A DNA stretch of 63,676 nt, the filler included, from Octopus bimaculoides (Eukaryota), in the NCBI RefSeq assembly GCF_001194135.2. It is 4 parts of 3 records of this genome, joined end to end, with 100 filler letters (N's around TTAATTAATTAA, not from the genome) between each part and the next. Parts side by side here need not be neighbours in the genome. Positions count along the whole stretch, not along the records: positions 1 to 26,607 come from NC_068985.1; positions 26,708 to 29,700 come from NC_068988.1; positions 29,801 to 58,389 come from NC_068985.1; 1 more part is not named here. One strand, given 5' to 3'. The translations under genes were made by a program, and so were the position numbers. The notes beneath the pieces are model-generated. The model saw only the letters and a program-made list of their open reading frames with translations. It searched no databases and had not been told where the DNA came from. Below, in pieces: positions 1 to 63,676 of this stretch (position 1 is the first letter of the stretch; every line of letters starts with the position of its first letter).

Positions 1-35
1 ATATATATATATATATATATATATGCATATATATC

Positions 36-70
<35 letters not shown>
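1..70. repeat. (AT)n-(AC)n compound microsatellite
   Basis: Read directly. Dozens of similar tracts occur (e.g. 729-797, 16760-16817, 33340-33650, 58325-58389). Confidence 0.98.
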
Positions 71-76
<6 letters not shown>

Positions 77-109
77 TAATTTGTGATTCTTTAACAAGTA
101 TAGCATTAA

Positions 110-150
110 CAGTGACTTTGAAGTTTCGGCAAGCTAAGCCGTCATCGGAC
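110..150 (-). ncRNA. Inverted, damaged hammerhead copy (other arm of the palindrome)
   Basis: Reverse complement reads GT-CCGATGA-CGGCTTAGCTTGCC-GAAA-CTTCAAAG-TC-ACTG. U4C change in the core and weak stem I. Confidence 0.5.
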
Positions 151-191
151 AGTCTGATGATGGCTAGCTGGCTGAAACTTTGAAGTCACTG
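150..191 (+). ncRNA. Minimal type I hammerhead ribozyme motif
   Basis: Stem I CAGT/ACTG; CTGATGA (154-160); extra T; stem II GGCT-AGCT-GGCT (2 Watson-Crick + 2 G.U pairs); GAAA (174-177); near-palindromic CTTTGAAG; GUC ending at 187. Confidence 0.65.
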
Positions 192-725
192 CCAAATCTA
201 TTCTTGTTAAAGAATAATAGATTTGTACTCTATCAAATGTGTTGAGTAATCCTTCAGTTGAATGTAAAATTGCTTTTATCATAATATAAAAACAAACATC
301 TAGAAAAACATATGTACATATCCAAATGCATGATATATATATGTATATACACACACATATACATACATATGTGTGTGTGTGTATACATATATGTGTGTGT
401 ACAAATATATATATATACATACACACATGCATATATTCAAGATGCTAACCTTGTTTTTCTATTTATACTTATTTCCACATATTATTACTTTTACTTTTAG
501 CTAAACTCTCTTATGTTTTATATTTCTTTGTGTAATTCCTTTTAGTCTTTCTTTGATCTTACATACAAAGATAATGTACATTGAGGTAATATATAACCTT
601 GGAAACATGTCCTTATTCATATAGAGGCCTCTTAGCATTGCATATACATGCATGCATTTTTCTTAATTAGCTATATAGCAATTACTGCTTCATTTGTACA
701 CACACGTGCACACACACACACACAT

Positions 726-797
<72 letters not shown>

Positions 798-1137
798 CTA
801 CATTCTGTCTTATAAGAATAAAAACCCAATCTTTCTCTCCTTTTTTTACTGCATCCAAAATGTATTTTCTTTTCTGCAAAATACCAACCACATTCAATGC
901 TTCAAAGTTTGTTTATAAAATGTTATTGCATTCAAAAGTTATAATTAAAGTTCATGGTAATTGTTGTCGGGGAGTCATTTAGCTTAATGGTTAGAGCACT
1001 CAACTGGTATTTGAAGGGTGTGGGTTCAGTCTCATAGCCACCTTATGACTACTTTCTGTCTTATAAGGGTAAATACCCAATCTTTCTCTGATGTTCTTAC
1101 AGCTTTACTGCATTCAAAATTTCCTTTCTTGTCTGCA

Positions 1138-1170
<33 letters not shown>

Positions 1171-1713
1171 AATAAATACTAGATTTAAATATTATAAGTA
1201 ACATGTTCAGATAGTACTCTAATCATGATGTGTATAATTGTCCAGTTTTTCAGGCACAAAGAAAAAAATGAGAAATGGAAAGTTAGGAGAGAAGGGGCGA
1301 TAAGAGTTGTGTCCTTTGGTCAGTTAAAAGGAGGATACTGATAAATTAAAAATGTTTCATGAGATTAATATGATGAGGAAAGGCTCAAGTCTGTAAGACT
1401 TTATGCCTAATGTGGAGAGAGTAGTGTTCTTCAATTCAGCAGCAGAAACTTGTCAAGATGCTTGCATTTTGTGAGAATTTCTGATCTCAAATTCAGTGGG
1501 TCAGTGGAGTTCAAAGCTTTGAGAAGGATATGAGTTCATTCAATTGTACAAAGCCTACACCTCCTTGATTCATTAATGTCTAGCATAGATCACTGTGTGG
1601 TAGAGCATTTTATATATATGTCTATATGAGTGACCTGCTGAGTCCCTAGACTGCATTTTAGATAGCCATAACTGGAAAAGAATGAAACTGTTTATTGTAG
1701 AAATAACCAATCT

Positions 1714-1744
<31 letters not shown>

Positions 1745-2157
1745 GTATATATAATCCAAGAAAGTTAGGGGTTGTGAATCCAACCCACTAAAGGATAATA
1801 TCTATCCAATATACTGCCGGAAGGATACCCAATTATTATCACACTAGTGTTTTTACCAAGTATAATAAATGGGTGCAGGTAAAAGGATATTTTTCCCTTA
1901 ATTTATATAGCAATGATAAAATGGAGCGGAATATGTGGTATTCATTAACTTGCAGACATTGTACTATGTCAATTTACCTGTTTATTTTTTAACTAAGAGG
2001 ACAATAAAAACAATATACAAACACATGTGACATATTATGTCATATCAGTAATTAAAAAGGACATCTAGTGACCGAAGATGGGACAATGTCTTACAGCTGT
2101 TTCAGTCTTGTCATTGTCTTATGTATCTATAGCTTACCACTACGCCCTATGCCCACT

Positions 2158-2235
2158 GGCATAGGGCGTAGTGGTTAAGAGCGCGGGCTACTAATTCCAA
2201 GATTCCAAGATCAATTCCAGGCAGTGACCTGAATA

Positions 2236-2275
<40 letters not shown>

Positions 2276-2440
2276 TAACATTGAAAAATACCTTAGGAAT
2301 GAGAACCCAGGTTCGAAATTTCCCCAAGACACCTGATGAAGGCTGGAGGGTGTATCAGCCAAAACGTTGTGCTAACAACAAACAAGATGAGGACAAATAT
2401 CTGTCAAATGTAAATAATGTACATAATTCTGCATCTTTTA
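2158..2440 (+). mobile_element. Composite tRNA-derived SINE: tRNA-like head, (AAT)n linker, HHR-bearing tail
   Basis: Head GGCATAGGGCGTAGTGGTTAAGAGCGCGGGCTAC... has an A-box and a degenerate B-box; (AAT)n at about 2232-2280; tail contains the HHR motif. Confidence 0.65.
2329..2372 (+). ncRNA. Minimal hammerhead motif with G12A core mutation at the 3' part of a SINE-like repeat
   Basis: ACAC-CTGATGA-A-GGCTG[GAGGGTGTAT]CAGCC-AAAA-CG-TT-GTGC: stem I CAC/GTG, stem II 5 bp, AACGTT palindrome, GUU triplet. GAAA reads AAAA. Confidence 0.55.
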
Positions 2441-2520
2441 AATATAGAATTGTATATGATGCATGTATATATATATATGATATGATGTATTCATATGTAT
2501 AAATTATGATGTATGTATGC

Positions 2521-2554
<34 letters not shown>

Positions 2555-2777
2555 GGATGTATTTGTGTTTCATATGACATATGCATGCATTTATATATCA
2601 TGATTTATAAATTGTATACAATATGATGATATGTGTGTGTGTGTGTGTCTATGTATATGTATATATATCATCATATATCATTAAAAAATTGACTTTTATT
2701 TTTAAAGGAAAACTTATTCCCTATTTGCACACACAAATATATCATGATATATATTGTCTACGCATTGATCATTGATG

Positions 2778-2829
<52 letters not shown>

Positions 2830-2896
2830 NNNNNNNNNNNNNNNNNNNNNNNNNNNNNNNNNNNNNNNNNNNNNNNNNNNNNNNNNNNNNNNNNNN

Positions 2897-2934
<38 letters not shown>

Positions 2935-3608
2935 TTTTACATTTACTGCCAATCAGTGTATTACTTGTTATGGCATATCACTAGTCAGAATGTTACCTTC
3001 AGTTTCTAGCTGACTATGGCACTTGGCAATGTTGATGACTCTTTAGACATACTACCTGGAAGAACATAACCTCTTTTATGCTGCAGGTGTGTATATATAT
3101 ATATATATATGTGAAGAAGAGAATAATCCTTAAGTAATTCACATGATCTGAGTGCTTTCCCAAGCCCCAAAACAACAAAATATTCAGCTGTTGCCCACAT
3201 AAGCAGAAATTCATTTGGGCAATGTGACTGTATCCATTTTTGGACTTGAAAACAGTATACATGTACACACACATACAACAGATGTTTCAACCATGGCTAA
3301 TATGAACCCATGGGAAGTAACTCTTCTTTTTCCTCCAGGAAAATGTTATAATTTTTCACTGTTTCATTTCTATTCTTTTTACCAACTTCAAGCTACTCAG
3401 GGTTTATATATACCTCCTGCATAAAAGAGGCTATGTGCTTTTGGTCATGTCTGAAGAGTCTTCAATATTACCAAGTGTTATAGTTAGCATAAAACACACA
3501 GCAGCAGTCTCATCAGGTATATGCCATGGACAGTAATACACTGCTTGTTTATAAATGTTCTATATTATAAACAGCCTTGGTTTTTTTATCTCATTACGAA
3601 AAGTATAT

Positions 3609-3642
<34 letters not shown>

Positions 3643-4763
3643 AGGAGGGAATTGAAAAGACAATTCAAATAAATAAAGGGAATTATACATCTACCCAGCT
3701 TTTATTATTACAATCATTTATACAATATATTTTATTCAAAGCTCTGTCCAGCATATGTTTCTACTGCATGGATACCTTGCAATGTGGTTTTGATTAGCAT
3801 CCTCTTTTGTTCATCTGCATCAAGATTTCATTTGGGTTCAAAATATGTCCATGCAGCTTTATTCAAAGTGTTGCCACTATTAAAGTTTGAAACAAGCTAG
3901 AGTATAATGGTTTAAGCATTCTTACATTGTAGTAGGGTACTTAGTGTTGAGTGCAAAGAATAAGATAGGAAGTACTTAGAAATCTGATGTGGCTATAAAG
4001 TCCATTATCAGCTTGACTTCAGGATGACTCCAAGGTTGGAATTTCAAATCATGAATGTTGGATATTAAACTTCATCAGAATATATTTCATCCATTAGCCT
4101 TAAGTGAAATAAGTAGGAGAAAATTTCAGCGATAGATGGATATAATTAAGGGTCACTTTAGATCAAATATGCTGTATTAATAACTGTAATGTTAAAAACT
4201 GTGCAGATGTATAATTTTCCCTATTTATTTGAAATGTCTTTGATATACACTCAGTAAACCGAGTATAATCCAATAAAACAAACCCAGGATTTACCCATCA
4301 GATGAAATATTGGGATTGTTTACCTTAAATAGTCCTAGGTTTATTCCTAACCATTTGATGTGGTTAGCCATGACTTGGATTATACTACTGTGCTTGAATG
4401 GTTCCTGTTTGAAGGTATTATATATATATATATAATTTCATTACAATAAACCTTATGGGCAACATGTAAGTTCATATATCAACAAAAATTATAATGCATC
4501 AATGCTTGCCATCATAAATTTCCAGTATGATGATGTACACTACATTGCAGTGGAAAAAAATATCAGTATGAAGGAAAACATTGGGATGTAATGATATATT
4601 ATATACTATAATATATATGTTTATCATTATCATTATTATTATTATGAAAATAATAATAAAATGTGCATATTGTAGAGCATGTGTTTTTCTAAATCACTGA
4701 TTTTTTTATGCAATGCATTTTGCATCAGATTCCTTGTCAAGTAGATACAAGTCTGTTTGTGTA

Positions 4764-4796
<33 letters not shown>

Positions 4797-5176
4797 NNNN
4801 NNNNNNNNNNNNNNNNNNNNNNNNNNNNNNNNNNNNNNNNNNNNNNNNNNNNNNNNNNNNNNNNNNNNNNNNNNNNNNNNNNNNNNNNNNNNNNNNATTT
4901 ATATATATACATATATATGCATATATATATAATATACATATGTGTGTGTGTGTGTATTTATGTATATATATATTACATCTATTACATTCATATTTATGTA
5001 TTGCATAAATATATGTGTGGGTGTATGTATCTGTATATACACACACACAAATACACAATCATTACTATTATCATCATCATTTAACATCTACTTCTCCCTG
5101 CTGGTATAGTTGAAACATATTTCTCTTTATTTCATTCACATAACTCATGTTTTCATGTGCTCTTCAAATCATCAGG

Positions 5177-5208
<32 letters not shown>

Positions 5209-5914
5209 GCTTTTAGATCGTGCTGTGCACACCTATTTCCTTCATTTCTTCTCCCTATTTCATATTTTCTACACTTTTTCAGATTTATCCCATTATAATG
5301 TTCATCACACACTGCTTTTCAGTACCTTTCTGTATCTCATTGAATGTGCTCACTTAATTCCAGTGTTTCACAGTTTACTTCTCTTCCAATTATTTACACA
5401 AATCCATTCACGATGCCTGTTCATCCAGCCTGCAGTATGTATCATACAATTGCATTATATGTCCATACTAGTATAGTCATCTCATTTGCATACATATTAT
5501 TACTTGCTCAACCTTCTTGTGATACACTTTTAGTAAGATCATGCTAGTTTCTTTTTAGGGCAGCTTGTCTACCACTAGCCCTCATCTAGCAACTAACTCT
5601 TACCTGTGGCTTCATGAATTGTCTGCATACAGCAGTGTGCCACTTTCTGAATGATGGCATTGGAACCTGGCTAAGTTAGTCAACATGAGGGTAGTCAACA
5701 TGTTTTGATCACTCAGTGAAACTCTTTATGTGCTTGTCACTCTACACATGTGAAAACTAGATTTCTGGTGCAGAGGGAATCCAACCATGAGTGGTTAAAT
5801 TGTAATTGGTAGAAAGACAATATCAAGCAACATCATAGTGAGATGTACACCTTAAACTAAGCTGAGATATGTTGTTCATTCAAGTTATCTTTTGTATATT
5901 TCTAATCATTTTAA

Positions 5915-6126
5915 CACTTAGCATTTAAACTGGCCACATCCAGCCCAAATATGCCTACTGTTTTATGTTCAAACTTGCCAGATCTCACACCTCCTCTACA
6001 ATGTAATTCTAAATATAGACAATAATATTATCAAAATCTGTAATCTATGAGATGATACATGATTACTTCAGAATAATATGAATAAATAAGCTTTTCATTA
6101 CTCTGGGTAATTTGAACTGTTACGGG
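5915..6126. mobile_element. Same piggyBac-like MITE family, older copy
   Basis: TTAA|CACTTAGCATTTAAACTGGCC ... TTACGGG|TTAA; internal similarity to 60701-60905. Confidence 0.65.
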
Positions 6127-6869
6127 TTAATCTACCTTGCCACTCCAAGAAATCAAGGACTAAAGAGAAGCTGGTCATCTGATGCAGGTCCCTCTCACAA
6201 TAATCCAAGTTCAGTCCAATAGAAAGTGAAATTCTTTTAAAACAAAATAATAGTATACTTGTATGATATTGGTTTGCTCCTCTGAAGGCCAGATTAGCTT
6301 GTAGGTTTACTGTCTTGCATCTTTATCAGAGACAGTAATGATGATGATATTAAGTAACAAACCAGTGGCTCTTTGGCTAACATGCTGGCAGCAAAGCAGA
6401 CTATGATAATATTTTTATCTACCAATATTCTGAAGAAAATTAGTAGTTTTATTTATTCTTGTTACGTATTTAGGATCCTCAAAATTGAAATACATCGTAA
6501 TTATTATGAAGGGCACCCAACCATAAAAACCTCTGCCAACTATAATAGTTATCTATAATGTTCTAATATCTGTACATTGACAACTGTGGTTAGATATATG
6601 ATGATGATGAGGATGATGATGATTGATTTACACACTCATATGCACATTCACACATATCCACACTCTTCCTATTTACATATATACAAACATGCACACAGAC
6701 TATAAGATGCTATTGGAACAGGTAACTACTCATAAAACATTCACTCCAATTATATCAGTTTTAGGTCACATACTGGTCTGTACTTTTACCATAAATCTGT
6801 ACAGTTGCTATGGTAATAACACTGATTGTTGGTAATGACATGTCTACTAAAGTCTCTAAGTAAAAATCT

Positions 6870-6907
<38 letters not shown>

Positions 6908-7710
6908 TATTATTGATATAAAAAGTTTTTTAATTAATATTTTCTTTATTGATAACAACTGATTTCTATTTGTACTTCTTTCACATATATTTTTTTTTAG
7001 AATGATTGAATATTGATTAAAATAATATCATTATGAGAGGGGCTAATTTAACTACATGATATTAATTAATACGAAATTGTAGTATGATGTCCAATATTTG
7101 AAACAATAAAAGACACATTAGTGATGGGAGGGATGGGTAACAGGAAACATTTCTTTATTCATTTGAACCACTCAAAAATGATGCTGTGTTATTTAAAAAT
7201 ATAATTTTTACAGAAATTTCATATGTAATTGAGTTAAAATTTTTATACTTTTGTAAGTAAAGAAAACAGAAACAAAAACCAAAACAATAAAATCTTAAAA
7301 GAATAATAATAAAAAATTCTTGATAAACATCTACTCATTGATTCCTTACTTATTTATAGTCATTTTTTGTATTTGTCCTGGTTTCTAGAACTATCTTTAG
7401 TCATTGATAGGATGTAAGATTAAATAACAGACATCTTTGAGTCCTCTGTAATTCTTTAAACAATATCTGTTCATGTTACAATGAAAGTGTGATCAGTCTT
7501 ATAGAAAATTTAGGAGAATTGCATGGCATGTTATTTTGCATCTTCCTGCATGTTACTATTTGTGATATATGCTAATATTGTGCCATTTTCGTGAAATGAA
7601 TTTGTCATTTGGAAAATCAGCAAGCTGATTGGTCATTATTGTAGTTTGTGTTTCATTTTGTTTTTCTCTAGTGATCTGTAACCTTTTTATCTTTTATAAA
7701 TATAAGAGCA

Positions 7711-7757
<47 letters not shown>

Positions 7758-9429
7758 GCTATCATTGGAAAGTCAAATTATTGTAAAAAATATTTATAAA
7801 ATTAGTAATTTATTCAGTTGAAATAGAAGAAATATAATTGGAATTTGATTCTATGTATGAAATGGTCATTTTTAGTAATTTCTTTTTTCATTATTTGAAT
7901 AATTGTTAGCAGTAACTTTAAATGATTTAGTTATTTTATTATAATTTATGCTAAAGATTGCTATGCAAATTTTTGAAAGTGATCATTAATATGTGTGAAC
8001 AATCAATGTTTTAGCTTTGTTAGATATTAAAACTTGAAAGTTTGTTCATTCTCATTTAGTATTACAAGTCTTGTTTGTTTGAATTTAACAGACTCAGATA
8101 TTGTGTCTGTTGAACTTAAAACTTTTAAAAGTGGTCTTCTGGTTTAGGCTTTATATTTTTTTGTGGGAAATTGGTATATTAGTAAATATTATTAATTATT
8201 TTTTGCAATATGTCAACTTCAACAACTTTGGAATATGAAGATATAATTTTAGTGTTTATCATGTTCATATGTGAAATTTTGAAATTAATTTGTCTTTGAT
8301 TCTCTGTAAGCATGTCTGTGTAAACAGATTACTTTTAGTTCATTTATATGTTAGATGTTTTATTTACTCATAAGTGAAAGTATGTCTTCATAGTTAGCTT
8401 TGCCTTTCAATCTTCCACAATTGGTAAGTGCCAATTGTATATTTGGAATCAATTCAATAAGCTGTGTTTCTTTGTTAAAAAGAATAGAAGCTGGGGACTG
8501 GAAGAGGTCCAGATTTCTGGATTTTCTAGAGACAGTCTAAATATATATACTTAAAATATAAAATAAACTATGAAAAGTAAAAAGATAAATTGTATTTAAA
8601 TTAATTCAAATTAATACACCTCTAAAGCAGGCTTTATTTTATATTTATTAATTCACTAAATATTCTTAAAATATATCATACTATACCATATGCTCGATAT
8701 AACATTTACAAGATGAAAACTAAATGAAGAATATAAAGAACATTTTATTTTTAACAAACCACTTGAAAAAAGTAAAGAACAAAACTATTTTTAGCACGCC
8801 ATATGCAAATTAACCAACTTCAAAAACAGAATCTTTTTACTGCTATTCCACAGTACTCCTGAATTTCTGGAAGCTGGGTAAGACTTCCATTACTGTATTG
8901 GTTTACCAAGTCCATGTTTGAGACTTATTACAATATCAAGTCAGCTGAGTATTCCTGCTCAAATTTATCAACTTAAGGGATGAAAGGCAAAATTGAGCTG
9001 AAACGTAATTTCAAAGTCAGTTTTGGGTTTCAAACGTTCTCTCTCTCTCTATGAGACACACTCACTTGCTTTTATCTACTCTTCAATTCTTTCATGAAAT
9101 TCTGTTAACCATTTCTCCTTTCCTTCTGCTAAAGAATGTAAGAATTATATTGAGAATGATACTACACATAAAAATTTCTTTTAATGTCTTATAGCTTGTG
9201 GTTGATAAAGTTACTGCTTGTTGTGTGTTTCATTAAATTAGAATTATTACTATGTGCTCATTAAATATATCTTCATGTAAATTTATATACTTTATAGTTT
9301 CTACACATACACACGCGCACACATATACACATGCACATATACACACACACACACATATCCAGGCGTATATAATATACATGTATGTGTATATGTATATATG
9401 TTAATTGTGGGTAGTGGGTAGCGATTTTC

Positions 9430-9840
9430 TTCACTACTTCAGGGAGTGACAACCCTGCTTGACACGAGTCCCAGGATCAGCTGGCTCCGGCTGACAGTAC
9501 CCAGTATGGGCCCCTGTCCAGGGTTACGGAAAGGAGACAACCTCAAAGAAATCTGGTGTGGAGCCCCATAGGCGGTTTAGTGTTCAACTCGACACTCTTC
9601 CTGCAGCTCCTGCAACCAAGCTGGTGCCAAACATAATGCTCTGCACTCCTTTGGACTATGCCAGCAAGGTCGAGAGAGGAATCCTGACTATTGGGCTCCC
9701 CAGGATTTTCTTACATCTAGCCCAGGCCTGCGCAAAACTGGAGAGGAAACTGGAGAGGACATGAAATGTAAAAACCAGACTAGATTAGCTGATGCGCAAC
9801 TCCATTGTCTCCCGAGACAAAAGGATGCCAACAATATATA
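9430..9840 (+). mobile_element. Probable LINE 5' UTR fragment (RTE-like)
   Basis: GC-rich island in an AT-rich intron, resembling RTE 5' ends from memory. No clear ORF. Confidence 0.4.
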
Positions 9841-10686
9841 TTAATCAAAGTGTACAGTATTGTAAATCCATTACAGCTGATCTGAGCAGCCAGTTTCACA
9901 CAGAACTAAAACTAGATGTTCACTAACAACACAATTAAGTGATNNNNNNNNNNNNNNNNNNNNNNNNNNNNNNNNNNNNNNNNNNNNNNNNNNNNNNNNN
10001 NNNNNNNNNNNNNNNNNNNNNNNNNNNNNNNNNNNNNNNNNNNNNNNNNNNNNNNNNNNNNNNNNNNNNNNNNNNNNNNNNNNNNNNNNNNNNNNNNNNN
10101 NNNNNNNNNNNNNNNNNNNNNNNNNNNNNNNNNNNNNNNNNNNNNNNNNNNNNNNNNNNNNNNNNNNNNNNNNNNNNNNNNNNNNNNNNNNNNNNNNNNN
10201 NNNNNNNNNNNNNNNNNNNNNNNNNNNNNNNNNNNNNNNNNNNNNNNNNNNNNNNNNNNNNNNNNNNNNNNNNNNNNNNNNNNNNNNNNNNNNNNNNNNN
10301 NNNNNNNNNNNNNNNNNNNNNNNNNNNNNNNNNNNNNNNNNNNNNNNNNNNNNNNNNNNNNNNNNNNNNNNNNNNNNNNNNNNNNNNNNNNNNNNNNNNN
10401 NNNNNNNNNNNNNNNNNNNNNNNNNNNNNNNNNNNNNNNNNNNNNNNNNNNNNNNNNNNNNNNNNNNNNNNNNNNNNNNNNNNNNNNNNNNNNNNNNNNN
10501 NNNNNNNNNNNNNNNNNNNNNNNNNNNNNNNNNNNNNNNNNNNNNNNNNNNNNNNNNNNNNNNNNNNNNNNNNNNNNNNNNNNNNNNNNNNNNNNNNNNN
10601 NNNNNNNNNNNNNNNNNNNNNNNNNNNNNNNNNNNNNNNNNNNNNNNNNNNNNNNNNNNNNNNNNNNNNNNNNNNNNNNNNNNNNN

Positions 10687-10727
<41 letters not shown>

Positions 10728-10811
10728 TGAGTTTGTATTTATACATTTACATATTTTATATATTTTGCTAACCATTTTTATTTATCTTTATATTATTATC
10801 CTGGTGACCAG

Positions 10812-10962
10812 CTTGTCAAAGAAGGTACTGTTAGTTTCGATGCTGTAAGTCTCCTTCTGAAACTTGCAGAAAAAGGACGTCTGTTAGTAGAGAAATATTT
10901 AAATTTAACTAAACCCCTCTACTTTGATTTCACTCATTTGGTCTGTCGTACAGCTGTAGATG
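10812..10962 (+). CDS. P3H1: Prolyl 3-hydroxylase (leprecan family), internal exon A
   Basis: CAG acceptor at 10809-10811, GTAAGT donor at 10963. Translation LVKEGTVSFDAVSLLLKLAEKGRLLVEKYLNLTKPLYFDFTHLVCRTAVD resembles the recalled vertebrate P3H1 segment ...ESYFRLDTPLYFSYSHLVCRTA. 151 nt, phase 0 to phase 1. The symbol is family-level; the paralog is not resolved. Confidence 0.93.
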
Positions 10963-11318
10963 GTAAGTTGCATTGATTTCAAGTTGAATTAAAATGATAT
11001 TTTGTTATTCATTATGATTGCAGTCTTTATTGCTCCTAATAAGATGTTCAACCCTATGAACACTAACAATATTTAGGCCAGTTATCTCTAACAGTCTGTG
11101 GTGGATAATCCTGCGCTAGTTTGAGGACTGAATTTGGAATTGGTTATTGGAGCAGCAGACCTAACAGTCAACAGTTCAAATAGTTCTAGTTCCTTATGAA
11201 GTGGGAGCACTAAACAGTGATATGTATAAATGCAATGTTATTACCGGTTCAAATATGCTTGTCGGTCAAAAAAGTCCGCAACAGCAGATATGACATCTAG
11301 TTCAATCCCCAACTTAGA

Positions 11319-11730
11319 TACTCTTTTACTCTTTTTTTTTTACTTGCTTCAGTCATTTGACTGCGACTATGCTGGAGCACCGCCTTTAGTCAAGCAAGTG
11401 ACCTCGGGACTTATTCTTTGTAAGCCTAGTACTTATTCTATCGGTCTCTTTTGCCGAACCGCTAAGTGACAGGGACATAAACACACCAGCATCGGTTGTC
11501 AAGCAATGCTAGGGGGACAAACACAGACACACAAACACACACACATATATATATCTATACATATATACGATGGGCTTCTTTCAGTTTCCGTCTACCAAAT
11601 CCACTCACAAGGCTTTGGTCGGCTCGAGGCTATATTAGAAGACACTTGCCCAAGATGCCATGCAGTGGGACTGAACCCAGAACCATGTGGTTGGTAAGCA
11701 AGCTACTTACCACGCAGCCACTCCTGCGCC
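11319..11730 (-). mobile_element. tRNA-derived SINE family A (CORE-like), P3H intron copy
   Basis: Head GGCGCAGGAGTGGCTG.GTGGTAAG...GGTTCAGTCCC, ..TTGGGCAAGTGTCTTCT core, internal (TG)n, TAAAAGAG-type tail. More than 10 copies in the window. Confidence 0.9.
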
Positions 11731-11799
11731 TAATTAAACTAATGTATTACCTGTAAACAAATGGCGATTGCTAAATGTAATGTTAAGTCAGCAACTAAA

Positions 11800-12227
11800 T
11801 TGTTGGATATTTGACATGATGAAAATAGACAATATCAGAAAAGGGACTGTCAAAAGGATCAAAAAGGTGAATGACTATTATTTTGTGGGTGATAGAACTT
11901 GCTGGCTATGAGATACATGAAGGCTTTGAACTGGTAGATCACCTACTTTATTCTCGTGATTTGACCCCTATCTGACTATCATCTGTTCCCCAATGTGAAA
12001 AAATATTTGGCTGGGAACCAGTGTCACAATGATGATGACATCGTATCTGCTGTTGACTTTTTTAACCAACAAGATGAAAGCTTCTACACTTATGGGATCT
12101 GAACACTACAACACTGATGGAAGAAGTGTGTGGATTTCAAGAGGGACTATGCTGAAAAATAAAACTCATTTAATCGCATTTCATGAGAGTATCTTGATCG
12201 GCCTATGAACTTTTCAGCTCACTCTCA
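11800..12227 (+). mobile_element. 3' fragment of a mariner element in a P3H intron
   Basis: Degenerate ...YSRDLTP/SDYHLFPNVKKYLAG...WKKCVDFKRDYAEK* followed by TIR-like GAACTTTTCAGCTCACTCTCA-TA. Confidence 0.8.
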
Positions 12228-12866
12228 TATTCCAGATGATGATGCTGCATAGTTTGTAGTGGTGGGTAAAAGCTGTGCACTTTGTGTGAATGAGCAATTT
12301 TTTTCCCCTGGCATTGTAGGCCATGTTCTTTGCCTGATCTACTGCAGAGCAGCTGTGAGTGAAATTTGCAGAGATTTGGTATTATAAATTTTAGTTGTGT
12401 GTGAAAAGTTGAGGGATATGTCTAATAGGGAGACTTCAGTCAGCTACTTAGTCACGTATGAAGCACATGTTCTGCTAAGAATAGGGAGTATTGTCTACCA
12501 GAACTCTCACTAGTCAGCTGTCTTGAAGTACCTTAGTGTCTAAAAAGTGTGTGTGTATGATGACAGGGCTTTGCATAGAATGTAGATATCTGGAGGGTAG
12601 TTGAAATAAGGCAGTGCTACAGTGACCTAATAGGTACGGAGATAGTGATGCTTTGGTAGAAACTGGATTTGGAGGTGATGAAGATATGGAGTGTTTGTAT
12701 ATTGGTTTGGAATGTGTTGAAGATGAACCTAATTATTGATAGAATATCAAACCAAGTACCTATATATATGCAGCATACTTGTTCAATTTATGTCAGCAGT
12801 GAAAAACATACAACGTTGATGTTGATGACAATAAGTAATTTTTAAACTTTTACCTTTTGTCCTCAG

Positions 12867-12981
12867 AAGATGAATTAGACCGGAATGATTTATCTCATCC
12901 AATTCATGCAGACAACTGCCTTCTTCAGCCTGATGGTACTTGTTTAAAAGAAGTACCAGCCTATATACAAAGAGATTACAG
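12867..12981 (+). CDS. P3H1: Prolyl 3-hydroxylase exon B, carrying the HxD iron-binding motif
   Basis: Pyrimidine tract + CAG acceptor, GTAATG donor at 12982. (E)DELDRNDLSHPIHADNCLLQPDGTCLKEVPAYIQRDY(S) matches SHPVHVDNC...KEPPAYTFRDYS. 115 nt; phase 1 to 2 joins exons A and C in frame. Confidence 0.96.
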
Positions 12982-13136
12982 GTAATGTTCTTCCCTCGGG
13001 TTCCATCTTTTGTTGCTTTGTTTTTATTTTTAATTAGTGAATGAACAGCTAAGGTGTTGATTTTAAAAATTTTATTGACACATGATCATATTAAATCGTG
13101 ATTAAAGTATTGCAATGCATCTTTGGCTAAAAGCAT

Positions 13137-13370
13137 ATCATCATCATCATCGTTTAACGTCTACTTTCCATGCTAGCATGGGTTGGACGATTTGACTGAG
13201 GACTGGTGGACCAGGTGGCTACACCAGGCTCCAATCTGATCTGGCAGAGTTTCTACAGCTGGATGCCCTTCCTAACGCCAACCACTCCGAGAGTGTAGTG
13301 GGTGTTTTTACGTGCCACCAGCACGAAGGCCAGTCAGGTGGTACTGGCAACGGCCACGCTCGAAATGGTG
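13137..13370 (-). mobile_element. SINE/LINE-tail family B with (GAT)n tail
   Basis: (CAT)n-CGTTTAACGTC..TTTCCATGCTAGCATGGGTTGGACG...TTTCTACAGCTGGATGCCCTTCCTAACGCCAACCACTCC. Related copies at about 18860-19095, 40596-41015, 58490-58690 and 58855-59082. Confidence 0.85.
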
Positions 13371-13734
13371 TAGACTCTTCAAATTTATCTAGCCAGGAAA
13401 TAGATATAATTTACACTTTATTTGGTGTAAGAAAATTTAGTGGTATTAGTGAAGATAATAATGATAATCCTTTCTATTATAATAATAATCCTTTCTACAG
13501 AAAGCATAATGTCTGAAATTTTGTGTGGAAAGGAACTAGTCTATGACATCAACTCTGTGCTCAACTGGTACTTATTTTATTGACCCCATAAAAAGTGAAA
13601 GGTAAAGTAGACCCCAATGGAATTTGAATTCAGGACATGAAGCCTGAAAAAATGCTGCTAAAAATGTTTGGTATACTAACAGCTCTGTCAGCTTGCTACC
13701 TTATAATAATAATAATAATAATATTAATAATATT

Positions 13735-13945
13735 CCTTTCTACTATAGGCACAAGGCCTGAAATTTGGGGGAGGGGACTAGTTGATTACATCAAACCCAG
13801 TGTTTCATTGGTACTTAATTTATCGACCCTGAAAGGATGAAAGGCAAAGTCGACCTCAGTGAAATTTGAACTCAGAACATAGTGACAGATAAAATACCGC
13901 TAAGCATTTCACCTGGTGTGCTAATGGTTCTGCCAGCTTACTGCT
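13735..13945 (-). mobile_element. tRNA-derived SINE family C
   Basis: Head AGCTGGCAGAA.C.TTAGCAC...TTCTGAGTTCAAATT..GAGGTCGACTTTGCCTTTCATCC. Other copies at about 25135-25350, 30085-30250, 32620-32820, 60305-60520 and 62263-62390. Confidence 0.8.
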
Positions 13946-13989
13946 TTGATTATAATAATAATAATAATAATGATGATGATGAAAGCCTA

Positions 13990-14480
13990 ATAATCACTGA
14001 CCAGGCATTGAATACCAACTCAGTGAAAAATAATATATACCACACAAGTGCAACGGACCTCTGCAGAATGTGTGTGAAGAGGGTCAAAAGTGTGACTCAC
14101 ATTGTTAGTGCTTGTGAAAGTCTTGTGCAGAAAGAGTACAAGCGTAGACATGACAAGGTCGTCCAAAACCTCCACTGGTTACAATGTCATAAGTATGGAT
14201 ATGAGATTACAGGTGCTTGGAACCAACATACACCGGAAAAGGTAATAGAGGGGAAGTCAAAAATTCTCTGGCACTTTGATTTCCAGGCAGACAAGGTGTT
14301 AGAGCACTGAAGGCTGGATATAGTAACCTTTAGGAGGGACAAACAAGAATGCCTAATATTTGACATGGCAGTACCAGGAGTTCAACACATCATCATGAAA
14401 GAAACAGAAAAGGTTGATAAATATGGAGAACTGAGAAATGAGATCGCTAAGACATGGCAGCTACGAGAGTCAAACATAAA
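13990..14480 (+). mobile_element. Site-specific-type LINE 3' fragment (CCHC knuckle + restriction-like endonuclease; R4/Dong-like)
   Basis: CRMC...VTHIVSACESL..KEYKRRHDKV...LHW, ILWHFDFQAD...H*RLDIV...IFDMAVP...EKVDKYGEL. Confidence 0.85.
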
Positions 14481-14937
14481 TTGGATGTAAAATGATAAAG
14501 ATGATGGTTATTATTTTTAGAGTACGGATCTATATAATCCCAATTTTTCTTATATTTCTTCATTCATTTGTGAAAATATACTTGTTATGCTCTGTGGTAT
14601 GTCTCAAATCATGTGAATGCTCCCGTTAGGTAAAAACATTAACTTTATATATCATTAAGTTAATTGTACACATGAAGGAGCTTCTACATTTAATTTATTC
14701 AATGTAGCAACACAGTAGTCTTTCAAAGGAATCATTATTATATTTAGCATTTGACACTTAAATTTTCAAATAATATACTTTCCAGAGAGATGAAATGCTC
14801 ATCAAATGCTTCCTTCAATCAGCTCTGAGCAGAACTTATTCACACATCCTCATTACTTTTACATCTACCTTTTCTGTTTACATAATACCATGAAATGAAA
14901 CTATATTATATGTTTTTGTGATATCTTTTAATTCTAG

Positions 14938-15010
14938 TGCCATCATCTACTTAAATGGAGAATTCACAGGAGGAGAATTCATTTTTGCTTATCCAAATAA
15001 GTCAGAACAG
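14938..15010 (+). CDS. P3H1: Prolyl 3-hydroxylase exon C
   Basis: TAG acceptor at 14935-14937, GTAAAG donor at 15011. (S)AIIYLNGEFTGGEFIF AYPNKSEQ matches SAILYLNGDFDGGNFYF. 73 nt, phase 2 to 0. Confidence 0.95.
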
Positions 15011-15189
15011 GTAAAGTATTAGTCTTTAGTAATATAGTATATTTGATGAGATATAAGACACTTTTTTCAAAGAAATGTCTCAAAAAATAACCCCTGATCA
15101 TATATGTAAATTTGGGCCTATATTACATGAGATGAAGTATTGAAGGCCAATCTCAAAATGTTGAGCCTTACGAAGGAGATAACAGAAGA

Positions 15190-15560
15190 CTGAGGTCTGT
15201 GGCACAATGCTGTACTCAAGCATTGCAGGTGTAAATTCCATAGTTATGGAATTTGGTGTCAGAGGTGGTGGAGATGGTATATTTTAGTTTTCAACCATAA
15301 AAATGCCTGCATAGCATTCAGCAATGAGTTCTGCGCATTCTTTGGGATTGTCAGTAATCTGGCTTGTGTGGGGATTGCAAAGAGGGCCAACTGGAATTGA
15401 GGTCTTTGCTCTGAATGTACATATTTCCAGAATGCCTTACTGTCAGGGTTGGATGTTATGCACTGCTCAAATTCAAGCACTGCCCCTTTTGTCACCTGCT
15501 TGAGATGGTTGGATGATTTATTGAGCTTTTTCCTAGTAATATCTGATTTATGCAAATGGG
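15190..15560 (-). mobile_element. Degenerate CR1/L2-like LINE fragment
   Basis: Minus strand FEQCITSNPDSKAFWKYVHSE resembles the NPK.FW.YV pre-RT motif. Confidence 0.55.
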
Positions 15561-16275
15561 TATGTTGTTATTGTTTAATCTAAGCTCAGTCCTAATTGAG
15601 CAAACCTATGATTGAAAGCATTCTACTCTAACCATCCAGTATTTTTACATATGAATGACAGCTTTTGTTTTTGTTTTTTCTGAAGACATCAGGGCTGTAA
15701 TTTGAGGGAGCTTTGACTGCTATTTCTAGCAAATTAATTGGTTACATAAAAGCTCCTTTGGCACAAAGAATACTTTATAATTGTCTCTGGAGCCAACCAT
15801 ACCGTGAGCTCTCGAATTTTAGAAAGAGCAAAGTTTCTGACTATTTTAATTAATAAGGATTCCTGCTGTGTCTCTGAGTACCTTCAAAGAAGTGAAGAGA
15901 TTAAAATTCAGTCCTTAAATGCCATTTCTACTTAGTTTGGTCAATGTTGTTGCTTCTCCATATATTACAATTTTGCTCTAACCCCTTCTCTCATACTTTT
16001 ATCCCCCATCTCTAAACCTGCCTCACCACCACTCGGGGTTCATAGTCTTGTAAGCTGCATAGTGACCTCCGTGCTGGTGCCATGAAAAAGCAATCTGCAA
16101 AGCAATTGGCATTAGGATGGACATCCAGCTGTAGAAACCATGCTAAAGTAGATAGTAAAGCACAATGCAGATTTTGGGTCCATGGGATATTGTCAAATTG
16201 TCCAATCCATGCCAGTATGGAACATGGACATTAAATGATGATTATGATAATGATAATTCTTTTTTTTATTTCCAG

Positions 16276-16599
16276 TTGTCTATGAAACCAAAGTGTGGAA
16301 GACTAGTTGGCTTCAATGCTGCAGATTATCATGGAGTGAAAGCAGTCATAAAAGGCCAGCGCTGTTGTTTGGCTATGTGGTATACTCAAGATCCAGACTT
16401 CAAAGAACTGGCTCATAGCCAAGCTTACAAAATTCTAAAACAAGTAGAGAAAGAGCGAGAGGAAAGCGAAAAATCTAGTTCTGACAGTGCTGACAATGAT
16501 ATTGAAAAAGACCAACCAAATTCTTCTGATTCTTCCACAGACATTTCTTCAAAAGAAAAGAACACAGACAGTATATCGAATAAAAATGAAGAATTGTAG
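16276..16599 (+). CDS. P3H1: Prolyl 3-hydroxylase terminal coding exon
   Basis: T-tract + CAG acceptor. LSMKPKCGRLVGFNAADYHGVKAVIKGQRCCLAMWYTQDP has the distal Fe-binding His and 2OG-binding Arg (cf. PQCGRAVGF...HGVKAVTRGQRCAIALWFTLDP). An acidic/Ser tail ends KNEEL-TAG. Confidence 0.96.
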   Translation: MSMKPKCGRLVGFNAADYHGVKAVIKGQRCCLAMWYTQDPDFKELAHSQAYKILKQVEKEREESEKSSSDSADNDIEKDQPNSSDSSTDISSKEKNTDSISNKNEEL

Positions 16600-16757
16600 G
16601 CCTAGCTTTATGATATGTCTTCATGCTGTGAAAAAAGTATTATTAATATTTTTATGTAAATAATTTCAATAGACATCTTCATCTTTACTGTCTTCCTCAC
16701 AAAATGTTTGATAAGAGGAAAAGCCACTCAAAAAGTCTTTCGATAAAAAACACTCAC

Positions 16758-16794
<37 letters not shown>

Positions 16795-17624
16795 GCACGC
16801 ACACACACACACACACTTGCTCATATATTCGCACTCAAAATGCAAATTTGAACAAATTCTAATGCCAAAGCTGAACTATATCTCATAACAAAAAACAGTT
16901 ATTGACAATCAACATAAAAGTAAAGCAACAAAATGATGATGTTGATCTAGAAGCTTTAATTATATATAAATTTGAATATAAAATATATATATATGTTTTG
17001 TATTGAATTTTATGCATAATGCTTTTATATGTGACATCAAAAAAATGCGTATATATATATATGTATATATATATATGTTTATGTAAAACATGTATATATG
17101 TGTATATGTACATATACATGTAAATATATGTGTGTATATATTGATATGTAAATACATGTGTGTATGAAAGGGTGTGTATGGCTTAACAAATGCTTTATGT
17201 TAAAGAATATAGGTGCTATTTTGAAGTATTTCTCTTTGTAGAACAATCAAGAACAAATATTGGAAATTTATTAAAACTGATTAAAAATTAAACAAAATTT
17301 AAATATTATTTTTTTAATGTCTGATTCTAGACTTGTAGGCAAAAGTACACTGGCAAATAGCCACCTTCCTCTCTCAAATACTACCCCCAATTAGACAAAG
17401 GGGCTTTTTCTTGTTCCTTTCCTGTTTTACAGGTTACTTGGTGGCCTCACTAGTGCTGGTGGCATGAAAAGAATATGCATCTGGGACACACAGTAAAGTG
17501 GTTGGTGTTAAGAAGAGCATCCAGCTATAACAGTCATGCCAAAGCTGATGTTGGAGCTCAATTAAATAATACAAATTTCACATTTGGATGAAGTGTTTAT
17601 ATTTAGATAGTTATCAGGAAGACA

Positions 17625-18015
17625 GTGGAGGTGCAATGGCCCAGTGGTTAGGGCAGCGGACTCTCGGTCATAGGATCACGGTTTCGATTCCCAGACCGGG
17701 CGTTGTGAGTGTTTATTGAGTGAAAACACCTAAATGCTCCACGAGGCTCTGGCAGGGGATGGTGGCGAACCCTGCTGTACTCTTCCACTACAACTTTCTC
17801 TCACTCTTACTTCCTGTTTCTGTTGTGCCTGTAATTCAAAGGGTCAGCCTTGTCACACTGTGTCACGCTGAATATCCCCGAGAACTACATTAAGGATACA
17901 CGTGTGTGTGGAGTGCTCAGCCACTTGCACGTTAATTTCACGAGCAGGCTGTTCCATTGATCGGATCAACTGGAACCCTCGACGTCGTAAGCGACGGAGT
18001 GCCAACAGCAACAAT
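17625..18015 (+). mobile_element. Well-preserved tRNA-derived SINE with a conserved central domain (Nin/Deu-like)
   Basis: A-box TGGCCCAGTGG, B-box GGTTTCGATTCCC, central CAGCCTTGTCACACT...GAGAACTAC...GTGGAGTGCTCAGCCACTTGCACGTTAATTTCACGAGCAGGCTG, (CAA)-rich tail. Domain name is from recall. Confidence 0.75.
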
Positions 18016-18112
18016 CAGGAAGACGAGAGATAGTGAGACGCACGCATCTGCATGCGCGCGCACACACACACACACACAAGAGGAAACCGCTGTGATTTAC
18101 CCTAAATATCTA

Positions 18113-18148
<36 letters not shown>

Positions 18149-19299
18149 TTATATATTATACGGTGTGAAGAGCATGGTTGACAATGTTTTTATGTATGAA
18201 GCACCAAAGTGATTATCTTGTATTTTGCTTTTTTAACTACTACAAAAGCCTGTTGATGAATGCTTTACCCCAAAATCTTGATGCCAACAGAAACCATAGT
18301 AAGGAAGCAACAACAGGTACTAAATGTACATGTGCACACATTCACACACTTATGTATTGTAGGACAGGTGGTATATTTAATTACCTTTGGATTTTTTTCT
18401 GAAATTTCAAAATAACATTGAACGCATTACTAGTTATAAAAGAATACTTAATTTTAGAATAAAAGAATACTTAATTAAGATTAGATGCAAATTACATAAG
18501 AAAACTGTAGTAGCCCAGTATTATTGCAAAACTTAAAACAATGTAACTGACATTGAATATTTGTAGGAAAGTAACAAACACTGTAAAAGCAAGAGGATCT
18601 TTCATCTTTTAATTGTTTCAGTCATTTAACTGTGGCCATGCTGGGACATCACTTTGAAGGGTTTTAGTTGAACAAATCAACCCCAAGAACATATAATTTT
18701 TAAGTCTAGTACTTATTATATCAGTCTTTTTTGCTGAATTGGTAAATTACAAGTGGCATATACAAATCAACACCAGTAGTCAAGCAATGAGAGGAGATAA
18801 ACACATACACCATCGTGTTTGTGTGTGTGTATAGAGCTCATCATGTATGTGTGTGTCCATCATCATCATCATAATTTAACATCCGTCTTCCATACTGGCA
18901 TGGGTGGGACTACTGGCATATATATGTATATACATATATCATCATCATCATTTAGCTGGTATTATATTATATATGCTGGCATGGGTTGGATGGTTTGACC
19001 AGGGCTGGCAAGCTGAAAGGCTGCACCAGACTCCAGTTTGATCTACAGCTGGATGCCCTTCCTAACGCCACCACTCTGAGAGTGTAACGAGTGCTTTTTG
19101 TTGATGAATTTGTTGAGTGTAATGAGTGCTTTTTGTAATGAATTTTTGTTGGATGAAATTGCTCAGAGTGAGAGAGAGAACAAAAAGAAAAAAGTTTACA
19201 TGAAATAAATTGAGAAATAAGCTCAATAGAAGTTGTGGGAACTTTGAAAAATAGAGAATTCAATGAATGAGGAGGAAGAGAATTTAGAATATTTTGGTA

Positions 19300-19690
19300 G
19301 GTCAGATGTGGCTGTGTGGTAAGAAGTTTGCTTCACAGCCACATGGTTCCTGTTCATTCTCACTGCATGGCACCCTGGGCAACTATCATCTACTGTAGCC
19401 CTGGGCTGCTGACGAAAGCCTTGTAGTGGATTTGGTATACAAAAACTGAAAGGTACCCAATGTATATGTGTGTGTGTTTGTCTGCCATCACTGTTTGACA
19501 ACTGGTGTTGGTTTGTTTATGTCTCTGTAACTTAGTGATTCAGCCAAAGGAGCTGATAGAATGCCAGGCTTTAAAAAATAAGTGCTGGGATTGATTTGAT
19601 TGACTAAACCCTTTGAGGTAGTGCCCCAACATGGCCACTTTCTATTGACTGAAACAAGTAAAAGATATGAAAAACGGATGTTAAATGATG
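19300..19690 (+). mobile_element. SINE family A copy
   Basis: Diverged copy of the 11319-11730 family. Confidence 0.8.
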
Positions 19691-21449
19691 ATGATGAGAT
19701 AAAATTATTTAAAAACAAGTAAATTATTTAGCATGTAATCATAAATATTTAATCATGTAGGGGAAGTAACTATAAGGAAAACATGAAAGAAAATGACAAT
19801 TATGGTTTGCCCCACCCTTCTGAAATGTTAAAACAAATATATGTAAAAAATTCTTACTCTTATTTGAGTAACCATGAGTATTAAAAAAACAATTAATTTA
19901 ATAGACAGTTAAGATTACATAGTCCTGTTCCCCTAGCATAAAGGCCTATATCAACAATCAACAAATGCACATGCAGAAATTAATCTAAATGCCCCCTAGG
20001 ACAAGCATATGATATATCCTCTATTGCATATGAGGCACAAGTAATGACAAACGGCAAGGCAGACCAGACAGAAAGCAAGTGCTATATAGGATCCATGGAA
20101 AATAAATTTAAATCCAGATACAACACTCATCATTCTTCTTTTAAGCATCCTGAGAAGAGGCCACAGCCCTTCTGGCATTAATCTGGAGACCTAAGGACAT
20201 GGGAACCAACTACAACATCAACTGGAAGACTCTTTTTAGGACCAAACGTTATATTAACAGATCAAAAAGATGTTACATATGTTCACACAAGAAACCTTCA
20301 TTGTTTGGAGAATTTGCAAATAAACATCAAGAGTGAAATTTTCTCATGTTCTCACTTCACAAAGTACATTTCAATGGGAATTAATGGTAAACCACCAGGC
20401 AGAGCATGTCCCATTGATTTGGTTGTTTTTCTATCAAGCTCCAGTCAGTGAATTTGTTTCCTTAGTGCCATCACGTTTATAACAATATGTCCATTGATCT
20501 CACCTGTTTATTCAACACCTGGATGTGCAAACACTTCAACACTGATAACCCTTCTATATCTCAACTTCTATAATTCCTGCCACCTTCCTTCTATTTGTTT
20601 ATTCCTTGTGCTTCCCATGCTGGTTTATGAAATGTTTGTCCCTAGTTCTGTTTGCTGTTCAGTGAATTATCTGCCCTTGGTCATTCTGTCTTTTTTCAAC
20701 CTATGCCTGCTCATTTCAAGATTAAGTCATATAGAGTTACTAACCGGACATGTTGACATTACCAGCTTGAGAAATGGCAAAATAAATATAATATTCCAGT
20801 AAAAAAAAACCAAGGAAGTTGAATTTTACATGGTTTTTATGTTTATTTTAACATATTTCATATATATTTTATATTACATATATATACACACACACATTAT
20901 TACACACATACATACATTTGCATACACATACACATATATATGTATGTATACATGTGTTTCTATATGTATGTATCTTTTTCTGGTTTCATCCAGGGGCTGT
21001 AGCCATGCTGGATCACTGCCATTAAGTCTGCTAGTTTATTTCAAACTCACATTGCAGCCCTGTCTTTAGATTTGGCTCTGATGAAGCAATGAGACAAAGC
21101 TGCCTGTCTTTGCATTTCATACCATAATGTGGTTCCATCTGGTATCTTAGATAAAAGTTCTTCTAATTATTCTTTGAGAGCATCCACATCTATGCCTCAT
21201 AGATCACTTAATATCTTTTTTGGCAAGATATTGAAAAGTTAAGAGCTCTTGAACCTCAAGTTGTTACAGTAATGAGTCCTTACTCAAGATGGAGAGGGTG
21301 GTATTTTTGATGCTATGCGTCCAGTTTTGGGGCTGGCATGTGGCAATGAAGGGCAAATGTTCCCCATTAGATCAACATGGTTTCCTTTTTTCTTTGTTCT
21401 GAATGATCACAGAAACTCACTAGTCAGTTGTCTTCACATTCTTGACATA

Positions 21450-22414
21450 TTAGTAATATGCACATGAAACATTACATCATCAGTTGTGTGGATATCCAGT
21501 TCACACATTGATTGTGACTGAAATTACAATACCTCCTGGTCCAGTGTATTTTGATAATTATTCAGTGGAGGATAAGAACTTTATGAAACAACATATTTGC
21601 CATTGCTTAGTGTATGAGTTTCAAAAGAAAAGTACCACTACAAAAGCAATGAAAAACATTTGTGAAGTGTATCCGGAAGCAATGAAAGCTCATATATATC
21701 AGTTGTGGTTTAAAAGGTTTAAAGATGGTGATTGTGTCCTGTCATTTCTGCAGTGCATTGTTACAGGCGATGAACAGGTTTTGCTTCACAACAAAAAATG
21801 AAAAGGACAAAGGTTATTATATAATGAGAGGCCAGTGCCAACATCAAAACCAGAACTCCATCCACAAAAATCCTTGCCCTGTGTTTGGTGGAACATGAAA
21901 GGTATCATCCATTATGAGCGATTGGAACATAGAAGGACCATCAATGCAGATGGCTATTGCCAACAACTTGATCATGTAAATGAAAAATTACGTCAAAAGG
22001 GGTCAGCTTTGGTAATCAGAAAAGGTGTTATTCTCCAGCATGACAATGCCTCACTACACTCTTCAAAACAAACCCAAGAAAAAATAAAATCATTAGGATG
22101 GGAAGTTCCTCCACATCCTCCATGTTCATCTGATTCAACTCCTATGGATTTCCATCTGTTCTGATCACTAGATTCTTTTATAAGGGGCAAAACATTCAGA
22201 AATAGAAAGGAAGTTGAAAAGTCTTTCTGACATTTTTTCAGCAAAAGAAATAGGCTTCTTTGAACATGGCTTTAAAAAGTTATTTTCCTGTTGGGCTGCA
22301 GCCATTGAAAATGATGGTGATTACATTCTTGATTAAAACTATTCAGATAAACATAGTTTACATCAGTTTTTATATCTTTTCTGGTAAAATACAATTACTT
22401 TCCAAACACCCTAA
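21450..22414 (+). mobile_element. Internally deleted, degenerate mariner transposon
   Basis: IVTGDEQV, KPELHPQK...VWWNMKGIIHYE, LQHDNASLH and HPPCSSDSTPMDFHLF. Right TIR-like end at 22414; left boundary approximate. Confidence 0.88.
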
Positions 22415-23650
22415 TATTTGAACAACATACATAAATACAGGTATATCAAATACTAAACAATATAAATTCTTGATTTGGTAAAATTATCTCTGCCTCTAGG
22501 GATGTATCACAATTGCTAAACAAAAATTGGGACCAGTTTCCTGTGTGCATGTGTGTATGTATATGTACATGTATATATGTTAAACCTCATCTTTTAGGTG
22601 AATACTGAAGTATAGTGTTTAATTTTGAGCCTTTAAATATTTTATGATACAAATGTGTCTTTTGTTTGTTGCCTGTTTATTTTAGTTCTTGTTATTTTTC
22701 CCACTCAGTATGTTGTCGTCCCAATGTTAATTTTATTTCCATCAAGAAATAAATTTAAAAAGTATTTTGGATTGATATCAATTGGTAAGTTAATTATTGT
22801 TTTTCAATCCATTTACTCTGTATTTTCAAATATCATTTATCTTCTAACTTTATTTACATGCTTTATGACGTCAGACATTATCTTCTGAACCATGCCGTAT
22901 CAGCAACTTTCTGTCCTCAATTTCGTGTTGTGTGTTTCAACAAATAACATCAATGTAATTGAGTGGTCTTTGTCATCTACTAGAATATGTAAGCCTTTAA
23001 AATATAACATCTAATATGGCCTGATGTTCAGCACAATAGTATTGATCAAAAAAGCCTACCTTTTGTTGAACAACAGTTGTAGAGATGAGTGGACTATATC
23101 CATAAATCTCAAATGAAACTGTCAAGGCCATCTTTGCTCATAAATCACAGATGAGAGTGTGAAAGCTATCAAGTTCGAAAATTCATCAAGCTTTGCACAA
23201 AACATTTTCCATCCAAATAAAGACTTTCCAACAATAGCCAGAATCCTTCAGGACATACCCTAACTCCTCTTTCCTTTATGATTGTGATAATGTCTTGAGA
23301 TAAAGTTTCCATTCTGTCCACGACAAAAGCTTCACCATCAAGCAAAAGTAATCAAAATATTAACAGAGCATGTACCATCTCTTTGACCATGACTATGCTG
23401 ATGATCTTGGTTCAACTGTTAATTAAAACATGAAATATGAAAAGACTCAACATTGTGTATGTATATATGTATATGCGTGTGATCTTTTACTGCAGCCATG
23501 TTGGGGCACCACCTTGAAGAATTTTTAGTCAAATGAATTACTTTTTTAAGTCTGGTACTTATTCTAGTGGTCTCTTTTGCTGACCCTCTAAGTTATGGGA
23601 ACACAAACACACCAACATTGGTTGTGAAGCATTATCAATGTTATATAGGA

Positions 23651-24010
23651 ACAGGAGAGGCTGTATGGTAAGTAGCTCGCTGGGTTCAGTCCCACTGCGT
23701 GGCACCTTGGGCAAGTGTCTTCTACTATAGCCTTGGGCTGACCAAAGCCTTGTGAGTGGATTTGGTAGACAGAAACTGAAAGAAGCCTGTCGTATATGTG
23801 TGTGTGTGTGTGTGTGTGTTCTCCCACTGTCACTTGACAACCAATTCTCTTGTGTTTATGTCCCCCATAACTTAGCAGTTCGGCAAAAGAGATCAATAGA
23901 ATAAGTATTAGGCTTACAAAGAATAAGTCCTGGGGTTGATTTGTTTGACTAAAAGTGGTGCTCCTGCATGGCCACAGTCAAATGACTGAAACGAATAAAA
24001 GAATAAAAGA
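23651..24010 (+). mobile_element. SINE family A copy, preceded by an inverted partial copy at about 23485-23632
   Basis: Same head, core and tail as 11319-11730. Confidence 0.85.
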
Positions 24011-24390
24011 ATATATGGAGTGTTTAGTATTTTTATACATATGCATTGTGTGAATGTGATTTAAGGTGTGAATCTGCATACATGCATTTGTGTGTGTGTG
24101 TGTGTGGCTATGTATGGGTGTTGTATAGTGTTAATATGCATGTGTGTTGGTATGTGTATGTTATATAGAAAGCTACAAATTGTTGTATTAGCTAGTATAT
24201 ATATGTACGTAAGTGTTGTTTATCTCAAATTACAAAGAAAGAAAGGAGTAAGTGTGCGTGTGTATATATGTACCTAGTATGTAAAGTGTATGGTTTATAG
24301 TATTGTTTGTATCTGTGAGCAAGTGGGTATTTGTGTATGTTATAGTGTGTTAGTGTGTGTGTGGACACTGCAATTAATTTGGTCATTTAA

Positions 24391-24583
24391 TACTCTTTTA
24401 CTTGTTTCAGTCATTTGACTGCGGCCATGCTGGAGCACCGCCTTTAGTTGAGCAAATCGACCCCAGGACTTATTCTTTAGAAGCCTAGTACTTATTCTAT
24501 CGGTCTCTTTTTGCCAAACCGCTAACTTACGGGGACATAGACACACCAGCATCGGTTGTCAAGCAATGATGGGGGGACAAACA

Positions 24584-24639
<56 letters not shown>

Positions 24640-24812
24640 CACATATATACGATGGGCTTCTTTCAGTTCCCGTCTACCAAATCCACTCACAAGGCTTTGG
24701 TCGGCCCAAGGCTATAGTAGAAGACACTTGCCCAAGGTGCCACGCAGTGGGACTGAACCCAGAACCATGTGGTTGGTAAGCAAGCTACTTACCACACAGC
24801 CACTCCTGCGCC
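24391..24812 (-). mobile_element. SINE family A copy (near consensus)
   Basis: Very similar to 11319-11730. Confidence 0.9.
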
Positions 24813-25550
24813 TAATTTTTTTTTTCTCCAGTCAGGACAATGTAGGTGATTATTGTTTTCAAATTGCAAGTTAAGAATGTTGAATACAGTCAGTTTGTGT
24901 GTCTCTGTACTCACATTAATCAATTAGTTTGTCATACAGCTTTGTGTGTGTGCATGTGTATGCAGGATTGCATATTCTGCCAGTATGTTTATTTCTGTGA
25001 TGGAATAAGCATATACTTTTGAGGGAATGTTTTGAGTGTGGTTTATTTCTTGGTAAGTCTAGGTCATGTGCGAAAAATTACAGTTCTGTGTGTGTTTGTT
25101 TTATTAAGTTGATTTATATATGTGCAGTTTTACTACAATGGTTTCAAATTTTGGCACAAGGCCAGCAATTTTTGGGTAGTCGGGAAGTTGATTACTCTGA
25201 CTCCAGTACTCAGCTGGTACTTATGTTTTCGGCCCTGAAAGTATGAAAAGCAAAGTTGACCTTGGTAGAATTTGAACTCAAAATGCAAAGACAGCCAAAA
25301 TGCCACTAAGCATTTTTCATGGTGTGCTAACGATTCTGCCAACTTGCTGTGCGTGTATGTACAAGGCCTTCTACAACATTATAGGTTCCTGGAAAAGCAA
25401 TGTAGTGGGGTCCCAACATATGCAACAACAGCATATATAGATTGGCATTGAGATTGTAGACTTATAGGACTTCCAGGAAAGTCCTGTGTACCCATGACTT
25501 AAGACAGCACTGCATGTATGTAGGTGTGCATGCAGTTTATCATGTAAGGT

Positions 25551-25910
25551 GCAGGCATGGCTGTGTGGTAAGAAGTTTGCTCCCCAACCACATAGTTTGA
25601 AGTTCAGCCCCACTGCATGGCACCTTGGCAGGTGTCTTCTGCAGCCTCAAGCCAACCAAAGCCTTGTGAGTGAATTTGGTAGAGGGAAACTGAAAGTAGT
25701 GTGTGTATGTGTGTGTGTATGTCCCCCACCACTGCTTGACAACTGGTGTTTGTGTGTTTACATTCCTGTAACTTAGCTGTTCAGCAAGAAGCTGATAGAA
25801 TAAGTACCAAGCTTTTAAAAAAAAAAAAAAAGGTATTGGGGTTGATTCATTCAACTAAAATTTCTTCATGGCCACAATCTAATGACAGAAAGAAGTAAAA
25901 AGATAAAATG
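25551..25910 (+). mobile_element. SINE family A copy
   Basis: Same head, core and tail. Confidence 0.8.
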
Positions 25911-26248
25911 TTTGTGTGTGAATGTAGGCATATATAATGCAAATAGTCATTGGAGGTTTTGTTGTGATAGTTTGTGTTGTGGCAAATCCTTGGTAAAACT
26001 TGCACACATGCTAACACATACCGACATGTATACAAACACACAATAACACTATAATCATGAATCTCAACATAGTAAGTGCATATACACACAAACACAACAC
26101 ATTTTGCAAACACAGTTACACACACACACTCAAATATACATCCATATCTGTACAACATGCAGAACACAAGCATATATGCATGCACGCAAATATATTTTCA
26201 TTGTAATCTGAGATGAGCAACGGACACAAACATACATATTAACATTTC

Positions 26249-26607
26249 CCATCAGGAATCACTGCAGAGATGCTCAAAATATCTGGCAGTGTTGGCTATA
26301 GCCTAGTCACCCGTATTACGAACCAGGTGATACACGAAGGAGTCATACCCAATGACTGGTGTAGCAGCATCATAGTCAACTGCTACAAAGGTAAAGGTGA
26401 CGCTTTAGATACAAATAATTACAGAGGCATCAAGCTGTTAGATCAGGTTATGAAAGTTACAGAGAGGGTCATAGCCCAACTAATTAGGGAGCGAATCAAT
26501 TTAGATGAGATGCAGTTTGGGTTCGTGCCAGGTAAAAGCACTACTGATGCCTTATTTCTAGTGAGACAGCTGCAGGAGAAATACCTAGCTAAGGATAAAC
26601 CTCTGTA
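26249..26607 (+). mobile_element. RTE-clade LINE reverse transcriptase fragment, open frame running into a gap
   Basis: PSGITAEMLK...IPNDWCSSIIVNCYKGKGDA...NNYRGIKLL...QFGFVPGKSTTDALFLVRQLQEK are RT domains 0-2. Confidence 0.92.
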
Positions 26608-26651
26608 NNNNNNNNNNNNNNNNNNNNNNNNNNNNNNNNNNNNNNNNNNNN

Positions 26652-26663
26652 TTAATTAATTAA
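26652..26663. other. Assembly linker TTAATTAATTAA embedded in N runs (also at about 29745 and 58434)
   Basis: Identical 12-mer flanked by Ns at three places, giving stops in all six frames. Not biological. Confidence 0.9.
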
Positions 26664-26788
26664 NNNNNNNNNNNNNNNNNNNNNNNNNNNNNNNNNNNNN
26701 NNNNNNNATATATATGTGTGTGTATATGTATGTGTATATATATGTATGTATGTATATATATATATATACACACATACATATATATATA

Positions 26789-27170
26789 TATACGTGTATA
26801 AGGGATGACCACTAGGTGGACATCCAATATGCTAGAAAGAGGTCATCAACGACCCAACCGCAATGTAATCGGTAGAACTATATGCAAGTCGTGTTTCATG
26901 AAGACAATTCGTCTATAGTTCTGCAAATTATATTAATTCCAGAACGTCTATGCTGATGAGAACACAGATGTTGTTACGTAAGTAAAACGTTAATGTTCGA
27001 AACTGCAGTCCATAGATAATTCTTTATTCTGTATATTTCTCATTTTGTCCTGTTCTTGTGTTTTCCGAAATTTTTCTGGAGAACATTATTTTTCTTTGTG
27101 GTTGGGTCGTTGATGATCTCTTTCTAGCATATTGGATGCCCACCTAGTGGTCATCCATTATACACGTGTA
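26789..27170. mobile_element. 382-bp MITE-like element with 75-bp terminal inverted repeats, containing an HHR
   Basis: 26789-26863 versus the reverse complement of 27096-27170: 70 of 75 positions identical. Both ends are TA; the left end abuts a (TA)n tract. Confidence 0.85.
26946..27017 (+). ncRNA. Type I hammerhead ribozyme motif, apparently intact
   Basis: Stem I TCTATG (26947-52)/CATAGA (27011-16); CTGATGA (26953-59); stem II GAACA/TGTTC; GAAA (26999-27002); palindromic stem III CTGCAG; GUC triplet ending at 27010. Found by eye; activity untested. Confidence 0.82.
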
Positions 27171-27325
27171 TTACAATTTTTTCTGAATTTTCAGATTTTT
27201 TTTATATGCTAGGCCACTTGGTTTTAAATTCAATTAATATTCAATTTATCACCCTATCTATATAAATAATATATATATATATATCACCCTATCTATATAA
27301 ATAATATATACATATATATATATAT

Positions 27326-27864
27326 CACTACAATTGTTTCCACGCAATTTAGTTCTCCAGATCGCGGTATTTGGTTATATAACCGTTTCCCTGCCTTATG
27401 AGACCTAGTTGTGTTTCCTCTGGTAATATATAGATATTGTTTCTGTAAGCTCAAATTCTCGGCTTCCAGTGTATCCTTTCTGTCTGTCGTAGTTTGCGAT
27501 GAAGTAGTAAGCACAGAGTATATAAAAAAATATGTGGTTGAAAGTCTGTTGATAAACTGCTTTAAATGTATAAATGGAGTAGGGGTAGCTATGCTATGGA
27601 TGGTGAGTATTGAGGTTAATATTAAAGGGTGTGCCATTTTATTTCTTTGTGTTGTTAATTTAGTCTTCATGGTTAGTTACACATGCCACTGTCCTTGGCT
27701 GACCTTCAAAACTTAACCAGTCATTCAGTTGATGAACTTACATTATATATACATACCCGTACATGTTCTCACACACATATACATCTTCATAATGCAGGGA
27801 AACGGTTACATAACCAAAACCCTGCGAACATGGAGAACTGCATTGCGTGGAAACAATTGTAGTG
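27326..27864. mobile_element. Non-autonomous element with CACTA termini and about 80-bp TIRs
   Basis: Begins CACTACAATTGTTTCCACGCAAT and ends with its exact 23-nt reverse complement; imperfect TIR continues to about 27403/27784. AT dinucleotide on both flanks. Confidence 0.8.
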
Positions 27865-28092
27865 ATTACAATGAAATGTTCTTCTGTACTCTCTCTCATT
27901 CAATTATCCATTCACACATTACAAAAGCCCCAACGCAAATCTGGCATTACGTATAATATTACTGCTGGATAGCACCGGGTGAAATCTAAAGGTGGATGAG
28001 CTTTATACTATACTCTATTGCGTTCTTCACAGAATATAACCTAACTGCATATATATGTGTATATGCGTGTGCGTGTAGGTATATACACATGC

Positions 28093-28926
28093 ACACACAC
28101 ATACATATGGCAAGAGAGAGAGAGAGAGAAAGGGAGAGAGAGAGAGAGAGAGAAAGGGAGAGAGAGAGAGAGAAAGGGAGAGAGAGAGAGAGAGAAAGGG
28201 AGAGAGAGAGAGATNNNNNNNNNNNNNNNNNNNNNNNNNNNNNNNNNNNNNNNNNNNNNNNNNNNNNNNNNNNNNNNNNNNNNNNNNNNNNNNNNNNNNN
28301 NNNNNNNNNNNNNNNNNNNNNNNNNNNNNNNNNNNNNNNNNNNNNNNNNNNNNNNNNNNNNNNNNNNNNNNNNNNNNNNNNNNNNNNNNNNNNNNNNNNN
28401 NNNNNNNNNNNNNNNNNNNNNNNNNNNNNNNNNNNNNNNNNNNNNNNNNNNNNNNNNNNNNNNNNNNNNNNNNNNNNNNNNNNNNNNNNNNNNNNNNNNN
28501 NNNNNNNNNNNNNNNNNNNNNNNNNNNNNNNNNNNNNNNNNNNNNNNNNNNNNNNNNNNNNNNNNNNNNNNNNNNNNNNNNNNNNNNNNNNNNNNNNNNN
28601 NNNNNNNNNNNNNNNNNNNNNNNNNNNNNNNNNNNNNNNNNNNNNNNNNNNNNNNNNNNNNNNNNNNNNNNNNNNNNNNNNNNNNNNNNNNNNNNNNNNN
28701 NNNNNNNNNNNNNNNNNNNNNNNNNNNNNNNNNNNNNNNNNNNNNNNNNNNNNNNNNNNNNNNNNNNNNNNNNNNNNNNNNNNNNNNNNNNNNNNNNNNN
28801 NNNNNNNNNNNNNNNNNNNNNNNNNNNNNNNNNNNNNNNNNNNNNNNNNNNNNNNNNNNNNNNNNNNNNNNNNNNNNNNNNNNNNNNNNNNNNNNNNNNN
28901 NNNNNNNNNNNNNNNNNNNNNNNNNN

Positions 28927-28968
<42 letters not shown>

Positions 28969-29003
28969 GAGAGAGAGAGAGAGAGAAAGGGAGAGAGAGA
29001 GAG
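28093..29003. repeat. (AG)n/(AGAAAGGG) purine microsatellite spanning an N gap
   Basis: Read directly on both sides of the gap at 28215-28926. Confidence 0.95.
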
Positions 29004-29522
29004 ATGATAAAAACTATTTGTCTAGATGTAGCTGTGTACATTCGGTGTCCATTCCGTACACATGACAATATACGTGCTTAATTAGCCTCAAGTTTATAGT
29101 TATGGTGGCTGTCAATATTTTAATCCTACAATCTTTCTAGAAACATTTCAGCAATGTTTAAACACTCAAATATCCGAAAAAATCTGACATCGTTGCTACT
29201 CGTTGTTATTATTGTTGAAAGTTGTTGTAGATGCATAATATTTGCCTTCTTATCTTTTTTGCCATTCATCATATATCATATATCAGCAGGCAACTACCAT
29301 ATACATCTATTGACTGCCAACCATGCACCTATACTCCACCTCCACCATACATTTATCCATTATTCAACACACATATGAATGCTAAAATCTCAAAGATAGG
29401 ATGTAAGGCATTCAATTCAGTAAAGCATATGCTGAAAGCAAAATTAAATGATACCATACGTGCCAGACTATTTAAAAGCACCGTCCAACCTGCACATATA
29501 CATACATATATACGTACATACA

Positions 29523-29587
<65 letters not shown>

Positions 29588-31439
29588 TTTTAAAAAGCAG
29601 CAAAAATATCACAAAAACTGTTATTCATACAAATACACACACATATAGACACGCATACAAATATACAAATAAATATATACGTAAACATATATAAGTATAT
29701 NNNNNNNNNNNNNNNNNNNNNNNNNNNNNNNNNNNNNNNNNNNNTTAATTAATTAANNNNNNNNNNNNNNNNNNNNNNNNNNNNNNNNNNNNNNNNNNNN
29801 ATATATATATATATACATACATATATTTTGTGTGTCCGTGTTTGTCCCACCACTATTGCTTGACAACCAATGTTGGTGTGTTTACATCCCCATAACTTAG
29901 CGGTTCAGCAAATGAGACTGATGGAGTAAGTACTAGGCTTACAAAGAATGTCTTGGGTTGATTTGTTCAACTAAAAGTGATGCTCCAGCACAGCCACAGT
30001 CAAATGACTGAAACAAATAAAAGAATAAATTAATGAATAAGGTTAATGTATATATAATGAATTTGCCATTTTCAATGGGTGTGCCGTAGTCAATTGCGTG
30101 AACTCCAGTGCTCCACTGGTACTTCTTCAACCTCAGAAAGATGAAAGCCAAAGTCAATCCCAGTGGAATTTAAACACTGAACATAAAGATGGACAAAATG
30201 CCTCTTTGGATTTTGCCCGGCAAGCTAACAATTCTGCCAGTTTGTTCCTTAAATAATAATAACAATGACAATAATGATGATGGTGATTTCTTACATGCAA
30301 ACAGATTCTCTAATTTGGAGAAAGGAACAGTTGAATATATCGACCCTTGTACTTAACTAGTAAGTACTTTATTTGATCGACCTTGGAAGAATGAAAAGTG
30401 AAGTCAGTTTCAGTTGGATTTAAATTCAGAAGTTAAAGGACCATAACTAGATATCTCAAGGCATTTTGTCTGATGCTCTAATAATCTTTGCACTCCACTG
30501 AGTATTTCTATGCTAGTAAACAATCTAAGCATATAAGGAAAAAAAAAACCAGTAGTAGTGTCTAATGAGAGGTCTGTAAAATCCATCATTAGTTAAGAAG
30601 GCTGTAGTTCTCTAATGGCCTTTGTAGTTAATGGAGGGAATCTGTCCACCACCTCCCACTCAGCATGTTGTTAAACTCTTTTGCTACCAACCCATTGTAG
30701 ACCACCCCTAGTTTTGTGATTGATAAATCCAAATTTGAATAGTGTTGGTGTTCAAATTAAAATCTCCCATCAAAAAATTCATATAAGAATCTTTTGTTCT
30801 TATCTAACTTGAACACCAAACGCTATCCTAATAACTGTTTCTAATATATGCACAAGGCTAGAAATTTCTGAGTGCAGACTAGTCAATGAAATTTGCCCTA
30901 GTATTTGACTGGTACTTTGTCATCAAATCCTAGAAGGATGAAAGGTAAAGTTCTCAGCAGGATTTGAACTCAAGAATGTGAAGAGCCAAAACAAATGCTG
31001 CTGCAAAGCATTGTTTTCAATGCTCTCGTGATTCTGCTACTCCACACTCCCCTATCCATCACTAACAATTGAGTATGCCTTGGTGACATTTATCCTTCCA
31101 ACACTAATTGTTGTTGGTGACTTTTAGCTATGAACAGGCATAAACACCTACTCAGCTTTCCTACTCAATATTTCCAGCAGAATATCAAAGATGTAACTGG
31201 AGGAAGTTAGGAGACTTCACACCATCGTCCAGTTGATACTAATTCTGAGCTGATTAGATTGGTTCTATGTGAATTAGAGCACCTTGCTTAAAGGCACGAT
31301 GTATTGCTCAGTCAAGGAATTGTACCTACAGACTTATGATTGAAAATCCAATAACTTTACCACTAGGTCCCTGCCCCATAACACCATCTTAATAATGAAG
31401 AAATCTTTTCTACCAGATTCACACATATTTTTCTTTTAT

Positions 31440-31812
31440 TATTTTACTTGTTTCAGTCATTTGACTGCAGCCATAGTGGAGCACTGCCTCTAGTCGAGCA
31501 AATCGACCCCAGGACTTACTCTTTGTAAGCCTAGTACTTATTCTATCAGTCTCTTTAGCCAAACTGCTAAGTTACGGGTATGTAAACACACTAGCATCAG
31601 TTGTCAAGCGATGTTGGGGGCAGGGGAACAAACGCACGCATGCACACACACACACACACATATATGATGGACTTCTTTCAGTTTCCACCTACCAAATCCA
31701 CTCACAAAGCTTTGCTTGACCCAAAGCTATAGTAGAAGACACTTGCCTAAGGTGCCACACAGTGGGACTGAATCCAGAACCCTGTGGTTGGCAAGCAAGC
31801 CACTCTTGCACC
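31440..31812 (-). mobile_element. SINE family A copy
   Basis: Same family. Further copies lie at about 18600-18800, 29825-30030, 32215-32595, 34415-34712 and 58060-58320. Confidence 0.85.
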
Positions 31813-34354
31813 TATTTGTTAATATTTTTGAAATCAATTAAACTGCATCAGCTAGTATTTCATTAGGAAATAATAATCCTTAATTTGCCACAAGGCCAGC
31901 AATTTTGAGGGATGGGAAAGTCAAATGCCCCAGCGTTCCACTGGTACTTTATCGACCCTGAAAGGACAAAAAGCAAATTTAACCTCAGTGGAACTTGAAC
32001 TTGGAACATAAAGACAGATAAAATGCCCTGGGAACTTTTTTTAAAAGTCAATACTGTGTACTACTATGTTAGCAGTGCACTTAAATCACATGTTACGGTC
32101 ATCTCTAAGTATTGACTTCTAAAAATGTTTAATACACTTTGTAGCATATTATGGTTGCATAACAAAATACCGTGTGCTTACTAGTCATTACTGAGAACGT
32201 TATCCTGTGTTTTTTTTACTTGTTTTTTTTTAACTTGCTACAACAAGGCTGGAGCACCACCTTGAAGGGTTTTAGTCAGTGCTTATTCTATCAGTCTGTT
32301 TTGCTGAATTGCTAAGTGATGGAGATGTAGACACATCAACACTGGTTGTCAAGCAGTAATGGGGTGACAGACACACATACATAGATATGCACGCATGCAC
32401 ACACACACACACACACATGCACACACACACACACACACACATGATGGGCTTCTTTCAGTTTCCATTTACCAAATCCACTTACAGGGCTTTGGTTGGCCTG
32501 AGGCTGTAGTAGATGACACTTGCCAAAGGTGCCATACAGTAAGACTGAACTTAGAACCATATGGCTGAGAAGCAAGCTTCTTAGCACACAGCCAGTGCTA
32601 ACATTTCTACCAGCTCACTGCATTAGCTCACAGAATTGTTTGCATGCTGGGCAAAATGCTTAGGAGTAGTTTGTCCATCTGTTCTGAGTTCAAATTCCAC
32701 TGAGGTCAACTTCGCTTTTCATCCTTTTGGAGTCAATAAAATAAGTACTTTTGAGCATGAGAGTCATTGTAATCAACTCAACCCCTCCGCCGAAATTGTT
32801 GTTGTGCCAAAATTTTAAATCAATAGTAAAAGGGTTACACATTTGTGGAAGTTATTTTCTTTCTCTCTTTTTATCTTTTACTTTGCTTGCAATGCTTTGT
32901 GGTTTCTTCAGGTGACTGACTAAATGGTAAATCCAATCAGACTGTCACTTGTCTTTCTGTCTGCCAGGCTATCACACTGTGTGTCTGTCATTCTTTACTG
33001 CTTATCATTCATTCATACTATATGACTGTCATTCACTTAGTGCTGCCTGTCAATCAGTTGTTCTGTATGTCTGTGAGATTAGTAAAGAGACCAGCAAGAG
33101 ATAAACTCTAAATATCTTCACAGATGCTATGAGATATATCAATTTAGAGGAGAAGCAGTTTCATATTTACTTTTAAAGTATTGTTTACCTCTGTCTCACA
33201 TTTTAACCATGACTGGTTTTTTTTTTTAACATTTTGTAAATAGTTTCACTTTTGTGTGTGTGTGCGTGTAATAATACATGCAATCAAGTAGACACACACG
33301 GTGGTGGAGGGGAGTACTCAGTCTATGTAGGAGAGTTTGTTTGAAGTGTTGAGTGACTCATTAGCACTGAAGAAATGTATATCTTTTGCAAGCAAATACA
33401 CTCATACATGCATACATATGTACACATGCATAAACACCTACACACATATACACACACACATGCATGTGTGTATATATATATATACACGCACATGCGTGTG
33501 TGTATGTATATATATATACACACACACACATACACACACACACACACACACATGTACACATACTTATACGTACCCATGCACACATGTACATGCACACTTA
33601 CATGTACACATACATAGATACACCTACACACACACCCCTACTTGCACACACATTATTTGAATGCAGGCATGCCAGAAGAGTTAAGAAGTTAACTTTTAAC
33701 TCATTAGAGGCCCTGCTGAAAACCCATTACCTGGTACCTGAATGAAAGTGGATTGGTGGAAAGTGTACGGAAGCATATCAAATGGACTGTACATGTAATT
33801 CGATGACCCTACTTTGTTACACACCCTCACTGAGTCATGTTGAACCTACCTATTAAAAGTGCAAGTATCTGTATGATACTCAACCACTTACATTATAAAT
33901 GCAATATGTAGGTTCTTCCATTCAACAAACAACTGCAACATATACATTTTTTACATTCATTTTACTTCCATTTTTCTTCCATGCAAACTTGGTTTAGATT
34001 TGCAACAATGTTATTAAGGCATTCTTTTTACAGCTGGATAACCCTCCTGTCACTAACTCTTACCCATTTTTAAAACACACACACACACACACACAATCAC
34101 GTGCGTGCATGTGTGTGTTTGTGGTGAGGGATACAGTGTTGGATGACATGATAAATAGATATATGCAGTTAGTGCTGAAGTTGAATTTGGACCTAATCTC
34201 CAGCTTTAAATGTACCACTCAAACTGGAGTCCACCATTGCAAGTATTAAGAACTTTCAACAGTCAGGACTTTTCCTGACTTCCTGTTCTATATATACAGA
34301 GATAGAGAGAAAGAGAGAGAGTGTGTGTATGTTTGAAGTGGTGTACAGATATTG

Positions 34355-34836
34355 TATATTGAGAAAAAGGAGGCAGTCAGAATTTTGGATAATTCTTTAT
34401 TAGTGCTTTCTTTCAGGTCAGTCCTACTGCATGGCACCTTGGAGAAGTGTCTTCTACTTTAGCCTTAGGCCGACCAAAGCCTTGTAGGTGGATTTGGTAG
34501 ATGGAAAGCTCTGTGTTTGTCCCCCCTCCCCCAACATCGCTTGACAACCGATGGTGGTGTTTTTACGTCCCTGTAACTTAGCAGTTTGGCAAAAGAGACA
34601 GATAGAATAAGTACTAGGCATACAAAGAATAAGTCCTGTGGTCGGTTTGCTCGACTAAAGGCAGTGCACCAGCATGACCGCAGTCAAATTACTGAAACAA
34701 AAGAATAAAAAAATTCGTTTATCAAACGCATGAAGACAAAATCGAAGCAATTTTGATTTTGTCTCGTTTGATAAACGAATGAAAGTGCTAATAAAGAATT
34801 ATCCAAAATTCTGACTGCCCCCTTTTTCTCAATATA
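34355..34836. mobile_element. About 180-bp fold-back palindromic element split by a SINE insertion
   Basis: 34355-34410 plus 34713 onward pairs with 34781-34836 and the hairpin 34713-34780. The SINE at 34415-34712 interrupts the left arm. Confidence 0.75.
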
Positions 34837-35706
34837 TATATATTGTCTTATCTTCGAAACGTCAGGTTAGAATAGAGACAGCTGATGAAGGAATATTCCA
34901 AGTGGCTTTCCGTTTTCCTATGTGTTCGTTACGTTGTCTGTAGTTCATTGTTCTAACGTCCTGTACACTGATATGCATATATATACACATGTAGATGTAA
35001 GTATGTACATATATGTGTGTATACATGTATATATATTCTTTGTATTATTATTATATATATATATATATATGTATGTATGTGTGTGTGTATGTATGTATGT
35101 GTGTGTATACACACACACACACACACATGCTGATAAGCATTAGTTTTTCTTCTATGTGCGCATAAGCATGTATATATTTACTTGTGAATATATCTGTGTA
35201 CAGTGCATGTCTCCAAGTGTTTTAGTGGATAGTATTAAACTAGCATTTACTTTAGTCTGGTACTTTATTCTCTATTTCTTCAACTACTTACTAAATTACA
35301 GGACATGTTGAGACAGCATAAAGACAGGCACACTTACATGCACACATACACACACACAATGCTTGTGTGTGTGTGGTGATGGGAGGGGGTACTTATATGT
35401 ATAACTGTTATGGTTCAAAGAATTGTATTGATATAAATGTATTCATGTGAATAATGGAAAGAATGCAGAAACAGAGGACACAAATATAGATGCAAAGCTA
35501 AAAATGGAAAATATGCAAATGATGTTGTTGATGATGGGGTGGTGGTGGTGGTTGACGATGACCACCACCACATATTTGAAAATGAAAAGTGCCTCACAGC
35601 CAGCCAAGTGGGATCATGAAATATTATTCAGTATTAAGGCAGTAAAGACTGCCTTAACAGGTATTTCTTTTGGCAACAACAATTGAAGATTAGCTAGCTC
35701 TTGATT

Positions 35707-35993
35707 ATCATCATCATCATCATCATCATTTAACGTCCGCTTTCCATGCTAGCATGGATTGGACGATTTGACTGAGGACTGGTGAACCAAATGGCTACAC
35801 CAGGCTCCAATCTGATTTGGCAGAGTTTCTACAGCTGGATACCCTTCCTAACGCCAACCACTCCGAGAGTGTAGTGGGTGCTTTTACGTGCCACTAGCAC
35901 AAAGGCCAGTCAGGTGGTACTGGCAACGGCCACGCTCAAAAAGGTGTATTTTACGTGCCACCTGCACAGGAGCCAGTCCAGTGGTACTGGCAC
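35707..35993 (-). mobile_element. Family B copy
   Basis: Near-identical to 13137-13370. Confidence 0.85.
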
Positions 35994-38900
35994 GATTAAT
36001 TTCTCACAATTCAGATTTAGAATATAGTTTCACATATTTGACTTGTTAATCCTGGAATTGTCTTTATGTCTCTATTATAAATCCTAGGCATGTTGAGATA
36101 GTGAAGTTGTGTTTCGTTCATCAATATGTATGAAAGTATATCTGCATTGAGTATACCCACTGTTAAAAGTATGCTTAGTATGACCATAATAATATTTTGA
36201 ATGGGATTGAGGACATTTTTGTGCTGTACGTAGGCGCTTTTGTGAGATATGTAGCATCAAAGGCAGGATGTGTGTTACATTGAGATGGTGGGTTTAAAAT
36301 ATTTTTGTTATTGGTCTTAGTTAATGGCAGTAAGTAACTATGTTTTGGGTATAACTGTAACTAACTTTGATTTTTTTTTTTTTTATAGAAGTTTATGATA
36401 AGAATGATTGTGGGAAGTGTTTGTGCATAAGGTATATAAAGCTTGTTACTTTGTATAGCACATTTAAACTAAGTAGGGATATGTAGTTGTTATGATAAAC
36501 CAAATAATTATTTTTCTCTTCCTATTTTTTACCTGTCTTTATAATGAATTATTGAATTCTTTATCTTGGTCAACTAAATTTATACTTGTGAAATTCACCT
36601 TTTTAAGTGACTGAGTATTTTACAGACACCTGTCTTCTTAATGCACTTCTCAGGCCAGATTTGCATTTATCGGTAGAACAAGATTTGTCCATGTTGAGTT
36701 GGTACTTAATCGGCCCCAAAGCAATACAAGGCCAAGTTGACCATAATGAGATTTGAACTCGTAATGCAGAAAGCTAGAATAAGTACCGTAAAACATTCCA
36801 TCCAATATTCTAACAACTCTGCCATTTCACCACCACTTTGTTTTTGTATGATGTTATGATGATAGATATGCCATTTTGTTGTTTTTTTCCTTAGATTCCT
36901 TTCTTTTTAATACATCATTATAATGATCTGCAATTGTTGGTAAAGTATTTTTTTTCTCTATAACTATGGAGAGTGGGTAGTTTACAGTGCTTGCTAATGT
37001 AATGTAATTTTTCATTAGGCTTTCTGTATGGGTGGTATTTTCTAGTTTTTAAGTCAAAAGTTATGCCTAGGAAATTTTACAGCAGCTATATGTTAGTCTT
37101 GCTGATAATATACAGCTACACACACACTCACACACACACATACATGCATATGCATAGCTTATAACAGGGTTTTGAATAAGGAAGACAGTCTGGAGACTAC
37201 CTATGGTAAAATAAATATATATCCACAGCTTCATTGCTTGAGTTTCATGTGAACATCAGTGTTGAGTAGTGATGTTATGAAATTTTAAATTATAACACAC
37301 ACACACACACACACACACGCAAGAGTGCATACATGTAGATGCATATATACATACATTCATGCAAACATATACACCTCACTCTGATTAATGCTGTACCCTT
37401 GTTCAGAAACAGAACATTCACACATACACATAACAAGAGTAATCTCATTGACAACACCATCTCCAACTAATTTCTGCTCTCTACAAGTCTTTTGGCCTTC
37501 AGACCATTCCAGTGTTAAAAGAGCCAATATTAGCTACAAGCATCAAATATAGCTAGATGTCATCCAATTTCATTGATTAGACACAAATCAGGTTGTGAGG
37601 AGTAAAGATGATGTTGCTGGTTGGGTGGGGGTAGTGGTGGTGATGGTGCTGTTAATGTTGGTGATATGATACTGTTAATAATGGTGCCAAAGGTATTAGT
37701 GGTTATGGAATTCTTCACACCCTGGTTGATACTGCTTTCTTTCATGTAAAGTTTATAAAAAAATACTCTGGTTTCCATTCTAGAAATTAAAAAGTGAATC
37801 TATGTTAAAATGAGCATTCTCTTGTTTTATTGATTACTATTGTTGTTGCTGTTCTTGGGAAAGCATCAGTGTCACAGCNNNNNNNNNNNNNNNNNNNNNN
37901 NNNNNNNNNNNNNNNNNNNNNNNNNNNNNNNNNNNNNNNNNNNNNNNNNNNNNNNNNNNNNNNNNNNNNNNNNNNNNNNNNNNNNNNNNNNNNNNNNNNN
38001 NNNNNNNNNNNNNNNNNNNNNNNNNNNNNNNNNNNNNNNNNNNNNNNNNNNNNNNNNNNNNNNNNNNNNNNNNNNNNNNNNNNNNNNNNNNNNNNNNNNN
38101 NNNNNNNNNNNNNNNNNNNNNNNNNNNNNNNNNNNNNNNNNNNNNNNNNTATATATATATATATATATATATATAATCTCCAGCAACGTCAATTCCTTTG
38201 TAGATAATTTTTTTTCTTCTTGAAATCTTCTGCACCCAAGCAACATAGACATGTATTGCCAAATTTTCACTGATTCCTTGGACAGAGACCTCAAGAAACT
38301 CCAGTGGGATCCCGCCAATATTGTCGTCTTTGACAGCACAATCACTACATATACCTAGCAATATGAATACCATACAACTAAAAACCTTCAAAGTCAGTAC
38401 AAATGTTAGCCCTCGCTATTACTGAGGTTCTATCATGGCTATCTCGCATCCTCGACATGTGGAAGAGTGCATTATAAAGATTGGGTCTTCCTCAGACCCA
38501 AAAAATATTTCGCCATCCAGCAATTACTAAACTTTGTTCAAAGTAGAAGTGAAACACACTAAAGCTGACCTCAGCAGGATTTGAACTTGGAACATAAAGC
38601 GCTAGAAGAAATACTGCATAGCATTTTGTCAGCTGCTCCAATAATTCTGTTCAATCCACTGCCCCCTCTCTCCCGCTTCTCACTAATAACAATAAATCAA
38701 ACTCAGTTTGGATGTTTCTTTTATTTCTTGCACCCACTCATAAGGACATCTCAAGAAATGAAACTTATTTTATAATCAAAGGATGTGTCACTCATAATCT
38801 GTGTAGGCTGGTGAAGTTAATAAGGTTGATGTACATTATGAAAAATGTGGGCAGACAAAGTGTTCTAAGAAAGATTGAAAAAAGTGTTTATTGTGGACTG

Positions 38901-40441
38901 AGTCAGAACAAATAGTGAAATGAAGGAGTGTCAAATATATCAGTTAAGACTCATGTACAGTGCACGCATAACTTTCAGTTCTGAGTAATAGAAAGCATTT
39001 ACAGCTTGAGGAGAATACAGTATTTTTGTGTATTCATGTCTGTAATGTTTGGTGAGAGAAGGCTTACCAATCACTGGATTGTATATTGTGGGTGGTGGAG
39101 ATCTGAGGTGTGTGTGTGCCTAGCAGATATGAGGTTCTGGATTTGATTCAGTTGGGCTGCATTTTGGCAAGTGTCTTATGCATTCAGGTCAAACCAAAGT
39201 TTGTCAGTGAAATTGAGTAGGCAGAATCTGTGCAAAACTCATTAAAAGGACTCTACCTGTAATTCAATGAGCCAGCCATGTTATATGCTATGTCATTGTT
39301 GATTTTTACTTGAGGTTTACATTAATGTTACAATTCAATGTGTTGGTAATTGTGTTGACAGAACAACTGGAACACTTGTAGAGGAACAAGCATTGGAGCT
39401 ATTTACATACTTTTACTTTTGTGTTATCTGATTAAAAAAAAAAAAAAAAAAAAAATNNNNNNNNNNAATCTTTTAACTCTTAACTTCCTGTACAACTGTG
39501 TATTGCACAAGACTCTGTTAGTCAGCCACTTCTGAAACATATATCACATCACAAGAATCATGCTGTGTTAACATTCATTTTGAATGAATGAGGAACTTTC
39601 TAAATTTAACAGAAAAAAAAAATACCTACACCTCTTTCTTCTATCATTCATTTCCATTCTGTAACGGAATCATTACTGCTCTGGAATTTTTACATAGAAA
39701 ATTTTCAGCATGATGATAAGAGTTAATATAGAAGCAGTAATTATGGTGAAACATTGTGGTTACACAATATTAGTCAGCTCTGTTTAGACAGACATGTATT
39801 GCAATGATTGCTGATTGGATGCTTAGGAACAACTATGAGTATCCCGTACCATGTACACGTTGATATATGATGTACATTGATGCCATCTTGAGTCAAATTT
39901 TTCTAAATGATCTGTATTTTGCCAGTGGCCATTGATATTTACTGTCAGGCTTTCACTTAAAACATTTATCCTTTTTTTATTTGCTGTTACACGATGGAAA
40001 TTATGTGACTCTTTAGAACACAGTTTTCCAATCACAGTTTCTTGGTCATGGAGAAGTCAATGGAGGGTTTAGCAAGAAGTAGCAGTATAAATATGTTAAA
40101 TATACGAAAGTGCATTTTTGAGTCATTCTTGTATTTGAATCTGCATTTGTGATTTTATTGTATATGCACAACATATTCCCAAAGGTAGGGAAAGCTTTTA
40201 TTAACAGTAAAAATGGCCACCATGAGAAAACATCTTAATAGGATATTGCAGAGGAATTTGACCTAAACAAGATTTTGGTTAAGACAAAATTTCCTAACCA
40301 TTCTTTGTGATGTCTGATGGATTTAGTGTTGTCAAACCTTGCACTGGCAATTTTATTGCTTGTTTAATCTCTTCTGAAATGAAACTTTTTCAGAGGAAGT
40401 AAAAGATTAACAAAGATACAGTGGAGTGACAGGGTCATTAA

Positions 40442-41109
40442 CCTTTTAGCATTTAAACCAGCCATATCTGTCCAAGTTATTCTATCTATTCTATGTTCAA
40501 ACTGGCCAGATCTGGCCTCTTACACCAACCCTGCAATTAAGTTAGCTTATCAAAATCTTAAAGCTACAAAATAATGCATGATTAATACAAAACAGTGGCC
40601 TCATGGAAGTAATGACAAGTGTCCAAGACCTTTGGCACTATGTCATGCTTGAGAAGACCCATGAAGCCAAATGAAATCATAATTGAGGCTGATGCTGGTG
40701 TCACATGACTGGTGGCATGTAAAAAGCACCCTTCGAACATTGGGCCTCATGGAGGCGATGATAAGTGACCAAGCCCTTTGGTGTTATGCTCTGCTTCAGA
40801 AGACCCATCAAGCCAAGCAACTGGCACACATACTGGTGGTATGTTAAAAGCATCCATTACACTCTTGGAGTGGTTGGCATTAGGAAGGGCATCCAGCCAT
40901 AGAAACCATGCCAAATCAGATTGGAACCTGGCGTAGCCCTCTAACTTATCAGTTTCAGTCAAACCATCTAGCTCATACCAACATGAAAAACAAATGCTAA
41001 ATGATGATGGTGATGAATGCGAATAAATAGTTTTGACAGAATAATTTGAATGCTAAAGAATAATGTGAATGCTAAATAGTTTTGACAGAATAATGTGAAA
41101 GCTTAAGGG
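40442..41109. mobile_element. Same piggyBac-like MITE family, with a nested (GAT)n-tailed SINE
   Basis: TTAA|CCTTTTAGCATTTAAACC ... GCTTAAGGG|TTAA, interrupted at about 40596-41015. Confidence 0.72.
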
Positions 41110-41676
41110 TTAAGGCATAAGAGAAAATGGCCTTCTGTTCAGGCTCTTTACTTTCTGATATCAAATCCTGTCGAGATAAATTTTTAAGTTGGTGCCCCGG
41201 CGTGGCCACACTTCAATGACCGAAATAATTAAACAAATAAAAGGAAATAATATTTATGTAGTAGTCCCCTGAGATGTGAAATGTATTTCAAGGGTTCCCC
41301 AAGAGCAATCAACCCCAACTGTAAACAATTTAGGAAACCCTGCTTCAGAAACTTCCTCTAGTGGTTTGCTGACTAATGACTAATGGTGAATGGTTGAGGC
41401 ACCCAAGTACTACACAACCATCTGATGATTTTACAGTTCTTGTCACTTGTTGTATCTTATATCCATTTAACTATCAGCAGCCAAGCCTTTTCAATAAGCA
41501 GGTCCTACAGACTGATTTATACAACAGCAGCAACACTAATGATATTGAATCCTAATGATTTATAGTCGATCAAGTAATCAGTTATGATAGTGGATTATCT
41601 GGATTGTTGGCAGCAATGGACTGACATTTGAGTGTCTTTAGCAGACAGTGGGAATGTACTGAATGGGACAATTCAC

Positions 41677-41709
<33 letters not shown>

Positions 41710-41817
41710 AGGGTCTGGGTTCATTCATATCCATATTCCTTCTATTATTTTTAAGCAATATGAAAATACATCTTTATATATCTTTCTGTTCCATGTGACT
41801 GCAATCAATGTTTCACC

Positions 41818-41857
<40 letters not shown>

Positions 41858-42639
41858 TTCATTCTCAGCATCACAGGCCATGCCAGCCACTCCTGTTGCT
41901 TCTACAGTACAATATGGTGATAAGGACAAGCTTCATGGACCATGCAAAGCAGAATGGGAGCTGTGCCTGGCTCCCAACTGATTTCTCTTGATGCTTGTTG
42001 CCTATTGATTGGTTTGTCAGTGTAGGTTCTTGCTGTTGCCATAGTTACCACAGTGATACAGAGCTTAGATTAGCTGCTGTTGCCATGACTACTGCTGCTG
42101 CTGCTGCTGCAGCGAGTGAATCTAGTTCAGTTCATTGATATGAAGAGTGTGGGGAGGGGGCAGGTTTCAAACTCTCATGCATGTACATGCATGCACGCAC
42201 ACATGTAAGTGGATATACTGGCATAAATAGTAGCTGTATGACTTACACATACACATATGCGTGTGGATATGTGGATATATGCTTATCTGTTTTTATAACC
42301 CTTGATTTAAACAGCAATTTCACAATGTCTAATTATCTATACTTTTATCTCTGTCATTATCTATCTAATTATCAACTTACATATCTCTCTATCCATCTCT
42401 CTCTCTCCAATATATATATAACCCATCCATTTAGTGTGTATGTTTATATATATATATATATATATATATTGATCCATTTGTGTGTATGTGAATGTATAAA
42501 TATTTATATATGTATATAGATCCATTTGTGTATCTGTGAATGTATGAACATTTATGTGTGTGTGTGTGTGTATAGATCCATGTATGTGTGTGTATTTAAC
42601 TATGTATTTATATACACACATACAGTCAGAGGAAATAGA

Positions 42640-43270
42640 AGTGCATTACACCGCACCACACCATGCTACACCTCACCAAACATCACAAACAATCTGCAAC
42701 ACCAACTCCATACACCAAAACATAGCACCATACCATACTGTACCACGCCCACCACACCACACCATACAACACCCCATGTACAAACCACCACACCTCCACT
42801 AGTGATGGTCATGAACAATCCATTGTTTGTAGTTTGGACTATTCACCAACTATTCATTGTATGTTGTTTCATAGAACCTTTAATAGTGAAAGATAACCTA
42901 GGTGGCAGAGAAGGTGGTGGCTGTGATGGTGGTGTTGGTGGTCTATAGGTGATGATGTGGATTGTAGTAGTGGTTCTGATAATCTGTGCCAATGGTTTGG
43001 TTATGGTGGTGTTGGAGATGCTGGTCATGAGATTGGTGAAGAAGATGGCAGTGATGATAGTAGTGTTGGAGATGGTGCCAGTAGTGGTAATGTTGACAGT
43101 AGTGTGTTGATGATGGTCACAGCAGTGGTATTGATACCACTTGTGATGATTGTAGTGATGTTAGTGACAGCATTGTGGTAATAGTGTTGTTTATAATGAT
43201 GGCACTGTTGTGCAGGTGGTGATTGTAATGGTATTGGTGCCAGTAGTGGTGGTGTTGGTCATGATGGTAT
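42640..43270. repeat. Low-complexity (CACCA)-like then (GGT/GAT)-like tract
   Basis: Degenerate penta- and trinucleotide repeats. Confidence 0.75.
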
Positions 43271-45099
43271 AGTGGTATTAAGCTCTTTATTGTTCTAAAT
43301 CCTATCTAACCATTCTTAATGTCACATCTGTCAATGTTAATGATTTATCTCAATTCGCCTATTTCTCTATCTCTGACAGACCATATAGTTTTTTTTTTTT
43401 GCGATATGATTGGTAGGTTGCTTTTGGAAGAAATGAATATATGGTAAAGAGATCAGATAGCCACCAGTTTATGGGTGTTATATCGGATATATAAATACAT
43501 TAAAAAAAAAAAAAGAAACATTGAATGCTTTTATGCTGTAGCTCATGCTTGGGCAATTTTTTTGAGAAGTGGACTGCATGACATATGGCTCATCATGAGT
43601 TGGACCACACTACTAAAACAAATTCAAGATAATTTTTTTATTGTCATGCCATTCAGAAAGCTTTATGGGCCACAGTTTGCTCACGACTTGTCTAGCTGAA
43701 TGGATCTCAAACTGACAAATACTAACCCTCCATGCCCACAAACATTAGTGAGGATATTTGTGTACCCATCTTTTATTTATGAGAAAACAAAATCGAATTT
43801 GTCCTGTTTTAATTTTATTAAATATAGTAATTTGTTCACCTTATTCTATCCTCATAGACCTTCCTTCTTCAGTCCTGATATAACAGACTTATGAGCAAAA
43901 ATAGCACAGCCATTATCATCGTATTTTTTTATTTAGACATTATATATCCAAGACTATTTCATCCAGTAGGTCCTTCAGTGGGTAGAATGAGATTTTAAGA
44001 AAATTTATCTGCAGCATGGCCACAGTCTAATGACTGAAACAAACAAAAGATAAAAATAAAGTGTATTTTTGAAAAACTGAGTGACCACATTTCTGACCTC
44101 TTAATTGGTTCATGATTGTGTTGATACACTACTGTCGTTGAGTAATCCCACTTGTCTGTGTTTGAGTAGATCTGTACAGATTTAGCCAATCAAATGAAAT
44201 ATTTTATTTCTGTTTCTATTCATGACCACCCTGTCAGTATTGTTATGTAATTTAAAACTTTTAAAATATGTGCTGCTAGTTGTATGAGGGAAAATTTGGC
44301 AGCTATATTTTATTGCAGGTTGAGTGACATCATGGATGTTTCTCAACTGGTTTGTTTTATGATTGTATTTGTGTTGTAGAATAGTAATTTTATATTACAT
44401 NNNNNNNNNNATATTGTATTATAGAAGTATAAAAGTTTTGTAGTATGGTTTTGGCCAACTCATGGTTATAGTGGACGACACTAATCCACTAAAACATGAC
44501 AACTGCTGCTGAAAATAAAACAAGATTACTGCATGTTCAGCATTCAAAATGGCAGGATCTTCTTAAATTCCCATTTCTAGACCATACACTTTTGATGGTG
44601 GACCTTTGTGCTTGAAATATATAAGGGTTACCCAACTTTCCATTTCATATTGTTAGAAGCTCTCTGTCTTTGTTTCTGTTATTTAGCTATATTATGAATT
44701 TATTATTTAGCTAATATGTAGATTGAAATAAAACTGCTTTAATATCTTCTATGAAATGACTTTAATCTATAAATCTCAGGTTTAATTGATGCAATTTTGC
44801 TTTAGGTGATGAAAGTGGCTAACTAATTATTTTGGTCAATTTGATTGACTGTTCATCATGATATTGAAATTGATATATGAATTGATTTTGTCATTTATCT
44901 GGTAATGTCACTACTGTCTGCTTATTAAGATGTGTACTATTTATGCAGAGTTATTTTCATGTCAATGAAATAAAATCAAATTATGGGTATTAAACAAAAT
45001 GTCTGATTAGAGTGAAGAAAATCTTGTAACAAGCTGTTTTGGAATAATTTTTTTTCATCATTCAGTTGCTTCAGAAAATCATTACTAATTTTCTTGGAA

Positions 45100-45830
45100 T
45101 GGTTCTTGGATGTACAGTACTCAGGCCCCTCCTCCTCCATAGGATCTTATCAGAGGCAATCATCTTTCTGTGGATGTTATCCAGTCATCTCATTTTTGGT
45201 CTACCTGCCAGTCTTGCTGGTTGACTAGGCATGAAGAATCCATCTTGCAATTCTTTCCTGTGATGTTCTAATATGTCCATAGTATTGGAACTGTGACCTC
45301 AATGCAGAGAAGTAGTGGCTCAATCTGGAGAGACTCCCTGATCTCCAAGGTACACACCCTCTCTAGCAATGTTACTCCAGAGAGCCTATGGATGAACCCT
45401 ATTTTGGCCACTTGTATCTACAATTGTACTCTTTTAATCATTTCCTAACGTTCATACCATAGGTAAGGTTAGGCATGGAAACCAAATTGAAGACAGTGAG
45501 TTTGGTTTTTTACCAACCTCCCCTTTTTTGAGAATTGAATGCTGAAGCTAGCACATCCAATTCTACTTCCTATCTCTCACCATCACTTGTGAATACAGCC
45601 CCAAAATACTTAAATTTTTCCACTTGTCTTAGTGATGTTCCATGAACATGCAGAATGCACTGGGAAGACTTTCTTGAGAGGACCAATGTGTCAATCTTCA
45701 TAACACTAATTCTTGTTCTTGCCTTGCAACACGTGGCAGCAAACCCACTCAGTGCATGCTGAAGATCACCATTTAAAGAGCCAAGTAGCATCATGTCAAT
45801 TGCAAATATCAGTCAACTGATTCAACACCC
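45100..45830 (-). mobile_element. Degenerate RTE-like LINE RT C-terminal fragment
   Basis: Minus strand ...DLQHALSGFAATC...ISVMKIDTLV...LRQVEKFKYFGAVFTSDG. Confidence 0.75.
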
Positions 45831-46139
45831 ACTGTGATACCATTTCTTCTGCTACTAAAACTGCAATTTTGTAAGTTTGAGCCTCATCCATGCCAAGAAC
45901 AGGATTTCTCAAAGTGGGTTTCTGAAAAAGTTCCGGGTTTCATCAAAATACAATTTCATGAAAATTTATTTTGCCATTTTGCAATTAAAGCCCTCCCCAC
46001 CTCTTCTCTCTCTCTCTGGGTAACTATATTCCTTCTCTATAGCAAGACACTTGTTTCTATCTCTCTGTCACACTCTATCCTTTCATCATCTGACACGAGG
46101 TCATCTCCTCTAATGTCCCCTCCCCTCTCAAAGGATCTT

Positions 46140-46810
46140 TGTCTTGCATGTTACTTAGTGATCCTGCTGGTGCTGGGGCCACGTAAAAAGCATCCATTTC
46201 ACACTGTGAAGTGGTTTGCATTTGGATGGGCATCCGGCTGTAAAAACCATGTCCAAACTGACCTCACTTGTGCTGGTGCCACATAAGCATTCAGTCCTCT
46301 CTGTGGGGTGGTTCATCTTAAGAAGGGCATCCAGCTGTAGAAACTGCTAAATCAGATTGGAGCCTGGTGTAGCCATCTGGTTCGCCAGTCCTCAGTCAAA
46401 TCGTCCAACCCATGCTAGCATGGAAAGCGGGCGTTAAACGATGATGATGATATATATATTNNNNNNNNNNNNNNNNNNNNNNNNNNNNNNNNNNNNNNNN
46501 NNNNNNNNNNNNNNNNNNNNNNNNNNNNNNNNNNNNNNNNNNNNNNNNNNNNNNNNNNNNNNNNNNNNNNNNNNNNNNNNNNNNNNNNNNNNNNNNNNNN
46601 NNNNNNNNNNNNNNNATATATATATTCGTGCCGGTGGCATGTAAAAGCACCCACTACACTCTTGAAGTGGTTGGCATTAGGAAGGGCATCCAGCTGTAGA
46701 AACTGCTAAATCAGATTGGAGCCTGGTGTAGCCATCTGGTTCGCCAGTCCTCAGTCAAATCGTCCAACCCATGCTAGCATGGAAAGCGGGCGTTAAACGA
46801 TGATGATGAT
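46140..46810 (+). mobile_element. Family B copies on both sides of an assembly gap
   Basis: The 3' roughly 135 bp at about 46325-46460 and 46681-46819 are identical. Confidence 0.75.
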
Positions 46811-49800
46811 ATATATATTAGCATTATTTCTCCAAAATAAGTTTTGATTCATTTAATGCCTGATTAAGGTGGAGAGGTTTCTGTAAATTATTGTTTTGTG
46901 GTCTGCAGTTTTTGGAGAATTGCATAATAGATTTTAGAACTGCTTATATAAAAGATGGAGGTTGAGCAAAGATGACTTCCTTTTAATGCACCGCATGAAA
47001 AAGAAGTAAATTTTCTGTGGGATACCAGCCACCTAAAGACCACTTGTATCTGATTGCTTTTACGAGTTTGAAGGAAGGGGAAAATATGAAGTAAATGTCC
47101 CTGAGAGAGAAGGAGAGAGACTCTATTTCAATCTCACATTGGAATATTTCAAATTAATAGACAGAAAAATAGAAGAAAAACAACTTCCACTTTATTCATA
47201 GTATTACTGATAAAATTGCATGTATACCAGTATAGGTTTCAAGATACATTTCACGGATACTCTGGGATGAATGTTCCTGGGCTCATGGAGGGGGGGGGGG
47301 TGAGGCCATGCATCATCATACTCCAGCCCCCACCTGTTGATTCAGTACATTTATTTTCATTGTGAATTACTTTCAAGAGAGACTGATACTAATTTGAAAA
47401 GTCAATTTCACCAAAGACTTTTTCTCTGTACTACACTACTTCTAAAGGAGTATCTGATGACCATTTGAAAGATAGTGAAAAATGGCTAGCTGTGGTAGGT
47501 TTGCTCATGAGTATTTGTGAAAGACAGCACAGTGGTTCTGTTCACAACAGTTAGCTCAATTTTTTTCAATCATGAATTCATTAGTGCAAGTTCTAATACA
47601 GATGTGCGATCAGTTTTCTTGCATTGTTGGTTCCAGACATACCGAATTATCCATTTTACTGGATTAGAATATGTTATATTATGATAATTTTGATTAAATT
47701 TGTAGAAGACTGCTACCATAAACCTATGCCTGTGTCTGTATAATAATTTTATATAAGATTTCCCTGAGCTGGTTAATGTATTTTCAAGGGTTCCTCAAAA
47801 GAAAAATGGTAAGGAAGTCATGTTCTAGATAAAGTTTGAAAGAGAAATCAGGATGATCATGGCTGGAATTCCTTTGTTTAGAAGTTTGTCTAGTTAGAGG
47901 TGACTTGGGACTAAATAACAAAAACAAGTTCTGAACAAGTGACCCACAAACTAGCTGCAAGCCAGCAATCTGACAACTCAATGTGTAATAGCTCTTCTTT
48001 CTCAGAAAATAATAGCAAGGAATGGTTTGATTGAATAACCAGCCATTTATATAGAATTGAGTTTGAAGAAGCCAATCATGGCAACAAGACAATTGATCTG
48101 AACCAGGACACATCTAAAACCTACATTTCACTGGCTCACAACATTTTAGATCAAACAGATAAACTGACAGATTATAAGCTGGATCATAATTTGAATTTTC
48201 TCTTCATGGTTTTCTATTTTTTGTACTTTGTTTTTCTTTTTTTTTTTTAACTAGCAGTTTATAGATTCTTCTGTTTACAATTAAATTTCATATGATCACA
48301 GAAAATGATTGTAAAAGAGATATAGATATAGATTTATTGACTTCAGACATTTATTTGATTTTGTTCATTGATTTTCTTTGTTGTTGTAGTTGTTGTTTCC
48401 ATGGGTTTTTGCTACATTTTGATTTGCGAAAAATTTATTGGATATAGAATGGAGAGAAGCTGTCTATATCTGAATTTGAATTTTATTTGAAGTTGTCTGG
48501 AAAGAAAGATTTAGGAAGAAAGCAGTCAAGTGTGTTGTTAAAACTGATAATTGAGTAATAGTAATAGTAATAGAGCATCAACTACTTGGTGCAAATAAAC
48601 CACACTCTGAACTGCACACATAGAGTTAACCCAGTCGGATAAATAAATCTTTAGGTAGATACTACCTTGGAAATGGAATCTAGTGCTCTTACAAAATTTG
48701 CAAAACTTCAGTTTCTATTATTGCTGTGTTGTAAATACATCTTTCCTCATTGAGGGTGAAGTGTAACATGTAGTAGGTTGGGGCTTTTTTGTATATTAAA
48801 AAATTTTTTTTTTTATTTAACATCTAATCAGGGACAGCAGGGAAGCATCCATGATTCCTTGTTTCTTCAGGGCCTCTGAGACAGATGGGAGAATGGAAGG
48901 AAAGTACTTTCAAACTGACGACCTGGCCCAAATGCCTGCAATATGATGGACACTGCCAGTGGTATCCAAAATAAGTTGGTAGTGTTAAACTGGGAGATAG
49001 ATTAAATCTGCTACCCAAGAACTTGGAATGCCAAGAGCTGGAATCCATACTGCAAAGCAGCATACTTGATACTCTCACAATTTTATCAATTCACTGCCCT
49101 GGACTGGTACCTTATTTTATTGCCCCCCTCCCTCCCCAAAGGGTACTGCAAAACATTTTCTCCTATGCTCTAATGGCTATCAATTTGCTGTGGTATATTA
49201 GGATTTGTGGAAGCATGTGGCTCAGTTGTTAGGATGTTGGACTACTGATTGTAAGATTGTGGTTTCAATTCCTGGACTGGGTGACAGGTAGTGTTCTTGA
49301 GCAAAGCACTTCATTTCATGTTGCTCTAGTCCACTCAGCTGGCGAAAATGAGTAATCCTACAACAGAGTGGTGTCCTGTCCTGGTGGGGAATTTATGTGC
49401 CATGGAAACCGAGAAACCAGCTCTTATAAGTTAGCATGATTCAAGAAGGTAACTGAGGTATTAGGGATTCATGGTAACAACAAGGGTGCCTGGCTGTGGA
49501 AAAAAAGCACCTCAACAAATTCCATGTGAGCATTAGAAAGTGGTTGTTAAAACAATAATGATGATGCACACATGCATACACACAATCATCATCTATATTT
49601 GGGAGGGATTGGCACAAATATGCCTAAATATAACATAGCTCTTGAAAACAAAATATAAATGGTTGGAAGACAGCCATATTACAGGGTGGTTGGAGACAGT
49701 ACCCCTGCCCTACCTCTAACACCAGCATCACCTCTTAATTGCCACATGGCCAAAAAGGTTTCACCTACCCTCAAGATAGTGTGGAAATAAAAATTAACAG

Positions 49801-52043
49801 GGTTTTGAAAATACAAGTAAAGTATGTACTCTGAACATATGTCAGTAATGTGTATTGGAGTGACAGAAGTATGTGTGTACGTGGTGGTGGTGGTGGGGGC
49901 AACCTTTAAAGCGAGTTTTCTAATGAAGCTCATCTATTTACCTCTCGAATGATCTGTAGTTTTCTTTGTGAATAATTCCCAAACATCTTAACATGTGATT
50001 TCTGATGGTTTTTAACTCAAGTGATAAGTTAATTTTGCAACATTTCCCTCTGTCATAGTAAAGTTTCGCACTGGTTCTATGTTTCTCCATCTCTGTTTGT
50101 CTCTCTCTTGTTCTATCTTACATAGGCATGCATGTCCTTCCCTCTCACTTCTCTTTCTTCATTTTTTTATGCACACGCAGACACATTTCCATATTGAGGC
50201 ATACACAATTTTGCAGGGAGTGAGAATTAAGTAGGCATTTGAGATAGATTCTTCTATTCATTGCACAATAATAATTTTGAAGGAAAAAAAAATCTTCTGA
50301 ATTAAGCTGTGTGTGTGTGTGTGTACGTATGCATGCATATGCATGCATTGACCTGTGTGTTTTATCTGTCTGTGAGGGGTATTAAGTGCATTAACGTGTG
50401 TGATACTTGTTGGTGTGTGTGTATGCATGTAATATGTGTGATATGTGTGAGAGGAATCTTTGGACAATTCCAGGAACAACGCACACATATCTTATACTAA
50501 TTCCATATAAGGTTTAACAGCTACTTGCAAGACTATAAACTTTCTCAAGCTGAAGGCATTTTAAATTTCAAACTGATTAATTCTACTTTGAGCAGACCAA
50601 ATATAGCTTCAGCCGTTTTTTTTTTAATCACAAAACCAGGTCATAGAACCAATAGCATAAATTCCCAAGGCAAACCTTTTTTTCAATCTGGCATGTCAAA
50701 GTATTAATTTCTTAAATAAACTTCTTATTGGAGAGTCACTTATATGTATACATGTATTTTATATTCAGGTAAATGCTTATAGATAAGCTTTTTATAACAT
50801 GATACTGCAGGGAGATATTTTTGTTTGTTTTTTTTTTAATCAAAATCTATTGCATGTCATTTAAAAACCTGTGGTGTATAGCAGGTTTGCAATCAATGAT
50901 TTATATAGGTGCCCTGTTAAATTTAGTGGAACTGCAGTGCCAGGAATATTCTTTTATTCTTCTTTTACTTGTTTCAGTTTTTGGGTGGTAGCTATGTTAG
51001 GACACTGCCATGAAGGATTTTAATTGATTATATTATTGACCTCTGTACTTTGTCTCCTCATCACCATCCTCCTCCTCCTCCTCCTCATCATCATCATCAT
51101 CATTATGATGTAGTGTCCACTTTCCATGCTGGCAATGGTCAGATAGCTTGACAGGAGCCAGCAAGCCAGAGGACTGCACCAAGCTCTGTCTTCTTTCATT
51201 AAATGTTTTTTTAAACAGGGAAATAATTCAGTGGGTAATTTATACCTCAGGATATTTCTGTATGAATGTACCAATTCTAATGCTTTACTGATATAAACAC
51301 ACATGCAATGTGCACGTGCATGCACACACGCACACACTCACTCTCTCCCTATGTGTAGTGCTTCATTATGTCCATAAGCTAAATGGTGTCTTAGAGTTTA
51401 TAGTGTGTTGTTACATGTTTAATACATATTTTCTCTTAGTCTACATGTAAATCAACTATCTATAGCTGTAACTTTGTCACACCTTGTATATGTGCTGCAC
51501 TTATTCACTTATGCAATCTTTTCCAGAAAAATAAATATTGAAAACCTGTATAAGCAATGTTGGTTTATCTGTTTAATTAAATGACAATACCTTGTCTGCA
51601 GGAGAAGATTTGTTATTACTCATTAGGACTCAGGAAAGCAGTTTAACTTCCATTTTACAAACAAGTCAAAGAGGAAATGTTTTACGCTTCTATAATGTGA
51701 TGGATACCTGTACTAGAATGTTCTGCTAAGACTCTACCATTTCTACTAATTAACCCTATGACAATGTTGGTGATTATAGGAATCTATTGTTAATATTCAT
51801 TGTTGTCATTATCACCATCCCCTCATTTTTACATGATAACTCACTGTATACTGATACAGTTAAGTCACATTTTTACTACTTTTATTGTGGTTACCTCTTT
51901 CACTTATAAGCAGGACAAAACAATGCAGTACCTTCTAGAAATCACCACAAATTACTTGCCTTTCCAACTATATGCTCACTTCTCCATTTATATACTCAGC
52001 TCCAGAAATGTTAAAACCTCTATCTTTTCTTTTATTTTTCCAG

Positions 52044-52167
52044 CTGTTCCTGAACCCCCTGGTAAACCAGAAATTACTGAGGTGTCATCACGCTGGTTGA
52101 AGGTTTCCTGGCCATCAGTTGTTGAGGACAACAACAGCCCTATTACACACTATCAAGTGCAGATTAA
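52044..52167 (+). CDS. Fibronectin type III domain, N-terminal half (exon of an Ig/FN3 adhesion or receptor-PTP-type gene)
   Basis: Long pyrimidine tract + CAG acceptor, GTAAGT donor at 52168. VPEPPGKPEITEVSSRWLKVSWPSVVEDNNSPITHYQVQI has the FN3 PP...W...D.NSPIT.Y signature. Phase 1 to 2. Confidence 0.9.
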
Positions 52168-52345
52168 GTAAGTTGGTAATTCTATTGTTTCTTCTTCTGC
52201 AGTATTTATCTAATACCTACCTATATAACCCATTCAATATTTTAAACTATCTAATTTCATACAGTTTATATTGTTTGGTTAAGTTGGTTGATCCCCTTGC
52301 ATGTAATATCTTCATATATTTTTTTTTTCAAGAGGAAAATTATTA

Positions 52346-53606
52346 TTGGGTCATCTCATAAATAATGCGGTTCTTTCAATTGCATGAACTAAAAGTCGGA
52401 GGGGGACGGGATAAACTACCTGCATCAACTTGCTATAAAAGTAGGTAGTGAAAGTTTTGAAGAGTGCAATTCAATTTTAAGTTATTTTTTCAAAGCTATA
52501 ATGGAAGTGACAAAGGAGCATAAGTTCAATAAAGGCAGCAACACAACAGAAAGTGTGAGGAATATTAATGCAGTATATGGAAATCGGACAATAAGTCTAA
52601 GTTAGTGTCAACGGTGGTTCCAGAGATTCCAAGCTGGAAACTACAGCCCAAAAGACGAGCCTCATCCTGGAAGATCTGTAGAGCTTGATGAGCCTTGTCC
52701 TGGAAGATCTGTAGAGCTCGACGAGGACATCCTGCAAACCCTGGTGGAACAAAATCCCATTGTGACTGTTGAGGAACTAGCAGAGAAACTTGGATTTGGT
52801 CATTGAACCATTCATTGACACCTGCATGCCATCAGAAAAGTCATCAAATTGGGTCATTGGGTTCCTCGCAAACTTTTCAAGTCTAATCACATGCAGAGAA
52901 TGAATGTGTGCTCTTCTTTGCTGGCTTGTCTCCCAAATGAACCTTTTTTGGACCAAATAGTGACTGGTGATGAGAAATGGGTTCTCTATAAAAATGTCAA
53001 GCGCCGAAGACAGTGGTTAAGGAAAAGGAGAAAAACCAATACCCCAGGCTAAAGAAGGTCTTCACCCATGTAAGGTGTTGTTATCTGTTTGGTGGGAAGT
53101 GAAAGGTTTAGTCCACTTTGAACTTTTAAACCCAAACCAAACGATAACAAAGGAGATCTACTGTGAGCAGCTTGAGTCAGCGCTTGAAAAAAAACGACCA
53201 TCTTTGGTTTCAAGATGAAAGGTGTTCTTCCATCAGGATAATGCTTGGTCACATACAGCGAGGATGACATTCCAAAGGCTGAGGAGTTTGAATGGGAAAC
53301 AATGTCCAACCTTTGTATTCGCCGGACATTGTCCCGTCTGATTATCATTTATTCTGCAGTCTTCAAAATCATTTGGACGGAAAAAATATGAATTCTGTAG
53401 ACATGGTCAGAATATTACTGGAGGCACATCTGGGACAAGTGAATTTTGGAAGAGGGGCCTTGCAAGTCTACCAGATAGATGGAAGAACATTGTAGAAAAT
53501 GAAGGAGAGTATATTTTAGATTAAAAAAGAATTTTGAAAAATAAAAGAATTATAAAAAATAAAAAAAGTATTAAGAAAAACCCGCATTATTTATGGAATG
53601 ACCCAA
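52346..53606 (+). mobile_element. Full-length but degenerate mariner transposon in the FN3 gene intron
   Basis: About 30-bp TIRs (TTGGGTCATCTCATAAATAATGCGG / CCGCATTATTTATGGAATGACCCAA), TA on both flanks, 1261 bp. Motifs WVPRKL, IVTGDEKWVLY, HQDNAWSH and YSPDIVPSDYHLF are present with stops and frameshifts. Short internal duplication at about 52665-52720. Confidence 0.93.
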
Positions 53607-54099
53607 TATGTGTGTGTGTGTGTGTGAATGTATGTATGTCTGCTTATGAGTGTGAGCCTAGGCAAAACTTTTATTGACAACCAGCTTTATGTTGCAGGTC
53701 TTCTTTCTCTACTCAGATAATGTTTACCCACATAAAGTCAGGACCAATACAGCTTAGCACTATCATCATCACAAAGGAAGTAAGAGCATAGCGATCCACA
53801 AGCCATTTCATCCACTGCATTAACAATACTGCCAAGCAACCGCCTTAGACTTTTGTTTTATATTAACCTCAGAAATAAGTACAAGAACTTGACCAGCATA
53901 GTTAGAATCATACAAATATAACCGCAAAGAGAATATAAAAATTAAAGTGAATGTACAGGTGCAGGTGTGGTTGCTTCTCAATCACATGGTATAAAAAAAA
54001 TACTGCATTATTTATGGGATAACCCAGTAAAAGACAAAGGAATGCAAAAATCTGGACTTTTTGAAGATGGTAATCCTAAATAACATTGATCTACAAGGT

Positions 54100-55570
54100 T
54101 TTTGGTGTTTAGGAAATAGACATCATTCCTATACAAAATCGGTCTCCTGAATCCAAATATAATCTTCTTTTTGACCTATCAAATCTACGCAGTGTTCATT
54201 ATTCTAAGCTTTTTTCTTTTTCCATACTTTTTAAATATTTTGGTGAATTAAGCAATAGAAAATGAGCAAGATGTCCTCTTCAAGAAAGGGTTGCATAAAT
54301 TCTCCAGATGTGTTTTGTTATATTTGTGGAGAATACACATTACCTGAAAATTGAAAAAACATCACTGATTTTGTTGAAACAGATTATATGGTATATTTTG
54401 GGGTCAAGCTGGGAGACCAAGATAAATATTGGGCACCACATAATGTCTGCAAACAATGTACAGAACATTTGCAACAATGGACTAAAGGAACAAGGAAAAG
54501 TATGAGGTTGGCTCTAACAATGGTATGACCCCTATAATCACGTGGACGACTGATGTTTTTGTAACCTGAATTTGAAGGGCATTAACTGGAAAAATCAACA
54601 AACACTTGTCTATCCTAATCTTGCCTCTGGTATTAGACCGGTTCCACACAGTGAAGAGTTTCTTGTTCCTATCTTTAATGTCTTGCCTCAGATAACTTTA
54701 CCCTCAACCAAAGAAGATCCATCACCTGAAAATTACACTACAGATCAAGACTTTTCAGTTGAGTCTTTACCTCGGCTATTCTCCCAGGTAGAGCTGAATG
54801 ATCTAGTTCATGACTTGAACCTCCCAAAAAAATTTTGCAGAACTGTTGGCTTCCCGACTGAAAGAGAAGACTCTTCTAGAGAATGGTGCCCGTATAATTT
54901 TTTATTGGAGTTGGTATGAAGAGTTCTTTTCTTTCTTCACAAAAGAGGAAGAGCTGGTTTATTGCAGAGATGTCAGTGGGCTTCTTAAACTTGGCATTGA
55001 GGAATATAAACCAGAGGAATGACGTCTTTTCATAGACAGATCTAAGCTTAAAATGTGTATTGTTGCACATCGGAAATGTGTATGACTGTCCCATTTAGCT
55101 ACTCAACAACTCTGAACGAAAAATATGAAGAAATTAAGTTGGTTTTAGAGAAGATACTGTATCATGATCATAAATGGGTCATCTGCATTGACTTAAAGAT
55201 GGTGAATTTTCTCATGCGATAGTAATCTGGTTATACCAAATACCTATGTGGGACAGTAGAGACTGAGTAAACCACTATGTTAAGAAAGACTGGCTGCCTC
55301 AAACAAATATGGCTCCATGTAGAGCCATATATTGGAAGAACCCTTAGTTGAGTGAGATAAGATTATTTACCCCTTTTGCTCAAAATTTGGATTGATCAAG
55401 CAATTTGTCAAAGCTCTTGATGAAAATGGAGAGTGCTTCAAGTATATCTGCAGTGTATTTCCAGACTTGATGATTGAAAAACTTAAAGCAGGGATTTTTG
55501 ATGGACCACAGATCCATAAGCTCTTGAAGGGGACAAATTTTGTGAAAACGATGAGTGGAAATGAAGCAAT
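54100..55570 (+). mobile_element. Chapaev-like (CMC superfamily) DNA transposon relic
   Basis: Fragmented ORFs read C.ICGEYT...YFGVKLGDQDKYWAPHNVCKQC..HLQQW, VYPNLASGIRPVPH, SQVELNDLVHDLNLPK and KLGLIKQFVKALDENGECFKYICSVFP...KLKAGIFDGPQIHKLL. These are motifs I recall from Chapaev3-type transposases. Confidence 0.75.
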
Positions 55571-55660
55571 TTAAAAACTTTTTTTTTTAAAAATTATAAT
55601 TGACCCATATGTGACAAGTATTTGAAATAAAAAGATGATTCTTTTTCCTTCTTATTTCAG

Positions 55661-55839
55661 GTCTTCTTTGCAAGACTGGAGTGAAGGGGACATACGTTCC
55701 ATTGGAGTAATTTTCAACTCTACAAAAATTAGGGACCTTCGACCTTATACGCAATACCAAGTTAAAGTATTTGCTGTGAATGAGATTGGCCCTAGTCAAT
55801 CAAGTGAACCTTCTGCCATACAACGCACAAGCTCTGAAG
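55661..55839 (+). CDS. Fibronectin type III domain, C-terminal half
   Basis: TTTCAG acceptor, GTATGT donor at 55840. (K)SSLQDWSEGDIRSIGVIFNSTKIRDLRPYTQYQVKVFAVNEIGPSQSSEPSAIQRTSSE has the L.PYT.Y...V.A.N..G.S motif. Phase 2 to 1, in frame with 52044-52167. Confidence 0.92.
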
Positions 55840-56621
55840 GTATGTTGTTCATTCTACTCAACATTGTTGTAGTGAGAGTGTTTCTTTTAATATGGTTTTG
55901 TTGATGTTGTTTAGTCTCAAGTTTAGCCATGTATCGTTTCTGTATTTCAGACATTAGAGGTCAATTTGAGGGTATCTACTTTTTGTAGTAAGTTGAATGA
56001 CCATGTAGAGGACCCATGAGGGTGGCGGCGGTGGGGTTCCTCTACATGGTGATTCAACATCCTAATGCCAACCATTTCACAAAGTATACTAAGTGTTCTT
56101 TTTATGTGGCACCAGCAGCCTTGAAGTTACTAAATAACTTACAAGACAAAACCCCACCCACCTCAATTGAGAGGAGAATAGTATTGTGGGAGGTGGCTTT
56201 TTGCCAGAAGATGAGAGGTTAGAGCAATGGTCCTAGACCGGGGTCTATATGACCCTTGGGAGTCCTTATAAGATTTTGCTGTTAAAATTTAACTGCAATA
56301 AATTTGGTTATACTTCTACAAAACACAAAATATTTTAACAATTTTTTTTCTTTACTATTCCTTATAATATTCAATTATAAAGATATAATATATTTTTTCT
56401 TTTAAACATTGACTGGTTAGGAAGATCCACTTCAATAATATGGAAATCATAAGTGCCCATAGGTAAAAAAAAGGGTTGAGAAATATTGGGCTAGAGTAGG
56501 AATAAAGAGACAAAAATTGGTACTTGCAATAAAAGGAGATACATGTCTACCTCAAGTAGTAGGGAGAGGAGATTTTGAAGTGTGATGGGGTGGGGTAGTA
56601 CCCTCAACTTGCAGGGAGGTA

Positions 56622-56842
56622 TATACAAGCGGGTTGTGAGAAGTTCCTGGTTTTCGGTGAAAGAAAACACAGGAAAATAAGTTGATTATGATTTTATACA
56701 ACATATTCCCTCTCAGGTTCACACACTTATTGCAGTGATCCTTCAGTTTTCCTAAACCCTGTAAAAGAACTCCGAAGGTTGGGCTTCCAACCAGGCCATT
56801 TGTGATAGCCTTAGAGTCAGGAACTTTTCAGTACTCTGTCGT
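56622..56842. mobile_element. Mariner-derived MITE, copy 1
   Basis: Degenerate TIRs (..GTGAGAAGTTCCTGG / CAGGAACTTTTCAGTAC..), about 220 bp, homologous to 56876-57093. Confidence 0.7.
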
Positions 56843-56875
56843 GTGTGTGTGCACACGCGCACGCACACACACATA

Positions 56876-57093
56876 TCATAGGGTACTGATAAGTTCCTGC
56901 CTTTGAGTAAAAGAAAATACAGGAGAATCAGTTAATTATGATTTTATTCAACATATTCCCCTCTCAGGTTCACACACTTATGGCAGTGGTCCTTCAGTTT
57001 TTCTAAACCCTTTAACAGAACTAAGAAGGCGGGGCCCCTAACCAGGCCTTTCATGATACCCTTAAACTCAGGAATTTTACAGCACCCCCTCAT
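56876..57093. mobile_element. Mariner-derived MITE, copy 2
   Basis: TIRs GGGTACTGATAAGTTCCTG / CAGGAATTTTACAGCACCCC. Shares the core CAACATATTCCCCTCTCAGGTTCACACACTTAT with copy 1. Confidence 0.7.
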
Positions 57094-58328
57094 ATAAGTG
57101 AAGTGGAACCAAGGATTGGATAAAATGAATGGGTGGATAAGTTGACAATATTGCGAAAAGTGGGTGGAGGGATGGGAAGGGAATGTAGTGAATGGACAAA
57201 AATAGAGGGGAGGGGTTTGTTAGGAAGGTATGTTGTGTTGTTGCAATAAATGTTATAAGGGATGGCTGTCCACAAGTGCAAGTCCCATGAGTCAGAGTGG
57301 CTGTTCCAGCACATCTTCCTCGCCATCCTCCAGGACAATGCCTTTTCCATTTTGTCTGCTGGGACCGTGAGAAATGTTTTATAATAAAGATATATAAAGA
57401 AGAAAAGGAAAAAAAATGTAATAATCAGAATTTGGAAAGACAGTTCCAAGAGTGATGCAAATGTAAGAAGGTTTGTTCATTCATAACAATGAATAGAAAG
57501 TATTCCAATAGAACTGGCTAATGACGGCGGTGGTGGTGCCAACAGCATCAGTAGCAGCCATCACAATAACAACAATGACAAAACAAAGCTATCAGAACAA
57601 TTTCTCAGTGTATTCAGTATTTGGATTGTTACTTTTTTTTTTTTTTTTTTTACATCACAACCTTTTCATAAGTTACACGTTTCACATGGTTCCTTTATTT
57701 TGCATTTCATTCTTTCATGAATTCTAATGAAATATGCAAGATAAGATGGCAGAGTTCTATTTTTCTTTCTGACATTTTTTTTTGTTTTTGAATAATTTTA
57801 TTTCAGTTGTTAGATTTTATATTTTTTCTTTAATTATTTTCTACTAATGAGTAAGTTCTGTTGTTTAATGAGTCAGCTAGGCTGAATAGATCATGTGTGG
57901 AATGTGTTAATGAGAATGGTGAGTTTCTTTGTTGAAGTCCCTTTCCTCTCCACCAACTTGCACAATATCACTTGCTACTATTATGTTGTTTATGATATAT
58001 TTAATGTTGGCCTTGTTGTGTACTAAGCACCAAATTGTCTACATTTGTTGCTACGGTATGCACTATTCGGGTCTGCATGTGACAAATGCCATGTGAGTGG
58101 AGTTTGGTAGATGGAAGCTGAAAGAAGTCTGTCATGTGTGTCTTTGTGCTTGGTCCCCACCATTGCTTTACAGCTAATGCTGATCTATTTACACAACTTA
58201 GCAGATCAGCATAAGCAACTGATAGAAAGTATCAAGCTCAAAAAAATTGGGGTTAATTCATTCAATTATAACTCTTCAAAGCAGTGCCTCAGCATAACCG
58301 CAGCCCGATGACTGAAACAAATGATATA

Positions 58329-58389
<61 letters not shown>

Positions 58390-60700
58390 NNNNNNNNNNN
58401 NNNNNNNNNNNNNNNNNNNNNNNNNNNNNNNNNTTAATTAATTAANNNNNNNNNNNNNNNNNNNNNNNNNNNNNNNNNNNNNNNNNNNNTGGATGCCCTT
58501 CCTAACGCCAACTACTCCAAGAGTGTAGTGGGTACTTTTACGTGCCACCAGCACAAGGGCCAGTCAGGCGGTACTGGCAACAACCACACACAAAAGGTGN
58601 NNNNNNNNNTTTACATGCTTCCTGCGTGGGAGCCAGTCTGGTGGCACTGGCAACAACCATGCTTGAATGTTGTTTTTCACGTGCCAGTGGCACATGGGCC
58701 GGTAAGGCGATGGTGGGGCTGAACCTGAAACTATGTGGTAGGGAAGCAAGCTTCTTACCACATAGTCACGTTGGCACCTATATATATATGCTTATATATG
58801 ACTTTTTAAAATTTATTCTTTGTAAGTCAATTTATTACTTATAAGAGAAATGTAAAAACCACTGGTGCTGGTGCCACATAAAAATCACTGGTGATGGTGC
58901 CATGTAAACAGCACTTTGTAAAGTGGTTGGCATTATGAAGGGCATCCAGCTGTAGAAACCAAGCAAAAGCAAGCTATGGAACCTGGTGTGGCCCCTGGTC
59001 TTACCAGTTCTAATCAAGCTGTCCAACCCATGCCAGCTTTGAAAACAGACCTTAAATGTTATTGATGATGATGATGATGAAGTTAAATTTTGCCTTATGG
59101 CAAGTAATACAACAGGCCCGGCAGGACATATTGGGAAAATTATTTCATGTAAAAAATCAAAAGCTGTGGCACTATTTGTGTTAGATTTAAAACTGAAGAT
59201 GCAGCCAAAACAAAGGCTGAAGTAGTCTGACATTTCAATGAAGCACAGGAGTCCCAGTAAGAGACAGTTGACATNNNNNNNNNNNNNNNNNNNNNNNNNN
59301 NNNNNNNNNNNNNNNNNNNNNNNNNNNNNNNNNNNNNNNNNNNNNNNNNNNNNNNNNNNNNNNNNNNNNNNNNNNNNNNNNNNNNNNNNNNNNNNNNNNN
59401 NNNNNNNNNNNNNNNNNNNNNNNNNNNNNNNNNNNNNNNNNNNNNNNNNNNNNNNNNNNNNNNNNNNNNNNNNNNNNNNNNNNNNNNNNNNNNNNNNNNN
59501 NNNNNNNNNNNNNNNNNNNNNNNNNNNNNNNNNNNNNNNNNNNNNNNNNNNNNNNNNNNNNNNNNNNNNNNNNNNNNNNNNNNNNNNNNNNNNNNNNNNN
59601 NNNNNNNNNNNNNNNNNNNNNNNNNNNNNNNNNNNNNNNNNNNNNNNNNNNNNNNNNNNNNNNNNNNNNNNNNNNNNNNNNNNNNNNNNNNNNNNNNNNN
59701 NNNNNNNNNNNNNNNNNNNNNNNNNNNNNNNNNNNNNNNNNNNNNNNNNNNNNNNNNNNNNNNNNNNNNNNNNNNNNNNNNNNNNNNNNNNNNNNNNNNN
59801 NNNNNNNNNNNNNNNNNNNNNNNNNNNNNNNNNNNNNNNNNNNNNNNNNNNNNNNNNNNNNNNNNNNNNNNNNNNNNNNNNNNNNNNNNNNNNNNNNNNN
59901 NNNNNNNNNNNNNNNNNNNNNNNNNNNNNNNNNNNNNNNNNNNNNNNNNNNNNNNNNNNNNNNNNNNNNNNNNNNNNNNNNNNNNNNNNNNNNNNNNNNN
60001 NNNNNNNNNNNNNNNNNNNNNNNNNNNNNNNNNNNNNNNNNNNNNNNNNNNNNNNNNNNNNNNNNNNNNNNNNNNNNNNNNNNNNNNNNNNNNNNNNNNN
60101 NNNNNNNNNNNNNNNNNNNNNNNNNNNNNNNNNNNNNNNNNNNNNNNNNNNNNNNNNNNNNNNNNNNNNNNNNNNNNNNNNNNNNNNNNNNNNNNNNNNN
60201 NNNNNNNNNNNNNNNNNNNNNNNNTTAGAAAGATGCCAAATAGCAAGATTCAGAATATAAACAACATCCAAAAGATAGATTATTAATAAAATGTAAATTC
60301 TGAGCAAGCTGGCAGAATTGTTAGCCCAGCAAGCAAAATGCTTCATAACGTTTCATCTGTCATTACGTTCTCAGTTCTAATTCTGACCAGGCTGACTTTT
60401 CCTTTTATCCTTTTGGTGCAGATAAAATAATTACCAGTCGAACACAGGGGGCGATGTAATCAAGTTACCCACTATAACAAAATTACTGGCCTTGTACCAA
60501 AATGTGAAAGTGATATTATACTGAACGTAGGAGATATTACCATCAAGATGTTGGATAGTTTTTAACAAATGTCTGAAGAAAATAGCTCATTGGTGCATTC
60601 AGTTGCATTTAAATACTATTTTGGAAATGGTTAAGTAACTGAAGTTGTAAAGTACTTTAACTCAACCAATGTGGTAATCTTCCATGCTTTATTTCTTTAA

Positions 60701-60905
60701 CCCTTTAGCATTCAAACCAAATATTCTACCTGTTTCATATTCAAACTGGTTATATCTGGCCTCTCACACCTTCTATACAATTTCATTCTCGAAATAAACA
60801 CTCACAAATTCAAAATCTGAAAGTTAAGAAATAATGTATGACTAATTCAAAACAATGTGAATAAATAAGCAGTGTGCTTGACAGAGCAATCTGAATGTTA
60901 AAGGG
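60701..60905. mobile_element. piggyBac-like MITE (TTAA target)
   Basis: TTAA|CCCTTTAGCATTC ... GAATGTTAAAGGG|TTAA. Confidence 0.8.
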
Positions 60906-61854
60906 TTAAATTATACCTTGTTTTAATTATTTTGGTCTTCATTGTACGTTTTTATTTATTTATTTTCATGCAAATATATGTGAGTCTGTCACATACTTTT
61001 GCATTTGCNNNNNNNNNNNNNNNNNNNNNNNNNNNNNNNNNNNNNNNNNNNNNNNNNNNNNNNNNNNNNNNNNNNNNNNNNNNNNNNNNNNNNNNNNNNN
61101 NNNNNNNNNNNNNNNNNNNNNNNNNNNNNNNNNNNNNNNNNNNNNNNNNNNNNNNNNNNNNNNNNNNNNNNNNNNNNNNNNNNNNNNNNNNNNNNNNNNN
61201 NNNNNNNNNNNNNNNNNNNNNNNNNNNNNNNNNNNNNNNNNNNNNNNNNNNNNNNNNNNNNNNNNNNNNNNNNNNNNNNNNNNNNNNNNNNNNNNNNNNN
61301 NNNNNNNNNNNNNNNNNNNNNNNNNNNNNNNNNNNNNNNNNNNNNNNNNNNNNNNNNNNNNNNNNNNNNNNNNNNNNNNNNNNNNNNNNNNNNNNNNNNN
61401 NNNNNNNNNNNNNNNNNNNNNNNNNNNNNNNNNNNNNNNNNNNNNNNNNNNNNNNNNNNNNNNNNNNNNNNNNNNNNNNNNNNNNNNNNNNNNNNNNNNN
61501 NNNNNNNNNNNNNNNNNNNNNNNNNNNNNNNNNNNNNNNNNNNNNNNNNNNNNNNNNNNNNNNNNNNNNNNNNNNNNNNNNNNNNNNNNNNNNNNNNNNN
61601 NNNNNNNNNNNNNNNNNNNNNNNNNNNNNNNNNNNNNNNNNNNNNNNNNNNNNNNNNNNNNNNNNNNNNNNNNNNNNNNNNNNNNNNNNNNNNNNNNNNN
61701 NNNNNNNNNNNNNNNNNNNNNNNNNNNNNNNNNNNNNNNNNNNNNNNNNNCATCATGACTACCTGTCTGATAAGGGTACACCGGGCACATGCATCACAAC
61801 AATATGTACGCGACGCGGTGATCTCGTATCAACATAAACAGCACATGACCTTGC

Positions 61855-62600
61855 AGGTTGGGGCCTAGTTAGAATTTTCTCCAGATTGAGTAGCCCATCC
61901 CACTCAAAAAGGTCTCTGAATAAGGTTTGTTTAAGGATGATGAACAAAACGCTCATGTTTCCAAAGATGAATTATTCAAGCCCCAAAGAATTCCTCTCAA
62001 NNNNNNNNNNCTATGATGCTCCCCAACTACTTCTGCTCATGATCAGAGATGCACATATCACCAACCACCAAGGGACATGCTCAACTGGTTAGGGTCAAAC
62101 AACTGACAAGCAAANNNNNNNNNNNNNNNNNNNNNNNNNNNNNNNNNNNNNNNNNNNNNNNNNNNNNNNNNNNNNNNNNNNNNNNNNNNNNNNNNNNNNN
62201 NNNNNNNNNNNNNNNNNNNNNNNNNNNNNNNNNNNNNNNNNNNNNNNNNNNNNNNNNNNNNAGCTGGCAGAATTGTTAGCACATTGGGTGAAATGCTTAG
62301 TATTTTGTCCATCTTTACATTCTGAGTTCAAACTCTGCTGAAGTCGACTTTGCCTTTCATCCTTTCAGGGTTGATAAATTAAGTACAAGGTTGAGTAGTC
62401 CATCCCGCTCAAAAGGTCCCTGAATAAGGTTTAGGATGATGAATGAAACACCCATGTTTCTAGAGGTGAATTATTCAAANNNNNNNNNNNNNNNNNNNAC
62501 ACATGGCTATGATGCTCCCCCACTACTTCTACTCGTGATCAGAGATGCTCATATCGTCAACCACTAAGGGACATGCTCTGGCAAGCAAATCTGTGGTACT
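61855..62600. repeat. Two copies of an unclassified interspersed repeat (about 61860-62115 and 62392-62600)
   Basis: Shared GAGTAG.CCATCCC.CTCAAAA.GGTC.CTGAATAAGGTTT...GCTATGATGCTCCCC.ACTACTTCT.CTC.TGATCAGAGATGC. Confidence 0.7.
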
Positions 62601-63285
62601 GACCAGAATATTTGTTGTAGCACACATTTTATACCAAGAGAAAACATGTACAGGATACAGTGAATAAATTATTATCTAAATTACACAAAAATGAAAATAA
62701 CACTTACATCTCATTTTAACAGATNNNNNNNNNNNNNNNNNNNNNNNNNNNNNNNNNNNNNNNNNNNNNNNNNNNNNNNNNNNNNNNNNNNNNNNNNNNN
62801 NNNNNNNNNNNNNNNNNNNNNNNNNNNNNNNNNNNNNNNNNNNNNNNNNNNNNNNNNNNNNNNNNNNNNNNNNNNNNNNNNNNNNNNNNNNNNNNNNNNN
62901 NNNNNNNNNNNNNNNNNNNNNNNNNNNNNNNNNNNNNNNNNNNNNNNNNNNNNNNNNNNNNNNNNNNNNNNNNNNNNNNNNNNNNNNNNNNNNNNNNNNN
63001 NNNNNNNNNNNNNNNNNNNNNNNNNNNNNNNNNNNNNNNNNNNNNNNNNNNNNNNNNNNNNNNNNNNNNNNNNNNNNNNNNNNNNNNNNNNNNNNNNNNN
63101 NNNNNNNNNNNNNNNNNNNNNNNNNNNNNNNNNNNNNNNNNNNNNNNNNNNNNNNNNNNNNNNNNNNNNNNNNNNNNNNNNNNNNNNNNNNNNNNNNNNN
63201 NNNNNNNNNNNNNNNNNNNNNNNNNNNNNNNNNNNNNNNNNNNNNNNNNNNNNNNNNNNNNNNNNNNNNNNNNNNNNNNNNNNNN

Positions 63286-63676
63286 GTCAACAGGATGTTT
63301 GGTTTTTATCACTCTCAGTACATGTTTTGGGAACACAGGACACCAAGAGTTGTTCTGTGTGTTCACCATCTGATCCTGGCAGAAATTTTTCTCATATGAG
63401 GATAACCAAAGCAAGTTTGGTTGGAAGTGATATTTGAGTTTGTTCAAAAGTTTTGTAGCACAGTCTTTCCTCTTGTCCTTGATGGTTTGGAATAAAAATT
63501 GGCCCTTTCTCATCTTGTATGANNNNNNNNNNAATCTCTTCATGCACTGCCTGCCTGATAAGAAACTCAGTCACTCCCATGTCCCTGACTTGGAGGGATC
63601 GTTGGCAATCATGGCCTGGATCTCATCAACAAATTCAGGAGTTCTTTTCTCATCAGAATGATCAGAGTGAGTTTTC
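63286..63676 (-). mobile_element. Tc1/mariner-superfamily transposase fragment (maT/DD37D-like)
   Basis: Minus-strand ...KLLNKLK...LWLSSYEKNFCQDQMVNTQNNSW...KTKHPV resembles the first catalytic Asp region (SDEK.F...N.QN.RW...TKHP). Confidence 0.7.

Follow-up and report, generated by a model that had tools for sequence, protein, structure and literature searches.

In the published accounts of EN+ Penelope-like elements (PLEs) of the Penelope/Poseidon type (PMC3846280, PMC11167929, PMC8557442), as far as these sources detail them, a reverse transcriptase (RT) ORF is associated with a partial-tandem pLTR, an inverted 5'-truncated copy, a tail at one end only (30-40 bp in published PLEs), a hammerhead overlapping the ORF start and AT-rich targets. 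PLE hammerheads are described as minimal type I motifs with a palindromic stem III, an extra nucleotide before stem II and a predicted dimer fold (PMC4209133, PMC6765202). Non-coding hammerhead units tied to PLEs are known as metazoan non-LTR retrozymes (PMC7229834, bioRxiv 10.64898/2026.07.22.740005), and hammerhead SINE-like repeats of schistosomes carry a Pol III-type head (PMC6765202). PLEs of the Naiad clade are said to lack canonical hammerheads, an "HHR_half_core" being annotated for Naiad_Ovul and Naiad_Esco (Craig et al. 2021, PMC8557442). Finally, type-SGC hammerheads (HRIMA-1 and variants; Eckert et al. 2023, PMC10085705) come from metatranscriptomes, and the main account places none in the genome of a known organism.

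The window, i.e. the whole stretch of 63,676 nt of Octopus bimaculoides DNA analysed here, consists of four joined stretches in which loci 1 and 2, locus 3 and locus 4 represent three separate places in the genome. A first-pass annotation had reported hammerheads or half-motifs at these four loci, each coupled to an inverted repeat. Complete type I motifs occur at loci 1 and 3, while that of locus 2 is damaged and that of locus 4 is not of type I. These two complete motifs compare with 0.013 expected, the same descriptor having given four matches over 300 first-order Markov simulations of the window; Rfam detected no hammerhead in the window or among 20 loci, and no tRNA at the loci. The four inverted repeats do exist, at 87-215 (z -13; this longer fold-back includes 110-191), 2136-2175 (z -8.5), 26788-27171 and 34355-34836. 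Loci 1 to 3 are 3' ends of PLEs with the already published inverted, tail-less second copy, and their motifs are PLE-type hammerheads, as first proposed. The architecture stressed in the first-pass annotation is textbook PLE structure, and the EN+ layout is common to family 2 and to families 1, 3 and 5. It is very likely that loci 1 to 3, like the repeat beside locus 4, represent truncated PLE ends, and good confidence attaches to the explanation as a whole, namely PLE ends with two-strand-primed inverted arms and, at locus 4, a non-coding element with an S-G-C hammerhead predicted to be self-cutting.

At locus 1, the long arm (149-299, plus strand) is a PLE 3' end that carries a complete type I hammerhead (stem I 149-153/188-192, core 154-160, predicted cut after 187, stem III fully palindromic) and a tail of ~75 nt. 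The short arm (87-148, minus strand) is an inverted copy of the hammerhead region without tail, whose terminus is the inner 3' end of the family. The complete motif is kept in one of 29 family-1 loci, and the arms within a locus share subfamily variants; to avoid a bias to palindromes, the family was also searched with one arm as query. The ORF remnant found upstream does not reach the RT region; its best Atlas family is GIY-YIG (0.92, 21% of members), and it has no match in Pfam or in a protein sequence search. By eye, its layout is like that of a Hydra endonuclease. Both motifs were found in 12 of 25 parents, and 10 of these have the TATA motif 31 nt upstream; a T, scored by eye, is found at the junction centre in 8/23 cases vs 2/24 parents (p 0.036).

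Locus 2 comprises an 18-bp mirror copy of the head, which forms a snap-back arm (2136-2153, minus strand), a hairpin loop with the tRNA-like head (2154-2232, plus strand; with an intact A box and, in this copy, a damaged B box), an (AAT)n run of variable length that belongs to the element (2233-2280, plus strand) and a pLTR (2281-2452, plus strand) with a tail of ~25 nt, which in full-length copies continues into the beginning of the ORF. Its hammerhead core is present but GAA is changed to AAA (G12 to A), with one further mismatch in stem I, and this copy falls outside the type I definition and is predicted to be dead. The family form, with the triplet GUU and ACGU as stem III, is complete in 8/29 and 3/29 loci. 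Full-length elements combine an RT ORF, a 5' pLTR and an inverted tail-less copy. The RT was recognised in L206 (Pfam RVT_1, E 1.8e-7), the ORF is also found in L090 and L260, and relatives at 54-63% identity carry RT; an endonuclease-like C-terminal motif was seen by eye in L260, in P0024 and in one of these relatives, P0004, with no Pfam match for GIY-YIG. Family 2 shares with EN+ PLEs the RT ORF and partial-tandem pLTR, the inverted 5'-truncated copy and one-end tail, the hammerhead overlapping the ORF start, and AT-rich targets, and differs from the published descriptions by the tRNA-like segment and (AAT)n located between the ORF stop and the hammerhead. Families 1 and 2 are not non-autonomous families, their members being truncated ends of PLEs that code for protein. 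At loci 1 and 2, the motifs map to ordinary pieces of PLE LTRs, an outcome that the first-pass annotation had named as refuting. Family-2 5' ends do not accumulate convincingly at the type I cut, four of 29 being nearby and two of these showing microhomology.

The hammerhead of locus 3 (26946-27018) is an intact type I motif with a 7-bp stem I, a core at 26953-26959, a predicted cut after 27010 and a fully palindromic stem III, ACUGCAGU. It is the only one for which cofolding predicted a dimeric fold, none being obtained for loci 1 and 2. Compared with the minimal type I hammerheads described for PLEs, loci 1 to 3 show the same order and palindromic stem III and families 1 and 2 the same extra nucleotide before stem II, but family 2 has a GUU triplet and family 3 a long interrupted stem II. 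The main copy (26858-27270, plus strand) is a 5'-truncated copy of a non-coding unit of ~520 bp with a tail of ~95 nt, which, like that of family 1, is longer than published PLE tails. The short inverted arm (26788-26863, minus strand) ends at the inner 3' end of the family and is not a TIR. Family 3 is a closed non-coding unit with partial tandems (29 loci); as such it resembles metazoan non-LTR retrozymes, from which, as described, it differs in being seen as partial tandems rather than arrays and with few reads (107-135 per run).

That several non-autonomous ribozyme families were captured into SINE or MITE chassis, with inverted repeats that regulate cleavage, is very improbable. The closed, non-coding families 3 and 4 do agree with the first part of this reading, whereas families 1 and 2 do not. 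At locus 3, the "TIRs" proposed at 26789-27170 are not those of a MITE, since the element continues ~95 nt past the right arm, and the arms are tail-less and vary in length; the layout of the window is repeated in only two of 29 other loci, even though the query favoured it. For a SINE, it can be argued that most family-2 copies begin at or 3' of the tRNA-like head and that one of 29 head-query loci extends into the ORF, but this query favoured copies starting at the head. In full-length elements, the head follows the ORF stop and precedes the next pLTR, and it is contiguous with the ORF in five loci (L063, L071, L090, L220 and L267). A tRNA-derived SINE at locus 2 was rejected because the head is not absent from the autonomous partner, and a ribozyme captured by a SINE does not fit a tRNA-like piece lying inside a coding PLE. 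Unlike the head of the schistosome SINE-like repeats, as published, that of family 2 belongs to a coding element. Regarding regulation, the locus-1 ribozyme would be sequestered by a fold-back arm; nothing supports an actual effect of the repeats on cleavage, and most copies are decayed, as illustrated by the single complete motif of family 1. The chances that the short family-2 copies are true Pol III SINE-like transcripts from the tRNA-like head, instead of Pol II transcripts or RT stops, are a little short of even. Matches to the A and B box consensus occur at the 5' end of these copies, 5' ends cluster at the head, and TTTT was found within 140 nt after the (AAT)n run in none of 30 copies. 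Conversely, a TATA-like box is located ~28 nt upstream of the same start, as in family 1, and Pol II therefore fits too; ARAGORN found no tRNA in 37 loci, Rfam none for the head, the only sequence matches were weak ones to phage tRNAs (E 0.7-3), and no pile-up of RNA starts was seen.

The repeat beside locus 4 is a fifth family and an unrelated neighbour. Its element is on the minus strand, with a long arm (34332-34414, minus strand) that exceeds the short arm by ~22 nt; the junction and short arm (34706-34836, plus strand) contain a decayed hammerhead-like motif with a variant core. A common, unrelated SINE-like repeat, which served as control, is inserted between them (34415-34705, plus strand). 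A link of locus 4 to the inverted repeat at 34355-34836 was not borne out: the family-5 arm occurs in no family-4 locus examined except the window's own, and the locus-4 motif in none of 11 other family-5 loci.

Locus 4 itself had been taken for a half-motif. Its parts fit the 3' product side of a permuted, type-SGC hammerhead (34844-34893, plus strand), with a stem I strand at 34844-34848, a GAAA block at 34856-34863, a partner strand at 34876-34881 and the core at 34882-34888, followed by the rest of the unit and its tail, into (TA)n (34894-35048, plus strand). As this copy begins 1 nt 3' of the predicted cut, it lacks the UH as well as the 3' strand of stem III. None of 58 family-4 loci fits type I, and a type II hammerhead without stem I was dropped, the blocks fitting a non-circularly permuted type-SGC order. 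GAAAC precedes CUGAUGA in 100/100 exact pattern matches (control 0), the S-G-C block order was matched 654 times vs 0 in the control, and in 18/30 loci the upstream block supplies what stems I and III lack, compared with a mean of 0.06 and a maximum of 2 in 2000 shuffles. In 29 aligned copies, picked for a retained upstream block (9 of 30 pattern loci and 3 others being dropped), CUGAUGA, GAAA and the UH triplet (GUC 10, GUA 6, GUU 6, AUC 4, AUA 2, CUC 1) are kept throughout. In this alignment, some columns of which are fixed by the search pattern, 94.6% of cells are paired and 34 are double-changed, a result reached in 0/500 shuffles, slid controls giving at most 58%; the 29 rows fall into four subfamilies, so that the 34 cells represent few events. 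Covariation of stems, which the first-pass annotation had called for, is seen across subfamilies as double changes in four pairs of stem I and two of stem III, while stem II, a weak helix composed of G-C, G.U and one variable pair, shows one-sided change only. A stem I-II interaction helix is no better than in shuffles (mean 4.07 vs 3.91), at least 4 Watson-Crick pairs being formed in 20/29 copies and likewise in 61% of shuffles. Regarding 5' ends, 12 copies out of 26 begin between -1 and +10 of the stem I strand, no more than 11 nt from the predicted cut, and no copy begins in the 30 nt that precede this strand (rough binomial 4e-5); only 3 of these 12 truncated copies are within 1 nt of the cut, the others being at +2 to +10. 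For full-length copies, a deletion in the reference makes the 5'-end mapping stop at -3, and their ends were taken from a separate analysis. Family 4 is a closed non-coding unit with partial tandems: the parent search yielded non-coding extension only, and neither a match to PLE proteins nor a long ORF turned up at 55 loci with Penelope-type queries, which could miss a distant ORF.

Judging from sequence, the family-4 fold is very likely a type-SGC hammerhead, and on this model it rather probably cuts in vivo. It shares with the type-SGC hammerheads, as presented in PMC10085705, the block order, two pseudoknots and covarying stems I and III, as well as, in subfamilies a and d, a linker of ~3 nt that separates the strands of stem I and stem II. 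It differs in its setting, high-copy retroelements of animals, and in having a bulged base and a stem II that is weak. In the accounts that we found, the scrambled S-G-C order is described only from environmental RNA, a statement on which the figures and supplements of PMC10085705 may bear. If confirmed, a ribozyme known only from such RNA would sit in animal genomes in hundreds to thousands of copies. The same S-G-C wiring was found at the 3' ends of the published consensi Naiad_Obim, Naiad_Ovul and Naiad_Esco, from octopus and squid. Family 4 and the Naiads of PMC8557442 also have (TA)n targets in common, but no ORF occurs in the examined family-4 loci. The family-4 hammerhead is likely the ribozyme reported missing from Naiads, for which we found no account of a permuted hammerhead, and Naiad-type enzymes are the probable helper that would copy family 4. 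A covarying S-G-C fold at Naiad 3' ends would close the gap of the "hammerhead-less" PLE clade and imply that a whole class was missed by ribozyme surveys of animal genomes.

Inverted copies abut 9/28, 10/25, 15/24 and 5/28 family loci vs 0/154 control SINE copies. For family 4, after de-duplication, one clear inverted copy was found in 56 loci of subfamilies a and b, together with three further short AT-rich inverted matches, and three abutting copies in 30 loci of c and d. Each of families 1 to 3 has two 3' ends, and paired arms nearly always consist of one long and one short arm (5/6 resolvable pairs in a set not picked for tail, and 8/8 in family 3), the exceptions being one long-plus-long (L271) and one short-plus-short pair (L189). 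In family 2, whose main arms were chosen for their tail, none of 16 inverted arms has one. These long and short ends and tail-less arms support the proposal that the inverted repeats come with the insertion mechanism. The partial tandem that forms the pLTR is present in families 2 to 4.

The inverted arms probably result from two-ended priming. A dimeric PLE protein would initiate two cDNAs, each from its own internal start site, both cut target strands priming reverse transcription. The cDNAs would extend as far as the 5' end of the RNA, at which a short quasi-palindrome may permit head-to-head annealing or snap-back, and microhomology jumps would complete the junction. In family 1, this 5' end may correspond to a start that is directed by TATA and lies on the stem I arm; in family 2, to one immediately ahead of the tRNA-like head; and in family 4, supposedly copied by Naiad-type enzymes, to the ribozyme cut. 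We are somewhat inclined to the joint view that Naiads and their non-coding derivatives carry an active type-SGC hammerhead that would set the 5' end of the reverse-transcribed RNA, the PLE arms being two cDNAs annealed there. The expected ends were not apparent in RNA, neither the heads nor the predicted cuts in families 2 and 3 showing a pile-up of read starts or ends in libraries that are apparently unstranded and fragmented and may not match the species.

Two other readings bear on this model, and both are unlikely. In one, all inverted arms arise by self-priming, either because one cDNA snaps back or because an antisense template is used for priming, the latter being the proposal of PMC3846280. 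It draws support from the variant shared by both arms of locus 2 and absent from 55 other copies, from the short mirror extensions of variable length at the family-2 hairpin and from the subfamily variants common to family-1 arms. Locus 2 of the window corresponds to plain snap-back copying, and two-ended priming is therefore not the whole story. Outer ends, however, lie at the family's second 3' end instead of at random, the loop occurs in both orientations (GT 8, AC 5, ambiguous 6), and many junctions are asymmetric (e.g. 754 bp of inverted ORF end joined to the 5' pLTR), so that a single fold-back cannot account for them. In the other, the locus-4 motif does not cut but is a hammerhead derivative conserved as a signal for protein binding or reverse transcription, or else a fold with another wiring; the weak stem II, the unsupported fourth helix and the report that ribozyme cleavage is dispensable for insertion in vitro (PMC11167929) agree with this, while the invariant core and UH triplet, the covariation of stems I and III and the copy 5' ends just 3' of the predicted cut argue for a cutting hammerhead. 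Two-ended priming, with its fixed long and short ends and junctions at predicted RNA starts, would provide a model for head-to-head PLE repeats, for which an in vitro PLE system exists; no account of such a junction model, or of the tRNA-like head, was found in the literature. The flanks of the copies are mostly simple repeats.

The coupling of a hammerhead to an inverted repeat, which the first-pass annotation had put forward as a recurring architecture, is the known structure of Penelope-like elements (PLEs), and the main interest lies in the predicted permuted hammerhead of the family found at locus 4 (34851-34899), together with a model of how the inverted arms form that can be put to the test. 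Four stretches from a genome of 2.34 Gb make up the window. The family of each locus gave between 1,697 and 2,977 first-look candidates, and each search scored 40 of them; counts refer to fetched loci, not to the genome, except where a pattern count is named.

The hammerheads proposed at loci 1 (150-191) and 3 (26946-27017) were both recovered by a type I descriptor (hammerhead with palindromic stem III) that gave 4 matches in the control of 300 simulated windows. That of locus 2 (2329-2372) stands for the family, being complete in 8/29 copies, but not for the window copy, which lacks G12. A generic type I pattern search yielded 43 matches versus 0 in the control, mostly from a single additional family, in which stem III is not palindromic and the triplet is GUC. 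The four inverted repeats named earlier (110-191, 2136-2175, 26789-27170 and 34355-34836) are all present. Because inverted repeats are frequent in the window (367 pairs), the test was limited to self-derived, abutting head-to-head copies under one rule. Such copies occurred in 9/28 loci for family 1, in 10/25 and 15/24 for family 2 (two partly overlapping sets) and in 5/28 for family 3 (2 of the 5 favoured by the query), versus 0/105 and 0/49 in the controls, two abundant SINE-like repeats within the same loci.

Locus 4 does not hold as a type I motif, since 0/58 loci fit the descriptor. Sequence comparisons give good support to the prediction that its family carries a permuted hammerhead of the type-SGC, described in the accessible part of PMC10085705. 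In long copies, an upstream block provides the 3' strand of stem III, a UH triplet that precedes the predicted cut and one strand of stem I, and is followed by a short linker, the GAAA block and finally the core block. The pattern for this G-then-C order gave 654 matches versus 0 in the control, and stems I and III were completed in 18 of the first 30 pattern loci (shuffled mean 0.06). A covariation alignment of 29 chosen rows from four subfamilies, with 9 pattern loci and 3 others left out as truncated, inverted, duplicated or deleted, has 94.6% of its cells paired, slid controls reaching at most 58%, and two-sided changes in 6 pairs. Stem II pairs weakly and was set in part by the search pattern, and a fourth helix showed no excess over shuffles. 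In the subfamily-a pattern set, 12/26 resolvable copies have their start in the first 11 nt downstream of the predicted cut, versus 0/26 in the 30 nt before it; the window copy begins 1 nt after this cut, which is why only half-motifs had been seen there. Next to 55 family-4 loci no ORF turned up, so that the helper is a putative one.

By eye, a stem III of 5 bp, GUA, a stem I of 6 bp, a linker of 3 nt and, as in family 4, a G-C/G.U stem II can be made out in the published consensus 3' ends of two members of the PLE clade Naiad, Naiad_Obim and Naiad_Ovul; stems I and III are likewise visible in Naiad_Esco. The accessible part of PMC8557442 describes Naiads as being without canonical hammerheads and labels two of these three as half-cores. 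The literature searched on permutation or on Naiad and hammerhead, which leaves most subscription papers outside, contained no report of type-SGC in animals.

The inverted repeat at 34355-34836 had been coupled to the locus-4 motif, a link that fails in a fifth family of 840 candidates to which this repeat belongs, the motif occurring in 0/11 other loci. The window copy (34332-34836) is split by a SINE-like insert. Family 5 has long and short arms (copies with or without the 3' tail), variable junctions and a type I-like motif of its own. The core of this motif is the variant CUUGAYGA, which has either an additional U or a U at position 3; stem II has 5 bp, stem III is the palindrome AGCGCU and the triplet is CUA. 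With a loose pattern, the motif was matched in 9/11 other loci (L292-L302).

Locus 2 corresponds to the end of a coding PLE. One fetched locus (L206) comprises, in order, an inverted 754-bp tail-less copy, the 5' pseudo-LTR, an RT ORF (Pfam RVT_1, E 1.8e-7), a tRNA-like head, (AAT)n, the hammerhead and the tail, and L260 is a second full element of this type with a partial tandem. This layout is that of PLEs in the accessible parts of PMC3846280 and PMC8557442. Of 24 database relatives, 11 have RT, and 23 show an identity of 54-63% or 40%; inspection by eye gave an endonuclease motif at the C-terminus. A and B boxes are present in the head, which obtained no tRNA score with ARAGORN or Rfam. 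Copy 5' ends cluster on a short hairpin directly 5' of it, and a TATA-like box read from the sequence lies about 28 nt upstream of these ends, so that Pol III and Pol II starts are both compatible with them. A second B-box-like motif is located at 2300-2325, immediately 5' of the hammerhead. In a family-2 insertion at L071:1700-2490, an inverted RT piece joined straight to the endonuclease end resembles twin priming with deletion.

Locus 1, too, very probably represents a PLE end. In a one-arm search, 7/29 loci extend upstream into an ORF remnant for which GIY-YIG is the best named family in the atlas, with a high score, and which had no match in Pfam or by sequence search. Junctions and many 5' ends map to the 5' strand of stem I. 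TATA-to-start spacing is an established feature of promoter geometry, and a TATA box 31 nt upstream of the junction site, in 10/12 parents with both motifs found (of 25), suggests a transcription start. Read by eye in 25 loci, the junction centre carries A 15 times, T 8 times and something else twice, versus T in 2/24 parents (p 0.036).

Family 3 is a non-coding unit of about 520 bp with partial tandems and inverted copies of varying length. The MITE chassis proposed at locus 3 is abandoned because the element continues about 95 nt beyond the right 'TIR'. The hammerhead is kept in 18/29 copies, and two copies of the window's are predicted to cofold into a dimeric form. RNA reads were few for family 3 (107-135) and numbered 6,785-9,679 for family 2, per run of 11.5-12.9 million, the species match of the runs not being established. 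The proposed search for cleavage-site 5' ends gave, for both families, no pile-up at heads or predicted cuts and equal reads in both directions.

Two 3' ends exist in each of families 1-3. Of the resolvable pairs of family 3 besides the window's, 8/8 combine a long and a short arm; in family 2, 5/6 pairs of the head-query set do so, and the tail is found on 0/16 inverted arms in the set whose main arm was chosen for its tail. L271 and L189 are exceptions to this pairing. According to the accessible part of PMC11167929, both target strands are cleaved and extended, RT begins at two internal sites that delimit the tail, and the protein is predicted to be dimeric. Inverted arms would form where two cDNAs meet at the RNA 5' end. 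Snap-back would offer a second route; self-priming is proposed, and the question left open, in the accessible part of PMC3846280. The window's locus 2 has an 18-bp snap-back and a variant common to both arms that occurs in 0/55 other copies. Neither a junction model for PLE arms nor a tRNA head inside a PLE was reported in the literature searched, which includes accessible parts of PMC10886601 and PMC13282606 and leaves most subscription papers outside.

Elsewhere in the window, a decayed inverted pair (2939-3050 with 3447-3558) with a minus-strand CUGAUGA at 3516 and (TA)n flanks is possibly another PLE-type insertion. A tRNA-like stretch at 973-1043 (33.6 bits, above the Rfam tRNA cut-off; no ARAGORN call) is probably a SINE head or a pseudogene. 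Fragments at 21457-22164, 26243-26607 and 13870-14310, which had no match to PLE peptides, are presumably like a mariner transposase, an RTE-type RT and a LINE C-terminus, respectively. We take the open frame at 16159-16599 to resemble a late exon of a prolyl hydroxylase-type gene, and the end of a frame at 51794-52171 a fibronectin type III-like exon.
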